From contig CP169074.1 in NCBI GenBank assembly GCA_041891055.1, positions 1,632,001 through 1,696,000 on the forward strand: 64,000 nucleotides of DNA, in the 5' to 3' direction. Made by a program: the position numbers and the translations under genes. The number at the start of each line of letters is the position of its first letter. Positions within the stretch are counted from its first letter, which is position 1. This document shows, one piece after another, positions 1 to 64,000 of the stretch. Source of the DNA: Halorutilales archaeon Cl-col2-1 (lineage in GTDB: Archaea; Halobacteriota; Halobacteria; Halobacteriales; Afararchaeaceae). The notes under the pieces are model-generated. The model ran no database searches. It saw only the letters and a list, made by a program, of their open reading frames with translations, and was not told where the DNA came from.

Positions 1-92
1 ATTACGTCTGGGTTGAGGTCGATCCTTCGCCCGATTATGTCGGTACAGCTATACACACGAGAGCTAGACTCAACACCTCAGTCTCAAGATAG
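1..92 (+). CDS. 3' end of upstream gene (partial), probably pilin-operon associated
   Basis: Open frame from position 3 (YVWVEVDPSPDYVGTAIHTRARLNTSVSR) ending at TAG 90-92, 6 nt before the next gene. Confidence 0.5.
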   Translation, partial: YVWVEVDPSPDYVGTAIHTRARLNTSVSR

Positions 93-98
93 ACAGAC

Positions 99-1838
99 AT
101 GAGAAGAAAGAAAACTCATTCGAGAGAAGGACTCGCCCAGTCCGAAGTCGTGGGAGTCATCCTCCTCTTCGGCATCACGATGACCGGAATCGGCATAATC
201 ACTGTCACGGGTTTCCCTTCACTCGACTCGGCGAGAGATGATGTCGGCTTTTCGAGGGCACAGAACGAGATGATGCGTCTCGACTCACACGCGACAGCAG
301 TCGCCTCAGGATCGGGTACTAAGACGGTGCGCCTGAACTTACAGGAAGGGAGTCTCAACACCGTCGAGAAATCCACACGTGTCGACATTAACATCACCAA
401 CACGACGAAAAATCTCAACCGGAGTTTCGATCTCAACTCGGTCAGATACACGATGGGAGACAGGGAGGTTTGGTTCGAGGCGGGTGGTATCTTCCGTAAG
501 ACGTCGGCGGACGCCAATGCCACGATGGTCTCCGCGCCCGACTTCGGGTTCTCACGTAACTCTCTCACGGTTTCGCTCGTCAACGTGAGTACTGCCGATC
601 TGGCGACTGCTGGAGGTCAGCAGACATTCACAGTCTCGCGCGAGTCGAAGGTCGATAGACCGTACCGTGACACGAGTCCGATACGGAACGGGACTGTCTA
701 CGTCAATGTTACGACTCCCAACTCCGAGGCGTGGGAGAGATACTTCGAGAATAGACACAAGCAAGTCGTCGTAGTCGAAAGTAACCACGATGCTAATCCG
801 GGTTGGGTCAAGGTCAGACACGTTGATGTCGTGTCTACGACTCCCATATACTTCCGTCAGGCGATTCTGTCTAGTGGTAAATGGCTGGTGTTAGACAACT
901 CGACAGTAGATACTGTCAGTGGGGATAATACGGCAGATATCGAGATTACAGAGGAAATTGAGTTCAAGAAGGGGTCAGTTGTTAACGGAACTGTCAAGTC
1001 GAATTTAAGTAGTGGGTCAGCGGCTATAGATTGTTTGGGATCGTGTGGCAAAGATGATATGATACGCGGAGACGCACTTGCAAGAAACACTATAGAGGCG
1101 AGCCATGACTCTAACGACAACAGCAATATCTATGTTCCGCCTGAGTACGAGATAAATGATTCGGCAGATGTACATGTCGACGTTCCCGAGCCGGTTAATG
1201 ATATTATAAACAAAAAATTGGGCTCATATGAGGGAAATACGCCACTCTCTGACTTTGCAACTGGTGGTGGAGACATAGACGTCCCGCCGGGGAACTACGT
1301 AGTTGATGGGTCTAATGATATAGACTGGAATAGTGAGACTATAAACTTCAACACAGATGAGGGAGACATAAATATAGCAATCCAGAATGGCTCTAACACC
1401 AAGTTTAGTATAAGTAAGTCCGAGATAAACGTAAACGGAAGAGGTGATGTAAGGATATTCCGTGGATGCGCGAACGGAATGACTGGATTCAATCTAGATG
1501 GCGTAGAAATGAATGTCAGAAACAACAACTCACGCCACTTCCAAGTTTATGTCTATCCTGACAAACAGTGTTCTGGAACCGGTCCTAAGCTCGAAATAAT
1601 CGACTCGACCTTCTACGGTGCTATATACGCCCCGAATAATGATAGAATATCTCTTGGGCAGCAAAACCAAGGGGTAGAGTTTTATGGTGCCATCATAGGA
1701 GAACGCACTGAGTTAATAGACACGGAACTCCATTACGACAGAGACAATATGGTCTTCCCGATCCGACTAAGAGAGACCGACGATCCCACTCGCGCCCATC
1801 TCCACGTCACGAAGAGCGACGTGAACGTCTCGGGCTGA
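99..1838 (+). CDS. Archaeal type IV pilin-like protein with class III signal peptide and large C-terminal beta-rich (adhesin-like) domain
   Basis: Basic N-terminus then AQSEVVGVILLFGI hydrophobic helix; C-terminal FYGAIYAP/FYGAIIG repeats. Confidence 0.7.
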   Translation: MRRKKTHSREGLAQSEVVGVILLFGITMTGIGIITVTGFPSLDSARDDVGFSRAQNEMMRLDSHATAVASGSGTKTVRLNLQEGSLNTVEKSTRVDINITNTTKNLNRSFDLNSVRYTMGDREVWFEAGGIFRKTSADANATMVSAPDFGFSRNSLTVSLVNVSTADLATAGGQQTFTVSRESKVDRPYRDTSPIRNGTVYVNVTTPNSEAWERYFENRHKQVVVVESNHDANPGWVKVRHVDVVSTTPIYFRQAILSSGKWLVLDNSTVDTVSGDNTADIEITEEIEFKKGSVVNGTVKSNLSSGSAAIDCLGSCGKDDMIRGDALARNTIEASHDSNDNSNIYVPPEYEINDSADVHVDVPEPVNDIINKKLGSYEGNTPLSDFATGGGDIDVPPGNYVVDGSNDIDWNSETINFNTDEGDINIAIQNGSNTKFSISKSEINVNGRGDVRIFRGCANGMTGFNLDGVEMNVRNNNSRHFQVYVYPDKQCSGTGPKLEIIDSTFYGAIYAPNNDRISLGQQNQGVEFYGAIIGERTELIDTELHYDRDNMVFPIRLRETDDPTRAHLHVTKSDVNVSG

Positions 1839-2042
1839 CTACTTATCCTCTAGCTCGAAGGCGATAGTGACCTCTGTCTGGTACTCGGGATCTTCGGATC
1901 TCGCTATCTCCATTCCCTGTGACTCGACCTCGACCCAGTGGATGTCGTGTAGTGTCGCCTCTGCCCTCTCTACGGCGTCCATCGCGGCGTCCTCCCACGA
2001 CTCGCTGCTGCTTCCGATCACGGTGATCTTTTTGAATACCAT
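1839..2042 (-). CDS. Dodecin (flavin-binding protein)
   Basis: 67 aa, VFKKITVIGSSSESWEDA...YQTEVTIAFELE is typical of dodecins. Confidence 0.92.
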   Translation of the reverse strand: MVFKKITVIGSSSESWEDAAMDAVERAEATLHDIHWVEVESQGMEIARSEDPEYQTEVTIAFELEDK

Positions 2043-2083
2043 ACTCCGGATAAGAAGAATCAGAACTTCTTAAATCTTGTCGC

Positions 2084-2181
2084 CGTCTGAAAATCTCCGA
2101 TTTTCATGCTCATCAATCGAAGATTGATGAACGTTTGCAAATCTTTGATTTGCAAGCACGTCAATCGAAGATTAACGTACG
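2084..2181. repeat. Two tandem 46-bp twin-hairpin units flanked and separated by CG
   Basis: CG[T-CTGAAAATC tcc GATTTTCAT-GC-TCATCAATC gaa GATTGATGA-A]CG[T-TTGCAAATC ttt GATTTGCAA-GC-ACGTCAATC gaa GATTAACGT-A]CG. Confidence 0.85.
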
Positions 2182-2187
2182 GTCTGT

Positions 2188-3465
2188 CTATATCTCGTCG
2201 AACCCGACGTACTCCTGAAGAGCCTCGGGAACCTCGACGGTGCCGTCCTCCGTCTGGTAGTACTCCAGGATCGCTATGATGACTCGCGGAATTGCGAGAC
2301 CGCTTCCGTTGAGCGTATGTATATGTTCGAGGTCGAGATGTGGCTCGGGTCTATACTTGAGTTCGGCGCGTCTCGCCTGGAAGTCCTCGAAGTTCGAGAC
2401 CGACGAGACTTCGAGCCATCGCTCGTGTGCGGGTGCCCAGACCTCCAGGTCGTAACACTTCGCCGCGGCGAAAGACAGGTCGCCCGTGCAGAGTTCGAGG
2501 ACGCGGTACGGAAGTCCGAGCTCCTGAAGAACCCTCTCGGCGTCGCCCAGGAGTGTTTCGTGTTCGTCGTAGCTCTCGTCGGGCTCAGCGAACTTCACCA
2601 ACTCGACCTTGTCGAACTGGTGGACGCGCGCGATCCCCCGCGTCTCTGTGCCGTGTTTGCCCGCCTCTCTCCTGAAACACGCCGAGACCGCCTGGTGGTA
2701 TATCGGAAGCTCGTCGGCACTGAGGTACTCGCCCTTGTACATATTCGTGACCGGAACTTCCGCAGTCGGAATCAGCCAGAGATCCTCGTCCTCGACGCCG
2801 TAGGCGTCGCCCTCCTCTATGAACTTGGGGTACTGTCCCGTCCCCTTCATCGCGTCTGTGTCGACCAGAACGGGCGGATAGACCTCCTCGTACTCGTCGT
2901 CGTGGAGGTCGCGCATGAACTCGACGAGACCGTGGTGGAGTTTTGCGCCCTTTCCGCGCATGAAGAAGAAGCCCGAACCCGATATACGTGAAGCCCTCTC
3001 GAAGTCTATGAGACCTTTCTCCTCGGCTAAGACGTCGTGGGGTTCGATCTCGAAGCCGTGGTCACGTCTGTCGTCCCATCCCCACCGTCGAACCTCGACG
3101 TTGTCGTCCTCGTCTTCGCCGACTGGTACCGAGTCGTGTGGGACGTTCGGGACACGTAGGAGCATCTCGTCGCGTTCCTCCTTGAGCCTCTCCGCCTCCT
3201 CCTCGACCTCCTCTATCTCCTCCTTGAGTTCCTGGCTCCTCTGTATCGCTTCCTCCGCCTCGTCGTCCTTTCCCTCCTGTTTGAGCTCTGCGATCCTCTG
3301 GCTCGTCTGGTTCCTCTCGTGCCTCAGGTCGTCGCCCTTCTGTTTGAGTTCGCGCCATCTCTCGTCACGTTCGAGTATTCCGTCTATGTCGGCGTCGGAG
3401 CCACGTCTCTCCATCGCCTCCTTGACCTCGTCGGGGTTCTCGCGTAAGTAGTCGGGATCGAGCAT
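2188..3465 (-). CDS. serS: Serine--tRNA ligase
   Basis: N-terminal coiled coil, LIPTAEVP, FRREAG..G..TRG..RVHQFDKVE, HTLNGSGLA. Confidence 0.97.
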   Translation of the reverse strand: MLDPDYLRENPDEVKEAMERRGSDADIDGILERDERWRELKQKGDDLRHERNQTSQRIAELKQEGKDDEAEEAIQRSQELKEEIEEVEEEAERLKEERDEMLLRVPNVPHDSVPVGEDEDDNVEVRRWGWDDRRDHGFEIEPHDVLAEEKGLIDFERASRISGSGFFFMRGKGAKLHHGLVEFMRDLHDDEYEEVYPPVLVDTDAMKGTGQYPKFIEEGDAYGVEDEDLWLIPTAEVPVTNMYKGEYLSADELPIYHQAVSACFRREAGKHGTETRGIARVHQFDKVELVKFAEPDESYDEHETLLGDAERVLQELGLPYRVLELCTGDLSFAAAKCYDLEVWAPAHERWLEVSSVSNFEDFQARRAELKYRPEPHLDLEHIHTLNGSGLAIPRVIIAILEYYQTEDGTVEVPEALQEYVGFDEI

Positions 3466-3571
3466 TGTCTTCTTACAGTCGGTTTAGTGGGTTTCCGTCT
3501 TAACTCTTCATCTATGTCTATGTAAGTCGACAAGCCGAAACACGGTTGTTCCTTTCTCTCTTATCTGATCC

Positions 3572-4606
3572 ATGGAAAAGGTCGAGGGACGTATTCTACG
3601 AGTACTGAGCGACACAGACGAGGTCGATGTCATAGAGGGCACTGTCCATATCGAGGACGGCGTAATCACCGAGGTAACCGAGGAGCCGGTAGAGTCCGAC
3701 GACATCGTTATGCCGGCTTTCGTCAACGCACACACCCACATAGGCGACTCGGTTGCGAAGGAAGCCGGAAGGGGTCTCTCGCTCGACGAGAGGGTCGCGC
3801 CGCCCGACGGACTCAAACACCGCATACTCCGCGACGTTACACAGGAGGAGAAGACTGATGCTATGACGAAGACAGTCGAGTTCATGCGCGACTCGGGTAC
3901 AGGAGCCTTCGTCGACTTCAGGGAAGGCGGAGCTGAGGGAGTCGAGAGTCTCCGGCGCGCAGCCGAAGGAACGGGTGTCGAGGCTGTAGCGATGGGGCGT
4001 GGCGACCCTTCCGTCTTAGACGTCGCCGACGGCTACGGTGCGAGCGGCACAAGAGACGGAGACTTCGCCGAACCGAGAAGCGAGGCGCGCAGTCGCGGGA
4101 AGCCCTTCGGGATACACGCCGGAGAGCGCGACGCTGACGACATAGACGACGCGTTCGACCTCGATCCCGACTTCCTCGTCCATATGGTACACGCCCGTGA
4201 CGTCGACCTCAGAAGACTCGAAGACGACGAGATACCCGTCGCTGTCTGTCCGCGGTCGAACCTCGTGACTGACGTGGGTCTGCCTCCCGTCGAGGATCTC
4301 GTCGAACACACCGACGTCGCCCTCGGTACCGACAACGTGATGCTCAACTCGCCGTCTGTCTGGAGGGAGATGGAGTTCACGTCGAAGCTCTACGACGTCT
4401 CCGACGACGAGGTTCTGCGGATGGCGACTGTCAACGGTGGTAAGCTCTTAGGCAGGGACGACCTCGGAGTAATCGAGGAGGGCGCCGAGGCGCGTCTCAC
4501 TGTTCTCGGTACGTCGGGCGAACTCGACGGCGTGAGGGACGTCTTAGCGGGAGTCGTGAGAAGAGCCGGAGCCGTCGACGTCAGACGCGTAGTCGTGCCG
4601 TCGTAG
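3572..4606 (+). CDS. Metal-dependent amidohydrolase (nucleoside deaminase-like)
   Basis: PAFVNAHTHIGD, IHAGE, VCPRSN, LGTDN motifs. Confidence 0.85.
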   Translation: MEKVEGRILRVLSDTDEVDVIEGTVHIEDGVITEVTEEPVESDDIVMPAFVNAHTHIGDSVAKEAGRGLSLDERVAPPDGLKHRILRDVTQEEKTDAMTKTVEFMRDSGTGAFVDFREGGAEGVESLRRAAEGTGVEAVAMGRGDPSVLDVADGYGASGTRDGDFAEPRSEARSRGKPFGIHAGERDADDIDDAFDLDPDFLVHMVHARDVDLRRLEDDEIPVAVCPRSNLVTDVGLPPVEDLVEHTDVALGTDNVMLNSPSVWREMEFTSKLYDVSDDEVLRMATVNGGKLLGRDDLGVIEEGAEARLTVLGTSGELDGVRDVLAGVVRRAGAVDVRRVVVPS

Positions 4607-4620
4607 AACTGGAGTCAGAG

Positions 4621-4902
4621 TCAGTATCTGATACGGAAGCCGTCGAACTCTCCGGTTGGTTCCTCCCAGTCTACCTCGACCCCTTCGACTTCCGCCGCGG
4701 GGCTACCCTCGTGACACCACTCGACTGTCTCCTCGACTGCGCCGCGTTCTCCCTCGAAGACAGCCTCGACGCGTCCGTCGTCTAAGTTCCTGACCCAGCC
4801 CTCGACGCCGTTCTCGCGCGCCGTGTCACGCGTGTTGGCGCGGTAGTAGACTCCCTGTACCTTCCCCGAGACGAAGACGTGGGCTCTGATTTCTTCCGCC
4901 AT
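4621..4902 (-). CDS. acyP: Acylphosphatase
   Basis: VSGKVQGVYYR, GWVRNLDDGRVE; start taken at MAEEIRAH. Confidence 0.92.
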   Translation of the reverse strand: MAEEIRAHVFVSGKVQGVYYRANTRDTARENGVEGWVRNLDDGRVEAVFEGERGAVEETVEWCHEGSPAAEVEGVEVDWEEPTGEFDGFRIRY

Positions 4903-4913
4903 AGTTCTCAGCC

Positions 4914-5948
4914 TCAACTCTCGTTTTCTTCTTCTTTAAGCCTGGCGTCTATACAGACGTTGTATTCGTAGGGTGCGTACGAGCGCACGTTGACCTCGTC
5001 GAGAACCTCGATCTCGTATCCTCCGTCGCTCGCCGCCTCACGTATCTCGTCGACCGCGCCCTCGAAGAGGTCGTCCTCGTGTCTCATGTCGTAGTAATGG
5101 ATCACACAGCCGTCGCCCGCCGCCTCTACAGCCTCGTCGAGGAAGTCGTTGGCTGAGTGTGGCAGGTTCATTATGATCCTGTCGAAGCCGCCGAGACGCC
5201 GGGCTACCTCGCGTGCGTCTCCTTCGACGACGCTGATTCGGTCTCCGACCCCATTTCTCTCGGCGTTCTGTCTCAGGTACTCGACTGCATCGGGGTTGAC
5301 GTCGACAGCCGTGACCTCAGCACCCCTCTTAGCCGCGGGAACTGAGTAGGGACCTACGCCTGCGAACATGTCGAGAACTCTTTCTCCTTCCTCTATCTGT
5401 GACACGACCCTCTGACGCTCGTTGGCGAGACGTGGAGTGAAGTAGACCTCCGATACGTTGACCCTGAGCTCTACGCCGTACTCACGGTGGACTGTCTCTG
5501 TCGTCTCGTCGCCGTAGACGTGTCTGAGATCACGTAGCCTCTCCCTTCCCTTTACCTTCGACTCGACAGCGAGAGCCGTCTTTATGTTGTTGTCCGCCTC
5601 GACGACCGCCTCGCCCACCTTTTCCGTGACTGTGTCGACTTCGCCGTCTTCCTTCTCCTCTATGAGAGCTATATCCCCGACAGTCTCGAAGGTCGGTGAG
5701 TAGCCGAGTATGTCCTCGGGGGATACGAGACTCTCGCGCTCCTCGAACTCTGCCTCACACATCTCGGCGTCGAGGCTCTCGGGAACCACGTCCCTCGACT
5801 CGACGGGTATGTAGAGACTTCCGTCCTCAGTTCTGAGCCTGAGATCTCCGTCCACTGCGTCGGCTTCGCCGAGGGTCTGGCGCGTTGTCTCGCCCTTCTC
5901 GACGTCGACCTTCACGCACGCCGACGTCCGGGTTATGTCTTCTGACAT
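4914..5948 (-). CDS. trm5: Trm5/Met-10 family tRNA methyltransferase
   Basis: VYFTPRLANER, DMFAGVGP, IIMNLP motifs. Confidence 0.85.
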   Translation of the reverse strand: MSEDITRTSACVKVDVEKGETTRQTLGEADAVDGDLRLRTEDGSLYIPVESRDVVPESLDAEMCEAEFEERESLVSPEDILGYSPTFETVGDIALIEEKEDGEVDTVTEKVGEAVVEADNNIKTALAVESKVKGRERLRDLRHVYGDETTETVHREYGVELRVNVSEVYFTPRLANERQRVVSQIEEGERVLDMFAGVGPYSVPAAKRGAEVTAVDVNPDAVEYLRQNAERNGVGDRISVVEGDAREVARRLGGFDRIIMNLPHSANDFLDEAVEAAGDGCVIHYYDMRHEDDLFEGAVDEIREAASDGGYEIEVLDEVNVRSYAPYEYNVCIDARLKEEENES

Positions 5949-6057
5949 CAGTCTTCGTAAGGGTTTATACGTCGGTGGATGTATAATGCGTTACGAGTCG
6001 AGCCGAATATCCGGTAATACTATCCGTCAGCCCGACGTCTCTGGAGTTATACACAAC

Positions 6058-7413
6058 ATGGTAACAGTATCTACTGTCGTGCTTCTTGGAGTTGGAGCCA
6101 TGGTAGTTCTCATGGTTCTGAGTGCCTTCTTCTCATCCAGCGAGATAGCCATGTTCTCGCTTGAGAGACACAAGATAGAGTCGATGGAGGACTCGGATGA
6201 CAAGAGGGCAGCCGTCTTAAGCGAGCTACGTTCCAATCCCCACCGTCTCCTCGTGACTATACTCGTCGGGAACAACGTCGTCAACATAGCTATGTCGAGT
6301 ATAGCGACGGTTCTCTTCGGGATATACTTCACCAACAGCGGCTTAGCCGTCACCGCGGCGACCGTAGTGGTGAGTTTCTTCGTCCTCATACTCGGCGAGA
6401 GCGCTCCGAAGTCTTACGCTGTCGAGAACGCCGAGTCGTGGGCGCTCAGAATATCACGTCCACTTAGACTCTCACAGAAGGTGATGTTTCCTGCTATACT
6501 CTTCTTCGACTATCTCACACGGGTAGTCAACAAGATCACGGGAGGACGTTCGGACATAGAGACGTCATATATCACGCGTGACGAGATAAAGGGAATACTC
6601 CGTACGGGTGAACGTCAGGGTGCGATAGAGGAAGACGAGAGACGTATGCTCCAGAGGGTTCTCAACTTCAGGAACACAATAGCCAAGGAGGTTATGACAC
6701 CCCGCCTCGACATAGTCGCTGTCGACGACGAGACCTCACTCGACGAGATACTCGAAATATGTATCGAGAACCACTACACTCGTCTCCCAGTCTACCACGA
6801 CACACTCGACCATATCGAGGGGATTGTCGACCTGCGTGACGTACTCAGGGCGAGACAGACGGGCGAGACCCTCGATGACATAATACAGCCGACGCTTCAC
6901 GTCCCCGAGACGAAGGAGATAGATGAACTCCTCACCGAGATGAGGGTCGAGCGCATACGTCTCTCGGTCGTCATAGACGAGTTCGGCTCGACACAGGGAA
7001 TAGTCTCGATAGAGGACATGGTCGAGGAGGTTGTCGGCGAGATATTCGAGACACAGCAGGAGGAGCCGCCGATAGAGGAGGTCGACCAGAACACTCTCGT
7101 CGTCAAGGGAGAGGTCAACATAGACGAGGTCAATGAGACACTCGGTGTCGACCTACCTGAGGAAGGTGAGTTCGAGACGGTCGCGGGGTTCATCTACAAC
7201 CGGATGGGACGTCTCGTAGACGACGGAGAGACGATAGACCACGACGGGGTCAGACTCACCATAGAGGAGACGGAGGGAACTAGGATTCTCCGTGTCAGGG
7301 TTGAGAAGACCGAGTCGGGGATCGACGACACTACTCAAGAACCCGGAACTGACCAGATGTCTGACGCGGGGACAGCCGACGACGAACCTGAGTCCGAGGG
7401 TGATACTGAATGA
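6058..7413 (+). CDS. CNNM/DUF21-CBS-CorC (hemolysin-family) membrane protein
   Basis: SAFFSSSEIAMFS, ILVGNNVVN, GESAPK, CBS pair, CorC tail; start placed at ATG 6058. Confidence 0.9.
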   Translation: MVTVSTVVLLGVGAMVVLMVLSAFFSSSEIAMFSLERHKIESMEDSDDKRAAVLSELRSNPHRLLVTILVGNNVVNIAMSSIATVLFGIYFTNSGLAVTAATVVVSFFVLILGESAPKSYAVENAESWALRISRPLRLSQKVMFPAILFFDYLTRVVNKITGGRSDIETSYITRDEIKGILRTGERQGAIEEDERRMLQRVLNFRNTIAKEVMTPRLDIVAVDDETSLDEILEICIENHYTRLPVYHDTLDHIEGIVDLRDVLRARQTGETLDDIIQPTLHVPETKEIDELLTEMRVERIRLSVVIDEFGSTQGIVSIEDMVEEVVGEIFETQQEEPPIEEVDQNTLVVKGEVNIDEVNETLGVDLPEEGEFETVAGFIYNRMGRLVDDGETIDHDGVRLTIEETEGTRILRVRVEKTESGIDDTTQEPGTDQMSDAGTADDEPESEGDTE

Positions 7414-9023
7414 TCGTAGGGGTAGACGCCGGAGGTACGAACGTAGACGCCGTAGGACTCGACCCCGACGAAGGCGTCGTGACTACCTCGAAGACTAGCC
7501 TCGATCCCTCGAACCCCTCGAAGTCGGTTCGTGACTCCGTCTCGGGTCTCGAAGTAGACGGTAACGACGTCGAACGCGTGGTCGTCGCCACTACACTCGT
7601 CCTCAACTCCGCGTTACAGGACAGGCTCCCCGACGTCACGAACGTCGTGGTTCCCGGTCCAGGTCTCTCGCCAAGGCTTGCATTCCACGGCGACGAGAAC
7701 ATAGTAGCGAGGGGGGCAGTCGATCACAGGGGACGTCTGACCGAGGACGCGCGTCTCGGGGAGTCTCCGTCGAACTCCGTCGTGGCTGTGACTTCGAAGT
7801 TCTCACCACGGAACCCCGAGGTCGAGGAGACTATCGCCGACGGAATTGACGCCGACTTCATAGCACTCGGGAACGAGTCGGGTGGAAAGCTCGGATTCCC
7901 CGAGCGTGCGGCGACGACCGTCTTCAACGCGAAGTCGAAGACAGTCTTCGAGAGATTCGAGTACGACATAGGTGAGGCGCTCGCGGATGTGGGGGTCGAC
8001 GCCCCTGTCTACTACCTCAAGGGTGACGGTGCTATGCTCTCGGAGGACGCCGCGCTCTCGAACCCTTCTCACACTGTCAGAAGCGGATCAGCGGCGAGCG
8101 CGCTCGGACTCGGGTCACTCTCGGGTAGACGTGACGCCATCTGTGTCGACATAGGAGGCACGACGACTGACATAACTGTCCTCGACGACGGCTTTCCGAT
8201 CACAGAGGAGGGATACACTGTTAACGGTCTGAGTACCTACTACGACGGCGTCGACTCGGTTAACCTCCCCCTGGGTGGTGACACGGCTGTCGACGACGAC
8301 GGTCTGACGGAACACCGCAGGGGCTCCGCGGCGGCTTTCGGGGGATCGACTCCGACCCCCACCGATGCCTTGCACGTCACGCGTGAGATGGCACAGGGCG
8401 ATGTGACCTCGGCTGAGACAGCCTTCGACTCTGTCAGTGTCTCGGCTGACGAGGTGATAGACGAAGCAGTCTCACGTATAGCAGACGAGGTCGGGAGTCT
8501 CGCGCGCGACTACGCGAAGGACACAGTCGTCGCAGGAGGAGTCTTAGCGCCGTACCTCGCTCCCCGTATAGGCGAGGCGGTCGACCCGGAGGTCGAGGTC
8601 GTAGTCCCCGACAACGCCGAGGTATCGGGTGCCGCAGGCTGTGCAGCGGCACGTGTGAGTGTCAAGACAGACGTACATATCGACACCGTCCAGAACGTCA
8701 CCACAGTCACGGCTCTCGGCTCCACGAAGAGAGAGACGAGCTACGACGACCTCGGAGACGACCACCTCAGACGGATCGCGTGTGACGAGGCTCTCAGAGC
8801 GGCTGAGGACGCGGGAGCGCGCCGTAGCTACGACTACGGCAACGGAGTCGATGACACAGACACAGACCACGCCGAGGTCGAGGTTCTCAACGCGAGGATC
8901 TTCAACGTCGTCGAGAACAGCCGTGTCGCGGGACAGATAGCCGACGCCACCGCACAAGTCGTCCCAGACCTGAGCTACAGGCACGGATCGGATAACGAAA
9001 ACAGAGACAGAGACGAAGCATGA
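7410..9023 (+). CDS. Hydantoinase/oxoprolinase family protein (HyuA-like)
   Basis: GVDAGGTNVD and DIGGTTTDI actin-fold motifs; 4-nt overlap with upstream gene. Confidence 0.85.
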   Translation: MIVGVDAGGTNVDAVGLDPDEGVVTTSKTSLDPSNPSKSVRDSVSGLEVDGNDVERVVVATTLVLNSALQDRLPDVTNVVVPGPGLSPRLAFHGDENIVARGAVDHRGRLTEDARLGESPSNSVVAVTSKFSPRNPEVEETIADGIDADFIALGNESGGKLGFPERAATTVFNAKSKTVFERFEYDIGEALADVGVDAPVYYLKGDGAMLSEDAALSNPSHTVRSGSAASALGLGSLSGRRDAICVDIGGTTTDITVLDDGFPITEEGYTVNGLSTYYDGVDSVNLPLGGDTAVDDDGLTEHRRGSAAAFGGSTPTPTDALHVTREMAQGDVTSAETAFDSVSVSADEVIDEAVSRIADEVGSLARDYAKDTVVAGGVLAPYLAPRIGEAVDPEVEVVVPDNAEVSGAAGCAAARVSVKTDVHIDTVQNVTTVTALGSTKRETSYDDLGDDHLRRIACDEALRAAEDAGARRSYDYGNGVDDTDTDHAEVEVLNARIFNVVENSRVAGQIADATAQVVPDLSYRHGSDNENRDRDEA

Positions 9024-10084
9024 CACTCGGACTAGTCTACGACGACGACTACCTACTCCACGAACACACGCCGACGCATCCCGAGAGACGTGAGCGTCTC
9101 GCCTACACGATGGATCAGCTTGAGGAGGAGGGTGTCTTCGATCTCCCCGAAGTCGAACTCGTCGATCCCGATCCCGCGTCGTACGAAGACCTCCTGCGTG
9201 TCCACGACGAGGAGTATCTCGAAAGCCTGAGGTCGATGTCTGACTCCGGAGAGGGTTCGTTGAGCCCTGACACACATGTCTCCGAACACACGTGGCACTC
9301 GGCACGTCTCTCAGCGGGTGGCGTAAAGCTCGGGGGCGAGTTAGTCGTAGACGGCGACTACGACACCTCGTTCGTGATGTCACGTCCCGGGGGACACCAC
9401 GCTTTCCCCGACAGAGGACACGGCTTCTGTTTCATAAACAACACCGCCGTGATGGTGAAGTATCTACAGGAGGTCAAGGACGTCGGCAAGGTTCTGATCT
9501 GGGACTGGGACGCCCACCACTTCGACGGCACACAGGAGATATTCTACGACGACCCCTCGGTTCTCGCAGTCTCGACACACCAGGACGGCAGGACGCTCTT
9601 CCCCGGCACGGGGTACGCACATGAGGTCGGAAAGGGCGAAGGCGAGGGATACACCGTCAACGTGCCTCTACCTCCGAAGACGGGCGACGACGGCTACCTC
9701 AGAGTCGTCGACGAGGTGTTCGAGCCGATAGCACGTGAGTTCGACCCCGATCTACTCTTCATAGAGGCGGGTCAGGACAACCATTTCACCGATCCCATCA
9801 CGGATCTTGGCGTCACTGCGAGTGGCTACGCGACTCTGATGGACAGGGCGGTCGAGACAGCCGACGAAGTATGTGACGGCGGTGTAGTCGCGTCGCTCTC
9901 GGGGGGATACGGAATAGAAGGAGGTCTTCCGTATACCAACCTCGCAGTCATAGGATCTCTCGCAGGTCTCGACATCTCACAGATACGTGAACCCTCGATC
10001 TACGATCCTCCGACGGAGTCGCCCGATGTCTCTGATGTCTTAGAAGAGGTAAAGGATATACAGTCGGAGTACTGGGATTTCTAG
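9020..10084 (+). CDS. Histone deacetylase family (acetylpolyamine amidohydrolase-like) protein
   Basis: HPERRERL, RPGGHHA, GFCFINN, DWDAHH, GGY motifs. Confidence 0.92.
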   Translation: MTLGLVYDDDYLLHEHTPTHPERRERLAYTMDQLEEEGVFDLPEVELVDPDPASYEDLLRVHDEEYLESLRSMSDSGEGSLSPDTHVSEHTWHSARLSAGGVKLGGELVVDGDYDTSFVMSRPGGHHAFPDRGHGFCFINNTAVMVKYLQEVKDVGKVLIWDWDAHHFDGTQEIFYDDPSVLAVSTHQDGRTLFPGTGYAHEVGKGEGEGYTVNVPLPPKTGDDGYLRVVDEVFEPIAREFDPDLLFIEAGQDNHFTDPITDLGVTASGYATLMDRAVETADEVCDGGVVASLSGGYGIEGGLPYTNLAVIGSLAGLDISQIREPSIYDPPTESPDVSDVLEEVKDIQSEYWDF

Positions 10085-10087
10085 GCT

Positions 10088-10573
10088 CTAGTCGACTATA
10101 CCTTCGAGTATGTCCTCTCGCGTCACAATTCCGACGAAGTTGCCGTCGTTGTCGAGGACGGGAAGACGGTTGATGCTGTAATTCACCATGAGATGAGACG
10201 CATCTTCGACTGTGTCGTCCGCCGACGCCGTCTTGACGTCACGTGTCATGACGTCCCTCACGGGCATCTCACCTATATCTTCGAGTTCCTCCTCGATTAT
10301 GTCGTGTCTCTCTAGCCACTCTCTGAGAGGGAACGCTCTGAGGGGGAGCTCTATCGCCTCAAAGGGTGACGGAAGCCAGATGTTCTTCTCCTCCTCCTTC
10401 GTGTCTATGAGATCGAGAAGGTCAGCTTCGCTCACCACTCCGAGGACGACGTTGTCCTCTACGACGGGCATCCCGCTCACGTCGTTCTCGCGCAGACTCT
10501 TAGCCACCTCGCTCACTGTCTCGTCGGGCGAAGCCGTAACGACGTCGGTCTCCATCACCTCGCTGACCTTCAT
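10088..10573 (-). CDS. CBS domain pair protein
   Basis: Two CBS repeats (VMETDVVTASPD; VMTRDVKTASAD, RLPVLD). Confidence 0.9.
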   Translation of the reverse strand: MKVSEVMETDVVTASPDETVSEVAKSLRENDVSGMPVVEDNVVLGVVSEADLLDLIDTKEEEKNIWLPSPFEAIELPLRAFPLREWLERHDIIEEELEDIGEMPVRDVMTRDVKTASADDTVEDASHLMVNYSINRLPVLDNDGNFVGIVTREDILEGIVD

Positions 10574-10579
10574 TCTGAG

Positions 10580-11668
10580 TCAGTCAACCCTCTCGGCGTC
10601 GTCACGTACCTCGACTTCGTCGTTTGTCGAGCCGTCCGCGTCTGTCTCCATATCCGTGCCTGCACCCGTCTCTACGTCAGCGCCCTCGTCTTCCTCCTCG
10701 GTACGTGCGGCGACGAGTGCGCCCTTGGAGACGCTGTACAGGGGATCCTCTGCCTGCCTCACCCTGCTGATCGAGAAGGGTATGTCGGCGTTCGAGAGGC
10801 TCTCCTCGAAGAGCTCCTCGAATCCGCGCGGGCTCGACGTTCCTCCCGTGACGACGACGGGGACGTCAAGACCTTCCTCAATGTCCTCCTCGTCGACCTC
10901 CTCCTGTATGTTCTCGATTATGTAGTCTATGAGGTTGTTGTAGTAGATAGAGAGAGCGCCCTCGACCCCGCCGACGTCTGTTCTGAAGTCGAGCTTGAAG
11001 TCGTCTTCCTTTATAGAGGTGACCTTGTCGACGGGTGTTCCTGTCGCACTCGCCGCCTCTTCGTCTATCCAGTCGCCACCTCTCGCTATCGAGAACTTCA
11101 TCACGGGGACTGCGTAGTACGCGAGACAGACGTTCGTCATTCCCGCGCCGAAGCTTATACCTAATCCGGTGAAGTTGTGGTCGGCTAGCTCGGAGTAGAT
11201 CACAGCCATTCCCTCGTTGATCGGCTCGGGGTCGTATCCTATGTCACCGAGGAGTGATTCGAGAGTTTTCTGGTGATACAGAGTCGATATGTCGGAGTCT
11301 ATGGGATCGGCGGGGGTAGAGTAGTAGAGACGTTCGTTGTGTCTCCTCGGCTCGCCGACGACCTGTTCGGTTATGAGCTTGATCATTGGGATAGCCGACT
11401 TCTCGTCGCTCGAAAGTATTCCGTGCTGCATCGGCCGGCGCGTCTCCTCGTTAAATATATTAGCGAAGTTGAGGGCGTCGTCGCCGACTACGTAGACCTG
11501 GTCGTCCTTCCTAATGTGGAGAACATCACTTCTCGACAGCATCCGCTCCGCCATGTCGCTGTGCTCTATCTCGACGAAGGAGTTTCTCTGCTGTACGAAA
11601 GCCGTCTCGTCTCCGTCCTGGCGGGACGAGATAATGTTCATCGTCCCGACGTCCAATCCTTTTGCCAT
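10580..11668 (-). CDS. volA: Haloarchaeal actin-like protein, volactin
   Basis: [12 protein letters not shown] phosphate-1 loop, [15 protein letters not shown]; matches my recollection of haloarchaeal volactin. Confidence 0.8.
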
Positions 11669-11710
11669 GCTCCCAAGATACGTCTCGGGATTAATAAAAG
11701 TAACTTACAA

Positions 11711-12613
11711 TTAAGTCAGCCATCTCCTGATTTTGTCGACGAGTCCCCCGGAGTCTGTTTTTACTCCTCCCACTCCCTCCGATCCTGACTCCGCGTCTCC
11801 CTGGTTACGGAGCTGTCTGAGAGCCTCCGTCTGGTCGTCGGTGCTCCCACCTTTCGCCTCCTTTGTCTCACCTCCCTTGAGATTCTTGAGTCCCGAGACA
11901 GCCTCGTCGACAGCGGAACCCGACGCTCTCGTCTCCTCGGCGTCGACGTCAAACCCCTGTCCGCTTATCTCCGTGTCAACATCGAGGCTGAGACGTTTGG
12001 TCTCCTTCTTTTCGACTCCTCCCCACGATATCTCGGTCGTACTCATTGCCTCCTCTATGTCGCTCTCGACGTCTTCTTGTGAGACCTTGGGTCTCGTATC
12101 CGTCTCAGTCTCCGACTCTTCGGATCGTTCGCCTACCCCACGTGCCTTTTCGAGATGGTGGGCTATCAGAGCCGCTCCAGTCGACGACACCACGAGCGCG
12201 AGACCGACTGCGTAGACCGAGACAACACGCGCAGTCACAGACTGATCGACGTTGAAATTCGAAGGATAAGACGAGGCGAACATCACGACACCCACGACAC
12301 AGACAGCGGTTCCCGTGACTGCGGCGTATACGGCGCGTTTTCTCACAGGCAGGAGAACCGCTACTCCGAGCATCACTAAGGGAAGGCCCACGATAGCCAT
12401 GCTGATCGATGTCTCACGCAATGTCCAGTAGAGATCGGAGCCGACCTCGGTCGCGGTGCTCGGAAGAAAGATCACTAGACTCAGAAGACCTAGGGCTATT
12501 CCGCCGAGGAATATTCCGAAGCCTGCGTAGACATCGGTCTTGGCGTCGGGCTCGCCTATGTAACGCAGGTACCAGTCGAAGAGGACGTTGTCGGGAAGAT
12601 CGTCTCTGTCCAT
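11711..12613 (-). CDS. Four-TM membrane protein with acidic C-terminal tail (DUF7139-like)
   Basis: YLRYIGEPD..DVYAGF start, four hydrophobic helices, SWGGV motif. Confidence 0.65.
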   Translation of the reverse strand: MDRDDLPDNVLFDWYLRYIGEPDAKTDVYAGFGIFLGGIALGLLSLVIFLPSTATEVGSDLYWTLRETSISMAIVGLPLVMLGVAVLLPVRKRAVYAAVTGTAVCVVGVVMFASSYPSNFNVDQSVTARVVSVYAVGLALVVSSTGAALIAHHLEKARGVGERSEESETETDTRPKVSQEDVESDIEEAMSTTEISWGGVEKKETKRLSLDVDTEISGQGFDVDAEETRASGSAVDEAVSGLKNLKGGETKEAKGGSTDDQTEALRQLRNQGDAESGSEGVGGVKTDSGGLVDKIRRWLT

Positions 12614-12711
12614 CTGTTAGATGGAGTCTATTGCTCTGGGCGATTATTAATAGTTACGGCGGTGTGGGTCGAAATCAGTCGATTCTTGTTACTCCCCGAC
12701 GACTTAACTCC

Positions 12712-13659
12712 GTGTCACTCGTCTCTGCGTTCACGACTGCGATAGCCCCCATACTCGGTATCACGGGAGTGGGGTATCTCCTCGGAACCAGGTTTGACAT
12801 AGAAGTCGAGTCTGTAAATACTGTGGCGCTCTACTTCTTCGTTCCCGCTCTCGTCTTCCACAGCCTCGTGACTACCGACCTCGGGGGTCGTGCGGTCGCC
12901 AGCCTCTCTGTCGGAGTCGTAGCCTATGTCTTCGCAATGATGACTCTCGGCTTCGGCGCGTCGAAGATACTCGGCGAGCCGCGGTCGATCGCGAGCGTCG
13001 TCGTGCTTTCGAGTGCCTTCCCCAACTCGGGATTCATAGGCGTCCCTCTCTCTGAGTTCGCTTTCGGCGAGGTAGGACGCACTACGGCGGTTCTCTTCCT
13101 CACCGTCCAGAACCTTCTAGTCTATACACTCGGTGTCTATGTCGCTTCGTCGGGAACCGCCGACACCCGAGAGAGCCTGATCGAGATTCTGCGTCTCCCT
13201 CTAATATATGCGGTCGTCGCCGCAGTCGTCGTGAGGTACCTCGGCGTACTCCCGTCCGACTCGGTGATGGAGACGGTACGTCTCGTCGGCGACGCCTCGA
13301 TACCCCTGATGCTCACAGTCCTCGGCGTCCAGCTAGTCGACGTAGACCTCGGTAGAACGTCGCCCTCACGTATAGCCCTCCCGACGGCTCTCAAGCTACT
13401 CGTCGCACCCGCTGTCGGCTTAGTCATCGCTCTGGGGGTCGGCTTCGAAGACAGTAGGGTCGCCGATGTCTTCGTCCTCGAATCCGCGACTCCCGCAGCT
13501 ATAATACCTCTCGCTCTCACGATAGCCTACTCCGACTCCGGCGAGACTGACGGCGTTTCTCTGTCCGAGTACATGAGTACAGTGATACTCGTCACCACAG
13601 TCGGGAGCATCGTGACACTCACTCTAATCATAGCCTTCCTCAAGTCGGGTCTACTCTGA
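12712..13659 (+). CDS. AEC (auxin efflux carrier) family transporter
   Basis: PNSGFIGVPL, ASIPLMLTVLG, about 10 TM helices; start placed at GTG 12712. Confidence 0.88.
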   Translation: MSLVSAFTTAIAPILGITGVGYLLGTRFDIEVESVNTVALYFFVPALVFHSLVTTDLGGRAVASLSVGVVAYVFAMMTLGFGASKILGEPRSIASVVVLSSAFPNSGFIGVPLSEFAFGEVGRTTAVLFLTVQNLLVYTLGVYVASSGTADTRESLIEILRLPLIYAVVAAVVVRYLGVLPSDSVMETVRLVGDASIPLMLTVLGVQLVDVDLGRTSPSRIALPTALKLLVAPAVGLVIALGVGFEDSRVADVFVLESATPAAIIPLALTIAYSDSGETDGVSLSEYMSTVILVTTVGSIVTLTLIIAFLKSGLL

Positions 13660-13732
13660 GACAAAGGAACAGTATTATACTCGTCCTACACTATTACCGA
13701 CACATGACAGACCAGATCAGAGGGGATACAGA

Positions 13733-14707
13733 ATGAGCGAAATAGTAGGGACTACAGCGGGATACTTCCCGCGACCCGACTACGTCATAGAGACCCTCAA
13801 GGAGCACGAAGGACACCAGAAGGAAGGACTCGATCCCGAGGTCGAGAGACAACTCGAAGAGACATTCGACAGAGGAAGAAAGGATGTCATCGAGGTACAG
13901 GAGGATGCCGGACTCGAACTCGTGACTGAGGGACAGTTAGCGTGGGACGACATACTCGCCTTCCCCGCGACACGTATCGACGGTATCGACATGAAGGGCA
14001 TCATACGGTTCTACGACAACAACCGTTACTACCGCCGTCCTATGGTCGAGGACGAACTCGGACACTCGCAGGGTCTCACAGTCGACGAGTACGAACACGC
14101 AGTCGAGATAGCCGACTCTGAGGCGAAGGCTGTGATGGCAGGAGCCTACTCGCTCGGGGATCTCTCCGACGACGACTACTACGGAGACGAGGACGATTAC
14201 CTCGCGGGATTCGCCGACGTAGTCAACGCCGAACTCGAAGCACTCGTCGACGCGGGTGCCGAGACTATACAGCTCGACGAGCCGTCTCTCATAAACGCCA
14301 CCGACGACGACGAGATCCAGAAGGCTGTCGAGACGGTCGAGAGATCCGTCGAGGGGATCGACGCCGACGTGATAGTCAACACCTACTTCGGAGACATAGC
14401 CGACGTCTACCCCGACCTTCTCGATGCAGTCGACGGGATAGGAATAGACGTAGTCGCTGGAGAAGAAAACATAGACGCAGTCAACGAGTACGGAGCCCCT
14501 GAGAGTCTCCAGATCGGCTGTATGAACTCACGTAACACACGTCTCGAGTCAGTCGAGGAACTCGTCTCGTCTGTCGAAGATGTCTTAGACGCCGGATCGC
14601 CCGAGACCGCCTACGTCGCGCCGAGCGCGGGGCTCGACTTCCTCCCGTGGGTCGTTATGGAGGACAAGGTCGAACGTCTCGGAGAAGCAACACAGGAGGT
14701 AAGATAA
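13733..14707 (+). CDS. metE: Cobalamin-independent methionine synthase, N-terminal-half homolog
   Basis: [30 protein letters not shown]; lacks the Zn-ligand HxC. Confidence 0.8.
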
Positions 14708-15687
14708 TGTACGACGACAAGCTCTTTCCAACTACAGTAATCGGAAGCTATCCCAAGCCCAAGTGGCTCAACGCAGTGAACAGACTACACGAGGACGACG
14801 ACTTCTCCGACGAACGTCTTCAGGAGGCAGAAGATGATGCCGTCCGTGTAGTCATAGACGAACACGAGGACGCCGGAATCGACGTCCTGAGCGACGGAGA
14901 GATGCGACGTGAGGAGATGGTTGAGTTCTTCGCAGAGGAGATTCCCGGATTCGAGTTCAACGGTCCCGTACGTGTCTGGGGTAACAACTACTACGACAAG
15001 CCGAGCGTAGTCGACGACCTCGGAGAGCCGGGTCCTATGCTCGTAGACGAGTACGAGTTCGCGCGTGACGTCACGAGTGAGCTCCACGCCGTCAAGGTTC
15101 CGATCACAGGACCCTACACGATGACCGACTGGGCTTTCAACGAGGTCTACGAACGTGACGAGCTCGTGATGAAGCTCGCCGACATAATGAACGACGAGCT
15201 CAAGAGACTCGCAGACGCGGGCGCGGAGTACATACAGATAGACGAGCCCGCTCTCTCGACACGTCCCGAGGACATCGACCTCGTCAGAGAGGCAACCGCG
15301 GAGGTCGTCGACGGTCTCGACGTCGAGAAGACCTTCATGCATGTCTGTTACGGCGACTTCTCGACGATCTACCCCGACATGCTCGACTTCGAGATCGACC
15401 AGTTCGCACTTGAGTTCGCCAACAACGACTTCGAGTTCGTCGAGACTCTCAAGGAACACGAGTTCACGAAGGAGCTCGGATTCGGCTGTCTCGACGTCCA
15501 CGACGCATCGGTCGAGTCAGTCGAGGAGATAAAACAGAACATAGAGAAGGGTCTCGAAGTCGTGCCGCCCGAGGATCTCTGGGTCAACCCCGACTGTGGA
15601 GTCAAGCTGCTTCCGAGAGACGTAGCCTACCAGAAGATGAAGAACATGGTCGACGCCGCCGACGAGCTCCGAGAGGAGTACGAATAA
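14707..15687 (+). CDS. metE: Cobalamin-independent methionine synthase, catalytic half
   Basis: [28 protein letters not shown]; ATG 14707 overlaps the upstream stop. Confidence 0.92.
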
Positions 15688-15696
15688 ATAGTTAAG

Positions 15697-16017
15697 CTAC
15701 CCCTTCTTGAATCCGATGTAGGTTCCCGCGGCGAATCCGCCGCCTATCGGAACCGCACTCGCGAGACTCGTGACATAGCCCGTGGCTTCTCCGGCGTTTG
15801 TCGCTCCCGTCGAGGTCAGGTTAGCGGTTCCGTCGGCGAGTGCGTCCCAGTTGACCGACAGGACGCCTTTCGTCTCTAAGAAACGGAAGAGGGCGAGCTC
15901 TGCACCTATTATGATCGCTATCAGCTTCGCTATCTTCTTTGTCGCATAGCCTATCACGAAGCCGAGTATACCCCCGCCTCCGAACTCCAGACCCATCTGG
16001 AAAGGATCGAGCTCCAT
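15697..16017 (-). CDS. FUN14 family membrane protein
   Basis: GGGGILGFVIGYATKK, VNW, GGGFAAG..GFKKG. Confidence 0.85.
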   Translation of the reverse strand: MELDPFQMGLEFGGGGILGFVIGYATKKIAKLIAIIIGAELALFRFLETKGVLSVNWDALADGTANLTSTGATNAGEATGYVTSLASAVPIGGGFAAGTYIGFKKG

Positions 16018-16068
16018 AACTCGGCTTCGTACCGCGTCTTTAAACTACTTTCTCATGGACATACGTCT

Positions 16069-16719
16069 ATGACGAGCTTCACCGACGACGAGATAGACTC
16101 CTTTCACCGTCTCGTGAGATCGAGACGTGACATACGGCGTTTTCGGAGCGATGAGGTTCCCGACGACGTCTTGGAGAGGATGCTCGATGCCGCCCACCAC
16201 GCCCCGAGCGTGGGCTTCTCACAGCCGTGGGACTTCGTTCTCGTCGAGGACGACGACAAGAAGTCAGAGATAAAGGACGTCGCCGAGCGTGCCATAAACG
16301 CAGCCGAGGAGGCGTACCGAGAACCCAGAAAGTCGGAGTTCGGGCGTCTCAAGCTTGAAGGCATAGAGGAGTCCCCCGTCAATATCTGTGTGACGTGTGA
16401 CCCGACGAGGGACGCTCCCCACGTCCTAGGAAGGAACTCGATGAGACGTGCCGACGTCTACTCGACGTGTCTCGCCGTCCAGAACCTCTGGCTCGCCGCA
16501 CGTGCTGAGGGAGTCGGAGTCGGCTGGGTTAGCTTCCTGTACCCCCACGAAGTCAGGGAGATACTCGGTATACCCCACCACGTCGAGCCGATCGCGTATC
16601 TGTGTGTCGGATACCCCGAGGAGTTCCCCGACGAGCCGACGTTACAGAAGGAGGGATGGCGAGAGAGGATCGACCTCGAAGACCTCGTCCACAGAGGGTC
16701 GTGGGACACGACCGACTGA
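16069..16719 (+). CDS. bluB: 5,6-dimethylbenzimidazole synthase
   Basis: RRDIRRF, APSVGFSQPW, LKLEGI, QNLWLAARAEG. Confidence 0.92.
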   Translation: MTSFTDDEIDSFHRLVRSRRDIRRFRSDEVPDDVLERMLDAAHHAPSVGFSQPWDFVLVEDDDKKSEIKDVAERAINAAEEAYREPRKSEFGRLKLEGIEESPVNICVTCDPTRDAPHVLGRNSMRRADVYSTCLAVQNLWLAARAEGVGVGWVSFLYPHEVREILGIPHHVEPIAYLCVGYPEEFPDEPTLQKEGWRERIDLEDLVHRGSWDTTD

Positions 16720-16799
16720 CGACACAGACGCCGGTACAGACACAGACAAAGGAGATTAATACCTCGGCGTCGTACTCTCCTGTGCGCGTCATAAATCCC

Positions 16800-16930
16800 T
16801 CCGTTGACTACGCACTCGCGCTGGATGAGACGGGGAGAACCCTGACGTGCGATATGCCCCGCACGAGGGTTCACCGGAGCCGACAGAGGACTACCAGAGG
16901 ATGAAGCTTCGGAGTTAGTGTACGGGGCTA
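16800..16930 (+). ncRNA. Candidate structured RNA (unassigned)
   Basis: Intergenic hairpin GAACCCT-GA-CGTGCG...CGCACG-AGGGTTC (about 16837-16873) followed by CCGGAGCCGACAG. Confidence 0.3.
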
Positions 16931-16987
16931 TACCTTACTAACTTTTCCCAGTCTTAATGTTTCACTGCTAACTATACCGACTACGGA

Positions 16988-18094
16988 ATGGGACTTCAGG
17001 AAGAGATACAGGAGATAGAGGAGGAGATCGAGAACACTCCCTACAACAAGTCGACAGAGAAACACATAGGACGTCTCAAGGCTAAGCTCTCGAAGCTCAA
17101 GGACGAGCTCGCACAGAGGGAGTCGGGGAGCGGCGGCGGTGGGGGATACAACATACCCAAGACGGGAGACGCGAGGGTCGTTCTCGTCGGATTCCCGAGT
17201 GTCGGAAAGTCGACTCTCATCAACCAGATCACGAACGCAGAGAGTGAGACGGGGTCTTACGGCTTCACTACGTTGGAGGTCGTCCCGGGTATGCTCAAGT
17301 ACAGGAACACCGACATACAGATACTCGATGTCCCGGGTCTGATAGAGGGTGCGAGCGAGGGACGTGGCGGAGGAAAGGAGATTCTGAGCGTCGTGAGATC
17401 CGCCGACCTCCTCGTCTTCATGGTTGATGTCTTCGAGCCCGAACAGTACAAGACACTCCACGACGAGCTATACGAACACGGAATACGTATAGACGCCTCG
17501 CCTCCGCGTGTCAAGATAAACAGGAAGGACAGGGGAGGCATAGACGTGAGGAAGTTCGACGACGTCGAGATAGACGACGAACTCGTCGAGAGTGTCTGTG
17601 AACAGCACGGCATAGTCAACGCGTCTGTCGTCATAAGGGAAGACGTCACAGTCGACGAACTCAACGACGCCATCCTCGACAACCGTGTCTACGTCGACTC
17701 CGCCGTCACCGTCAACAAGATGGATCTCGCCGACCCATCGACTGTCGAGAGGACACGTGAGAAGCTCTCGGAGTACGGGGTCGAAGACGCCGTCGGGATA
17801 AGCGCGAAGGAAGGCAAAGGACTTGATGCGTTCAAGGAGATGGTTTTCGAGTCGCTCGATCTCATCAGGGTCTACATGAAGCCACAGGGCGGCGACCCCG
17901 ACTACGACGAGCCGATGGTTGTCAGAGAGGGTGCTACCGTCGGTGACCTCGCCTCGAAGATACACGGCGAAGCCGAGGAGCGTTTCCGTTACGCCAAGGT
18001 CTGGGGAGACAGTGCCAAACACGACGGTCAGCAGGTCGGCGAGGATCACGTCCTCAGCGACGAGGACGTCCTCTCAGTTATAATGAAGAAGTAA
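16988..18094 (+). CDS. drg: DRG/OBG family GTPase with TGS domain
   Basis: GFPSVGKST, FTT, DVPG, NKMD, C-terminal TGS domain. Confidence 0.93.
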   Translation: MGLQEEIQEIEEEIENTPYNKSTEKHIGRLKAKLSKLKDELAQRESGSGGGGGYNIPKTGDARVVLVGFPSVGKSTLINQITNAESETGSYGFTTLEVVPGMLKYRNTDIQILDVPGLIEGASEGRGGGKEILSVVRSADLLVFMVDVFEPEQYKTLHDELYEHGIRIDASPPRVKINRKDRGGIDVRKFDDVEIDDELVESVCEQHGIVNASVVIREDVTVDELNDAILDNRVYVDSAVTVNKMDLADPSTVERTREKLSEYGVEDAVGISAKEGKGLDAFKEMVFESLDLIRVYMKPQGGDPDYDEPMVVREGATVGDLASKIHGEAEERFRYAKVWGDSAKHDGQQVGEDHVLSDEDVLSVIMKK

Positions 18095-18121
18095 AAAAGT
18101 AAGCTGTCTGACTACGCTGTA

Positions 18122-19000
18122 CTACAGAAGGCCCGCCTTCTGGAGGAGCATGAGGTCGTCGGTGTCGAGTGTCTCGCCCTCCTTGAACTTCTCGTAGACC
18201 TCGCGCGCCTGTTCCTTCGCGACTTCCTTTTCCTTCTCCTTCTCGGATTTCTTCTCTTTCTCCTCCTTCTTGTCGAGCTCACGGAGGCGTTTCTGAACCT
18301 TCACGAAGTTCTCGTGGTGCTCGTCGGCGGCTTCCTGAGCCTCGACGAAGCTCTCGTGCATTTCGTCGGCTTCCTCACGCACCTCGTCAGCCTTCCTGTA
18401 CGCCTCTATCATCTTGTCGTGGTGCTCCTGGGCGTCGTCGGCGGCTTCGAGAACCTTCTCGTGAGCCTCACTCGCCTTCTCACGTGCTTCCTCGGCTTCC
18501 TCACGTATCTCGTCTATGTCGCCTGTGTCCTCCAGCTTCTCCTTCTTCTTGTTGTACTTCTCGCGGAGGTTCTCTATCTTGTCTATGAGCTCGCTCTCCT
18601 CGTCGGACTCGAGAACCTCTGTCTGCTGTCTGAACTCAAGCTTCTCTATCTTGTCCTTGAGCTCCTCGAGAGACTCGTCGTCGTCCATGTCGAGCTCCTC
18701 CTTCTTCTCCTCAACCTCGTCGAAGAGCTCGTTAGCCTTCTCGTTGAGCTCGTTCCTCTTGTCCTTGTACTCCTGAACCTTCTCGTTGAGATCGTCTCTC
18801 TTCTCACGGTGCTCCTGAGCCTTGTCGACAAGGTCACGAGCCTTCTCGTTGAGCTCGTTCCTCTTTGAGGCTCTCTCACTCGCAGTCGAGTTGAGCTCGT
18901 TCCTGCGGTCTCTCAGCTTACCCGCGAGCTTGATCAAGTCTCCCTTGTTCTTGTTCTGAATCTCTTCTTCGTCTACTTCGATTGTTTCTATCTCAGACAT
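18122..19000 (-). CDS. Conserved archaeal coiled-coil protein (COG1340-like)
   Basis: Heptad E/K-rich sequence, KRNELN repeats, LEFRQQT, terminal GETLDTDDLMLLQK. Confidence 0.8.
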   Translation of the reverse strand: MSEIETIEVDEEEIQNKNKGDLIKLAGKLRDRRNELNSTASERASKRNELNEKARDLVDKAQEHREKRDDLNEKVQEYKDKRNELNEKANELFDEVEEKKEELDMDDDESLEELKDKIEKLEFRQQTEVLESDEESELIDKIENLREKYNKKKEKLEDTGDIDEIREEAEEAREKASEAHEKVLEAADDAQEHHDKMIEAYRKADEVREEADEMHESFVEAQEAADEHHENFVKVQKRLRELDKKEEKEKKSEKEKEKEVAKEQAREVYEKFKEGETLDTDDLMLLQKAGLL

Positions 19001-19316
19001 GTCTGATCACTCTGTTCTTATATGTTTGTCTGCGGTACACATCGGCGTAGCTGTTCGTGTCTGTGCTCGTACGTAACGTGTGGGTAGAACAGTCTCCCCT
19101 CAGTCTGGTCTGTATCCGCGTCAGCTCCAGTTATACGAGAACGTGTCGTGTTCATCTATCTATGCGCCGAACGTGTTCCGTTCTACACCAGTATAAACGT
19201 CTTGTGACTTTAAAAGTTTCGCATACTAATAGTGTGAAAAGAGTTGCCATGAGGACTGTTATTACCTCACACATCCACTCGAAAAGAGATATACTGTCTC
19301 GGAACTACGTTACGGT

Positions 19317-19736
19317 GTGTCGAGACTCACGAAGAGGGCTTTTCGCGTCTTAGTCCTCGAACTCGTCGTAGCTCTCGTCTTCGTAGCCGTCTTCGTCGGA
19401 GCACCCGGATTAGTCGCAGACAGACTCGGCGAGCACGCCGAGATACGTGTCGTGAACCGGGACACCGTCCCCCACAGTATCGATATCTCTGTCGAGACAG
19501 CCTCCGAAACCGTGATCTTCGATAGGTCTTACACGGTCTCCTCAAAGTCGTCTGAACACACCGCAGACACGAGAGTAGGACCGGGTAGCTACGTCCTCAC
19601 CGTCGAGTCGGACGTCTCGGAACGCGTCACACGTAACTTCGAGGTCGACTGTAACCCGACCGTAGTAACCATAGTAGTTTCCGAATCACAGAGTACGAGA
19701 GACAGAACCGATGTCCGTCTGACTCGAGCCTGCTAA
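19317..19736 (+). CDS. Hypothetical membrane-anchored protein
   Basis: N-terminal TM helix, Ig-like beta-rich remainder. Confidence 0.55.
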   Translation: MSRLTKRAFRVLVLELVVALVFVAVFVGAPGLVADRLGEHAEIRVVNRDTVPHSIDISVETASETVIFDRSYTVSSKSSEHTADTRVGPGSYVLTVESDVSERVTRNFEVDCNPTVVTIVVSESQSTRDRTDVRLTRAC

Positions 19737-20989
19737 AGTATGTAGGGAGCCGCGGCTCCCACTCCACCTCCGAGTGCCGCCGTGAAGTTGACACCCGTGT
19801 TGTCCATAAGACGCCCTTCGACTGTCGCTCCGAGTACCGAGTCGATGTGTGCACCTACGACGCCGCCGACTACGACGAATCCAGCCGTCTCTACGGGAAC
19901 TACGCCGAGAGCCGACGAGAAATACGCGACCAAGACGCTCGCTGCGACAGTCACCACCTCTCCCTGAACTGTCACACCGCCGTCAGTGCCCGGGGGAACC
20001 TTCTCGAACGTGGTTATCAGACGTGGTGTCTCGTGAACTGAGCCGATCTCACTCGAAAGCGTGTCGGCGGTCGCGGTCGCTAAGCTTCCCGCGAAGACGA
20101 GTTTCGATATCTCCGCGGTTGGGGATCCGAGGTCGAGACCGAGAGCAACGACGGCTACGAGACCCACGGCAGAGTTAGCTAGAACGTTAGTAGCTCCTCG
20201 CGCCCCGCCATTCTCCTCCGCGACGCCGAGATCTATCTTGTCGTTGTATCTGTACCTCGTAGACGCCGCTCCGAGGACGAAGAAGAGCATAAGCACGCCG
20301 AGCCATCCGAAGCCTCCGACCACCGAGGTAACGAAGCCAACGACTGTTCCCATAAGTGCCCCTGTGACGCTCGCGGCTCCCATATAGTACGAGACTACTC
20401 CGAAGGCTGTGACTACGACGAAGGCAACCCCAAGATCCGTTCCCGCAATCTCGGTTTCGAGACTGTGTGTGACCCAGACCGCTGCGGCTGAGCTTACCGC
20501 CATGTACGATGTGTTGCCTCTACTGAGTCTCCGTTTGCCCTCCGACAGACCGAATCCGACCGTCGCCGCTACGAGAACCCCCACGGACACTACGAAGAAA
20601 GCCTCCGAAGTAGATACTCGGATAGGCGAGACGACGACTCCCCAGACGCCCGCTCCGACCCCCGCAGTTACGAAGGCTACGGGAGACCAGACGCTCTTTC
20701 TCCCCAGAGACCGAACCGCGAAGTCGCCGGCTACGACTCCGAGTATAGAGGCGGTGACTCCGATCCGAGTCAGACCTAGGAAGTAGGACAGAAGGGCTAT
20801 TCCGAACGCGGCGAATCCGAGGGACATGATGTCGTCGGTTACTTGGGTTTCCCAAGACGGAGACCTCGACGCGAAGCCCGCGAAGCCTATGAGAGCGAAC
20901 GGAAGGAGAGACAGCTTTCCAAGATAAGGTGATACGAGTCCCAAGACCCCGATAACAGCGTACAGTCGTGTCTTGGGAGGCAAGCGCAT
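19733..20989 (-). CDS. DUF92/TMEM19 family membrane protein
   Basis: NVLAN, ATADTLSSEIG, PRLITT...PGTDGGVT, DSVLGAT motifs. Confidence 0.9.
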   Translation of the reverse strand: MRLPPKTRLYAVIGVLGLVSPYLGKLSLLPFALIGFAGFASRSPSWETQVTDDIMSLGFAAFGIALLSYFLGLTRIGVTASILGVVAGDFAVRSLGRKSVWSPVAFVTAGVGAGVWGVVVSPIRVSTSEAFFVVSVGVLVAATVGFGLSEGKRRLSRGNTSYMAVSSAAAVWVTHSLETEIAGTDLGVAFVVVTAFGVVSYYMGAASVTGALMGTVVGFVTSVVGGFGWLGVLMLFFVLGAASTRYRYNDKIDLGVAEENGGARGATNVLANSAVGLVAVVALGLDLGSPTAEISKLVFAGSLATATADTLSSEIGSVHETPRLITTFEKVPPGTDGGVTVQGEVVTVAASVLVAYFSSALGVVPVETAGFVVVGGVVGAHIDSVLGATVEGRLMDNTGVNFTAALGGGVGAAAPYIL

Positions 20990-21026
20990 GTAGAAGCTAT
21001 ATAAGCCGTCGCACTTTATAATTCCG

Positions 21027-21686
21027 ATGAACGTGTACTTCTACGACCGTCTCCTCGAACGTAAGGTCAGAAGACGTGGTACCCCCGACCACGTAGCCGT
21101 AGTCACGTCCGGCTCCGACTTACTCGACGGTGGCTTCGAGACGGTATCCGACCTCCTATGCTGGTTCTCCGAACTCGAGGTCGAACGAGTCAGTCTCTAC
21201 GTTAGTTTAGCCGATTCCGACGACCCCGCCGAGATATACGACGGCATTTCACGTCTCGACATTCCAGGCGTCGGTGTCGATGCAGTCGGGGACAGTCACG
21301 GTCACGGGGACGGAACTTCGACCCACAGACCCATAGACATAGAGGAAGCCGGTGGGTCGGAGGACGAGACCCGAGTCAAGGTCTCAGTCGGACTCGGCGG
21401 ACGCAACGAGTTCGTCGGTGCACTCAGACAGATGGCGCGCGAGGTAGAGGACGACGAACTCGATCCCGATGACGTAGACGAGGAGACCATAGAGAGACAT
21501 CTCGTCTTCAAGGGTGAGCCCGACATGATGATAACCGGAAACGACCGACTCTCCGACTTCATGATCTGGCAGTCGGTCTACACAGAGCTATACTTCGCCG
21601 ACTTCTCGTGGGACTCGCTCAGGAAACGTGACCTTCTACGTGCATTCAGGGAGTTTCAGGACAGGGAGAGACGGTTCGGAAAGTGA
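21027..21686 (+). CDS. cis-prenyltransferase (UppS)-like protein, likely non-catalytic
   Basis: PDHVAVV, EPD, RLSDFMIWQSVYTELYF, RRFGK; canonical DGNRR absent. Confidence 0.82.
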   Translation: MNVYFYDRLLERKVRRRGTPDHVAVVTSGSDLLDGGFETVSDLLCWFSELEVERVSLYVSLADSDDPAEIYDGISRLDIPGVGVDAVGDSHGHGDGTSTHRPIDIEEAGGSEDETRVKVSVGLGGRNEFVGALRQMAREVEDDELDPDDVDEETIERHLVFKGEPDMMITGNDRLSDFMIWQSVYTELYFADFSWDSLRKRDLLRAFREFQDRERRFGK

Positions 21687-21702
21687 TCATGATCAAGCAA
21701 AC

Positions 21703-22611
21703 TCAAGGGAACTCCCTCAGGCTCTTGTGTATGTCGAGACCCGCCTTCGCGCCCTTTCCGACACCTATCGGGATCTGGTTGTTCTCGTCTGTGACGTCTC
21801 CGACGGCGTAGAGACCGTCGATGTCTGTCTTAGCGTCGTCGTCGATCACAGCATAGCCCGAGTCGTTGAGTTCGGCTCCGAGGCTCTCGAGTATCCCGTT
21901 GTTGACCCTACCGCCTAGCATCGCGAAGCCTCTGTCGAACTTCCGCGACTCGCCGTCTTCGAAGACGAGACGTTCGAGGTGTTCGTCTCCCTCCGCACAA
22001 GCTATCTCCTTCTCGACGACGTCTATCCCGTTCGCCTCGATCTTCTCGGAGTACTCTTCGCTCAACTCGGGAGTCTCGCCGTTCGTGAGGAATGTGACGT
22101 CGTCAGTGAAGTTGAGGAGAATGAGTGCAACGACTGCGGCGTGGTCGTCGTCGCCTAAGACGAAGACGTCCTCGTCTATACATAGATGGGCATCACAGTG
22201 GAGACAGTAATGCACCTCGTGTCCGTTGAAACGTCCGAGTCCCGGAACCTGGGGAAAGACGTCCATCATTCCCGTCGCGACGACGAGTGCACGCGAAGTA
22301 TAGACGTCACCGCTGTCCGTCTCGACGTGGAAGACGCCGTCTTCCTTCGTCGCGTCGACAGTCTTGTCGTGGACGAACTCGCCTCCGTGTTTCTTCACCT
22401 GGTCTATGCCGACCGACTGTAAGTCGTCGCCCGTGTTGTCGTCGGTCACTCCTATGTAGTTGTGGACGTGGCGTACCTGGTTTATACGTCCGCCACCCTT
22501 GTCTATCACTAACGTCGGATGGTTGAGACGTGACGTGTAGAGTGCGGCTGAGAGTCCGGCGACTCCTGCGCCTATCACGATGTTGTCGTAGTCAGGATCA
22601 GTCTTCTGCAT
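21703..22611 (-). CDS. Thioredoxin-reductase-like FAD/NAD(P) oxidoreductase
   Basis: GAGVAG, ATG, YCLHCD, GLYAVGD. Confidence 0.88.
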   Translation of the reverse strand: MQKTDPDYDNIVIGAGVAGLSAALYTSRLNHPTLVIDKGGGRINQVRHVHNYIGVTDDNTGDDLQSVGIDQVKKHGGEFVHDKTVDATKEDGVFHVETDSGDVYTSRALVVATGMMDVFPQVPGLGRFNGHEVHYCLHCDAHLCIDEDVFVLGDDDHAAVVALILLNFTDDVTFLTNGETPELSEEYSEKIEANGIDVVEKEIACAEGDEHLERLVFEDGESRKFDRGFAMLGGRVNNGILESLGAELNDSGYAVIDDDAKTDIDGLYAVGDVTDENNQIPIGVGKGAKAGLDIHKSLREFP

Positions 22612-22682
22612 CTGTGTTATACTTGAAGCGTCGTAAAGTTACAGTTACTGTTTTAGATCCGACCGGGTAACGCGAACCCCAC

Positions 22683-23555
22683 TCAGATATAACTCCATAT
22701 TCCGAGTTTATACAGCAGAATTCCTACGCCGATAATGACTCCGACTAATCCGGGGTAGAACAGCGACTTGTACGACGACTTGAACTTCTTCTCTATCTCC
22801 TCTTCTCCGTGGTTTGAAAGTATGAAGAGGTCACCGCCGCATTCTGTCAGTTTCGTGGTAGTCCCTTCTCTGTCATCCTCCATGCGTGCGCTCCCTTTCG
22901 TATCCGCACATCCGAGCGCGTAGACTGCTTCCCCCGGCTCGATCACCCCCTCCATGTACCGACGTGTACCGTGTTTGGTTCCGATGTCGACGGCGTTCAG
23001 AGGAGTGTCCGTATCCTCGTATAGACCGTGTTTCTCATGTAACTCACGTATGTTCGTAGGGGTTTCCTCTGAAGGGTCAAGCTCGTACTCCTTGGGGAAA
23101 GACCTAAACTCGATCAGTGCGTCGTCCATCCGAATACCCTGGTTCGCGCTTATGCCCGTTGTCTGAGTCCACTTTCCCGCCGTATCTGTCCTCGAAATAG
23201 ATTCGACGGTTATCTCCCCCGTGTCGTCCTCTATAACGAACTCTGCAACCTCGATACCACGTGCCACTTCGCGCCACGTCGACCTGTCGCCCCGCTCGTC
23301 CCACTCCTCTATCTTCCAAGCGGTTGCGAGAGCTTCACGTTCGGTAACGGGGGCTCTGATCGTTTCAGAACAGTCTGACTCGACCGCGGTTCCCTCGACT
23401 TCTACTGTCTCGGGCGGATCGACTACACCCACGTCTACCGTCCTGACCGACTCCATGTATCTGTAGATCCCCCGCCGTTTCCAGCCCTTGTACATCCCAA
23501 CTATTCCAACTGTGATAACAAGAGAAGTCGTGATGTATGTGATCTCATTTATCAC
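22683..23555 (-). CDS. GIDE-domain-like membrane protein
   Basis: N- and C-terminal TM helices, VEVEG, F.IEDDTG, RRYMEGVIEPGE.VYALG; lower GC than flanks. Confidence 0.6.
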   Translation of the reverse strand: MINEITYITTSLVITVGIVGMYKGWKRRGIYRYMESVRTVDVGVVDPPETVEVEGTAVESDCSETIRAPVTEREALATAWKIEEWDERGDRSTWREVARGIEVAEFVIEDDTGEITVESISRTDTAGKWTQTTGISANQGIRMDDALIEFRSFPKEYELDPSEETPTNIRELHEKHGLYEDTDTPLNAVDIGTKHGTRRYMEGVIEPGEAVYALGCADTKGSARMEDDREGTTTKLTECGGDLFILSNHGEEEIEKKFKSSYKSLFYPGLVGVIIGVGILLYKLGIWSYI

Positions 23556-23671
23556 GTCATCGGTTTTGATATACAGGAGTTAAGAATTTTCCCGTAATGG
23601 AGTAGTTATGGTTCGGATATTCTATAGATATAGAAGAGGTAAGTGACGGAGGTTAAGTTCAGACTGCTTAA

Positions 23672-24190
23672 GTCAACAACCCCGCCCTACTTCGCTCGGG
23701 GCTTGCGCCCACTCGCTCGTGGAGGGCGTATGCTGAGGCTCCCTCAGCATGCTCGTGAATCTTCGATTCACGAACGGGGCTTGTCCGTGTTCTCTCCCTC
23801 GACCGCAGTACCGTTCCGTACTGCGTGGGCGGTCGAACCGCGCTCAGGGTCATTGTTCCGGACTTCGGGGCGCGTTCGGAAATCTCCGATTTCCGAGCCA
23901 TCCAGATCAAAGATCTGGAGACGTTGACTGGTGCCCATCCATCCGAACAACTGTTGGCTCGGATGGATGTGCTTATAGGTAATCTCCGAAGTCCAATAAG
24001 TGTACGGCTTCCTCCCCGCCCTACTGCGCTTCTTGTCCGCGTAAGCGGACTGCGGTGTGTTGAAAATCGGAGATTTTCATACGTATGCGAATCTCTGATT
24101 CGCAACACTCCTTGAGGACGTCCCGAGATCTCCGATCTCGCGGGCTCAGAAATCTCAGATTTCTGAACGGGGACTCCGCCTGCACAAGGT
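23672..24190 (-). mobile_element. Non-autonomous IS200/IS605 (IS1341-type) remnant with both ends and no intact tnpB
   Basis: Minus strand ends ...AAGCCCCG...GTAGGGCGGGGTTGTTGAC (right-end-like) and begins GGCGGAGTCCCCG...GTAGGGCGGGGAGGAAGCCG (left-end-like); no credible ORF; left boundary approximate. Confidence 0.7.
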
Positions 24191-24226
24191 TGAAGTCGAA
24201 CCGTCGATGAGACTATTTCTATTCAC

Positions 24227-24410
24227 GAGTCCGCAAAATCAGAGATTTATGGGCCAGCGCGGATTTGAACTACGGTCACTTAGGTTCCCTAATTCAAATC
24301 CGCTTGTCCCATTCGTTTCCTCACTGCGTTCGGTCTCTCATGGGCCATTCGTAAATCGAAGATTTATGAGTCCGCAAAACCGAAGGTTTTGGGCCAGCGC
24401 GGATTTGAAC
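24227..24410 (-). repeat. About 140-bp unit duplicating the tRNA-Ile 3' end, with an inverted partial copy
   Basis: TGGGCCAGCGCGGATTTGAAC at 24250-24270 and 24390-24410; inverted TTCAAATCCGCTTGTCCCA at 24293-24311. Confidence 0.8.
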
Positions 24411-24463
24411 CGCGGACCTCCCGGTTATCAGCCGAGCGCTCAACCTAGCTAAGCTACTGGCCC
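24390..24463 (-). tRNA. tRNA-Ile(GAT)
   Basis: GGGCCAG acceptor stem, anticodon arm CTCGG-CT-GAT-AA-CCGGG, T-loop GGTTCAAATCC. Confidence 0.96.
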
Positions 24464-24517
24464 TCAGGTCGAAGTTTGGACGACTCTCGTTTTAAGCTTT
24501 CTTTTTCCGCTCCTATC

Positions 24518-24910
24518 CTAATACGTCTCGACGTGGACATAGCCTTGCTGAGCCTTCCGCCTGAAGTACGACTGGACGACCCTTCTGAGGGGTGGACGTG
24601 TGAAAGGCAGTAGGAAGACGAAACCGACTCCGTCGGTGATCAGTCCCGGCGTCGCAAGGAGTGCCGCGCCAGCGATTATGAGGGCGCCGTCGGTGAGTTC
24701 GTCCGACGGAGATGCTCCCTGCTGGAGCCTGTGCTGTATCCGTCTCACAGTCTGTACTCCTTGAGAACGTGCGAGGTAGGCTCCTACTACCCCTGTGAGT
24801 ATCACGACGCCGAGTGTCTCAACCGGACCAATGACGTCGGCTATCCGTAGTAGGAGAAGCAGGTCGACAAACGGTATCACCGTAAAGACCAGCAGGAGAC
24901 GTCCGAGCAT
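24518..24910 (-). CDS. fxsA: FxsA family membrane protein
   Basis: ARSQG, GAALLATPGLITD..G motifs. Confidence 0.88.
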   Translation of the reverse strand: MLGRLLLVFTVIPFVDLLLLLRIADVIGPVETLGVVILTGVVGAYLARSQGVQTVRRIQHRLQQGASPSDELTDGALIIAGAALLATPGLITDGVGFVFLLPFTRPPLRRVVQSYFRRKAQQGYVHVETY

Positions 24911-25060
24911 ATATGATACACGGCTCTCATGTAGAAGAGGTTTGTGGCTGTGGCTGTCGCCGTCGTCGTCAAGAAATTTTAAATAGTCGGCATCTCTAAG
25001 TACGACATAGTTCTGAGTTTTGATGAGACAGACTACCCAGCTAAGGAGAGACGAGATATA

Positions 25061-25774
25061 ATGATGAACCCTAACAGTAACAGAACAGACAGAGACACAC
25101 CTACAGTCACCCCGAGCGGAATCGAGCTAGACGCGCCCGCTAACAGGGCGGGAATAGACGAGGAAGATGTCGCCGAGGGAACCACAACGATAGGACTCAC
25201 GACAGAAGACGCCGTCGTGCTTGCGACCGAGAGACGTGCGAGCATGGGCAACATCGTCGCGAGCAAGACAGCGAAGAAGATCTACCAGGTCACCGACTCG
25301 GCAGGTCTCACGATAAGCGGAGGAGTCGGAGACGGTCAGAGTCTCGCTAAGACTCTCAAGATCGAGTCGAACCTCTACGAGACACGTAGGGACAAGTCGA
25401 TATCCATGAAGGCGCTCGCGAGCATGGCGGGCAACATAATGAGGTCGATCCGTTTCTTCGTCGTCCCCATACTCGGAGGCGTCGACGACGACGGTCCCCA
25501 CGTATTCACACTCGATCCCGCGGGAGGAGTCATGGAGGAGAACTACGCCACGACGGGCAGCGGCTCTGTGATCGCGTACGGAGTCTTAGAGGACAAGTTC
25601 ACCGAGGATCTCTCGGTCGATGAGGCAAAGAGCCTCGCAGTCAGGTCACTCCAGAGTGCGATGGAGAGAGACACCGCGAGTGGAAACGGAATTCTTCTGT
25701 CTACTATAACCCCTGACGAGGGATTCGAGATGGTCGACGACGACGAGATAGAAGAGATAATAGAGGAGCTGTAG
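25061..25774 (+). CDS. psmB: Proteasome beta subunit with propeptide
   Basis: GTTTIGL autocleavage site, RASMG, TGSGS, RDTASGNG. Confidence 0.96.
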   Translation: MMNPNSNRTDRDTPTVTPSGIELDAPANRAGIDEEDVAEGTTTIGLTTEDAVVLATERRASMGNIVASKTAKKIYQVTDSAGLTISGGVGDGQSLAKTLKIESNLYETRRDKSISMKALASMAGNIMRSIRFFVVPILGGVDDDGPHVFTLDPAGGVMEENYATTGSGSVIAYGVLEDKFTEDLSVDEAKSLAVRSLQSAMERDTASGNGILLSTITPDEGFEMVDDDEIEEIIEEL

Positions 25775-25804
25775 ACCGGCTTTTTCTCTCCCCGCCGTAC
25801 AAAC

Positions 25805-27718
25805 ATGAACACCCAAGACGAGCTCGAAGATATCAAGAGACAGATCGAGACAGAGTTACCAGCAGGCGTCGGTGTAAGCAACGTCGAGTACGAGGGTCCA
25901 GAGCTCGTGATCTACACGAGCGACCCGAAGAAGTTCGCACACGACGGCGACCTAGTCCGCCAGTTGGCTAGGAAGCTCAGGAAACGCATTACTGTACGTC
26001 CCGACCCCAGCGTCCTCATGGAGCCCGAGACGACACGTGACGAGATAGAGGAGGTAGTCCCCGACGAGGCGGGCATCACTGACTACGAGTTCAACCCCGA
26101 CCTCGGAGAGATCACTATAAAGGCGAAGAAGCCGGGTCTCGTGATAGGAAAGAACGGATCGACACTACGTGAGATCACGCGCGCGACGGGATGGACTCCC
26201 GATGTCGTCAGGACGCCTCCGATAGAGTCGAGGACTGTGAGGGACATACGCCGTTACCTCAGACACGAGAGCGACGAGAGGAAGGAGTTCCTGCGCAAGA
26301 CGGGCAAGAGGATACACAGGGACACGACTACCGACGAGGACGAGGAGTGGGTACGTGTCACCTCGCTCGGATGCTGCCGTGAGGTCGGAAGGGCGTCTTT
26401 CATACTCTCGACTCCCGAGACACGTGTTCTCATCGACTGCGGTGATAAGCCAGGTACCGACGAGAGCCCACATCTCGAAGTCCCCGAGGCGAACCCCCTC
26501 AACCAGTTAGACGCGGTAGTTCTGACACACGCACATCTCGACCACTCCGCCCTGATACCCCTCCTCTTCAAGTACGGCTACGACGGTCCCGTCTACATGA
26601 CACCCCCGACGCGTGACCTGATGGGTCTTCTCCAGCAGGACTACCTCGACGTCGCCGCGAAGGAGGGCAGGACGCCGCCCTACACGAGTGAGATGGCTAG
26701 GGAGGCGATAAAACACAGTATCACTCTCGAATACGGTGATGTCACCGACATAGCTCCCGACATCAAGCTCACCTTCCACAACGCGGGACATATACTCGGG
26801 AGCGCTATAGCACATTTCCACATAGGCGACGGACTTTACAACGTCGGCTTCTCGGGCGACATACATTACAAGGACACTCGTCTCTTCAACGGCGCCGTCA
26901 ACGACTTCCCACGCCTCGAAACCCTCTTCCTCGAGTCGACCTACGGAGGCAGGAACGACACACAGCCTTCGAGGGACGAGGCGGAGAGAAAGCTCAAAAA
27001 TGTCATAAAGAGGACAGCCGAGAGAGGAGGAAAGACTCTGATACCCGCGTTCTCGGTCGGAAGGTCACAGGAGCTGATGGTCGTCTTGGAGGAGGCTATG
27101 CGGAACGGAGAGATACCCGAGATGCCCGTCTACCTCGACGGAATGATCTGGGAGGCGACAGCGATACATACCGCACACCCCGAGTACCTCAACGACGATC
27201 TCAGGAACCGTATCTTCCACGAGGACGAGAACCCGTTCCTCGCCGACTACTTCGAGCAGGTCGACGAGGGAACCGAGCAGAGACAGGAGATACGTGACGG
27301 CGGTCCCTCGGTAGTCCTCGCTACGAACGGAATGATGGCGGGTGGTCCCGTGATGGAGCATCTCCAGTTCCTCGCGCCCGACGACGAGAACTCGCTCGTC
27401 TTCGTCGGATACCAGGCTGAGGGTACGACGGGAAGTAGCATACAGTCGGGGCGTAACGAGGTACGTGTCTCGGGAGGCGACGGAAGATCCGAGACGGTCA
27501 AGATAAACTTAGAAGTCACCACAGTAGAGGGATTCTCGGGACACGCCGACAGGGAAGGTCTCGTCAAGTTCGTCGAGACGATGAATCCGCGTCCCGAGAA
27601 GATATTCACCGTCCACGGCGACGAGTCGAACACGAAGGATCTCGCGTCGTCGCTGTATCAGAAGTTCAACATGAGAACCATATCGCCGATGAACCTCGAG
27701 ACCTACAGGTTCATATAG
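25805..27718 (+). CDS. Beta-CASP ribonuclease aCPSF1 (FttA, transcription termination factor)
   Basis: Two KH domains, THAHLDH, AGHILGS, FSGHAD. Confidence 0.96.
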
Positions 27719-27722
27719 AAAA

Positions 27723-28199
27723 ATGAAGCTCTCCGAGGACACCGTAGAAGAAGTCAGACGCGAGGTCGTCGACGACGCCGACGAGATAACGCGTCTCATA
27801 AACTTCGCGCGCCGAAAACTCGGCGAGGTCTTCGACCAGGAAGTCAGAGACGTCACCGAGGACGAGGTCATAGACGAGTTCGAGACGGTTCTTGAGGACG
27901 AAGATCTCGCGGTCAACCTCGCCGCACTCGTGAGACTCGGAGAGGGTCTCGAAGTCGAGAACGACTACGACGGCTTCATAGTAGACGAAATTATAGGTAG
28001 AAGAATCGCTTCTATGATAGCGGGCGACGACCCACACAGGACACTCGCCGAGTCGACCTTCCATTACATCGACGTATACACGGCAGAGGTGGTGGACGAG
28101 GACGGAAGATCCGCGGGACACGACGACGTACTCGCGGGGATAGCCGCGGGGATACAGACACGTCTTCCGGGATGGGACTGGGACTCTACTGAGACTTAG
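27723..28199 (+). CDS. Hypothetical acidic protein
   Basis: Host-like codon usage, follows aCPSF1 by 4 nt. Confidence 0.65.
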   Translation: MKLSEDTVEEVRREVVDDADEITRLINFARRKLGEVFDQEVRDVTEDEVIDEFETVLEDEDLAVNLAALVRLGEGLEVENDYDGFIVDEIIGRRIASMIAGDDPHRTLAESTFHYIDVYTAEVVDEDGRSAGHDDVLAGIAAGIQTRLPGWDWDSTET

Positions 28200-28884
28200 C
28201 TCCCTCGACGGTCTGTCTCAGAGCCTCGACGCCCTCGTCGTAGACGGCGTCTCCGACTACGACTGTATCAGCGTACTCCGCCATCTCCTCCGCCTTCTCG
28301 TACGAGTCTATTCCTCCGCCGTAGAAGAGCGCGGCGTCTTCGAGAGCCTCCGAGACTTCCTCGACTACGTCAGGATCGCCGTATGTCCCCGAGTACTCGA
28401 CGTATATGATAGGTAGGTTAAACGCCTTCTCGCCGACGACTGCGTAAGAAGCGACGTTGTCGGCATCTATATCGGTGTAGGAGTTGGTTAGCTCAGCCAC
28501 CGCGCTGTCGGGGTTGAGAACGATGTAGCCCTCCATCGCTGTCCGATCCCACCGTATCTCGTCCCTCTGATCCTTAACCCACTCCTTGTGGGCACCCGTG
28601 ACCCAGAGGACATCTCCCGCGTTGAGAACCGTCGGAACGAAGACCCAGTCGACGTCGTGTACCACAGCGGAGGGGTTCGAGGGTTCGAGAGTCAGAGGAA
28701 CTTCCTTCTCCCTCAGAACCTCTGTGAGTGTGTGTATCTTCTCCTCTGTGATTCTCTGTGTACCTCCGACCATTATAGCGTCGGTGCCCGAGTCACAGAC
28801 CTCGACTACGTCTTCCCTGCTGATATCCTTGTCTGGGTCTAGCTTCGTGATGTGATCCCAGTCGTTCCAGTCGCCGAAGTTCAT
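28186..28884 (-). CDS. Geranylgeranylglyceryl phosphate synthase (PcrB group)
   Basis: HITKLDPDK, IMVGGT, YVEYSG, FYGGGI, VVVG. Confidence 0.93.
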   Translation of the reverse strand: MNFGDWNDWDHITKLDPDKDISREDVVEVCDSGTDAIMVGGTQRITEEKIHTLTEVLREKEVPLTLEPSNPSAVVHDVDWVFVPTVLNAGDVLWVTGAHKEWVKDQRDEIRWDRTAMEGYIVLNPDSAVAELTNSYTDIDADNVASYAVVGEKAFNLPIIYVEYSGTYGDPDVVEEVSEALEDAALFYGGGIDSYEKAEEMAEYADTVVVGDAVYDEGVEALRQTVEGAKSQ

Positions 28885-28928
28885 GGGTCTGAGTCAGTCT
28901 CCGAGATAAAAAGAGTTGACTATATAAT

Positions 28929-29162
28929 TCACTCGTCGAAGATCTTCCTGTCGACGAACCAGAAGATACACGCTCCTATAAACTGGGTTATAATGAGGTT
29001 GATCTGGACGGGGAGGCTGAGAAGGTCTAACACAGTCATAGGCAGCATCATCACGAGAGTAGAGAGCTGCCACCTGCCGTGGTAGATGAGGTATCTCTTC
29101 TCCTCACCGTCGGCAACTGGCAGGCGGCTCAGCAGCGGAAACGACCTGTCGGAAGTAGACAT
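28929..29162 (-). CDS. Small two-TM membrane protein
   Basis: RWQLST...IG..IFWFVDRKIF pattern; starts about 5 nt after the tRNA-Thr 3' end. Confidence 0.55.
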   Translation of the reverse strand: MSTSDRSFPLLSRLPVADGEEKRYLIYHGRWQLSTLVMMLPMTVLDLLSLPVQINLIITQFIGACIFWFVDRKIFDE

Positions 29163-29166
29163 TGAC

Positions 29167-29241
29167 AGCCTCGGGAGGGATTTGAACCCTCGACATAGTC
29201 CTTACAAGGGACTCGCTCTGGCCAGTCTGAGCTACCGAGGC
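29167..29241 (-). tRNA. tRNA-Thr(TGT)
   Basis: GCCTCGG acceptor stem, anticodon arm AGTCC-CT-TGT-AA-GGACT, T-loop GGTTCAAATCC. Confidence 0.95.
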
Positions 29242-29323
29242 ACTCAGTCCTTCTACTACATTACGAAGTTCGTCCACTACGGCTTTAAGCTTTTTCTTCG
29301 TGTCTCGGTTCGACCCCACTCTA

Positions 29324-30526
29324 TCAGTCCACGAGAGCCTCTACGGCGGGAAGCTTCTCCCCCGACAGGAAAGACGTAGCCGCGCCACCGCCCGACGATA
29401 TGTGGTCGAAGCCCTTGACGTCAAGTGCGTCTATCGCCGCCGAGGTGTCACCGCCCCCCGCGACCGAGAAACCCGCCTCGGAGGCTCCTTCGAGTACCGC
29501 TTTTGTCCCTCTTGAGAACTCCTCCCTCTCGTAGACCCCCGGCGGACCGTTTACGACGACAGTCCCGGCTTCCTGGAGTATCTGGGAGTACTGTGCCATA
29601 GTCTCTACGCCTATGTCGAGAGCCTGTGACTCGACTGGTAGCTCGTCGACCCCGACCTCGACCCTCTCGCCGTCTCTCTCTACTGCGACGTCCCTCGGAA
29701 TCTCTACGCTGTCGCCGAACTCGTCGAGTATCTCCTTCGCGTCGTCGACGAGTTCCCAGTGTCCCTCGTCACGCAGGAACTCCTCTGTCTCGTCTCCGAC
29801 GTCGACGCCCCGAGCGATGAGGAAGATGTTGCCCGCGATACCTGATATAAGAACCCTCTCAGCGCGGTCTTTCGACAGGACGTTGTGCGTGACGTCTACG
29901 GTGTCGACCGGCTTTCCGCCGCCGAGCGCGAAGACTCTCGGCTTCTCCGACTCGGTCACGCCTCCGAGTACACGTAGCTCCTTCTCCATCAGATCTCCGG
30001 CATACGACGCGAGACGACGCGGGAAGCCCACGAGAGAAGGCTGTGACCGGTGTGCGGCTGAGAAAGCGTCGTTGACGTAGGCATCGAAGAGGGGTGCGAG
30101 CCTCTCTACTTCGTGTGTCTTCGCCGCCCTCTCGGGCTCCATCGTCATGTACTCCTCCGAGTAGAAACGCACGTTTTCGAGGAGGAGGATCTCCCCTTCG
30201 TCCACCTCCTTGACGGCTTCACGTGCACCCTCTCCGAATATCCCGTCGACGTATCCCACCTCCCTCTCGCTTGATACGAGTCTTCCGAGCCTCTCGGCGT
30301 GTCTTTCGAGGGTGGTGAAGTCGTCCTTGCCCGGGCGCGACTGGTGGGCTAAGAGGACGAGGGCAGAGTCGGAGAGACGTCTTATGCTGTCGAGATGTCC
30401 GCGGAGCCTCTTGTCGTCGAGTATACGTCCCGTCGCGGGGTCTATCGGCGAGTTGAAGTCGACGCGCATCAGCACGCGTTTCCCCGCGGATTCGAGGTCG
30501 TCGAGAGAGGACGGAGATGTATTCAT
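29324..30526 (-). CDS. pgk: Phosphoglycerate kinase
   Basis: RVDFNSP, LLENVRF, YVNDAFSAAHR, NGPPG, GGGDT, SSGGGA. Confidence 0.97.
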   Translation of the reverse strand: MNTSPSSLDDLESAGKRVLMRVDFNSPIDPATGRILDDKRLRGHLDSIRRLSDSALVLLAHQSRPGKDDFTTLERHAERLGRLVSSEREVGYVDGIFGEGAREAVKEVDEGEILLLENVRFYSEEYMTMEPERAAKTHEVERLAPLFDAYVNDAFSAAHRSQPSLVGFPRRLASYAGDLMEKELRVLGGVTESEKPRVFALGGGKPVDTVDVTHNVLSKDRAERVLISGIAGNIFLIARGVDVGDETEEFLRDEGHWELVDDAKEILDEFGDSVEIPRDVAVERDGERVEVGVDELPVESQALDIGVETMAQYSQILQEAGTVVVNGPPGVYEREEFSRGTKAVLEGASEAGFSVAGGGDTSAAIDALDVKGFDHISSGGGAATSFLSGEKLPAVEALVD

Positions 30527-30601
30527 TGTCTTATCGTATCTCTTAGTCTGATTATACCTTATGGTAGTTTTTTATCCGTCGCGTCCGTGTCTCGAACCAC
30601 A

Positions 30602-31366
30602 ATGTCGCTGTCGAGAGAGATACGTAACGGCTTCATAGCTGGACTCGCGCTTCTCGCGCCGCTCGCCGTGACCTACTTCGTCCTCAGGTTCATATTTGGG
30701 AAGATCACGGGCTTCATCGAGCCTCTCATAGAGATAATCGGTCTGACTCAGTACACAGCCAACCAGGAGATAGTTGCACAGATAGTCGGTGCTCTCATCG
30801 TCTTCGTCTTCGTGACCCTCGTCGGATCTGTGGCGAAGAAGGGGGTCGGTCAGACAGTCTTCGCCGAGTTCGAACATCTCGTACAGCGTATCCCGGTGGT
30901 CAGTCCGATCTACTCTAGTGTGCGTCAGGTCTCGGACGCCCTCATGGAAAGGGATACGAGGTACGACAGCGTCGTAGTCGTTGAGTGGCCCCGTAAGGGC
31001 GTCTACACGATGGGATTCGTCACCAATGACAGCCCCGAAGAGATTGAGAGGGTGGTCGACATTCGTGAGCGTGAGAGTCCGGAGACGGACGAGTCGGACG
31101 GCGATCGAGACGCGACCGACGAGGACGTCTATAATGTCTTCATACCCATGAGCCCCAACCCCACGGCGGGCTTCCTGTCTATGGTACCCGAGTCACGTCT
31201 CACCGAGGTTGACATATCCGTTGAGAAGGGTCTTAGGATGGTTCTCACGACGGGAATGACTGGCGACGGTGACCACGACCACAACCACCACGACAGCCAG
31301 ACTCAGACTGATGATCTCTCCGACCTCGGCGTTTCGTCCGACGAGACACAGTCCGAAAGGAGTTAA
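30602..31366 (+). CDS. DUF502 family membrane protein
   Basis: FIAGL, RIPVV..IYSSV, VEWPRKG, FIPMSPNPTAG; start at ATG 30602. Confidence 0.9.
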   Translation: MSLSREIRNGFIAGLALLAPLAVTYFVLRFIFGKITGFIEPLIEIIGLTQYTANQEIVAQIVGALIVFVFVTLVGSVAKKGVGQTVFAEFEHLVQRIPVVSPIYSSVRQVSDALMERDTRYDSVVVVEWPRKGVYTMGFVTNDSPEEIERVVDIRERESPETDESDGDRDATDEDVYNVFIPMSPNPTAGFLSMVPESRLTEVDISVEKGLRMVLTTGMTGDGDHDHNHHDSQTQTDDLSDLGVSSDETQSERS

Positions 31367-31397
31367 GTTAAGGAGACTCGGTAACAAGGGTCAGAGT

Positions 31398-31823
31398 ATG
31401 GAAGTCACGGATATCACGCGTAAGATACGGTTCGGACACGTAACTCTGATACTCGGCTTCGTGGGTGCTGCGATCTCTTACTCTCAGACAGCGCCGACAG
31501 AGCTCAACGAGTCGACCGTGAGTCTCTCTGTCTTCGCGTGGACTCTCATAGCGACGTGGGTGAGTGTCGAGTTCTACAAGGGGAAGCTCGTCGAGGAGAA
31601 GGAGGATCTCAAGAGATGGAACGAGGACTGGCGCGCGACCGTGATAGATTACAGGAACGAGAACCAGGAGCTTCAGGCTGAGAACGAGGAGCTACGTGAC
31701 ACTATAAAGGAGATTACGCGAGAGAACCACGAGCTAAAACAGAGGCTTGAGGATCAGGACGCCGTCGGAGCCGACTCCGAAGACGGCACGTCGGAGTCGG
31801 ACGACGCCGAGGCTATCGAATGA
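31398..31823 (+). CDS. Hypothetical two-TM plus coiled-coil protein
   Basis: Two hydrophobic helices then EN.EL heptads; start at ATG 31398. Confidence 0.6.
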   Translation: MEVTDITRKIRFGHVTLILGFVGAAISYSQTAPTELNESTVSLSVFAWTLIATWVSVEFYKGKLVEEKEDLKRWNEDWRATVIDYRNENQELQAENEELRDTIKEITRENHELKQRLEDQDAVGADSEDGTSESDDAEAIE

Positions 31824-31880
31824 GAATAATCTGATAAAGGAACAGACATCGGAACTCGAACTCGAAAATTTAGTCTTATT

Positions 31881-32174
31881 CTAAGAGACGTTGAAGCCTT
31901 CTTCCTTGAGAAGATCCTCGACCCTTCCCTCGTGGTTGCCCTGAAGCTCTATCGAGCCGTCCTCGACAGTACCGCCGCACGCTAACTGCTTCTTGAGCTT
32001 CGTGGCTATCTCACTTACGTCGATGTCGTTGGGATCGAATCCCTCCACGATAGTTACTTCCTTTCCGTATCTCCTCTCGTCGACTCTCACCGAGAGAGCC
32101 TGTGACTCCTTTGCGACGTCCTCACATACACAGAGTTCGTCGGGTAATCCACAGGTTGGGCAGACCTCAGGCAT
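31881..32174 (-). CDS. Translation initiation factor SUI1/aIF1
   Basis: [30 protein letters not shown]. Confidence 0.95.
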
Positions 32175-32182
32175 TATCTACG

Positions 32183-32422
32183 TTATACGGGTGCAGACAG
32201 CGACTTGGCTTCTCTCGCTGTCTCCTTGAGCATGAGCACGTCGCCCTCACGCACGGGTCCCATCGCGTTACGCGTGAGTATACGACCCTTGTCGCTTCCC
32301 TCTAGGACGCGCGCTTTGACCTGCATCGCCTCTCCGTGCATCCCTGTCTTACCTACTACCTCTATGACTTCCGCAGGAGTCGCGTCCTGGCTTTGCTGTG
32401 ACTCTTCTCCTTCTGTGGACAT
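32183..32422 (-). CDS. rps28e: 30S ribosomal protein S28e
   Basis: [15 protein letters not shown]...RN..GPVREGD...ETAREA. Confidence 0.96.
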
Positions 32423-32483
32423 TCTCGTGGGTACATAGTGAGAGGGGGGCGATAAGGGTTACGCTTACTAAGCCGTCCTAGTC

Positions 32484-34013
32484 TCAGACCAGAACCCCGA
32501 GTATCCTCCTCGAAACCACGAGGAGAAGAGCCGTCGCCACGACTACCATCACGACGTCGAGGACTCCACCCGCGCGTAACATATGGCGTCTGTCGATGTA
32601 GTCGGTTCCGAAGACTATCGCGTTCGGCGGGGTCGCGACGGGAAGCGCGAAGCCGTAGCTAGACGTCACGGCACCCGCGACAGCGAGAAGAACTGACGTC
32701 TCGACGTCCCCGTAGACGCCGCCGAAGGTTATCAGAAGAGGCGCGAGTACGGCTGCCATAGCAGTGTTCGAGGCTAGTTCTCCGACGCCGACCGTGAAGA
32801 CGGCGACGACGAGTACCACGACTACAAGTGAGGCTCCCTCTAGGGGTGAGAAGACTGAGTCGGCTATCCACTTGGTCGCGCCCGTGTCTGACAGCGAGCT
32901 AGCTAGCGAGACTCCGCCGCCGAAGAGCACGAGAGTACCCCAGTCTATGTCTTCGATGTCTTCCCAGTCGACCGCGCCCGAGACCACGAGTGCGGGAACG
33001 GAGGCGAGACCCACTATTACGTAGTAGAGGGCACCCTCGGCTCCATGGGTTCCGAAGACGGTCAATCCGTCGCCGCCGAATACCGTCGTGTGCCACGTAG
33101 TCGGAACTACGCTTTCGAAGACGAATCCGAAGCCGCCTAGGAGCCAGAGGACTGCGGTCGCTCCGAAGACGTACGCTGTCCGGCGCGCCTCCGGAGTACC
33201 GAGACTCTCCTCCTCGGCTATGTAGCCGCGCGCCTTCTGTCTCGCGCCGCTGACGTCTTCGATCTCTGGAGGATACAGGACGTAGGTCAGTAGGAACCAG
33301 ACGATCGGGAGCGTCACGACCACCATCGGCAAGCCAATCGCAAGCCAGTCGACGAAGCTTATCTCGACGTCTAAGAGGCTGTCGAGGTACGCGACTGCTA
33401 TCGCGTTCGGCGGTGTTCCTATCAGACTCCCGACCCCGCCGACGCTCGCGGCATAAGCCGTCCCGAGAAGTGTCGCTACCTGGAGGTTCGAGTACTCGCC
33501 CTCGCCGCCCCTCTTACCGAGACCCTCTTCCCCGACGACCTCCTCGACAAGACCGACTCCTATCGGAACCATGACGGCTGTGGTCGCGGTGTTGGAGATC
33601 ACCATCGACAGTCCAGCAGTCGTGACCATGACTCCGAGAACTAGTCTCCTCGGAGACGACCCCGTCTTTGCGAGGACGTAGTAGGCTATCCATCTGTCGA
33701 TTCCGTGTCTCTGGAGAGCCTCCGCGAGCATGAAACCCGCGAGTATGAGGAATATAACCGGGTGGGAGAATCCGCTGAAGGAGTCGGCGACGTCGGGGTA
33801 GACTCCGAAGACTGTCAGGAGTATGGGTATCGAGAGCGCGGTAACCGGAAGCGGAACCGCTCCGGTGATCCAGAGGACTGCGGCGAATAAGGCGGTACCG
33901 ACTGCGTACCTCGCCTCGGCAGAGAGTCCCTCGGCACTGACGGGGTATCCACCCACGGCGACCGCCCCGATTAAGGCTGTGACGACGATCAGGTAGCTCG
34001 TTCTCGTATCCAT
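32484..34013 (-). CDS. SLC13/DASS family di-/tricarboxylate or sulfate transporter
   Basis: SNTAT, IGTPPN, PVATPPNAI motifs; start at MDTRTS. Confidence 0.92.
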   Translation of the reverse strand: MDTRTSYLIVVTALIGAVAVGGYPVSAEGLSAEARYAVGTALFAAVLWITGAVPLPVTALSIPILLTVFGVYPDVADSFSGFSHPVIFLILAGFMLAEALQRHGIDRWIAYYVLAKTGSSPRRLVLGVMVTTAGLSMVISNTATTAVMVPIGVGLVEEVVGEEGLGKRGGEGEYSNLQVATLLGTAYAASVGGVGSLIGTPPNAIAVAYLDSLLDVEISFVDWLAIGLPMVVVTLPIVWFLLTYVLYPPEIEDVSGARQKARGYIAEEESLGTPEARRTAYVFGATAVLWLLGGFGFVFESVVPTTWHTTVFGGDGLTVFGTHGAEGALYYVIVGLASVPALVVSGAVDWEDIEDIDWGTLVLFGGGVSLASSLSDTGATKWIADSVFSPLEGASLVVVVLVVAVFTVGVGELASNTAMAAVLAPLLITFGGVYGDVETSVLLAVAGAVTSSYGFALPVATPPNAIVFGTDYIDRRHMLRAGGVLDVVMVVVATALLLVVSRRILGVLV

Positions 34014-34060
34014 ACTCTCCACTTCAGTTCTACACCGGTCTGAAGGGTTAAAAAGACCCG

Positions 34061-34879
34061 TTACGACAGAAGACGCGCGCCTTCGTCGTCTATCCCCGCC
34101 GTCTCGTCGAATACGTCTTCGCCGCCGACTCCGAAGACTGTCTCCCCGAGCATAGCCATGCTGGCTACTCCGCCTTCTTCCTCTATCTCCTCGACCTGTG
34201 TCTCGACCTCGTCGGTGACGAGACCAGTCTCGCGCGCGAACTCCCACGAAACCTCGATCAGACCCTCGACCGACGGGTTCCTCAGAACCTCGTCGAGAGC
34301 CTCCTCTCCCGCTTCGTTGATCCTCTCCATAGTCTCGTCGTCGCTCAGGACGTCGGAGGTGTCGAGGCCTCCGAGGACGGTATAGCCAATCTCTTCATCC
34401 TCGTCGTGGTCTATCTTCCCGAATGTCCCGAGCTCGGGAGCACCTTCTTCTACCCTCGTGACTATTCCCCCGAGAGACTGGGGGACTACGTCACCAAGTC
34501 CTGTCCCCGACTCGACGTCAGCGACGTGTGCGGCGGAGACCACCTGTTCACGTTCGAGTCCGAGACCGAAGACCTCGTTCGCGGCGAGTCCTGTCGCGAG
34601 TGCTGCCGCACCGCTCGCCCCGAATCCACAGCCGAGGGGGACGTCGGTCTCTATCTCGACTCGTGCGTCTACCGACATCATCTCCAAGACGCGCTCGACG
34701 GGCTCGAACTCAACTGTGTCGTCTTCGAGAACCACGACCGTCGAGTCTGCTTCCCCTACGTCGACTGTGACGCCGTCGTCTATGGCTATCCCCGCGCCCC
34801 TCGACCCGGTTTCGAGAGGGTCGTCGTGGACAGCCGACGAGAAGAAGCCGGTTATGTGTCCGGGCGCGAAGCCTCTCAT
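34061..34879 (-). CDS. Pantoate kinase (GHMP family)
   Basis: APGHITGFF, PLGCGFGASGA, GTGLGDV, MAMLGETVF. Confidence 0.92.
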   Translation of the reverse strand: MRGFAPGHITGFFSSAVHDDPLETGSRGAGIAIDDGVTVDVGEADSTVVVLEDDTVEFEPVERVLEMMSVDARVEIETDVPLGCGFGASGAAALATGLAANEVFGLGLEREQVVSAAHVADVESGTGLGDVVPQSLGGIVTRVEEGAPELGTFGKIDHDEDEEIGYTVLGGLDTSDVLSDDETMERINEAGEEALDEVLRNPSVEGLIEVSWEFARETGLVTDEVETQVEEIEEEGGVASMAMLGETVFGVGGEDVFDETAGIDDEGARLLS

Positions 34880-36168
34880 TAAGGCTGTAGTCTCTGACGG
34901 TCGCGCGGGAACAGAACCGCCTCACGTATGTTGTCGAGTCCGAGCATCGTCATTATGAGACGCTCAAGTCCGAGTCCCCATCCGGCGTGGGGAGGCATTC
35001 CGTAACGGAAGGCGTCGAGGTAGTAGTCGAAAGCCTCGGGTTCGAGCCCCTGTTCGGCGATCCCGTCTCTGAGACGGTCGTAACGGTGCTCACGCTGCGC
35101 GCCGCTCATCAGCTCCATCTCGGGATGCATCATGTCGAACGCCTTCGCGGTCTCGTCTTCCTCGTTCTCCTGTACGTAGAAGGGCTTTATCTCGGCGGGC
35201 CAGTCAGTGATGAAGTAATGTTCGCCTATCTCCTCGCCTATGGCGTGTTCCGCCTCGGTCGTGAGGTCGTCTCCCCATTCGAGATCCGCGCCGTTCGAGT
35301 TGGCTATGTTGAGACAGTCGTCGTAGGTGAGGTACTCGAAGGGCGTATCGGGAACTTCGAGGTCGACACCGAGTGCGTCTAACTCGTCGTCACACTCCTC
35401 GACGACCCTCTCGTACGCCGCGACTGTGACGTCCTGACAGATCTCCATCGCGTCTCTGTCGTCTATGAACGCGCTCTCGAAGTCGACGCTGGTCGCCTCG
35501 TTGAGATGGCGCGGTGTGTTGTGCTGTTCCGCCCTGAATATAGGACCTATCTCGAAGACGCGTTCGAGCCCCGAGCCCACCATCATCTGTTTGAAGAGCT
35601 GAGGCGACTGGTTGAGGAAAGCCTCGCGCTCGAAGTAGGTCATAGGGAAGAGGTCGGTACCGCCCTCGGTCGCCGTCGCGACTATCTTCGGCGTGTTTAT
35701 CTCGGTCGCTTGCTGTGTCTGGAACTCTTCCCTGAGCGCGTCGAGTATCTCGGCGCGTATCTCGAATATAGCCTTGACCTCGGGCTTCCTGAGGTCGAGG
35801 TAACGGTTGTCGAGCCTCGTCGGAAGCTCGGCGTCGACCTTTCCGCTCGGGTCGAGTGGAAGCTCGGGCTCCGCCTCGTTTAGTACGTCTACCGAGTCGG
35901 GGAGTATTTCGAGTCCCGTCGGAGCGCGTTCCTCCTCCTCGACGGTTCCGGTTACAGCGACTACCGACTCGCGGTTGAGCGACTTGCCCTTCTCTATGAC
36001 GTCCTCGTCGACGACCTCATCCTTGAGCTTTATCTGTATCTTGCCCGAGGTGTCACGTAGTATCACGAAGGCTATGCCCCCGAGGTCACGTACCTCGTGA
36101 ACCCAGCCCTTTACGGTGGTCTCCTCACCGGCTTCGAGGTCGCCGGCATAAGTTCTGTCTCGACTCAT
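34879..36168 (-). CDS. aspS: Aspartate--tRNA(Asp/Asn) ligase, archaeal type
   Basis: OB fold, [33 protein letters not shown]. Confidence 0.97.
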
Positions 36169-36175
36169 TTTTCAA

Positions 36176-37438
36176 CTAATCGTCCTCGCGCGTCCTTAAG
36201 TCAACCGACTTGGCGTGGGCTGGGAGTCCCTCCTCACGCGCGAGAGTGGTTATGGTGTCGGCGAGGCTACCCAGACCCTCCTTCGACAGCCTCTGAACTG
36301 TCACGCCTTTGACGAAGTCGTCTACGCTCAGACCTCCGTAGAGACGAGCGTATCCCGAGGTCGGAAGGACGTGATTCGTGCCCGTGGCGTAGTCGCCCGC
36401 GGCTACGGGCGTGTAGTTACCCAGGAAGACCGATCCGGCGTGTCTGACGCGGTCGAGGACTTCCTCGTCGTCCTCCGTGAATATAGAGAGATGTTCGGGA
36501 GCGTACTCACGCATCAGCTCGACGCAGTCGTCGAGGTCTCCGTAGAGAACCGAGGAGTCGTCTACTACTTGGCTCGCCGTCTCACCCCTCTCCATCTCGC
36601 CCATCTGTGTCTCGATCTCGTCCTCGATCTCGTCGGCGATACTTCGACTCGTCGCCACGGCTAAGACGCTCGCGTTCGGGTCGTGTTCTGCCTGTGCGAG
36701 CATGTCGGCGGCTACGAATTCGGGCTCGGCTGTCCCGTCTGCGACCACACCTATCTCGCTGGGTCCTGCGGGGAAGTCTATGAGGACATCACCCTGTACG
36801 AGTTCCTTCGCCGCCGTGACGTAGATATTTCCGGGTCCGACTATCTTGTCGACTCCCTCGACAGAGTCGGTGCCGTATGCCATCGCTCCCACAGCCTGCG
36901 CGCCGCCTATCTCGTATACCTCGTCCGCGCCTGCTACGCTCAGAGCGACGAGTGTAAGGGGCTCGGGACGCGGCGGCGTACACGCTATGACACGTTCTAC
37001 CCCCGCGACCTTAGCGGGTATCACTGTCATGAGTGCCGTAGACGGATACGCCGCGCCCCCACCGGGGACGTAGGCTCCTACGGAGTCGAGGGGAACGAAA
37101 CGTCTCCCGACCTCTATGCCCTCGTCGGTCTCTTCGGTGTAGTCATCGCGCACCTGTTTCGAGTGGAACTCCTCGATTCTACCAGCCGCTTCGTCTACGG
37201 CTTCGAGGACCCTGTCGTCGACCTCGTCGAACGCCGCCTCTATCCTACTTTCGTCCACACTGGGAGAGTCGAGATCGACGCCGTCGAACTTCGAGGTAAA
37301 CTCCTCGACTGCGGCGTCGCCTCTCTCTCTGACCTCCTTGAGTATGTCGCCGACGTCTGGCACGACACGGTCGGTCTCTGTAGACCTGTCGATAATCTCG
37401 TCCCTCTCGTCGGGACTCAGGTCGGATATCTGTCGCAT
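36176..37438 (-). CDS. hisD: Histidinol dehydrogenase
   Basis: YVPGG.A.YPS, GPGN.YV, AGPSE, QAEH, GTNHVLPT. Confidence 0.97.
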   Translation of the reverse strand: MRQISDLSPDERDEIIDRSTETDRVVPDVGDILKEVRERGDAAVEEFTSKFDGVDLDSPSVDESRIEAAFDEVDDRVLEAVDEAAGRIEEFHSKQVRDDYTEETDEGIEVGRRFVPLDSVGAYVPGGGAAYPSTALMTVIPAKVAGVERVIACTPPRPEPLTLVALSVAGADEVYEIGGAQAVGAMAYGTDSVEGVDKIVGPGNIYVTAAKELVQGDVLIDFPAGPSEIGVVADGTAEPEFVAADMLAQAEHDPNASVLAVATSRSIADEIEDEIETQMGEMERGETASQVVDDSSVLYGDLDDCVELMREYAPEHLSIFTEDDEEVLDRVRHAGSVFLGNYTPVAAGDYATGTNHVLPTSGYARLYGGLSVDDFVKGVTVQRLSKEGLGSLADTITTLAREEGLPAHAKSVDLRTREDD

Positions 37439-37531
37439 ACGTCCTAATCATCTCTCGTCTCCTAACGGCTTTCGGTGTTCTCACACTCTAAACCGAGAGC
37501 TTTTTATCCTGTTACTGTTTAACACGCGGGT

Positions 37532-37696
37532 ATGGACACAGGAATACTACTCTCAGGTGCCCCGAGCACAGGAAGCATAAAACCAGCCTTCGGACCCACG
37601 GGACAGATAGGAGTCTTACTCGGACTCATACTCGCTCTCGTAGTCCTGTCTTACATATTCTCGACCGTTGGGTACAAGAGACTCGACAGTAAGTAG
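37532..37696 (+). CDS. Small single-TM protein (54 aa), not in the ORF track
   Basis: MDTGILLSGAPSTGSIKPAFGPTGQIGVLLGLILALVVLSYIFSTVGYKRLDSK; TTTTTA box about 30 nt upstream. Confidence 0.55.
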   Translation: MDTGILLSGAPSTGSIKPAFGPTGQIGVLLGLILALVVLSYIFSTVGYKRLDSK

Positions 37697-37815
37697 CTCC
37701 TTTCTAACTTGATGTTTGTTAACCCTTGCCACGTTACTGTCTGGTATTTGTGACCCTAACCGTAATCGTTATTAAGTAATCAGTTCAAAAACAGTTAATC
37801 AAGAGGAAGAAAACT

Positions 37816-39084
37816 ATGGCAGACAAACCACACATGAACCTGGCCATCATAGGCCATGTCGACGCCGGAAAGTCGACGCTCGTAGGACGTCTCCTCTTTG
37901 AGACAGGAAACGTACCCGAGCACGTTATAGAACAGCACAAGGAAGAAGCAGAGGAGAAGGGCAAGGGCGGATTCGAGTTCGCCTACGTGATGGACAGCCT
38001 TGAAGAAGAGCGTGAGCGTGGTGTCACAATAGACATCGCTCACCAGGAGTTCGACACAGACGAGTACTACTTCACCATCATCGACGCTCCGGGACACCGC
38101 GACTTCGTCAAGAACATGATTACGGGCGCGTCTCAGGCTGACAACGCCGTACTCGTCGTCGACGTCGACGAGGGTGTACAGCCACAGACGAGGGAGCACG
38201 TCTTCCTCGCGCGCACACTCGGAATAGACGAGCTCGTCATCGCCATCAACAAGATGGACACAGTCGACTACGACGAGGGCGACTATGAAGCCGCGATCGA
38301 CGAGGTTGAGGAGCTTCTAGAGATGGTCAACTTCCCGACCTCCGATGTCGTCTTCACCCCCGTATCCGCCTTCGAGGGCGACAACATAGCCGAGCACTCC
38401 GACAACACGCCTTGGTTCGACGGTCCGACTCTCATAGAGGCACTCAACGACCTCAAGAAGCCCGAGGAGCCCGTAGACCTCCCGACGCGTATCCCGATAC
38501 AGGACGTCTATACTATCTCGGGTATAGGTACAGTCCCCGTCGGACGTATAGAGACGGGTATGCTCCACCCCGGGGACGATGTAGTCTTCGAGCCCTCCGG
38601 ATCTAGCGGAGAGGTCAAGTCGATAGAGATGCACCACGAGGAGGTCGACGAGGCAGGACCCGGAGACAACGTCGGTTTCAATGTACGTGGAATCGGACAG
38701 GAGGACACACGCCGCGGAGACGTCTGTGGACCCGTCGAAAACCCGCCTTCTGTTGCCGACACCTTCACGGCGCAGATAGTCGTGATGCAGCACCCGAGTG
38801 TCATCACAGAGGGATACACGCCTGTCTTCCACGCCCACACCGCACAGGTCGCGTGTACGATAGAGAGCCTCGACCAGAAGATCAATCCGTCGAGCGGAGA
38901 GGTTGAGGAAGAGAACCCCGACTTCATAAAGGCTGGTGACGCCGCTATGGTCACCGTCCGTCCCCAGAAGCCCCTGTGCCTCGAGCCTTCGAGCGAGATA
39001 CCTCAGCTCGGCTCGTTCGCCATCCGTGACATGGGACAGACGGTCGCAGCGGGTAAGGTCATAGAAGTCGAAGAGAGCGACTAG
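37816..39084 (+). CDS. tuf: Translation elongation factor EF-1 alpha
   Basis: [27 protein letters not shown]. Confidence 0.98.
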
Positions 39085-39096
39085 CTCTTAACGACT

Positions 39097-39405
39097 ATGC
39101 AGACTGCTCGCGTACGTCTTTCGGGAACTGAGCCCGACGACTTAGACCAGATTGCCGACGATGTGAAGGAGATAGCCGAGAGAACAGGTGTCAACTTCTC
39201 GGGACCTGTTCCTCTGCCGACGAAGGAACTCGAGATCCCCATACGTAAGAGCCCCGACGGTGAGGGCAACGCGACGTGGGAGCACTGGGAGATGCGCGTC
39301 CACAAACGTCTCATCGACGTCGACGCCGACGAGAGGACTCTCAGACAGCTCATGAGGATACAGGTTCCCGAGGATGTCTCGATCGAGATAGAGCTGGAGA
39401 GTTAA
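39097..39405 (+). CDS. rpsJ: 30S ribosomal protein uS10
   Basis: [26 protein letters not shown]. Confidence 0.98.
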
Positions 39406-39457
39406 ACCACAAGCCACAAAACATCTCTTAACTTATATAGAGTATAAAGTAGATAGA

Positions 39458-39529
39458 GGGCCGGTAGATCAGTGGTAGATCGCTTCCTTCGCAAGGAAGA
39501 GGCCCGGGGTTCAAATCCCCGCCGGTCCA
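39458..39529 (+). tRNA. tRNA-Ala(CGC); integration target
   Basis: GGGCCGG/CCGGTCC acceptor stem with G3:U70, anticodon arm CTTCC-TT-CGC-AA-GGAAG, GGTTCAAATCC. Confidence 0.96.
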
Positions 39530-39668
39530 AAACCTATGTTTTGGAGCATTCGAGAAACGTAGTTTCTCGATACGGTCCATACGAATTCTTACGGATTCCT
39601 CGGGAACACAAAACCACCATACAGCGACGGTTTTACCCCTCGCAAATACCTTCCCGTGAAAGTGAGTC
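39517..39668 (+). repeat. Left attachment-site direct repeat (152 bp)
   Basis: Last 13 nt of tRNA-Ala plus 139 nt downstream; 147/152 identical to 57644-57795. Confidence 0.93.
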
Positions 39669-39724
39669 TGACTCGTCTCGGAACGGAGGTCTGCTCTTTC
39701 CGGCTTTTATTTTGAGGAACCGAG

Positions 39725-41710
39725 GTGGTCGGCTTGGGTGGTGAGTCTGTTGGGACTAACATAGAGGCTGACGAGAAGATATACTGTGAGGACTGTAGCC
39801 TACATATCGACGCCGAGATCTGGGAGACACACCTCAAAAACAGACATCCCAGAGAATACGATCCCGAGACGTTCGACCTCAACGACTACATAGACCGCAG
39901 TGGCGGAGACGGGGACAACGAAGAAGACGTCGACTCTGGGGCGCGCGCGACATGCCGTAGCTGCGGAGAGACCTTCGAGACCCTCCAGGAAAGAGACGAA
40001 CACGTAAGAGAAAGCCTGAGCTGTACTCTCGAAGAGGGACAGGAAGCGAGAACACCCGATTCTACAGACCTAATCGAGCCCATCACACACGGTCTCGAAG
40101 CAAAGACGGCGTTTGACCACGGAAGCTTAGACGCATACTTCGGTCTCGTCTCAGCGGTCTACGACCTCAGCGACGAGTACCCCGAGCATAAGTCAGAATC
40201 AGGGAAGAGCCAGACTATCGATGTCGACGGAGACATTAACTTCGAGGCTGTCGGTCGTGGGTTCGAGATTACGGCTATCAAGTACTGGTCGAGTCAGCTA
40301 GACCCGAGCAGTATCGGAAGGATAGACTACGACAGGGTCAACGAGTACTCGATACAGTGTACAGAGGTAGACGGACAGGCTGATATCTCTCTCGTGCTAC
40401 GACCAAGCTGGGAGAAGATGGAGTCTCTCGACGGCGAGAGTATAGTTCCCAACGCTGAGACACCTCGTGGTCTCCGTGTACAGATAAATTCGAGCTATCT
40501 CGAACCCGACGAAGTCCTCCCAGCGGCTCGGTCTGTAGCTAAAGCCGTCGACTTTAACTCCAAGTATCTCCAGAAAAAGGATATTCGAAGAGACCTCTCG
40601 ACGTGGACACAGATAGAGAGGCATGTCAGAATTAGGAGAGAGTACTCGGAGAGGATAGTCGGACACGACGGAAAGCTAACCGAGATCTCGAAGTTCTACG
40701 CGTCGAAAGACGAGAGCGTAGGAGAGTACAAATGGGACAATCAGGACGTTCTGGGGCGGATGACCCGTCTCAGTCTTGGTGAAGATGATCTCAGTGACAT
40801 GGTGGATGTCGCGTATCCCGCGAATATCAAATATTACCATCTCAAGAATCCGAGACACTCCGTCCGAGACGCTATTGACCAACCGAAGGTAGAGGTACAG
40901 ATCAAGGGCGACAGTATACCCTGGGAGAGGATCGACGAGGCTCGTGCAGACGCCGATACTATTCTCACGAATACCCTCCGTTGGTCGGGTATTCCGGTTA
41001 ATCCGACCTCTACGGTCTATGTTGACGACGACGAGTTTACCGTCTCTCGAATGGAGTCGGATGAGGTCGAGTTCTACGTCGACCCGTGTGAGGAGATCGA
41101 AGACGCTCAGGAGGAGACTGCGGTAGGAGTCGTCGGTGTTGCCGACGAGATAGAGTTGGAGGCTCTCGAAGAGATCGTAAACAGACACGGATCGGCTTCA
41201 GTCGGAGAAGTTGCGGAGGCTCTCGACAGATCCGTCAGAAGCGTGTATAGATACGTCTCAGACAGGCTTTCGGCAGTTGTCGACCTCGACCAGGGCGAGC
41301 TCTCGATAAGCTCAGACTACCTCTTCGACAGGTTAGACGACCTCTTGGAGAAGGGAGCCAGCGTCTCGTCCGACATAGCCCAGCAGCTACGCAGTGAAAG
41401 AGCCGCAGCCGCGTCTGACTCGGCGTTAGAACGTTTCGCTACTAGATGGGGTATAGAAGGCAATCTAAAGCGCGACGACGAACTCACGGTTCACCAGGAC
41501 AGGATGACGAGATCCGAGGCTAAGGAGCTTCTGCGATCCGCATACAGTGTCTTGGGAGCACGCCGCGGCTACGACGAGGTACTCAGTATTACGTTTAGAT
41601 TCGCGGACGATCCCGATGACTATCTTACATTCGGTAAGTACGGTGAGAGAACCCAGCTTGTGATTCAGAACGACGACTGCCGCATAACGTCAGAGCTGAG
41701 ACCGAGATAA
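39725..41710 (+). CDS. Putative replication protein (betapleolipovirus/haloarchaeal plasmid Rep-like) with N-terminal C2H2 fingers and C-terminal HTH
   Basis: CxxC..H...H fingers, KYYH..P....PKVEV core, SVGEVAEALDRSVRSVYRY HTH; family assignment from memory, start uncertain. Confidence 0.55.
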   Translation: MVGLGGESVGTNIEADEKIYCEDCSLHIDAEIWETHLKNRHPREYDPETFDLNDYIDRSGGDGDNEEDVDSGARATCRSCGETFETLQERDEHVRESLSCTLEEGQEARTPDSTDLIEPITHGLEAKTAFDHGSLDAYFGLVSAVYDLSDEYPEHKSESGKSQTIDVDGDINFEAVGRGFEITAIKYWSSQLDPSSIGRIDYDRVNEYSIQCTEVDGQADISLVLRPSWEKMESLDGESIVPNAETPRGLRVQINSSYLEPDEVLPAARSVAKAVDFNSKYLQKKDIRRDLSTWTQIERHVRIRREYSERIVGHDGKLTEISKFYASKDESVGEYKWDNQDVLGRMTRLSLGEDDLSDMVDVAYPANIKYYHLKNPRHSVRDAIDQPKVEVQIKGDSIPWERIDEARADADTILTNTLRWSGIPVNPTSTVYVDDDEFTVSRMESDEVEFYVDPCEEIEDAQEETAVGVVGVADEIELEALEEIVNRHGSASVGEVAEALDRSVRSVYRYVSDRLSAVVDLDQGELSISSDYLFDRLDDLLEKGASVSSDIAQQLRSERAAAASDSALERFATRWGIEGNLKRDDELTVHQDRMTRSEAKELLRSAYSVLGARRGYDEVLSITFRFADDPDDYLTFGKYGERTQLVIQNDDCRITSELRPR

Positions 41711-42364
41711 TCCGAGATCGGACAGCCTAAGCTTTACTCAGTTTATGTTTTATTTCTGATATATCCATCTAAGAAACGCCATAGGGCGGTATCTTACTGT
41801 TTTCAGCGACTATACCGCGCGACATGAGTAGCTTCTCGATCTTGTGTGTAACTACGTCTACAGAGCTATGCGACGTCTAGATGTTTCGCCAAAATCTGTC
41901 AATATCCCCTTATATGTGTGCGTAAGCGCGCAAAATCAAAACCCGCCGTAGCCTCTTTTTGTCTAAGTGATCCAGTTGATCCACGGGAAATGAGGGTAGT
42001 TAAAGTAGAGATCATACGCTATTTTAATCGGAGACTTGGGAATAACATACATAGGAACGGCTAAGGATTTATTGCTATCTATTGGAGTTCAAAGTTTGAA
42101 AATATATCGGGGGAAGTGAGAATGTATGTAGTTTAACACTCAGAAACTAGGGTATGTACAAATCCTAATCTAAGGCATTATTACTTATTAGATTTGTATT
42201 ATGCTTGTACTATCCTATTTTCAATCCCAGTTAAGCCTTATTCCCTCATTTCCATATTTCATCTTTCTGATATATATCATTTATCTTAATCAAATATATC
42301 AAATAGGATACATTTCACCTAACTTTTATTAACAAATCTTATGTACTGTCCTAAGGGGTGTTAA

Positions 42365-43099
42365 GAAATCAGACTATACATTCGATCAGATAGCGGGAAA
42401 AAACCCCGGTTCCAATTGCCCTGGAACTACCACATGTCTTTCCAGAGTTTCATATACCAAGCTCTGGACAAATACGAGCCGGAGATAGCTACCAAACTAC
42501 ATCAATACCCTCATGCACCACCATTCTCGTTCAGCGAATTCATCCAAACCGGTCCTTTTCAGGCTACAGATGATGGGCTAATGTGTGAGAGCGGATATTG
42601 GATCGTCACGTCTGACGATAAGAGAATCATAGACGCTGTGGCTAACCATGCTCAACATGATAGCAAGCTAACTCTCGGACACACAACAATCCCCGTCACT
42701 GGAGTAGATATTGAGAAGATCCAGGGTAAGGAGAAAGAGAGGTACAAGTCTACGAGTCCGATATACGTAAGTCAAAGAGGAGAAGATGGAGAAGTAGAGG
42801 ATCTTTTCCCAGAAGACGGAATGTGGTACTCTCGTCTGAAGGACAGCGTTAGAGATAGGATTCGTCATGAGAGAACTCTCCCAGATGATTTCCAGTTTAT
42901 CATCGATGAAGTCCATTGGTCGAAGAAAAAACGCCTACGTTCGGGAGATGGATGGCGATCCTGTTCTCGACTAGAGTTAACGATCAGATCCGATCTAGAG
43001 ACGAGTGAGTTCATTCAGCAACAAGGGCTCGGAGAAAAAACTGGGATGGGTTTTGGTAATCTCATGCCCACCAATGAAATCCCGGAGGAGTGGCGATGA
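42365..43099 (+). CDS. cas6: CRISPR endoribonuclease Cas6 (start codon ambiguous)
   Basis: LPWNY, FSFSE, SPIYV, C-terminal GLGEKTGMGFG loop; frame open from 42365, first canonical start TTG 42416. Confidence 0.88.
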   Translation, partial: EIRLYIRSDSGKKPRFQLPWNYHMSFQSFIYQALDKYEPEIATKLHQYPHAPPFSFSEFIQTGPFQATDDGLMCESGYWIVTSDDKRIIDAVANHAQHDSKLTLGHTTIPVTGVDIEKIQGKEKERYKSTSPIYVSQRGEDGEVEDLFPEDGMWYSRLKDSVRDRIRHERTLPDDFQFIIDEVHWSKKKRLRSGDGWRSCSRLELTIRSDLETSEFIQQQGLGEKTGMGFGNLMPTNEIPEEWR

Positions 43100-45009
43100 G
43101 TATTCAAGCAGATATTGAAAAGTTTGAGGAAGGAAAAGAGAAGAAACTTCTCTTCAAGCTCTCCCAAGATGCATTCGTAAATGAGGGGGCGGTCGAAATG
43201 GCGAGGGGTCTTGGGGACTTAGTGGAGATAGAAAGCAACAAGATACTGATTAACTCAGAGGCTTCGAAATCAGAAGTAGCAGAGCGGGTAGAAGATATAT
43301 TAAGAGAAGGATTATCTCAGACACACCGGAGAACTAACGTAGCTCACCAGATTAACGATACTGTTGATGAGAGAGACGAGTTAGATGATAGCCTGAGAGT
43401 AGGTGCACCAAACACACATTTTCCGATGGATTCTGACGAAGATGAGACGGTGTACGAAAATGATACAGTTAATATTGAAGAGCTAAGAAATGTCGGCATA
43501 GATCCATCGGAGATAGATATAGACGAAGGTGATGAAAAGAGCCTCTATACGCTTTCGCCGACATTCGTAGGAAGACCACAGCCGGGAAGATACGGTTTCC
43601 AAGCCTCCCTCGATAACACTGAGGATTACTTTGATATATTTACGAAATACATAGAAGGCGAATATGAAGGATCAGAGGATGACTACTGTACCAACTGTGG
43701 TTCCAGTGGAATACCAAGCTGGCAGGTGGAGGACGAAGAAGGAAATAAAATTAAACTAGAGCACAGCCAAGCATCCTCAATACTGTTAACTAAGTCGAGT
43801 AATCCGTCTCCTCTTGGTCAGGGGTCACCCAAAAGCAGTTATCAAGGTAGATGTGTTTCGTGTCTTATAGCAGGATTCTATTACACGCTGATCGAGAAAG
43901 CAGTTCGTCTCGTAAGTTTCGATGATGGGGGAGAATACCGTATTTTTACTCCAGTAGGTGACTTTGAGGAGTTACGTAATATACGCGGAGATCTGACTAA
44001 CATCTGGGAAAGCGGAGGTGAAGGAGGAAGAACTATTAATGAACCTACATCGAACAGCAAAGCTCGGCAGCAGAATATAGGATCTACAAGAAGTAGATCC
44101 AAGGGGATACAGATACTCGACTTCTTCAGCGAGGTTCTCAGACAGGGTAATATAGATATTGTAGGAGGAGAATACTCTAAAGAGACGATTCACAGACCCA
44201 CTTCTCTAATAACTTATATTACCTCTCCAATGAAGAGTGGCAACTATGTTAGAGAGATAAAGTCGTTTGAAAGTGTGGATTCGGACAGTTGGATATACGA
44301 AGTTGTCCGTGAGAGAGAGTTAGAACCAGAAGGTCAAGAAGATGAAGATTGGGATGAGAGTTACTGGGCTGTACCCGACGTTTTGTCTTGGTTTGCAAAT
44401 ATATCCCAGAATAGCGAGGAAGTTGGAATAGACGAGAAGGATATGATTGGCTACGGGATAATAGAGAAGGATCTAAAACAGATAGAGAGAGGTCTATTCG
44501 AGCTTCTGAAGAAAGTCGAGAAAGAGAAGGGGGAAATAACTCCCTATATGTTACCCATCGCAAAAACAAGAAACTATTTCGGAGATATCATGAGACAATC
44601 AGCAAGCACTGAGAGTATAGACAGTGAACAGATCGAGAGCATCACGAATGTAGCCTCCAACCTTGGGGGGATGTTCTATGACAGGGATAATATAAGCGTG
44701 CTAATATCCCTCCAGAGCTCGAACACTCCCTCCGAGTTTTTACAAGCATTCGAGAAGGCGTCTATGCAGGCTCAAAAGATGATAACTGACGAAGGTGAAG
44801 GAGGAGAGGATGAGGAGTTCCGAAGAAAGGCAATAAACCGCTGGTCGGGAAAAGAAGACATCGAGACTGTTCTTGAATTAATAACAGATCCAGACAAGTT
44901 TGAGGACGCAAAAAGAATGTTCGTTATACAAGCATCGCTGTCGGCACATTACCAGAATAGTGTAAAGAACTACCAAGAGAGCCAGTCAGATACTGGAGGT
45001 GATCAGTAA
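43096..45009 (+). CDS. cas8: Type I large subunit Cas8 (Cas8b/Cst1-like, CxxC...CxxC) with Cas11-like C-terminal domain
   Basis: Between cas6 and cas7; CTNC and CVSC pairs; helical C-terminal about 140 aa; ATG 43096 overlaps the cas6 stop. Confidence 0.75.
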   Translation: MSIQADIEKFEEGKEKKLLFKLSQDAFVNEGAVEMARGLGDLVEIESNKILINSEASKSEVAERVEDILREGLSQTHRRTNVAHQINDTVDERDELDDSLRVGAPNTHFPMDSDEDETVYENDTVNIEELRNVGIDPSEIDIDEGDEKSLYTLSPTFVGRPQPGRYGFQASLDNTEDYFDIFTKYIEGEYEGSEDDYCTNCGSSGIPSWQVEDEEGNKIKLEHSQASSILLTKSSNPSPLGQGSPKSSYQGRCVSCLIAGFYYTLIEKAVRLVSFDDGGEYRIFTPVGDFEELRNIRGDLTNIWESGGEGGRTINEPTSNSKARQQNIGSTRSRSKGIQILDFFSEVLRQGNIDIVGGEYSKETIHRPTSLITYITSPMKSGNYVREIKSFESVDSDSWIYEVVRERELEPEGQEDEDWDESYWAVPDVLSWFANISQNSEEVGIDEKDMIGYGIIEKDLKQIERGLFELLKKVEKEKGEITPYMLPIAKTRNYFGDIMRQSASTESIDSEQIESITNVASNLGGMFYDRDNISVLISLQSSNTPSEFLQAFEKASMQAQKMITDEGEGGEDEEFRRKAINRWSGKEDIETVLELITDPDKFEDAKRMFVIQASLSAHYQNSVKNYQESQSDTGGDQ

Positions 45010-45947
45010 TGAAAGCAATAGGTATGAACTACCTGACCTATGTAGACCTCGGGAATCATAACGCAGGAGAAGGAGGAAGTCAATTATCCGACCTCAAAAA
45101 GTACGGAAACAAGCCCTACATCAGTGGACAGGCATACCGACACTCAATCAAAGACGCTCTGAAAGCAATAGTCGATGACTTGAGTACTGTAGACTGCACT
45201 CCGAGGAACGCATGTGGGGACATAGAGAACTGCAAGCTGTGTGACCTATTCGGTTACATGAATACTGATCTAGAACCCGATGACGGAGAACCCAATCCAA
45301 ATAGAGTTTCACCGCTTAGGGTTAGTCCTCTAGTTGGGCAGTATGACATGCCGATAACGACAGATCTCGTCGTCCAATACGATGTAGAAGGCGATAATCG
45401 TATGGCACGCCGGGAAATAGAGGAGAACGTATTCAAGGGAGGGATTGCGCTGGATCTAGATTCTATAGGAAGACGAGAGAATGAGGAAGTCAATACAGAC
45501 AGGGACTACGACGAGCAGTATCATCGTGAGCTTGAAAACGAGATAGACGAAGACGAGAGGAAAGAAAGAGCGAAGGAACTCATAGATGCTGTTCAAAACA
45601 GCACACAGCTAGCAGGTCAGGCTCGCCACATGGCAGATTTCATGCCGGATCTTCTGGTAGTCTCAAGCCAAGACCAGTACAACCAGAGAGTAAGCAATGC
45701 ATTACATGTTGACCCCGAATCCGGCGAACTCAACACAAAATCCTTCGAGAGCGTACTCCAAGACCTCACTAATATGGAGTCTGACGGTGAGGGGAAGGTG
45801 TGGGTCGCTGGAACGTATAACCCCGAAGTAATCTCAAACTGGGATGAAGTGATGGAAACCGCCGAAGAAATTGAGGGAGTGACTATTGTTGATACCGTAA
45901 GTGGATGTTATGAGGCGGTAAAAGAAGAAATCGACTCGGAACTATAG
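45009..45947 (+). CDS. cas7: Cas7, DevR/Cst2-type
   Basis: PYISGQAYRHSIK, CDLFGYM, RVSPLRVSP, LDLDSIG. Confidence 0.92.
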   Translation: MKAIGMNYLTYVDLGNHNAGEGGSQLSDLKKYGNKPYISGQAYRHSIKDALKAIVDDLSTVDCTPRNACGDIENCKLCDLFGYMNTDLEPDDGEPNPNRVSPLRVSPLVGQYDMPITTDLVVQYDVEGDNRMARREIEENVFKGGIALDLDSIGRRENEEVNTDRDYDEQYHRELENEIDEDERKERAKELIDAVQNSTQLAGQARHMADFMPDLLVVSSQDQYNQRVSNALHVDPESGELNTKSFESVLQDLTNMESDGEGKVWVAGTYNPEVISNWDEVMETAEEIEGVTIVDTVSGCYEAVKEEIDSEL

Positions 45948-45951
45948 TATA

Positions 45952-46677
45952 ATGACCCAACAGATCCTCCGAGCTACGCTTGACGTACCTTTCGAGTGTG
46001 CATTTAGAGACCCAGACTCGATGAACGCCTTACCTACATACAGTGTTCCACCAGTTACTACACTCCAAGGAATGCTATATGCTGCACTTGCACGTCCTTC
46101 CCTACTTTTCCAGTCAGGTAGAAGCCGGTATATTCCAAAAGACCTGAGAGATGATGAGGAAGAGTTTCGTAGGGAGGTTCAAGACAAGTGTCAGTTTGGC
46201 ATAAGAGTCATAGAACAAGGGAAAGAGTACAACGGTCTGAAGACTCGTCAGAAGATGGAGGATAAAAGAGGGCAAAATGACGCGAGGTATAAAAGCTATG
46301 TGACAAATGAGGAAACTTTGATCGAGCCCACATTTCGGATTTATATAACTGAAAATGGAGGGGAGGAATACCTAGATATATTCAAGCAAGCTCTTGAAGA
46401 TCCTTCTCGAATGCTGTATTTAGGACGCTCAGATGATATAGTAGATGTATGTGATGTTCATCTCATTGAAGCCGAGAAGGTAAACAAAACCAAGAGTCTG
46501 GACTGTGTCGTCCCAAGTGCTGAAGGAGAGCATCTAGAGATGTTGCCCGTGGAGCCAGATCACAGATCCGGTCGTTCTACAAAGCCTCCAAGAGTCAAGG
46601 CAGTTTCAATAGATGGTGCCGAGGTGGGTAGTTATTATCGTACTTCAGATGGGGAAGAGTTTGTATTTATAACTTGA
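45952..46677 (+). CDS. cas5: Cas5
   Basis: AFRDP...TY.VPP.TTL.GML.AA, LYLGRSDD. Confidence 0.92.
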   Translation: MTQQILRATLDVPFECAFRDPDSMNALPTYSVPPVTTLQGMLYAALARPSLLFQSGRSRYIPKDLRDDEEEFRREVQDKCQFGIRVIEQGKEYNGLKTRQKMEDKRGQNDARYKSYVTNEETLIEPTFRIYITENGGEEYLDIFKQALEDPSRMLYLGRSDDIVDVCDVHLIEAEKVNKTKSLDCVVPSAEGEHLEMLPVEPDHRSGRSTKPPRVKAVSIDGAEVGSYYRTSDGEEFVFIT

Positions 46678-46721
46678 TTCTTTTTTAAGTTTTTCTCAGC
46701 TTCCGTCGAAGAGTTGAACTA

Positions 46722-49238
46722 ATTTCAATCCCACTTAGGCACTATTACGACTCCGAGACGCTCAGAACCTTGACCGAGAACATGAGACAATTTCAATCCC
46801 ACTTAGGCACTATTACGACGAACGAGTCTCTTCGTATCCTCCTATCGATACCATCATTTCAATCCCACTTAGGCACTATTACGACTCCGAGACGCTCAGA
46901 ACCTTGACCGAGAACATGAGACAATTTCAATCCCACTTAGGCACTATTACGACGAACGAGTCTCTTCGTATCCTCCTATCGATACCATCATTTCAATCCC
47001 ACTTAGGCACTATTACGACAGTTCCTCCATGCGTTCGCTCCAAGCCGACTTAGTCGAATTTCAATCCCACTTAGGCACTATTACGACAGTTCCTCCATGC
47101 GTTCGCTCCAAGCCGACTTAGTCGAATTTCAATCCCACTTAGGCACTATTACGACAGTTCCTCCATGCGTTCGCTCCAAGCCGACTTAGTCGAATTTCAA
47201 TCCCACTTAGGCACTATTACGACAGTTCCTCCATGCGTTCGCTCCAAGCCGACTTAGTCGAATTTCAATCCCACTTAGGCACTATTACGACAGTTCCTCC
47301 ATGCGTTCGCTCCAAGCCGACTTAGTCGAATTTCAATCCCACTTAGGCACTATTACGACACGTCTTCGTCAACGAAACTTATTCCGCTGTCGATCAATTT
47401 CAATCCCACTTAGGCACTATTACGACATCATCCACGCGAACCACCAGTGCTTCAGAGGCGTCATTTCAATCCCACTTAGGCACTATTACGACCGTATCTG
47501 ACCTGCCGGACAGGGGCTTTCGAGCACCGAAATTTCAATCCCACTTAGGCACTATTACGACCCGGGCGATGCGCGCGGATATGCGGAGCAGTTAATCCAT
47601 TTCAATCCCACTTAGGCACTATTACGACCAACTGGAACGGACTAATGAGGACTCTTGGAGGACTATTTCAATCCCACTTAGGCACTATTACGACAACTTC
47701 GTAGTCTACATCAAAGTCTTCGTTGTCATCATTTCAATCCCACTTAGGCACTATTACGACAACTTCGTAGTCTACATCAAAGTCTTCGTTGTCATCATTT
47801 CAATCCCACTTAGGCACTATTACGACAACTTCGTAGTCTACATCAAAGTCTTCGTTGTCATCATTTCAATCCCACTTAGGCACTATTACGACTTTGAGAT
47901 TGATCCAGACGATTCTTCTCCCTGGCGTTATTTCAATCCCACTTAGGCACTATTACGACCGTAGCCGCGCCGCTAAACGCTCCCTCGAGGAGACTCGCAT
48001 TTCAATCCCACTTAGGCACTATTACGACGAGAACGAGGTCGCGCGCGAAACGAGAGAGTATCTTGAATTTCAATCCCACTTAGGCACTATTACGACGGCA
48101 AAAAACGGAGTCGCTGAATCGAGCGGTCGAGGATATTTCAATCCCACTTAGGCACTATTACGACACGACTGCGAAACCAGCCCTCGACTGAGGATAGATG
48201 GGATTTCAATCCCACTTAGGCACTATTACGACTATGCCGGCGAGCCAGCTATATTGAGGAGCCGAGTCATTTCAATCCCACTTAGGCACTATTACGACTC
48301 GGAGAAAGCCAACTCTGATGACATGGTGCTCGAAGAATTTCAATCCCACTTAGGCACTATTACGACAATATCTCGAAGAGAAGTCGGGAGTCGATGAATC
48401 ATATTTCAATCCCACTTAGGCACTATTACGACAATACGGCGAGAGACAATCATAGTTCGTTCTTTGACATTTCAATCCCACTTAGGCACTATTACGACCA
48501 GCGACTCCTATATTTCAGGACCGGCACATGGAGAAATTTCAATCCCACTTAGGCACTATTACGACTCAGGACCCGCACATGGAGAAGGGGATAACGCGTT
48601 CATTTCAATCCCACTTAGGCACTATTACGACGGAAGGTAACTGGACAAACATCGATGAGTCTAAATTCCCATTTCAATCCCACTTAGGCACTATTACGAC
48701 TATGAGATCGGATCCTCTGAGATCGGCATCTTCGAGATATTTCAATCCCACTTAGGCACTATTACGACACGATCCCGCCGCGGAGTATGAGGACAGTCTA
48801 TGGCATTTCAATCCCACTTAGGCACTATTACGACTCTCCATCTCGGAATCGGATGTCACCGTCTCTCGCCAATTTCAATCCCACTTAGGCACTATTACGA
48901 CAAGTTCGAGAGCTACACGTTCGACCTCGCAGTCGGTCATTTCAATCCCACTTAGGCACTATTACGACAGAGACTTAATCAAGATCCAGAAACGCGACCG
49001 GCAATATTTCAATCCCACTTAGGCACTATTACGACCCGTTATACTGAACGGTCGTCGAGTCGGTAATCAGTTCATTTCAATCCCACTTAGGCACTATTAC
49101 GACCGCCGGCAGAACTCCCAGTTTCTCGACTATGACTTCATTTCAATCCCACTTAGGCACTATTACGACTGCATATCTTCTTGATCGGCATCTTCGACAC
49201 ACTCTCGCATTTCAATCCCACTTAGGCACTATTACGAC
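46722..49238 (-). CRISPR. CRISPR array: 38 identical 30-bp repeats, 37 spacers (29 unique, about 36-39 bp)
   Basis: Plus-strand repeat ATTTCAATCCCACTTAGGCACTATTACGAC; reverse complement ends ATTGAAAT (type I 5' handle), leader on the cas2 side. Confidence 0.98.
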
Positions 49239-49354
49239 CTAGAGTAAGAAATTTATACTAGATAAGTGTTCTTGAAGTATTAGCCTTCAAAGATAGGCTT
49301 TTCTTCGCTAGCCCATGTGGTAATGTAATCTGGTATAAAGGGGCTAGAATCGAA
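49239..49354 (-). promoter_or_regulatory. CRISPR leader
   Basis: AT-rich non-coding segment between the cas2 stop and the first repeat. Confidence 0.75.
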
Positions 49355-49618
49355 TCATAAGAATCGATTATCTTCTAAAGACTCACCAATTGTCTCTGTC
49401 TCGACCCAATCCGGATTAGAAACCTTATACACAATAACTTGATCATCCCCTTGGACAAGCCCATCCAGACCAGACTTTATTTCCTTATACTCGCTCTGAG
49501 TTAATTCCCCATCAAAAACACTATTTTGCCTCCAAGTTAGCCATTTTCGTAAGTAGTCACATAGCTTTTGAGTTCTACTTGCTTTAACATCGTATACTAT
49601 TATAACGTTCATTTTCAT
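49355..49618 (-). CDS. cas2: Cas2
   Basis: IIVYDV, QNSVFDGELT. Confidence 0.95.
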   Translation of the reverse strand: MKMNVIIVYDVKASRTQKLCDYLRKWLTWRQNSVFDGELTQSEYKEIKSGLDGLVQGDDQVIVYKVSNPDWVETETIGESLEDNRFL

Positions 49619-50595
49619 CTAGCAGTTGTTGGTTGATACTCTTCTATCTCCAGAATATGCTTAGTTATGCGATGGCATTCCTGACGTATCCATCGTCTCC
49701 AAGACATATTACGTCTGATTTGAGGATGTTTCCTAGTTTGCAGTAGACGTTCATCGAAAGCATCAACAAAAGTCGATTTAGCAGATTCATTCATACTACA
49801 GAAGTCCCCTTCCTTCTCGAAATCGTCAGGGGTTATTTTTCCTTGGTTAGCTAGACCTATAATCAGCCTGTCAACTATCAGAGGCTTGAAAATTTCAGCG
49901 ATATCCAGACTTAGACTATACCGTCTCTCGTGTGGCTCGTGGAGAAAACTCACTGTCTGGTCAAGACGTGTATGATATATTTCTGTTACTATAGAACCAT
50001 ATAACATTGAATTACCATAACTCATTAAACTATTAGAAGGATCTTCGGGAGGATTCTTAGAACGACCGTTCAATTCCATTCCATCAGCGATTACGTGGTC
50101 AAAACCATCGTAGTATATCTTACGTGCCTCACCTTCGATTTCCATTAATTCAGGTATAGACTCTGCATTCTCGAGAAGCTGTTTTCTAAGTTCAAGTTCT
50201 TCATCAGCTATACAGCAATTGTTTTCCCCATATCTAAGTAGGGTTAGCCTAAGGTTTTCTATACTACCTTTGACGAATTTTCGAGCTAACTTCAGACGCT
50301 TTTCTTCGTCTAAATAATATTCAGACTGTTTTGTCACACACATCCCACTCAGAATAGGCTTAGGTGGCTGAAAACAGCCTAAATACTTGCCGCCATAACT
50401 AAAGACATGTAATGTTGTGTTGGTTTCTTCAAGTAGATCATGGACTCCAGGGGTTATGGTAATCCCCTCAGTAGCGAATATATCATAGACTTTCTCAATA
50501 GGAATTGGTGTCTTGTCGTTCTCAGTTTCGAAATAAAGAGTGTTCCGTTCCCGAGTTAAGGTTCCCCTTGAATTTATGTAATATCTATCTTTCAT
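49615..50595 (-). CDS. cas1: Cas1 (I-B type)
   Basis: G.L.R..NTL.F, IEGE....YY, N.LMSYGN..LY, SFLHEP, LDIAEIFKP. Confidence 0.96.
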   Translation of the reverse strand: MKDRYYINSRGTLTRERNTLYFETENDKTPIPIEKVYDIFATEGITITPGVHDLLEETNTTLHVFSYGGKYLGCFQPPKPILSGMCVTKQSEYYLDEEKRLKLARKFVKGSIENLRLTLLRYGENNCCIADEELELRKQLLENAESIPELMEIEGEARKIYYDGFDHVIADGMELNGRSKNPPEDPSNSLMSYGNSMLYGSIVTEIYHTRLDQTVSFLHEPHERRYSLSLDIAEIFKPLIVDRLIIGLANQGKITPDDFEKEGDFCSMNESAKSTFVDAFDERLLQTRKHPQIRRNMSWRRWIRQECHRITKHILEIEEYQPTTAR

Positions 50596-51089
50596 GCAAA
50601 ACAGAACTCCCTCATACTACATTTTTTACAGGCAGTTTTCCACTCCGGATCTGGACAATCCCCCTCGATAATCTCTCGTATGTTTTTAGTCACCTCATCA
50701 TGTCTTTTCTGGATGTCTTCAGACCAATCCATCTCTTTTTTTGTGCTTTCTTCAGGGTATCTTAGAATACCCACAACTTCAGTTTCTTTTTCCGAGTGGA
50801 GTAAATGCATATAATGAATCAGTTGTATTTCATCAGCATCTTGATACGTAGAGGAGCGTTTGACCTCGTTTATCTCTATTTTGTCCCCCTTGCGTATGAA
50901 ATCTATCTGATTATTTCCGATATTTTTTGTATCTTCTCTCTTGAAGCTATCTGAGTCAAGTAATTCCCCAAGCTTCACGTATTCGTTCTCATCTGCATAA
51001 AGAATCCTATAATGGTGGTACCAGAGCTTAGTTTTACATATTGTATAGTAGTGATAGTGCTGTCCAGTAAGCTCTCTTTCAGATATCAT
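50592..51089 (-). CDS. cas4: Cas4
   Basis: ICKTKLW, ID..., EVKRS, QL..Y, CKKCSMREFC Fe-S ligands. Confidence 0.95.
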   Translation of the reverse strand: MISERELTGQHYHYYTICKTKLWYHHYRILYADENEYVKLGELLDSDSFKREDTKNIGNNQIDFIRKGDKIEINEVKRSSTYQDADEIQLIHYMHLLHSEKETEVVGILRYPEESTKKEMDWSEDIQKRHDEVTKNIREIIEGDCPDPEWKTACKKCSMREFCFA

Positions 51090-53570
51090 CTATAGTTGTG
51101 TACTAGATCGAATGTCATCTGGTATTCTTCTTACCTCAGTGTCTGGGGGTATTACCCCATACTCATAACTATACTCTATGTTGATCACCTGAGTTCCTTC
51201 AATTTCACCGTATTCATCCTTAAATCTATGGGGAGGATCGAGAGTTATATCATCACTAACTAACCACCACTTGGGTATAGGGACAGTATATTCTCTGAGA
51301 AAAACGCTCAAGTCCTCTTTACACTCATTGTAATAGTCTTCATGTACTCCACATCTACCATTCCTATCGCAATCATGGAATTCTTTCCATAGGTCACTAG
51401 GTAATGGAGACTCCGAATTGTGATGATATTTGGAAGGCAACATAGAGATACGTCGACTGCTATCCTCACGGATATTCAGATCTTCCGATCCTTCTGTCTC
51501 GTCCTCACCCAACCTTCGTAGCTTTCCATAGAGTAGGTCATTCGAAATAGCATTTCCGAACTGAGTTGTGTTCATATTCATCTTACTTAGATCCACTCCT
51601 GTGTACGATTCTTCTACCCACTTCAGGCTGTCTTTAAAGCTATACATGCCAGCATTCTCGAAGACCTTCTCAGTCTGTTCTAAGATCTTCCACTTCTCTT
51701 TTTCCTCAGGACTTTGATCTTTGTAGCCTGCGTAGGGGTACCACGTATCTGTATCTTCATCCGAAATCGGAGAAAAGACTACACAACGATACTTGTGATT
51801 TTGATCATCCTGTTTGAAGCTTGCACACTGATCACAGTTACAGTCCTCCGAGCTGGGTCTATATCCTTCTCTGTGGAGTCTGCCTGCCCTCTGTATTACT
51901 GCGTCGGCAGGTGCTATATCAGTCAGAAGCAAATCCGCTGAGAGATCGAGACTGATCTCACACACCTGTGTGGATACGAGAAACTGTCTTTCATCCGGAT
52001 TCGAATCTATTCCGAATATATCGCGTATCTCCTCTTCCTTATCTTGCCTATGGTCTTGAGTAAATTCGCTACTATAGTAGGTAACATTCTCACCGTCTTC
52101 CTTTAGATCCCAAGCGAGATCTCTAGCCCCAGATACAGTATTTTTGACTATCATCACCTTCTTCGCGTCACTTTCTTCTAGGTACTCTTGAACTTCGGAG
52201 GTGGTGAGTTCAGAGTTTTCTGTAATAACTTCAAATGCTTCTCTCACTCCCTGATCTTCTTCGAGTATCCCTTCACTCCGGACTTTCTCTGAGCCATCGA
52301 AAGCTCGGTCATTCTGTAGTTGTTGAGGCATGGTGGCGGTCATAACATACCAAGGCACACCAAGATCATCGAGTCTTCTTATCGTCGAAAGTATATGACC
52401 CGTGGTATATGCATCGTAGGCATGTATCTCATCAAATATAACTGCACTTCGTAACACGTTGCCCTTTGCTATGCTTGCCGTTTTGTATCCATTCACAAGA
52501 GAAGAGAGTAGATGGTCAACAGTACAGACTGTCACAGGCTTCTGGAACCATTTTCTTGCTTCTTCACCAAGGTTCTCTGATTTCCAGACCTGTTCTCCGG
52601 TACTTTCGAGGAAACTCTTATCCGCACCGTGGTATAGTGCTGCTTTGCTAGCTTCAATTTCCTCGTCTCCCTTGGTCATTGAAAGCAGAAGATTATTCGT
52701 AGTCACCTGGGTTGGCATCGCAAATATCATTCTGTCTGCTTTCTCTTCTTCTATCATCTTCTGCCCCCACTGGAACGCTGTGTGGGTTTTTCCTTCACCA
52801 CATCCGGCAAGCCCCAAGAGATGATCTGTATCAGTCTCTTCTATTTCTTTTTGGAAAGGTCGGAGTGATGAGAATAGATCTATATCGTCGGAATAGAGAG
52901 TCTCAAACTGGGTTTTTGGGTCTCCGGATTCCTTCGAGCTAACATAATGGTCAGCTTGGACTAAAGCGGAGTGTAAAAGAGTGGAGAGAATACCCACTTC
53001 CAGATAATCAGACTCTGATAGCTCCTTCTTTCGGTACTCACGTAACTGGGATTTAAGGCTTTTTTTCAGGTTAGTATCTATTTCAGTTTCCGGAAGACCG
53101 ATACTCCCGACGTTATCCACCATTTTTTGAGTCCCAGATATAGAATAGAGTCTACTGTTTTCTGGTCTCATTTTGCCCATCGTGAATGGGGTATGGTGAT
53201 GAAGAATAGCAAGAGTTAGAGAAACCCCTTGGTTTATAGGAAGACCTTCATCTCTAGCTTTTGCGAATGCGTAAATCCCACTTCTATCGCTATGAGTGGG
53301 TAAATTTGGTTTCTTGTCTTGTCTTACTGCATTTTTAGCTTCAGACTGCCATTCTTCATGAGCTTTCCCGACATCGTGGTAGAGTCCAGCTAACTCCCCG
53401 CAGTCTAGGATGTCACCGAAATCGGTTTCAAGTTCCCTCGCTATTCTTTTAACAGCATGTGAGTTGAGTATAGATCTCGTTTCCTTCGATACTTCTTCTA
53501 AATGAGTTTTAAGAGTTACTTGGTCGGAGATGGACTTCGAACGATCTAGTTTAGCTATGAGAGGCTGCAT
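51090..53570 (-). CDS. cas3: Cas3 (N-terminal HD nuclease fused to SF2 helicase)
   Basis: TH, YHDVGKA, HH, QADH; GEGKT, DEIH, TAT, QRAGRLHR; start placed at MQPLIAK (TTG 53579 alternative). Confidence 0.96.
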   Translation of the reverse strand: MQPLIAKLDRSKSISDQVTLKTHLEEVSKETRSILNSHAVKRIARELETDFGDILDCGELAGLYHDVGKAHEEWQSEAKNAVRQDKKPNLPTHSDRSGIYAFAKARDEGLPINQGVSLTLAILHHHTPFTMGKMRPENSRLYSISGTQKMVDNVGSIGLPETEIDTNLKKSLKSQLREYRKKELSESDYLEVGILSTLLHSALVQADHYVSSKESGDPKTQFETLYSDDIDLFSSLRPFQKEIEETDTDHLLGLAGCGEGKTHTAFQWGQKMIEEEKADRMIFAMPTQVTTNNLLLSMTKGDEEIEASKAALYHGADKSFLESTGEQVWKSENLGEEARKWFQKPVTVCTVDHLLSSLVNGYKTASIAKGNVLRSAVIFDEIHAYDAYTTGHILSTIRRLDDLGVPWYVMTATMPQQLQNDRAFDGSEKVRSEGILEEDQGVREAFEVITENSELTTSEVQEYLEESDAKKVMIVKNTVSGARDLAWDLKEDGENVTYYSSEFTQDHRQDKEEEIRDIFGIDSNPDERQFLVSTQVCEISLDLSADLLLTDIAPADAVIQRAGRLHREGYRPSSEDCNCDQCASFKQDDQNHKYRCVVFSPISDEDTDTWYPYAGYKDQSPEEKEKWKILEQTEKVFENAGMYSFKDSLKWVEESYTGVDLSKMNMNTTQFGNAISNDLLYGKLRRLGEDETEGSEDLNIREDSSRRISMLPSKYHHNSESPLPSDLWKEFHDCDRNGRCGVHEDYYNECKEDLSVFLREYTVPIPKWWLVSDDITLDPPHRFKDEYGEIEGTQVINIEYSYEYGVIPPDTEVRRIPDDIRSSTQL

Positions 53571-53649
53571 CCTCTTCAAATATATTAACTATCTGTCTTT
53601 AAATATTCATCTCCGAAAAGGATTATATGGATCAAAGATTGGTTCTATT

Positions 53650-53728
53650 AGTATAATAGTGCCTAGGTTGGATTGAAATACGAGATGCCCGTGCAGATAG
53701 CTCGACAGAAGGTATTGGCTTCTTTTTC
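53650..53728 (+). ncRNA. Solitary degenerate CRISPR repeat plus spacer-like guide (crRNA-like RNA)
   Basis: TAATAGTGCCTAGGTTGGATTGAAAT matches 24/26 of the repeat 3' part with an intact handle; BRE/TATA GAAAAGGATTATAT at 53615-53628; T-tract after about 36 nt. Confidence 0.75.
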
Positions 53729-53952
53729 CTGACTTCTTCTTCAAGCTCGATTAACCCAACCTTTTCTAACTCAGTACATCGTGATAGGTCGTAACAACAA
53801 TTTCTCTGGCTCTATTAGTGATTCTTAACTAGCCGATTTTCCTGTAAATTCGGGTAGAAGACCTTGAATATACTCCATATAGACATTAATTCACACTCTC
53901 AATCCATGGTACTATCCGGAAGTTCAAAGTAAAAACGGGTATAACGATAACT

Positions 53953-54567
53953 ATGGCTGAAGTCTGGATGACAGAGGATGAGATACAGGATCTCGAACTC
54001 CAAGCCGATAAGCTCAGAGATAGACTCATAATACAGCTTGGTGCTTACAGCGGTATGAGAATTGGCGAGATTGTAAACCTCCAAGTATCCGACCTAAACC
54101 AGGACACTGTTGATGGAGAACTGAGATACTTCGCGAAGGTTGAGGGGAAGAAGACCGATCAAGAAGCCGAAGGTAAGACAGAGACGAAGACCCGTGACGC
54201 TTGGATAACCCAGGATACCTGGAAAGACCTACAGACCCACATAAACCAGGAGAATCTCACTAATGACGACTATATCATGAACTCCAGATACGGAGGGAAG
54301 ATACACAAAGACAGCGCGAGGAAAATAGTAAAAAGAATTGCTGAGAAAGCCTACGAGCAGACTGAAAAAGAGAAATTCCTTGATGTGAGTAGCCATGACC
54401 TACGACGCTTTTTTGCCCATCATCTGGCTGAAGAAAAGGGTGTTAATATACGTGTAGTTATGGATCTTGGTGGCTGGGAAGATCTACAGACATTTGTGAG
54501 GCACTACTTGGATAAACCAAGTAAGATGACTAAAGCCCAAGAGCTCGATAATGCAGGCTGGAGTTAA
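53953..54567 (+). CDS. Small tyrosine recombinase (catalytic domain only)
   Basis: GMRIGE, GK, HDLRR, GGW, HY catalytic residues in 204 aa. Confidence 0.9.
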   Translation: MAEVWMTEDEIQDLELQADKLRDRLIIQLGAYSGMRIGEIVNLQVSDLNQDTVDGELRYFAKVEGKKTDQEAEGKTETKTRDAWITQDTWKDLQTHINQENLTNDDYIMNSRYGGKIHKDSARKIVKRIAEKAYEQTEKEKFLDVSSHDLRRFFAHHLAEEKGVNIRVVMDLGGWEDLQTFVRHYLDKPSKMTKAQELDNAGWS

Positions 54568-54880
54568 GACCCGACAATAGCACGCTCATACTTTCTACTA
54601 CCACCAATATAACTAATTAGCCATTCACGTCTCCTAATTTTGAAAGTACCGAGATCCTTAATTCGTTAATTCCGGACAGCTCAGGGGAATTAGTATTACG
54701 CGATACGAGCGAGGATGTATCCATATGAAGACGTAGATGGATTACTATTAGACAACCTACTTCTGTCGAATAGGAAATATCCCATTTACCCGCCGCTTGA
54801 TGGCATATTTCTAAAACCGCTGTAAGGCGTTGGGTTAATGGACAAGTTAAGTATCTTGAGTACGTGTATAGATTTGTAAA

Positions 54881-55216
54881 ATGACCGTACTGAACTGTAA
54901 TAGCTGTGGTCACGGCTGGAACTACTCCGGAGGTCTTACTGACTACACGACATGTCCTAATTGTGGACATTCAGTAAAGATTCCTTCGGCAGATAGTTCC
55001 AATTTTAAAGCAGAAGACGTCGAAGAGGAAATGGGATCGTTCGAAGAACGTCTCGACCGGTTAGAAGAGACGTTAACGAAGGTACAAGATGACCTCATTA
55101 CTATCGAGGAGAAGATATCAGATAGAGACAAAGCCTCTTCTAAAACCGAGACTGACGAGAAGAGCAACGAGGGAGGTCTATCTCCCTATGACCCTACGAT
55201 GGAATTTGAATTTTAA
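54881..55216 (+). CDS. Zinc-ribbon (CxxC/CPxCG) plus coiled-coil protein
   Basis: CNSCGHGW...CPNCG then heptad repeats. Confidence 0.75.
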   Translation: MTVLNCNSCGHGWNYSGGLTDYTTCPNCGHSVKIPSADSSNFKAEDVEEEMGSFEERLDRLEETLTKVQDDLITIEEKISDRDKASSKTETDEKSNEGGLSPYDPTMEFEF

Positions 55217-55239
55217 AACGACGGGAAGAACTCCTCCTA

Positions 55240-56154
55240 TCACTTCTCGACGTTCTCGACTTCCTCTTGAGTCAAAAGATCCTCGATGTCCATCTTTTCC
55301 TCTATGTCCTCTGTGTCCGGGATCTCGGAAATTCTCTCTTCTTCGTCTTCTGAGTCGTCAGATAGATCCATATCTATCACTTCTACGTTCTTTAGGAAAA
55401 CAGCATCCTCCCACGGTCGAAGTAGGTACGCTCCGGTACCTGCTACAGTGAGATAGGCTATACCGTCTAAGTCGCCTTCTTTCTTTTCGAATTTCCACTC
55501 TGTATTCTCCGGTAAATCTGGAAGACGTGTACTGAACCTACCAAGCTCTTTTTCGACCAAAGGTACGGCGAATTTACTATTTAACTCCGCGGTTAGAAGT
55601 GCGTAAGAAGAGTTCTCGAATATTCCCATGTCGAACTCCACAGTGGCTAAATGTCCATGTGCCTCGTTCTTTTTCTCTACCTTATCCGAAAATCTCTCTT
55701 CAGGAGGCAGTTCATCGAGGTCTTCCTCTTCGTATGATATGACGTTTATCAGCCTCGTCATTTTAAAATCGTCACCAACAACTACGAAATATGCCTTATC
55801 GCCCGAGGTCAGTTTCTCTCCGTCGTGGGTATAGACACACGACATGTCTTTTACTCCTCCGACCAGACGCCCTTCCCAGTATTCCTTGACTAATCTACGT
55901 GCTCTTTCTTCATCTGATAACTCTTGGTTGGGCTCTGTCTCTATGCCTACAACATAGTATGCTGTGGCATTACTGACCTTTACCGAGTCTATCTTCTCCC
56001 CCTTAGACAACTCTTTAAGACGGTTCTTTGCCGTAGTCTTGCTAACACCTGTATGCTCCGCTATCTGGGACGCCGTCCATACCGGACGGCTTCCGCTTTT
56101 CATGAGGGTCAAGACCTCCTCTTTCGTCAACTCCCTGTCTCTTCCGCGTGACAC
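55240..56154 (-). CDS. phiH1-repressor-like wHTH protein with long uncharacterised C-terminal domain
   Basis: PVWTASQIAEHTGVSKTTAKNRLKEL HTH; divergent from the integrase as in SNJ2-like modules. Confidence 0.7.
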   Translation of the reverse strand: MSRGRDRELTKEEVLTLMKSGSRPVWTASQIAEHTGVSKTTAKNRLKELSKGEKIDSVKVSNATAYYVVGIETEPNQELSDEERARRLVKEYWEGRLVGGVKDMSCVYTHDGEKLTSGDKAYFVVVGDDFKMTRLINVISYEEEDLDELPPEERFSDKVEKKNEAHGHLATVEFDMGIFENSSYALLTAELNSKFAVPLVEKELGRFSTRLPDLPENTEWKFEKKEGDLDGIAYLTVAGTGAYLLRPWEDAVFLKNVEVIDMDLSDDSEDEEERISEIPDTEDIEEKMDIEDLLTQEEVENVEK

Positions 56155-56462
56155 TATTGGCTATTCAATGCCTGTTAACTTAGCTTTTCTGTTCGAACTG
56201 AAACCCCGTTTCAGACATAAAGTTTAAGTCAAGGGATCTCATTAGTAACACTCAGGATGACATAACAAACACAGTGGTAATATCGCGGGAAAAGCTACCT
56301 GACCCCCAGATGCCCACGCCCTACCAAAGCACGGCATCTTTCGAGGGTCGGTGAAATACCCCATCAGAAGGGGTTGTATAGATACACCCATATTTAGAAC
56401 CTCGACCAATTAATGGTTTGGGTTACTCTACTCCTTCTGATGGGTCGTCTAAGACGACCACA

Positions 56463-56594
56463 ATGAAAAACGAAATACGAAACCAGAAACCGACAGAAGG
56501 CGAAAAGAGAACTAACAGAAACGGACGACGGGTACGAATACCTCTCACCTCAGAGATAGCCGGGACAGTGGAAGGGGTGGTTCCGGATGAGTGA
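56463..56594 (+). CDS. 43-aa ORF translationally coupled to the integrase (possible accessory factor)
   Basis: MKNEIRNQKPTEGEKRTNRNGRRVRIPLTSEIAGTVEGVVPDE; ATGAGTGA overlap with the integrase start. Confidence 0.45.
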   Translation: MKNEIRNQKPTEGEKRTNRNGRRVRIPLTSEIAGTVEGVVPDE

Positions 56595-57603
56595 ACTACA
56601 GCCTCTCGAACCTGAGGAAGGGGTTGAGATGTATCTTGATACCCGAGAGGACGAGCTCAGTAGGGAGACGTTACGGAAACAGAAGACGCGTCTCGATGCT
56701 TTTCTGAGCTGGTGTGAGGACAGAGGTATAGAGAACCTCAACGAACTGACCGGCAGAGATCTCCAGCGGTACCGACAGTGGCGCAAGAAGGGCAAGGGGG
56801 ACGGATACGGTAAGGTCAAAAACGTCACACTAAGGTCTAATCTCACTACACTCCGAGTTTTCCTCGAACACTGTGCGAATATCGATGGTGTCGAGAAGGG
56901 GATGCGAGAACGTGTTATGCTTCCTGAGGTGGAGGATGGAACGAAGGACAGTAAGATAGCCGAAGAACGTGTTAGGGATATACTCGATAAACTCGAAACC
57001 TACGAGTACGCGTCTCGTAGGCACGTGATGATATCCCTGATGTGGCACGGTGCTCTACGTATCGGGACTATACGTGCTCTCGACGTCGGTGACTTCGATC
57101 CCGATGAGCCCTGTCTGAAGATACGCCACCGTCCAAGCACAGACACACCCCTCAAGAACCGTGAAAGTGCAGAACGAGATCTTGCTCTCGGTGACTTCTA
57201 CGCTCAGGTTATAGAGGACTACATCGAGGAGAACCGCCATGATGTCCAGGATGACTACGGAAGGCATCCTCTCATAACAAGTACAGAAGGAAGGCTGACA
57301 AAGACTCCATACAGAACTGCGGCGTATAGGGTCTCACTTCCGTGTTGGACAGATGACTGTCCACATGGCAAGCAGCGAAAGACGTGTGAATGGACGAGCC
57401 GCGATAAGCTTAGTCACTGTCCTAGTTCGAAGTCTCCTCACGACTTCCGACGCTCGTCTATCACATACCATCTCAAAGAGAACGTTCCTCCGGAGATAGT
57501 CTCAGACCGTGTCGACGCTACTCCTGACGTAATTGAGAAGCACTACGACAAGAGGAACGAACGCGAGAAGATGCGGACGAGGAAGGAGCTCCTAAACTTA
57601 TGA
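56587..57603 (+). CDS. SNJ2-family tyrosine integrase
   Basis: LQPLEPEE.V..YL, LTGRDL, RIGT, HRP..TPLKN, CPHG...CPSSKSPHDFRR, KHYD; 40 bp from the right repeat. Confidence 0.92.
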   Translation: MSELQPLEPEEGVEMYLDTREDELSRETLRKQKTRLDAFLSWCEDRGIENLNELTGRDLQRYRQWRKKGKGDGYGKVKNVTLRSNLTTLRVFLEHCANIDGVEKGMRERVMLPEVEDGTKDSKIAEERVRDILDKLETYEYASRRHVMISLMWHGALRIGTIRALDVGDFDPDEPCLKIRHRPSTDTPLKNRESAERDLALGDFYAQVIEDYIEENRHDVQDDYGRHPLITSTEGRLTKTPYRTAAYRVSLPCWTDDCPHGKQRKTCEWTSRDKLSHCPSSKSPHDFRRSSITYHLKENVPPEIVSDRVDATPDVIEKHYDKRNEREKMRTRKELLNL

Positions 57604-57643
57604 GTCGGAACGCGGTCATACACAATACGGTTATAGTCACGCC

Positions 57644-57795
57644 CCCCGCCGGTCCAAAACCTATGTTTTGGAGCATTCGAGAAACGTAGTTTCTCGATAC
57701 GGTCCATACGAATTCTTACGGATTCTTCGGGAACACAAAACCACCATACAGCGACGGCTCCACCCCTCGAAAATACCTTCCCGTGAAAGTGAGTC
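57644..57795 (+). repeat. Right attachment-site direct repeat (152 bp)
   Basis: Starts CCCCGCCGGTCCA (tRNA 3' end); 5 mismatches to the left copy. Confidence 0.93.
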
Positions 57796-57869
57796 CGAAT
57801 AATACAGGGACTGAATGTGAGTAAATAAGACAAAAGACTCTATACACAGTTATGCCAGAGACAGAGGAT

Positions 57870-58367
57870 CTACTCCTCCACTTCTATAACATAGACGTTC
57901 TCCTCGTACGGTTCGCCTTCTATCTCGGTTTCGTTGGTGTCGTCTTTCTCGAAGCCGAGACTCTGGTAGAACGAGTTCCCCACCTGGTTGTCGGCGAGGA
58001 CGAAGACCTTGAGACGTTCGACTCCGAGATCCGAGAGCCTCTCCCGTATCTCGTGTAGGAGACGCGTTCCTATCCCCTTTCTCCTGTGGTCGGGGTCGAC
58101 GTAGAGACGTAGGAGATCGGCTTCGTCTCCGTTAACGACAGCGTGTGAGAAGCCGCCTATCTCGCTGTCTTCTTCGTAGACGAGGAAAGACGAGTCGGGC
58201 ATACGTATCGCGTCCTCGAGTGTCTCAGTCGAGTACCAGTCCTCGACAGTCTCGTCTATCTCTTCCTTGCCGAGTATGTCGGCGTAGGTGTCTTCCCACG
58301 ACCTGTGGGCGACCTCCTGTACCTCGTCTATGTCATCCCTCTCGGCTTCACGTATAGCGTTTCCCAT
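57870..58367 (-). CDS. GNAT family acetyltransferase
   Basis: LYVDPDHRRKGIG..LL, N....FY...GF. Confidence 0.92.
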   Translation of the reverse strand: MGNAIREAERDDIDEVQEVAHRSWEDTYADILGKEEIDETVEDWYSTETLEDAIRMPDSSFLVYEEDSEIGGFSHAVVNGDEADLLRLYVDPDHRRKGIGTRLLHEIRERLSDLGVERLKVFVLADNQVGNSFYQSLGFEKDDTNETEIEGEPYEENVYVIEVEE

Positions 58368-58427
58368 GGGTATAACTGATCGCGGCGCGGTTTAAGTCTT
58401 CCCTCGGTTATCACCTGTCCCCTTCCG

Positions 58428-58553
58428 TCATATTCTTTCGACGTCCTCGCTCCCGCACTGGGGGCATTTCACGAGCTTGTTGGGATTCGCCTGGAAGCGG
58501 TGTCCACAGACCTGACACTCGAAGTAGACCTTGTCCTGATCGACTCTTCTCAT
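58428..58553 (-). CDS. CPxCG-type zinc-finger microprotein (41 aa), not in the ORF track
   Basis: MRRVDQDKVYFECQVCGHRFQANPNKLVKCPQCGSEDVERI; TTTTAA box upstream. Confidence 0.75.
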   Translation of the reverse strand: MRRVDQDKVYFECQVCGHRFQANPNKLVKCPQCGSEDVERI

Positions 58554-58597
58554 ACTTCCGTCGTATGGGACTCTACTCTTAAAATACTTCCTCCGGT

Positions 58598-59104
58598 TTA
58601 AGCCTGCTTCCAGACCGAAAAATACGATAAGACAGCATGTACAACGAAGACCAAGACTACACTCACAATTATGATAAGGAGTTCATCGATAGAGGTCAGA
58701 ATACCTAATGAAACTATCAGTGTACTCGCACACGCTGGAGGATGAACTGTCTCAGTCTTTGCCATACCCGCGGCGGTTAGTGTGACTGAGGACACACCGC
58801 TCGCCGAGAGTCGTAGTCCCGAAAGTGAAGCGAAGCCGTCGACGTTACCGAGCGTAAGACCCAACGCAAATACTGTATACGCTATCCATCCGGCGACCAC
58901 TCCGATAATGTGCCCTCCCACTACCTGCCGCGCCGAGTTCGTCCTGTCTCGTCTGAACGACAGCATAAACGCCGACGGCCCGAGGCTCGGAAATACAAAA
59001 GGCTGTCCGGTAACCCACGCAACTACACCTGGGATCGAGATCAGAATCCCACAGTAGACTGAGCCCGCCACTTCTTCGTCCATCTCCCCAAGGAAAGTTC
59101 GCAC
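58598..59104 (-). CDS. HPP family membrane protein
   Basis: FPSLGPSAF, GGH, HPPACASTL. Confidence 0.9.
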   Translation of the reverse strand: MRTFLGEMDEEVAGSVYCGILISIPGVVAWVTGQPFVFPSLGPSAFMLSFRRDRTNSARQVVGGHIIGVVAGWIAYTVFALGLTLGNVDGFASLSGLRLSASGVSSVTLTAAGMAKTETVHPPACASTLIVSLGILTSIDELLIIIVSVVLVFVVHAVLSYFSVWKQA

Positions 59105-59129
59105 AGATACGTGAAGATTATTTAGTCAC

Positions 59130-59489
59130 TCACCGGTTCAGAACCGGATCACGCAGTGACTCGACCTCCGACATTACCGCGTCTATCTTCTCCTCGTCTA
59201 CGTCGTTGATCTCGAACGCCTCTTTGAGATGCGTCGCTATGATGTCGAACTCCCTGTCGCCGATACCCATTCCCTCGTGTGCCTCACGCATGTCGTCGCC
59301 CGTGTACTCTACGGGACCACCCGCGACCGAACTGATGAACTTAGCCTGGTGTGCCCTCTGTCTCTCCATGTCTGTGTCCTCAAAGTAGACGTTGACTCTG
59401 TCGTCCTCCATCACGAGGTCGTAGAAGTCGTCGACTACCGTCTGTATGGCTTCCTTTCCACCTATGTCGTCGTAGAGCGTCTCGCTCAT
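59130..59489 (-). CDS. Group 1 truncated hemoglobin
   Basis: LYDDIGG, VDDFY, GGP..YTG..M..AH, FD....HL. Confidence 0.94.
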   Translation of the reverse strand: MSETLYDDIGGKEAIQTVVDDFYDLVMEDDRVNVYFEDTDMERQRAHQAKFISSVAGGPVEYTGDDMREAHEGMGIGDREFDIIATHLKEAFEINDVDEEKIDAVMSEVESLRDPVLNR

Positions 59490-59525
59490 ACTTCCAAATC
59501 GAGCCGAGATCCCGTAGTGGTTTCC

Positions 59526-59539
59526 GCGAACATGTTCGC
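59526..59539. promoter_or_regulatory. CGAA-N4-TTCG palindromic operator
   Basis: Perfect palindrome GCGAACATGTTCGC between divergent globin and regulator genes. Confidence 0.7.
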
Positions 59540-59580
59540 CCCATTTTTGTACTCAGAGGATCAACATCGTACAGATACAG

Positions 59581-60195
59581 ATGCCACGTTCGAGGATCAG
59601 GATACACGTTCCCGGCGACGGAGGTGTGAAACACGTCTCGAAGTCGTACCCCGACTCGACCTTCAAGGTCGTCTCAGTCCTTCCGAGGGACTCGAACGGA
59701 AAGGGACTCATCGAGATAGAGTCCGACGACGTCGAGAGCATACTCTCCGAACTCAGCGAGAGAGACGACGTAGACGAGGAGACTCTTCACGTCACCAACT
59801 CGGAGGCTGTCGTCGAGTTCGAGGTTCCTGAGCCCAAACTCATGGTCGCGGCTCGGAGAACCGGAGTACCCCTCGAAACACCGTTCGAGATACGTGACGG
59901 TGAGGCAGTCTGGACAGTCCGAGCCGACCACTCGAGTCTGTCCGACCTCGGCTCTTTTCTCGACCAAAACGGGATAGAGTACGACCTTGAGTACATGAAG
60001 GAGATAGAGACCGAGCGACGACTGACAGAGAGACAGAGAGAAGTCCTTGAGGTCGCAGTCGACGAGGGGTACTACGACGTCCCACGTGAGGCGACTCTCA
60101 CCGAGGTCAGCGAAGTTGTGGGAATATCGAAGTCGTCGTGTAGCGAGATACTCCAGAGGGCGGAGTCGAGAATAGTCCCCGAGTTCGTCGAGTAG
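59581..60195 (+). CDS. Bat-like HTH_10 transcriptional regulator
   Basis: LTERQREVL..AV..GYYDVPR.ATL.E...GISKS..SE.L.RAE. Confidence 0.92.
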   Translation: MPRSRIRIHVPGDGGVKHVSKSYPDSTFKVVSVLPRDSNGKGLIEIESDDVESILSELSERDDVDEETLHVTNSEAVVEFEVPEPKLMVAARRTGVPLETPFEIRDGEAVWTVRADHSSLSDLGSFLDQNGIEYDLEYMKEIETERRLTERQREVLEVAVDEGYYDVPREATLTEVSEVVGISKSSCSEILQRAESRIVPEFVE

Positions 60196-60498
60196 CTACG
60201 TTTTACACAGAACCACGAGTAGGGACGAGTCGATCTCGGCTTCGAGCGAGACGGCTTTCCCTCCTTCGAATGTAGCCACGTCGTCCTCTTCGAGTATGTA
60301 ACTCTCATCTCCAATCTTCGCCGCCAGTCTACCCGAGACGATATGTACGACGACCTTGTAACCTTCGTGTCTGTGTGGGGGAAGCTCCTCGCCCTCTGAG
60401 AGCTTAATCCGGACTGTCTTAGGATAGACTTCGGAGCCGAATACGCGTGAACTTCTCTCGTCGGGCAGCTCCGACAGGTCGGTTATCTCTACAGACAT
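60196..60498 (-). CDS. Cupin domain protein
   Basis: L..GE.LPPHRH, SG; start placed at MSVEITDL. Confidence 0.82.
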   Translation of the reverse strand: MSVEITDLSELPDERSSRVFGSEVYPKTVRIKLSEGEELPPHRHEGYKVVVHIVSGRLAAKIGDESYILEEDDVATFEGGKAVSLEAEIDSSLLVVLCKT

Positions 60499-60534
60499 GG
60501 GTGGTCTTTCGTCTCGATGCGGATAGCTACTTCC

Positions 60535-60548
60535 CCGAACATCTTCGG
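60535..60548. promoter_or_regulatory. Second CGAA-N4-TTCG box
   Basis: CCGAACATCTTCGG between divergent cupin and membrane protein genes. Confidence 0.65.
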
Positions 60549-60586
60549 CGTAGACCGTATACCTCTGTGGTGAGTAGACACGTGGG

Positions 60587-61774
60587 ATGTCTCCCAGCCA
60601 TACTTTCAGCGTAGACCGATGGTCGAGGACATACGTCGCGACGAGTGCCGTCTTCCTCGTGGCGTGGCAGGCGTCGTCCTTCGTCGACACTGACTGGCGG
60701 AGCCGTCTCATACTGGGTGTCCTCGGATTCGTCCTCCACGTAGTCTTCGGAAAGGCGTACACACTCGTTCCGTCGTACTTCGAGACGAGCCTCGCCTACG
60801 AAGCCGCTCCTGCGGTTCAGTTTCCGCTCACCTCTCTCGGAACTCTAATTCTTTCAGCCAACCCGGGGTCGGCTCTCGGAGGAATCCTCTGGATCGCGGG
60901 CGTCGGTATCTTCGTTGTGTCTCTCGGCGTGAGCCTCCGCGGAAATCTCACAGGCAGGGAAACGGGAACCGCCGAGACGAAGCAGGAAAGACGTACTGTC
61001 GACAGATACTCGAACGCCGCCATACCCTTCGCTCTCGTCTATCTCGTCCTCGGATCGTATCTACTCGTCGCCTCGAACTTCAGTGCGCTCCCGTGTCCCG
61101 TTTCCGTGGGATGTCAAGTCGGCTCTGTTCTCCATCTTCTCGCTGCGGGGACGGGAGGAGTCATGGTCTTCGGCGTCGGCTTCCGTCTCCTTCCAAGACT
61201 CCTAGTCTCACATCCCTCGCGCCGTCTTGTCGCACTCGTCCTTCCGACGGGCGTGGTCGCCCCGTCTTTCTTAGCCCTCGATCTAAACGGAGGAATCCTG
61301 TTCCGACTCGGTGCTGTACTCGAATCGGTCGCTGTCATCGGATTCGGTGCGGCTTACTTCGGCATGGTGCGACGATCCGAGAGAAGACGTGTTGGTCTGT
61401 ACGGTGTCCTCGCGGGCGCGGTCTTCGGTGCCTTAGGCGTCGTGATCGGCTCGGGGTTCGCGTTCGACGTCTTTTCCGTCTCGGATCTTAGGCTAACCCA
61501 CGCACGTCTCAATGTCCTCGGATTCCTCGGTCTCACTATCATCGGTGTGGCTTACCAGTTCTACCCGCCGAACGTCGGCTCCTTCTTAGGTGCGAACGAC
61601 GAGACGGCGCTCGCCTCGATAGCACTTATCGCCTCGGGTCTCGTAGTCGAGACTGCGTCTTCGGTCATCCCGGTCTCACTATTACTCCCGGGACGCCTTC
61701 TGACTCTCGTGGGGACTTCTCTCTATGCCTATGTATTACTACGTCTCTTCTACGAGAAGGAGTCCGGCGGCTGA
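60587..61774 (+). CDS. Multi-TM His-containing membrane protein (NnrS/heme-copper oxidase subunit I-like)
   Basis: About 12 TM helices; HLLAAG, HARLNVLGFLGLTI.GV.YQF.P. Confidence 0.65.
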   Translation: MSPSHTFSVDRWSRTYVATSAVFLVAWQASSFVDTDWRSRLILGVLGFVLHVVFGKAYTLVPSYFETSLAYEAAPAVQFPLTSLGTLILSANPGSALGGILWIAGVGIFVVSLGVSLRGNLTGRETGTAETKQERRTVDRYSNAAIPFALVYLVLGSYLLVASNFSALPCPVSVGCQVGSVLHLLAAGTGGVMVFGVGFRLLPRLLVSHPSRRLVALVLPTGVVAPSFLALDLNGGILFRLGAVLESVAVIGFGAAYFGMVRRSERRRVGLYGVLAGAVFGALGVVIGSGFAFDVFSVSDLRLTHARLNVLGFLGLTIIGVAYQFYPPNVGSFLGANDETALASIALIASGLVVETASSVIPVSLLLPGRLLTLVGTSLYAYVLLRLFYEKESGG

Positions 61775-62227
61775 CTACGTCTCCGATTTCACCCTCTCCA
61801 GCGTCTCACTCACGTCGTCCCAGTGTGAACCCTTCCAGTAGAGCTTTCCACAGCCGGTGCATCTCCAGACGGTCTCCACTTCGCTGGGAACACAGTCGCG
61901 GTCGGGGGTCTCGCCGGTCTCCTCGACCACGGAGTTACAGACGGAGCATCTCTCGGGTTCGTCGAGTTCGAGTTCGATCCCCGTCTCGTAGACCTCTCTG
62001 AGCTGATCCTCGATGTCGCGTGACTCTATCAGAACCGAGGGACTGACCGACTCTGAGAGCTGTATGTCACGTGTGAGAAGAGTCCGATCATCGTCGCTCA
62101 GATGTCTCCTTATCGAGTCGTCGTCCTCAGCATCAATCTCGAGAGCGTAGACGGTGTCGTGTCCCACCATACGCAGGTAAGTTGTGAGCTTTCCGAGCAT
62201 CACGTCGGTGAAGAATCTCGTCATCAC
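61775..62227 (-). CDS. Mut7-C RNase (PIN) domain protein
   Basis: DVMLGKL..YLR..G.D, LLTRD, RCSVCN, C..CGKLYWKGSH. Confidence 0.92.
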   Translation of the reverse strand: MMTRFFTDVMLGKLTTYLRMVGHDTVYALEIDAEDDDSIRRHLSDDDRTLLTRDIQLSESVSPSVLIESRDIEDQLREVYETGIELELDEPERCSVCNSVVEETGETPDRDCVPSEVETVWRCTGCGKLYWKGSHWDDVSETLERVKSET

Positions 62228-62670
62228 CGTCTCGTCTTGTCGTCCTCGACGTCGCTTGTGACCTTGTTCAGGAAGTTATTCCATCTCTTCTGGTCGGCTG
62301 TCTCGGCGCGCCGTGCCTCCTCGTTGAGGTCGCTTCTCGATCCCTTGACCGACTCCCTTATAGACGTGAGTGCCCTGTCGAGTCCCACGATAAGGTCGAC
62401 TATCTCCTTGCCCCTCTCGTATGACATCCCGTTATTCTCTTCCTGGAGCGAGTTATACAGCGAACTCCGTTTTCTTCTGAGTTTCTTCTTGAGAGTCTCG
62501 GGGTCGTAGTCGGGGTCGGGCTTCGACTCCGAACGCAGACCCAGGACTACCTCTTTGAGACGTATCTCCTCTCCGTCGACTTCGACTTCCTCGGGTACTC
62601 CGCTCCCGACGAATGACGAACCTCTGTCTACGCGTTCGAGAAGCGTCTCCCTCTCGTAGGGCTTCATCAC
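62224..62670 (-). CDS. Conserved euryarchaeal protein (DUF5788-like)
   Basis: ER..LLERV....VG..VP, GLDRAL, RW..FL. Confidence 0.75.
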   Translation of the reverse strand: MMKPYERETLLERVDRGSSFVGSGVPEEVEVDGEEIRLKEVVLGLRSESKPDPDYDPETLKKKLRRKRSSLYNSLQEENNGMSYERGKEIVDLIVGLDRALTSIRESVKGSRSDLNEEARRAETADQKRWNNFLNKVTSDVEDDKTRR

Positions 62671-62757
62671 CCTATCTACGGTCTCGTATCTAAAACAGCT
62701 TTCCGTACTACAGTACAGTACACCAAGTTATATACCCGACGAGGGCTTATCGCGTGT

Positions 62758-63639
62758 ATGGAAACCTGCGACGAGTGTGGCAAGGAAATCGACGGCATAC
62801 CTTACGACTGCCGTCTCTGTGGAGGCACCTTCTGTTCCGAACACCGTCTCCCTGAGAACCACGACTGCCCCAACCTGTCGTCGTACGAGAGCCCACAGAC
62901 GCGTGGCAAGAAGTCGGAGCCATCCTCGGCGGAGTCGTCGTGGTCTTCGGCTGTCTCGTCTCTACTACCCGGTCTACCCACGGGACTCCGCGGAAACGCG
63001 ACCTATCTCCTTCTCGCGGCGATGGTCGTGACATACCTTCTTCAGATAGTCGTGCTACAGGTCTCACAGGGTCTACACACTACGGTCTTCGTCCTCACCA
63101 CCGAGAACCCACTCTACGTCTGGACGTGGATCACGAGTATATTCTCCCACTCGCCGTCGAACCCGATGCATATCTTCTTCAACGGGATAGTCCTCTACTT
63201 CTTCGGGACGTTCCTCGAAAAACGCATAGGCACGCGTAAGTTCCTCGGACTCTTCTTCGTCGGAGGCGTAGTCGCTGGACTCGCACAGACGGGCGTGACT
63301 ATCGCACAGGGTGGTGTAGGCGGCGTCCTGGGCGCGTCGGGAGCCGTCGCCGCAGTACTCGGGACTCTCACGCTTCTCAATCCCAACATGCGTATCTACC
63401 TCTACTTCTTCATACCCATGCCTCTCTGGGTAGCCACCTCGCTGTTCGCGTTCTACGAGGTCTTCCTCACGGCGAGCTTCGGAGCCGGGGCGGGAGGCGT
63501 CGCACGTCTCGCACATCTCTCGGGACTCGCGATAGGACTCGCATACGGCTGGAAGCTCAGGAAGGAGGGATACAGCGTCGGAAGACGTATGTCCCTCTCG
63601 GGAGGACGTGGCGGCGGAGGACGCCGCGGAGGTCTCTGA
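62758..63639 (+). CDS. Rhomboid protease with N-terminal AN1 zinc finger
   Basis: CxxC...C..C...FCSEHRLPENHDC; HIFFN, GASG, AHLSG. Confidence 0.94.
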   Translation: METCDECGKEIDGIPYDCRLCGGTFCSEHRLPENHDCPNLSSYESPQTRGKKSEPSSAESSWSSAVSSLLPGLPTGLRGNATYLLLAAMVVTYLLQIVVLQVSQGLHTTVFVLTTENPLYVWTWITSIFSHSPSNPMHIFFNGIVLYFFGTFLEKRIGTRKFLGLFFVGGVVAGLAQTGVTIAQGGVGGVLGASGAVAAVLGTLTLLNPNMRIYLYFFIPMPLWVATSLFAFYEVFLTASFGAGAGGVARLAHLSGLAIGLAYGWKLRKEGYSVGRRMSLSGGRGGGGRRGGL

Positions 63640-63685
63640 GTCGCACTCCCCGAAATCTTAAATAGACGGAATCTGTAGCCGCGGC

Positions 63686-64000
63686 ATGGAGACACACAGG
63701 TCACTCCCCGACATCTCAGTAGCGTCTCTGCTGACCGCGCTTCTGACAGTCCTCGCGTGGTCTGTAATAATAAGCCAGACAGTGGGCTACCTCGCCGTAT
63801 ACGTGTTTCCGTTTTTCGGCTCCGAACCGTCGGTCTTCTCGGGTATGATACTACTTCTGTCGGCTGTGTCTGCCGCGGTCTACTTAAGATCCGGGGGCTC
63901 GCTTGAGTTCCTCGGCAAGCTTGCCGGAACTGCCCTCGTGATACAGATACTCGTCGGTCTGTCCGCCTTCGGAGTTTTCGGAGAGGGTCTGTCTCCCGGT
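63686..64000 (+). CDS. Membrane protein (partial, runs off the window)
   Basis: ATG 63686 opens a hydrophobic frame to the window end. Confidence 0.55.
   Translation, partial: METHRSLPDISVASLLTALLTVLAWSVIISQTVGYLAVYVFPFFGSEPSVFSGMILLLSAVSAAVYLRSGGSLEFLGKLAGTALVIQILVGLSAFGVFGEGLSPG

Follow-up and report, generated by a model that had tools for sequence, protein, structure and literature searches.

The tRNA-Ala gene of the Halorutilales archaeon Cl-col2-1 borders a unit in which a type I CRISPR-Cas system stands between genes resembling those of temperate haloarchaeal viruses. This raises the question of whether the unit is a mobile carrier of immunity, a domesticated provirus or the passenger of a helper virus. 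It was addressed in a window of 64,000 nt (GCA_041891055.1, CP169074.1, positions 1,632,001-1,696,000 of the forward strand), in the 2.06-Mb genome that contains it (G000) and in a genome of the same genus (G001). We consider it probable that the unit, 18,282 bp long, is an integrative element whose integration and replication backbone is that of betapleolipoviruses. This backbone would comprise an SNJ2-type integrase, a rolling-circle initiator of the Rep-Arvir type together with the origin hairpin, and a divergent winged helix-turn-helix (wHTH) regulator, and the span from the origin to the regulator block would serve as a swappable cargo slot.

Backbone and boundaries at the tRNA-Ala gene

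The boundaries and backbone comprise the following features.

39458-39529, plus strand: tRNA-Ala(CGC), the integration target, intact (ARAGORN; Rfam tRNA, 70.4 bits)
39517-39671, plus strand: attL, a 155-nt direct repeat (repeat search)
39725-41710, plus strand: rep, Rep-Arvir (DUF7845) rolling-circle replication initiator, 661 aa (PF25227, 6.5e-62; PHROG 3288, 5.2e-68)
41917-41932, plus strand: candidate origin nick-site hairpin with a 6-bp stem and a TAAG loop, 207-222 nt past the rep stop codon
54617-55451: small backbone ORFs of 117 aa (minus), 111 aa (plus) and 120 aa (plus)
55240-56154, minus strand: wHTH protein, 304 aa, N-terminal winged helix-turn-helix, divergent from int (HTH_11, 1e-5)
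56186-56203: 18-bp palindrome, candidate operator in the divergent promoter region
56418-56594, plus strand: basic candidate ORF of 58 aa overlapping the int start (dN/dS 1.37, on 5 changes only)
56587-57603, plus strand: int, SNJ2-type tyrosine integrase, 338 aa (45.3% identical to HHPV4 and 44.8% to SNJ2 over 99% of its length)
57644-57798, plus strand: attR, the second 155-nt repeat copy, beginning 40 nt past the int stop codon

The tRNA-Ala-derived direct repeats reported by the first-pass annotation, its 38-repeat array and its eight intact cas genes were all recovered at the same positions, and every ORF that it named is present and open. All ORFs of at least 50 aa in the element are accounted for. 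The attL and attR copies are 96% identical at a spacing of 18,127 nt, and they are the only two copies of the repeat across the 2.06-Mb genome. The att core corresponds to the first 14 nt of attL (39517-39530, CCCCGCCGGTCCAA), overlaps the last 13 nt of the tRNA gene and is invariant in all five att copies of G000 and G001. The SNJ2 core is likewise 14 bp in the cited description (PMC5861418), and SNJ2 and HHPV4 share its placement at the 3' end of a tRNA gene, some tens of nucleotides past int. The repeat far exceeds the core in length. As the CGGTCCA motif occurs in it a second time, some of this length may be left over from an earlier element. The sole possible record of an empty site is a single low-depth metagenome contig joining 39544 to 57876, whose shorter side is 43 letters long at 88% likeness; such joints are often spurious.

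The assignment of the integrase to the SNJ2 type is borne out by about 45% identity and by signature residues. All 12 matching phage records span at least 80% of the protein, with HHPV4 and SNJ2 as the best. Residues R158, K190, H285, R288 and Y320 align with R165, K199, H295, R298 and Y330 of IntSNJ2, and A311 aligns with its signature A321, the family Ala at the His/Trp-III site being common to SNJ2 and HHPV4 (PMC5861418; PMC13107129). The Glu/Asp-I site holds Thr, whereas Gly/Ala is found in these viruses.

The gene at the left end, formerly called Rep-like, encodes a homologue of the betapleolipovirus replication initiator according to profile and pairwise matches. Work from 2026 established the DUF7845/Rep-Arvir protein as the initiator of rolling-circle replication in SNJ2 (PMC13107129). 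The present Rep is 24% identical to SNJ2 ORF19 across 450 aa (E = 1e-16); in the alignment, Y371 stands at the position of the catalytic Y283, the Tyr common to SNJ2 and HHPV4, E390 at that of the catalytic E303, and G489 at that of G410. Unlike its viral counterparts, it bears an extra zinc-finger-like N-terminus of 116 aa with two CxxC...H...H motifs. The candidate origin hairpin aligns with the GTGTG-stem-TAAG-stem motif that is conserved in SNJ2 and HHPV4, also about 200 nt past rep, and on which SNJ2 replication depends (PMC13107129). Its stem is altered on both sides, and a computed DNA fold also supports the hairpin.

The wHTH gene lies divergently upstream of int as in SNJ2 and HHPV4, and its product is by position a candidate repressor. 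Its atlas neighbours are archaeal wHTH regulators of 74-94 aa, and it shares 82% amino acid identity with its G001 counterpart. Of the phiH1-like repressor proposed earlier, the fold class and the position stand; the sequence relation does not, as BLASTP against SNJ2/phiH1-type repressors gave E values of 3.2 and 0.063, with no detectable relation to SNJ2 Orf4. The 58-aa ORF bears no likeness to the SNJ2 accessory proteins with which it was compared. The three small ORFs at 54617-55451, of which the 111-aa one combines a zinc ribbon with a coiled coil, had escaped the first reading.

By analogy with SNJ2, the integrase would free a circle by recombining the 14-nt cores that lie at the 3' end of the tRNA-Ala gene, bringing int and rep to 248 nt apart on the same strand; in SNJ2 and HHPV4 too the two genes are adjacent on one strand in the circle only. 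From then on Rep could be produced and could replicate the circle after nicking the TAAG-loop hairpin, while the wHTH protein would restrain excision and replication in the integrated state.

CRISPR-Cas cassette in the cargo slot

The span between the origin and the regulator/integrase block contains the following features.

41998-54781: variable cargo segment, 12.8 kb, low G+C; homology with G001 ends exactly at both points
42416-43099, plus strand: cas6 (TIGR01877, 62.3 bits, above cut-off; Pfam)
43090-45009, plus strand: large subunit, Cas8b by position (same-position homologues in 5 other cas loci)
45009-45947, plus strand: cas7, type I-B Cst2/DevR (TIGR02585, 104 bits against a cut-off of 72.75)
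45952-46677, plus strand: cas5 (PF09704, 47.2 bits; Cas5t model under cut-off)
46722-49238, presumed minus strand: CRISPR array of 38 identical 30-nt repeats and 37 spacers of 36-39 nt
49239-49354, minus strand: putative leader, A+T-rich, adjoining cas2
49355-49618, minus strand: cas2 (family match)
49615-50595, minus strand: cas1 (family match)
50592-51089, minus strand: cas4 (family match)
51090-53579, minus strand: cas3 with HD and helicase domains (family match)
53650-53679, plus strand: solitary degenerate CRISPR repeat (24/30 nt), upstream of cas3 and facing away
53953-54567, plus strand: short tyrosine recombinase, 204 aa, catalytic domain only, at the right cargo edge (PF00589, 2.3e-22)

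The large subunit has no match in Pfam, NCBIfam or PADLOC, and homologues were found in 4 of 400 other Halobacteria genomes at 36-41% identity; Cas6 matches one PLSDB plasmid (53% identity). The Cas lineage is rare. G+C amounts to 0.39-0.47 over 42001-56000 against 0.52-0.62 in the flanks, which together with the rarity of Cas8 homologues points to a foreign origin of the cassette. Genome-wide matches to Cas1, to the Cas3 core (over cut-off), to Cas6 and to DevR lie only inside the element, which holds the only detectable cas genes of this host genome. No such array is expected by chance (0 in 100 shuffles). Read on the minus strand, to which it and its leader are tentatively assigned, the repeat is GTCG...ATTGAAAT. 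One metagenome contig has a different spacer at the leader end. CRISPR activity is presumed; no targets were found in the spacer searches. Two details had gone unnoticed in the first-pass annotation, the duplication of some spacers (29 of the 37 are unique) and the solitary repeat at 53650-53679.

The genome G001 matches the window at 37275-41997 (94.5%) and at 54782-57714 (95.3%), with nothing between, and identical break points occur in two metagenomes of one study. In G001 the corresponding tRNA is occupied by the same backbone, with a BREX-like cargo in place of cas. This cargo encodes a helicase resembling BrxHII (3.6e-181), an HNH protein and the C-terminal portion of a PglX/type IIG methylase. 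Cargo has been replaced between these relatives, and cas is no fixed occupant of the site, in agreement with the first reading. In SNJ2 and HHPV4 the virion module stands in this slot, in keeping with the earlier idea that cas lies where virion genes would be. Among 60 other Rep-Arvir loci surveyed none contains cas. Three capsid-less elements of like build from other genera, each delimited by a tRNA and short repeats, carry PbeA (6.5e-284), PbeC (6.7e-205) and a methylase (L098), a type IIG-like methylase (L140), or HsdM, HsdS and HsdR (L096).

When the intact 204-aa recombinase, absent from the first-pass annotation, is aligned with two homologues, its R, HxxR, W and Y prove to be conserved. 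It suggests a rather doubtful variant, compatible with the explanation preferred here, in which the cas cassette is a mobile unit of its own nested in the backbone. The G000 and G001 cargos each bring a short recombinase, the two being only 38% identical, and homologues occur on the 10-kb contig C3 and on C2, with an 84%-identical copy at G000:C1:1302294-1302902. The gene is also present in 5 of the 60 surveyed loci, all five without an SNJ2-type integrase. However, the cargo borders show no direct or inverted repeat of at least 11 nt, the recombinase of G000 and that of G001 lie at opposite cargo ends and face opposite ways, and a function as resolvase of replicon multimers would be equally plausible.

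Absence of virion genes

When all 25 SNJ2 and 24 HHPV4 proteins were compared with the whole genome by tblastn, only int and rep inside the element were matched. Together with the ORF accounting, this confirms that membrane, spike and capsid ORFs are missing; virion genes were found neither in the element nor in the rest of the genome. In contrast to SNJ2 and HHPV4, the element has no spike, membrane-protein or NTPase genes, no Orf2/Orf3, no Orf4 homologue and no Orf7/Orc1 switch. An element lacking virion genes of its own on the backbone of a family whose particles are DNA-holding membrane vesicles, as the cited account describes them (PMC7547991), might be a satellite that depends for packaging and spread on a helper, either a pleolipovirus or another membrane-vesicle virus. 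This is very unlikely, since the same tblastn search reveals no helper provirus in this genome, neither a packaging signal nor a partial morphogenetic gene indicates a satellite, and Rep-Arvir proteins are frequent in plasmids and integrative elements too (PMC13107129).

The same absence could reflect decay, i.e. a pleolipoprovirus that lost its virion genes, became immobile and later received cas, to remain as an ordinary chromosomal CRISPR-Cas island. In SNJ2, Orf2 and Orf3 are required for integration and each of ORF20-26 for virus genome replication, and no homologue of any of these accessory and helper ORFs is detectable here. The column of SNJ2 Rep E25, an essential residue, holds Gly123, with a Glu two residues further on. 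Moreover, neither excised products nor circles were seen, and the tRNA-Ala site is also occupied in G001, the only same-genus genome. Against decay, neither int nor rep is truncated or has lost its catalytic residues, purifying selection acts on both (dN/dS against G001 of 0.19 and 0.23, respectively), and the origin motif is retained. The right-hand backbone is more alike between G000 and G001 (int block 98.3%, small-ORF block 99.1%) than the host flanks are (94.3-96.5%), and the cargo is wholly different in these two species of one genus. Finally, the three att copies and two integrases of G001 indicate that integration at this tRNA has occurred repeatedly. Decay is an unlikely explanation on this evidence, and an element still able to move is preferred.

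Relation to known elements

Several precedents in print reduce the novelty of the element (PMC5861418; PMC6563490; PMC12596717). As far as the cited descriptions go, elements No. 2 and No. 19 of Wang et al. 2018 contain only a replication-associated protein and an integration/excision module (PMC5861418). Three minimal elements of this type occur in our survey (L085, L087 and L117). Elements No. 2 and No. 19 are bare cassettes by description, whereas 12.8 kb of defence cargo is present here. Naki and Gophna 2025 reported haloarchaeal proviruses with horizontally acquired type I-B systems, in two hosts the sole CRISPR-Cas locus, and read them as a mobile defence module (PMC12596717). The present system likewise is type I-B on an integrated mobile element of Halobacteria. 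However, theirs are adaptation-deficient, devoid of cas1, cas2 and cas4, and reside in proviruses or remnants with viral genes (PMC12596717), in contrast with the complete cas set, the carrier without virion genes and the rare Cas lineage described here. Complete type I-B systems were described in 2019 in NitVie-E4 and NitEve-E4, two cryptic integrated elements of thaumarchaea (PMC6563490); these elements belong to another phylum and have an unrelated backbone, for which the cited description reports neither Rep-Arvir nor an SNJ2-type integrase. Bacterial pipolins are similar as tRNA-integrated replicons with a conserved replication/integration backbone and a variable defence slot, although the cited account gives them a primer-independent PolB and not a rolling-circle Rep (PMC11551731), and there is no homology.

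From SNJ2 and HHPV4 the present element differs also in its CRISPR-Cas cargo. A complete CRISPR-Cas system of a rare Cas lineage on a capsid-less element sets it apart from the precedents. New are the shared backbone with BREX-like cargo at this tRNA in G001, the three other capsid-less elements with restriction-modification or Pbe, the lack of cas in the 60 other Rep-Arvir loci surveyed, and the finding that the only cas genes detected in this genome lie in the element. This exchangeable defence cargo, from CRISPR-Cas and BREX-like genes to restriction-modification and Pbe, suggests that the element works as a mobile defence carrier.

Boundaries and layout of the element

The cas-bearing element of Cl-col2-1, whose genome (2.06 Mb, four contigs) is referred to below as G000, lies between two copies of a 155-nt repeat that are 96% identical and absent from the rest of the genome; with both repeats counted it measures 18,282 bp. 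The window covers positions 1632001-1696000 of contig C1. The G+C content is 0.39-0.47 over window positions 42001-56000, against 0.52-0.62 outside. The anatomy proposed in the first-pass annotation was right, all the parts it named being present.

Features of the element from left to right (window coordinates where given)
39458-39529: tRNA-Ala(CGC) gene, the last 13 nt of which form the start of the 155-nt repeat
39517-39671: left copy of the repeat
Leftmost gene of the element: DUF7845 protein, 661 aa
Plus strand: cas6, gene of the 639-aa large subunit, cas7, cas5
Between the two cas blocks: CRISPR array with 38 identical 30-nt repeats
Minus strand, right of the array: cas2, cas1, cas4, cas3
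53953-54567, right of a solitary CRISPR repeat: tyrosine recombinase, 204 aa
Between this recombinase and the wHTH gene: three small ORFs
55240-56154, minus strand: wHTH protein, 304 aa
Between the wHTH gene and the integrase gene: 58-aa ORF
Ending 40 nt before the right-hand repeat: integrase, 338 aa
57644-57798: right copy of the repeat

Only 14 nt, CCCCGCCGGTCCAA, are common to all five att copies of G000 and of the same-genus genome G001, and this stretch is taken as the putative att core. It is located at the tRNA 3' end and 40 nt after the integrase stop codon, in line with SNJ2-type systems, whose core overlaps a tRNA 3' end at a short, constant distance from int; the att core of the temperate betapleolipovirus SNJ2 is likewise 14 bp long. 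In the computed circle, int and rep would be 248 nt apart on one strand. A candidate attP-specific ORF resembling SNJ2 orf26 was uninformative: the frame crossing the junction is open, but the same frame is open in the integrated state because the repeat is long. Elsewhere in the genome (contig C1, 1463956-1464928), an 81-nt unit is found in 13 head-to-tail copies after a tRNA gene, each starting with a tRNA 3' end; this stack looks like att-like sites rather than a CRISPR array.

Integrase, initiator and virion genes

The integrase matches 12 phage records, each over 80% or more of its length; the highest identities are those to the betapleolipovirus HHPV4 (45.3%) and to SNJ2 (44.8% over 99% of the query). 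With the threshold for SNJ2-type integrases used in PMC5861418 (30% identity to IntSNJ2 or higher, across over 90% of the length), the protein falls within the group. It was aligned with IntSNJ2 and its residues were read against Table 1 of the same paper. The catalytic pentad R...K...HxxR...Y is intact (R158, K190, H285, R288 and Y320, equivalent to R165, K199, H295, R298 and Y330 of IntSNJ2) and the His/Trp-III site is an Ala as in the SNJ2-type family (A311, equivalent to A321). The SNJ2-type integrase named in the first-pass annotation is supported. The Glu/Asp-I column holds Thr161, which is not acidic; Gly or Ala is found there in the SNJ2-type family. Accessory proteins similar to Orf2 or Orf3 and co-transcribed with int, a further feature of SNJ2-type systems, were not detected: the 58-aa ORF could not be aligned with Orf2, and its comparison with Orf3 gave E = 0.70. 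In PMC5861418, such candidates were likewise missing from 14 MGEs.

The DUF7845 protein contains the Rep-Arvir domain PF25227 over residues 117-440 (6.5e-62, 210 bits for a cut-off of 27) and is 24% identical over 450 aa to ORF19 of SNJ2. ORF19 is RepSNJ2, a rolling-circle initiator with a catalytic Y283 and essential E25 and E303 (PMC13107129). The gene described as Rep-like in the first-pass annotation codes for a homologue of a virus initiator. Seven phage records match it (LSV-48N, HRPV-3, HHPV3 and HHPV4, with duplicates), none covering 80% of the protein. Y371 aligns with the catalytic Y283 and is invariant in all six aligned proteins, E390 aligns with E303, and the E25 column holds a Gly (G123) with a Glu (E125) two residues on. 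The domain is followed by a wHTH stretch that aligns with SNJ2 (G489 corresponding to G410), and it is preceded by a 116-aa extension (window 39725-40072) with two zinc-finger-like CxxC...H...H motifs; this extension is not present in four viral homologues and is kept in G001. Plasmids, integrative elements and ICEs are further carriers of DUF7845 (PMC13107129). Two short Rep fragments at G000:C1:362803-363013, one of 34 aa (91% identity) and the other of 23 aa (57%), look like the trace of another copy in the chromosome.

RepSNJ2 requires a hairpin located 176-197 nt downstream of its gene (PMC13107129). About 700 bp after the DUF7845 gene are devoid of any ORF of at least 50 aa, and an origin hairpin with a 6-bp stem and a TAAG loop is predicted at 41917-41932, 207-222 nt after rep. 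The GTGTG-stem-TAAG-stem motif aligns with those of SNJ2 and HHPV4, the stem being altered on both sides. Promoter and terminator scans of 41650-42450, made with bacterial-type models, stayed at chance level.

The repressor gene is described as located upstream of the integrase gene in the opposite direction (PMC10123103). The wHTH gene, proposed earlier as a repressor, occupies the same position, and an 18-bp palindrome is found in the divergent promoter region; the protein is a positional analogue only. It is also the backbone gene that diverged most between G000 and G001, with identities of 88.7% in nucleotides and 82% in amino acids (neighbours 97-99%), and its ORF is open in both genomes (304 and 301 aa). 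The Atlas model of the protein has low confidence past the first ~75 residues (pLDDT 0.39).

The absence of membrane, spike and capsid ORFs claimed at first reading extends to the whole genome, as 49 SNJ2 and HHPV4 proteins searched genome-wide by tblastn revealed no virion gene. Within the element, int and rep are the sole tblastn matches to proteins of these two viruses, no other was found by BLASTP, and no ORF of at least 50 aa is left over. As tblastn and BLASTP detected no virion genes in it, the element is not classed as a betapleolipovirus. The stretch from origin to regulator, which houses the structural module in SNJ2 and HHPV4, is occupied by the cas cassette. As judged from its sequence, the element is a capsid-less integrative replicon of the rolling-circle type, derived from pleolipoviruses, that carries a complete CRISPR-Cas system.

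The CRISPR-Cas cassette and its array

All eight cas genes are open with full-length family matches, except that the large subunit has no family match and was assigned by its position and by homologues in five other loci. Family cut-offs are exceeded by cas3_core (229 bits), cas3_HD (71.6), I-B Cas7 (104) and Cas6 (62.3), Cas5 being above the Pfam cut-off only. Cas3 with HD and helicase parts, Cas7, Cas5, Cas6 and the large subunit by position identify the system as type I-B. The adaptation module (Cas1 4.2e-82, Cas2 4e-16, Cas4 6.3e-38 with Pfam) and the array are present. In G000, Cas1, the Cas3 core (over cut-off), Cas6 and DevR have matches inside the element only. Homologues of the large subunit exist in four of the 400 other Halobacteria genomes at 36-41% identity, and a collection of 5.8 billion proteins contains nine relatives, the best at 51%. 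The genomes with these homologues have the usual order cas6-8-7-5-3 ... 4-1-2; in the element, the array interrupts the cas series, whose second half runs in the opposite direction. Cas6 has a single plasmid match in PLSDB, at 53%.

The search of the spacers against virus and plasmid databases suggested in the first-pass annotation gave nothing above chance. None of 50,697 phage records matches the array region up to E = 1, the matches among 72,556 plasmid records are at chance level (E = 0.7), and four 24-nt spacer cores have no exact match in IMG/VR. Partial matches of 22-46 nt in 16 of the 400 other Halobacteria genomes (E 3.6e-4 to 8.5e-3 per genome) are taken as chance, their sites being in unrelated long ORFs. 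No convincing self-target of at least 20 nt was found in G000. The exact 30-nt repeat occurs in no stretch of the genome_contigs or metagenome_contigs collections.

Several features of the array were observed besides. The repeats are identical in all 38 copies, the terminal one included. Spacers are duplicated at the array end far from cas2 (window 46752-47329 and 47695-47862), one pair occurring twice, one spacer five times running and another three times; recombination between repeats or an assembly effect could be the cause. Spacers 27 and 28 (48499-48601) are overlapping, slightly differing versions of one target that share ...CAGGACC[G/C]GCACATGGAGAA, and spacers 30 and 37 have GATCGGCATCTTCGA in common. 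From these resemblances, the array appears to have taken spacers from one invader family several times. A spacer of the 116-kb contig C2 (~100023-100058) is identical at 30 of 35 positions to the reverse complement of spacer 30. C2 contains two arrays (22979-23592 and 99470-101608) whose repeats differ from that of the element, one with a 37-nt repeat in at least nine copies and the other with a 30-nt Haloferax-like repeat in 33 copies; the cas queries used revealed no cas gene on this contig.

The solitary degenerate repeat (53650-53679, plus strand, 24 of 30 nt) is flanked by the cas3 start on one side and by the 204-aa recombinase gene on the other. Neither a partner repeat nor a target was found for it. 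A CreA/CreR-like role is unsupported, as there is no second repeat and the following 46 nt match at most 11 nt elsewhere in the element.

Exchange of cargo and carriage of defence systems

G001 (98% complete, 120 contigs) matches the window over 37275-41997 at 94.5% and over 54782-57714 at 95.3%, and the 12.8 kb between these stretches have no counterpart in it. Past the left break, G001 carries genes for a 200-aa recombinase, an HNH protein, a 969-aa helicase matching nearly the whole BrxHII profile (3.6e-181), two ORFs without assigned function and a PglX/type IIG methylase truncated by the contig end to its C-terminal part; no Cas1 was found in this genome. The comparison of the tRNA-Ala locus in relatives proposed in the first-pass annotation revealed a different cargo at this site, where the cas locus is not fixed. 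One G001 integrase is 98% identical to that of the element; a second, 82% identical at the amino acid level, adjoins the right-hand host flank. Two integrases and three att copies (contigs C95, C81 and C1) make a tandem of two elements at this tRNA likely in G001. In the attL of this genome, 50 nt located between two CGGTCCA motifs are missing.

Nucleotide identity between G000 and G001 is 94.3-96.5% in the host flanks, 95.2% in rep, 96.5% in the origin region, 99.1% in the small-ORF block and 98.3% in int. The dN/dS ratios are 0.23 for rep and 0.19 for int, and dS is 0.046 for int against 0.214 for the EF-1alpha gene next door. Since the right-hand module diverged less than the host, it is younger than the species split, an age that fits recent movement or exchange. 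From these comparisons, mobility of the element can be considered well supported.

Part of the window was found in four of five sequencing runs, all metagenomes, with shares of 0.06-0.15. Runs X1 and X2, from one study, contain a G001-like backbone and are not independent of G001, of which they may be the source. X3 yielded short pieces only, and stretches left uncovered by the runs carry no information. X4 yielded low-depth contigs over cas6, cas8, cas7 and cas3 with 15-24 differences in 301-655 nt, and some of its contigs have other spacer neighbours at both array ends; a related cas system with different spacer content therefore exists in nature. Peptide-pattern scans revealed no close relative of Rep in genome_contigs, nor any of Int in viral_contigs.

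A family of ~200-aa tyrosine recombinases reduced to the catalytic domain was encountered in the cargos of both genomes (window 53953-54567; G001 contig C1, locus L025, 6831-7433), on the 10-kb contig C3 (locus L080, 7423-8022), on C2 (27522-28052) and as an 84% identical chromosomal copy (G000:C1:1302294-1302902). C3 (10,286 bp) is plasmid-like and codes, besides this recombinase, for a 1086-aa protein with an NrS-1 polymerase HBD domain and a ribbon-helix-helix protein.

PF25227 has 411 matches in all, in 257 of 401 Halobacteria genomes, G000 included. Of the 69 places with the highest scores, 60 were surveyed over the surrounding 20 kb with tblastn, matches being counted up to E = 1e-5 if they covered 40% of the query or more; the other nine were too near a contig end (seven) or had an internal stop (two). 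The surveyed loci are the nearest to the Pfam profile and the element's Rep scores far lower, so that its sub-group lies outside the sample in which 28 of 60 loci have an SNJ2-type integrase, 21 have virion genes and none has any of the eight cas genes. The sole array-like run, reported in locus L116 by a k-mer finder, was unconfirmed by Tandem Repeats Finder and is false. Short recombinases occur in five loci, all without an SNJ2-type integrase. Eleven loci have an integrase and no virion match in tblastn; as three of them (L125, L135, L141) contain spike, NTPase or gp14 PHROG families of SNJ2/HHPV4, eight of the 28 integrase loci are without detectable virion genes. Three of the 11 are minimal elements of 6-7 kb. 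Three others carry defence systems between a repeat pair overlapping a tRNA: L098 has PbeA, PbeC and a methylase, L140 has a type IIG-like methylase, and L096, whose int is inverted, has HsdM, HsdS and HsdR. Two more of the 11 were assigned to neither group. The larger capsid-less loci frequently carry defence cargo, and CRISPR-Cas was seen in the element under study alone. To date, CRISPR-Cas, BREX-like, type I and type IIG restriction-modification and Pbe systems were encountered as cargo, and the element appears, from gene content, to belong to a wider set of defence carriers.

SNJ2-type systems were described in 38 MGEs, 33 of them pleolipoproviruses or remnants, two reduced to replication and integration cassettes, and five other MGEs (PMC5861418). 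The main text of that paper does not contain the word CRISPR, and that of PMC13107129 mentions neither defence nor cargo. Complete type I-B systems were reported in two thaumarchaeal cryptic integrated elements (PMC6563490). Type I-B systems devoid of cas1, cas2 and cas4 are known, beside viral genes, from proviruses of Haloferax lucentense, Natrinema salifodinae and Halobacterium GSL-19, and complete systems next to integrases on plasmids were proposed as mobile precursors (PMC12596717). In contrast, the element possesses all three adaptation genes and no viral structural genes. We found no published cas-bearing element of SNJ2 or Rep-Arvir type, although the supplementary lists of PMC5861418, PMC13107129 and PMC12596717 could include cas- or defence-bearing ones.

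The element joins two recent lines of work, on a betapleolipovirus Rep expressed only after excision and on CRISPR-Cas in haloarchaeal proviruses, and has the mobile yet complete form postulated as a precursor in the 2025 paper (PMC12596717). RepSNJ2 is expressed from an operon, int-attP-orf25...orf19, that exists in the excised circle only (PMC13107129). Similarly, the int-attP-rep replication operon of the element would form only after excision, so that stress or infection could excise and amplify it. Amplification could raise the dose of the carried immune system, and the circle would be free to spread. We tentatively propose, as a possibility that may well prove wrong, that capsid-less rolling-circle replicons derived from pleolipoviruses form a haloarchaeal family in which the virion slot became an exchangeable defence slot, giving inducible, copy-number-boosted and horizontally shared immunity. 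The replicon is small and well delimited, each of its parts is testable in existing haloarchaeal genetic systems, and its ~5.5 kb of att, rep, origin, regulator and int offer a natural scaffold for integrative or replicative vectors. The BREX-like sister and the restriction-modification and Pbe elements suggest a general role of the backbone as a defence carrier which, if true, would explain in part why defence systems are patchily distributed in Halobacteria.

Follow-up and report, generated by a model that had tools for sequence, protein, structure and literature searches.

A standalone repeat unit beside cas3 in a haloarchaeal type I-B island, best read as the remnant of a second CRISPR array

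Ectopic repeats now serve as markers of CRISPR-guided gene regulation and of addiction modules. The CreA and CreR elements are presented, in the parts of the reports that deal with their architecture, as degenerate mini-CRISPRs of the form psiR1-psiS-psiR2, in which the guide has a seed match to a cas or toxin promoter beside a PAM (10.1101/2023.03.10.532045; 10.1101/2023.03.03.530964). The second psi-repeat is usual and not obligatory, and elements with one or with two repeats are described (PMC9458426). Standalone repeat elements have also been described in type I-B loci, and the origin proposed for them is the truncation of an array or the duplication of its terminal unit.

Here, we examine an ectopic repeat found beside cas3 in the genome of Halorutilales archaeon Cl-col2-1, in a window of 64,000 nucleotides (the whole stretch of DNA that was analysed, contig CP169074.1). 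The finding is real but ordinary, i.e., a standalone repeat unit that is best read as an array remnant, and its value lies in the contrast with a neighbouring CreR-like mini-array upstream of cas6.

The island and its main array

The host genome measures 2.06 Mb and has a GC content of 0.55. The relatives sampled for this host all fall within one order, and the named homologues belong to the Halobacteria. The window holds a low-GC island, at 0.41-0.46 GC over 42-56 kb vs about 0.55-0.60 around it, which begins after a tRNA-Ala (39458-39529). Its right end is marked by a gene for a tyrosine-recombinase catalytic domain (53953-54567), followed by a full integrase gene (56587-57603); no remnant of the recombinase N-terminus could be found upstream of 53953. 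The CRISPR-Cas region as a whole (39458-57603) looks like an island integrated beside the tRNA-Ala. This putative tRNA-Ala island also carries a DUF7845 gene (39725-41710) and a gene for an HTH protein (55240-56154), and an ORF for a GNAT acetyltransferase is found at 57870-58367.

The type I-B effector genes form a cas6-cas8b-cas7-cas5 operon on the + strand (42416-46677), of which cas6 occupies 42416-43099. On the - strand, cas3, which encodes the HD and helicase domains (51090-53570), heads a cas3-cas4-cas1-cas2 operon (49355-53570). For a type I-B system, this order is unusual: the two operons converge, with the array between them. In four related loci (L032, L112, L118 and L121), cas3 directly follows cas5 on the same strand, and in L119 it is co-oriented with cas5, with an array in between. 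The convergent order seen in the window would be consistent with an inversion of the segment running from cas3 to the array.

The main array (46722-49238, crRNA sense on the - strand) is made of 38 identical 30-nt repeats, which read GTCGTAATAGTGCCTAAGTGGGATTGAAAT in the crRNA sense, and of 37 spacers, 29 of them unique; its leader lies beside cas2. The spacers measure 36-39 nt and have a mean GC content of 0.526. Tandem duplications are found among them: one spacer is present five times (46990-47367), another three times (47665-47892), and a block of two spacers twice (46722-46989). The terminal repeat is perfect, the same as all 38. Given these duplications and this perfect terminal repeat, the main array is recombinationally active. 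We also note that the neighbouring spacers 10 and 11 (48499-48601) overlap over 21 nt with one mismatch, and they thus derive from variants of one target.

From this overlap, a 5' flank of CCC can be deduced for spacer 11, which is the only PAM clue that the system itself provides. In a Halorussus lipolyticus relative, the Cas8 of which is 36% identical to that of the island, one spacer matches the virus HHIV-2 (32/36) beside CCG and another one matches HSTV-1 (33/36) beside CTT. A CCN-type PAM for the island system is thus weakly supported, by CCC, by CCG and by the CCT found upstream of cas6 (see below), with CTT as a misfit. The Halorussus lipolyticus plasmid NZ_CP119807.1 (L112) carries a related type I-B system at 14528-15909, and its repeat, which is related to that of the island, likewise begins with GTCGTAAT and ends with GGATTGAAAG.

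The main array found no match in the phage collection, and the 400 genomes of the class gave weak partial matches only; the best of these, at 30/36, falls in a conserved gene. Among the viral contigs, the cores of spacers 1 and 2 had 0 matches. Within its own genome, no array spacer matched at 7 mismatches or fewer, and the search at up to 8 mismatches returned a single match, that of spacer 8 on contig C2, with 8 mismatches. The repeat itself was found in none of the 400 other genomes of the class (at most 3 mismatches in 26 nt), and its pattern had 0 matches in the viral contigs.

Anatomy of the unit beside cas3

The cas3-side unit and cas3 are divergent, the unit being located 71-80 bp upstream of the gene. 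It contains a psi-repeat, psiR1 (53650-53679, + strand; AGTATAATAGTGCCTAGGTTGGATTGAAAT), that is identical to the array repeat at 24 of 30 positions. The mismatches fall at repeat positions 1-4, 17 and 20, so that the 3' part matches at 24/26, the last 10 nt are identical and the 8-nt 5' handle ATTGAAAT is intact at 53672-53679. The orientation is opposite to that of the array (+ vs - strand), the nearest repeat of which is 4412 bp away. Downstream comes a spacer-like sequence, psiS1 (53680-53716, + strand), of 37 nt and 0.51 GC, and then a T-tract, TTCTTTTTCC (53720-53729, + strand), a possible archaeal terminator that stands where a second repeat would begin. The scan of the unit for bacterial-type terminators returned none. 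The first-pass annotation had noticed this degenerate repeat copy, its intact handle, its distance from the array (given as 4.4 kb) and its orientation, as well as the spacer-sized sequence, of which it quoted the part at 53680-53712, and the T-tract, of which TTCTTTTT at 53720-53727 is a part; all of this is borne out.

The BRE and TATA boxes that it had placed upstream are also present, in the form of a BRE-like CGAAAA (53615-53620, + strand) and a TATA-like TTATAT (53623-53628, + strand), which together lie 22-35 nt upstream of psiR1. From the haloarchaeal consensus, we take them as a putative promoter for the unit. A TTTAAA box on the - strand (53598-53603), 28-33 nt upstream of the cas3 ATG (53570), is placed back to back with it. 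An A/T box is found 14-30 nt upstream of all three repeat starts of the island, i.e., that of the main array (49252-57), that of psiR1 (53623-28) and that of psiRa, the first repeat of the cas6-side element (42270-77). The promoter-like box is thus what the leader-proximal end of an array would carry.

The resemblance of psiR1 to the array repeat is more than chance. Indeed, the 2.06-Mb genome holds only two non-array matches at 10 mismatches or fewer, namely psiR1 (6 mismatches) and the site upstream of cas6 (8 mismatches), vs a mean number of sites, for 40 shuffled repeats, of 0.0 at up to 6 mismatches, 0.1 at up to 8 and 4.8 at up to 10. The predicted fold of psiR1 retains the consensus hairpin (U8-G26, A9-U25, G10-U24, U11-A23 and two C-G pairs), at -1.4 kcal/mol vs -3.9 for the array repeat, a value that does not distinguish psiR1 from shuffles. 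Five of the six substitutions fall outside the hairpin and handle positions, with a probability by chance of about 0.06 according to our own hypergeometric estimate, for which the set of positions was defined post hoc. The structure of the whole unit is not unusual (z = +1.15), and neither this unit nor the cas6-side one belongs to an Rfam family.

There is only one repeat copy at this place, fewer than the two at least that make a CRISPR array. Downstream of psiS1, no second psi-repeat could be found, the best local alignment scoring 18.0, at 99 nt, vs 16.7 +/- 2.4 for shuffles (maximum 24.5), and the 100 bp flanking psiR1 hold no partial repeat. The flanks of the unit have no homology to the present leader or trailer, with alignment scores within the shuffle ranges, and the unit has no match in the plasmid collection. 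The interval 53580-53960 contains only unremarkable ORFs of 22-61 aa, none of them a small toxin-like ORF adjoining the unit, which is a weak test, and it contains no target of psiS1 either. RNA toxins are not recognisable by sequence alone.

The search for a target and the mini-CRISPR upstream of cas6

Ranked against the 29 unique array spacers, psiS1 has the median GC content, with 14 spacers equal or lower, and it is the GC peak of its intergenic region, the flanks of which are at 0.26-0.38. By its GC content, psiS1 thus looks like a normally acquired spacer. Its potential targets were sought with a seed scored out of 10 (nt 1-5 and 7-11). The four intergenic regions of the island hold no seed match of at least 8/10, and the island intergenic DNA holds no exact match of at least 9 nt. 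Over 39-58 kb, the sole 9/10 match (57971, AGA flank) is inside the GNAT acetyltransferase ORF, and the 13 matches at 8/10 are all inside ORFs; three of these have a CC-containing flank (CCG at 55862, ACC at 56305 and 40468). This agrees with the first-pass annotation, which had found by eye no convincing PAM-adjacent seed match in the window.

That annotation also proposed a guide for gene repression, addiction or anti-competitor use, and pointed to seed matches beside a CCN PAM elsewhere in the genome, especially in promoters. This proposal was not supported. Elsewhere in the genome, the seven perfect-seed sites are all in coding DNA, with none in promoter-like DNA. When one seed mismatch is allowed, 190 sites are found genome-wide, of which 17 are CCN-flanked. 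Long ORFs contain all 17, and a CCN flank is absent from the 18 non-coding matches (the unit itself excluded); this filter rests on the inferred PAM. Outside of the genome, the psiS1 protospacer (28 specified bases) had 0 matches in the viral contigs, and psiS1 was found in none of five genomes at 3 mismatches or fewer.

Several individual sites were considered and set aside. Over the first 18 nt of psiS1, the one at C1:980968 agrees at 17 positions, but its flank is TGA and it falls within the ORF of a 1009-aa surface protein (G000, C1:980466-983495), the C-terminal end of which is presumably PGF-CTERM-like; we judge this match to result from chance and codon bias. Codon bias is also what the recurrence of the prefix ACGAGATGCCCG, with 6 further occurrences in the genome, reflects. 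At C1:1447824, there is a CCG flank and a TTTTATA just past the seed, but the site is inside the ORF of a membrane protein on the opposite strand. At C1:1543392, a perfect 12-nt seed lies beside a CCG flank, but inside the SRP54 gene. By our own estimate, about 0.5 CCN-flanked perfect matches are expected by chance among the seven, so the SRP54 match carries no weight. Finally, an 18-base pattern made of the handle and the seed had 14 matches in the genome contigs, and the identity upstream of them was random (2-10 of 22 bases), which marks them as chance matches.

The second non-array repeat site of the genome gives a different picture. Upstream of cas6 and divergent from it, we find a mini-CRISPR, psiRa-psiS2-psiRb (42156-42247, - strand). 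Its first repeat, psiRa (42218-42247, - strand), matches the array repeat at 22/30 and has the handle ATTGAAAA. The guide psiS2 (42188-42217, - strand) measures 30 nt, and its GC content of 0.27 is below that of all 29 spacers and like that of promoter DNA. The second repeat, psiRb (about 42156-42187, - strand), matches at about 20/30 with a 2-nt insertion, its 5' part being the best conserved; its alignment score of 27.5 is above the shuffle maximum of 24.5, which comes from shuffles of a different segment.

The predicted target of psiS2 lies in the cas6 upstream region (42321-42356, - strand). The seed, at 42342-42353, reads TAGGACAGTACA vs TAGGATAGTACA, i.e., 11/12 with a mismatch at position 6 only, and the 5' flank is CCT (42354-42356). 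According to the relevant part of one report, position 6 is not read by type I guides, and a I-B mini-array located upstream of cas6, with its target between the array and cas6, has already been described there (10.1101/2023.03.03.530964). A TTTTATTA box (42324-42331), 60-110 bp ahead of the cas6 start, would be covered by the 33-nt footprint of psiS2. As estimated by shuffling, the probability of such a seed match in the cas6 upstream region is 0.001-0.002, and this match is one of the 7 non-self perfect-seed sites of psiS2 in the genome. The cas6-side mini-CRISPR would thus be a candidate for CreR-like autorepression of the cas genes, an element of a known kind. It appears to be the better CreR-like candidate of the island, and it was absent from the first-pass annotation.

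Could the cas3-side unit also be a regulatory guide of the CreR or CreA type? Its single-repeat RNA would then lead Cascade, through a seed-only match, to a gene outside of the window, the repressed gene being a host gene, a toxin or another defence system. The handle and the hairpin are intact, the unit has a promoter-like box of its own and a T-tract, and, given the cas6-side mini-array and its target in the cas6 promoter region, the island Cascade is probably already used for regulation. A CreA made from one ectopic repeat is among the cases described (PMC9458426), and targets in trans are said, where that report turns to them, to be hard to find computationally (10.1101/2023.03.03.530964). 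We nevertheless consider such a role unlikely. The seed matches run against it, with none of at least 8/10 in the island intergenic DNA, all seven perfect ones in coding DNA and all 17 CCN-flanked ones inside long ORFs, and the SRP54 site, a CCG-flanked perfect 12-nt seed that could be counted in its favour, is of the number expected by chance. The GC content of psiS1, moreover, is that of an immune spacer and not that of AT-rich promoter DNA, and no small toxin-like ORF was seen next to the unit, by a weak test.

Related loci and origin of the unit

The Cas3 of the island is without a close relative. Its best database homologues are 51-53% identical (P0002-P0004), and matches were found in 4 of 400 other genomes of the class, at 40-46% identity, and in none of 400 genomes of the phylum at E<=1e-100. 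Among 60 relatives of the host, the best match has an E value of 6e-6, and the protein query returned nothing from the metagenome contigs or from the viral contigs. An alignment query led to 80 loci, the only near ones being L032 (45%) and L033 (35%).

Two arrays per cas cassette are found in four of the five loci of this Cas3 lineage that are long enough to judge (L118, L119, L121 and L033, the exception being L112). L119 (G235:C6) carries an array at 3570-4304 (minus sense), right before cas3 (4439, + strand). Made of 9 near-perfect and 2 degenerate repeats, it is divergent from cas3 and has its leader end toward that gene. The place and orientation of psiR1 relative to cas3 are those of this array. 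In L118 (G185:C74), it is cas6 that has a full array upstream, in divergent orientation, and the position of this array matches that of the cas6-side psi-unit. The repeats of these flanking arrays share their 3' end, GGATTGAAA, with those of the island. They are, however, full arrays of 8-11 repeats, whereas the cas3-side unit has one repeat and one spacer.

With moderate confidence, we read the cas3-side unit as what is left of the leader-proximal end of a second array, a vestige that would probably still yield one orphan, otherwise ordinary crRNA. This reading follows from the ordinary-spacer GC of psiS1 and from the full array found at the same place in G235:C6; the failure to find a regulatory target and the recombinational activity of the main array lend it further support. 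A second array would once have stood upstream of cas3, divergent from it. What remains would be the array promoter, a first repeat that has become slightly degenerate, and a single spacer acquired in the ordinary way, while the rest would have been lost, with unrelated DNA and its T-tract now found downstream. Against this reading, no direct trace of the lost part was seen, as no further repeat is found anywhere in the genome at 10 mismatches or fewer and the flanks of the unit do not resemble the present leader or trailer; the searches for a psiS1 protospacer were negative too.

With its promoter-like box, its Cas6 hairpin and its 8-nt handle all intact, the unit is expected to be still transcribed and processed. 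Transcription would start at about 53650, Cas6 would cut before 53672, and the 3' end of the RNA would be at the T-tract or trimmed back from it. The orphan crRNA would then load into the type I-B Cascade and act as an ordinary interference guide against an invader rather than as a gene regulator, being also a minor competitor for the Cas proteins.

The same evidence of origin, i.e., the arrays of the related loci and the GC of psiS1, could also be read as that of an inert relic, a decaying recombination scar that would be neither usefully transcribed nor processed. The hairpin of psiR1, which is weaker than that of the array repeat and like that of shuffles, would fit such a relic, as would the unremarkable structure of the whole unit, the lack of an Rfam family, and the fact that neither a target nor a protospacer of psiS1 was found. 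Such a relic is unlikely, however, in view of the perfect 3' 10 nt of psiR1, of the five changes out of six that spare the stem and the handle, and of the BRE/TATA-like box that lies at the right distance.

This sparing of the hairpin and handle, together with a T-tract that falls precisely where the spacer should end, hints that a functional gene for a single guide has been under selection, and this would be compatible with a regulatory guide too. It is nonetheless quite improbable that psiR1-psiS1, instead of being a relic, has been selected as a single-repeat guide gene with a terminator as its boundary, which would provide the horizontally acquired type I-B island with a second, trans-acting guide besides the cas6-side mini-array. 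The target of such a guide would lie on the host chromosome, where one candidate is the SRP54 site at C1:1543392, or in an unsampled competing element.

Very improbable, finally, is a Racr-like decoy, in which a solitary repeat coming from the integrase-bearing right-hand DNA would soak up Cas6 and Cas7 and dampen the host type I-B system: the repeat does stand directly behind a promoter-like box, as in the SRUs presented in part of PMC10651486, and the tyrosine-recombinase gene starts 274 bp downstream of the unit, with the full integrase beyond it, but the unit adjoins cas3 when that part of the account has SRUs as not associated with cas genes, the repeat, the array and the unit have no match in the viral contigs, the phage collection and the plasmid collection, respectively, and the far side of the unit has no att-like repeats or array remains.

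Taken as an array remnant, the cas3-side unit shows its interest next to its neighbour, as one island would present both outcomes. At one former array position, there is a mini-CRISPR with a spacer that fits the cas6 promoter; at the other one, an ordinary spacer has been kept, for which no target was found. This contrast provides criteria to tell a regulator from a scar, namely the GC content of the spacer, a seed-only match with a mismatch at position 6, and the presence of a second psi-repeat. If it is expressed, the cas3-side unit would be a natural one-repeat guide with a 3' end set by a terminator, and it would then be of some interest for the design of minimal guides in haloarchaeal type I-B systems.

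Among the described systems, Racr and the viral SRUs resemble the cas3-side unit, in the features covered by the relevant part of Camara-Wilpert et al. (PMC10651486), by a single repeat mimic placed just downstream of a promoter-like sequence, with no other repeat in the surrounding 100 bp. They differ from it in that the unit is located in the cas island of its host and not in a recognisable virus or plasmid, and has a spacer-like tail. With the standalone repeat-like sequences of type I-B loci, it has in common its location in a long intergenic region; the regulatory class of these elements, in contrast, combines two repeats with a target in the promoter of cas6 or cas8, when the unit has one repeat and no target that could be found.

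With CreR and CreA, as portrayed in the pertinent part of Liu et al. (10.1101/2023.03.10.532045), the unit shares an intergenic, degenerate ectopic repeat that keeps its 8-nt 5' handle, as well as a location beside a cas operon, divergent from a cas promoter. It differs from what is described of them by having no psiR2 and no seed match to a cas or toxin promoter, and by the ordinary-spacer composition of its guide. Of the CreA, CreR or Racr architecture that the first-pass annotation had proposed, the single-repeat anatomy beside cas3 stands, but neither a psiR2, nor a promoter target, nor a mobile-element home could be shown for it. Compared with the CreR/CreA family as far as the above part defines it, the cas3-side unit falls outside, whereas the cas6-side element (42156-42247) fits by its sequence.
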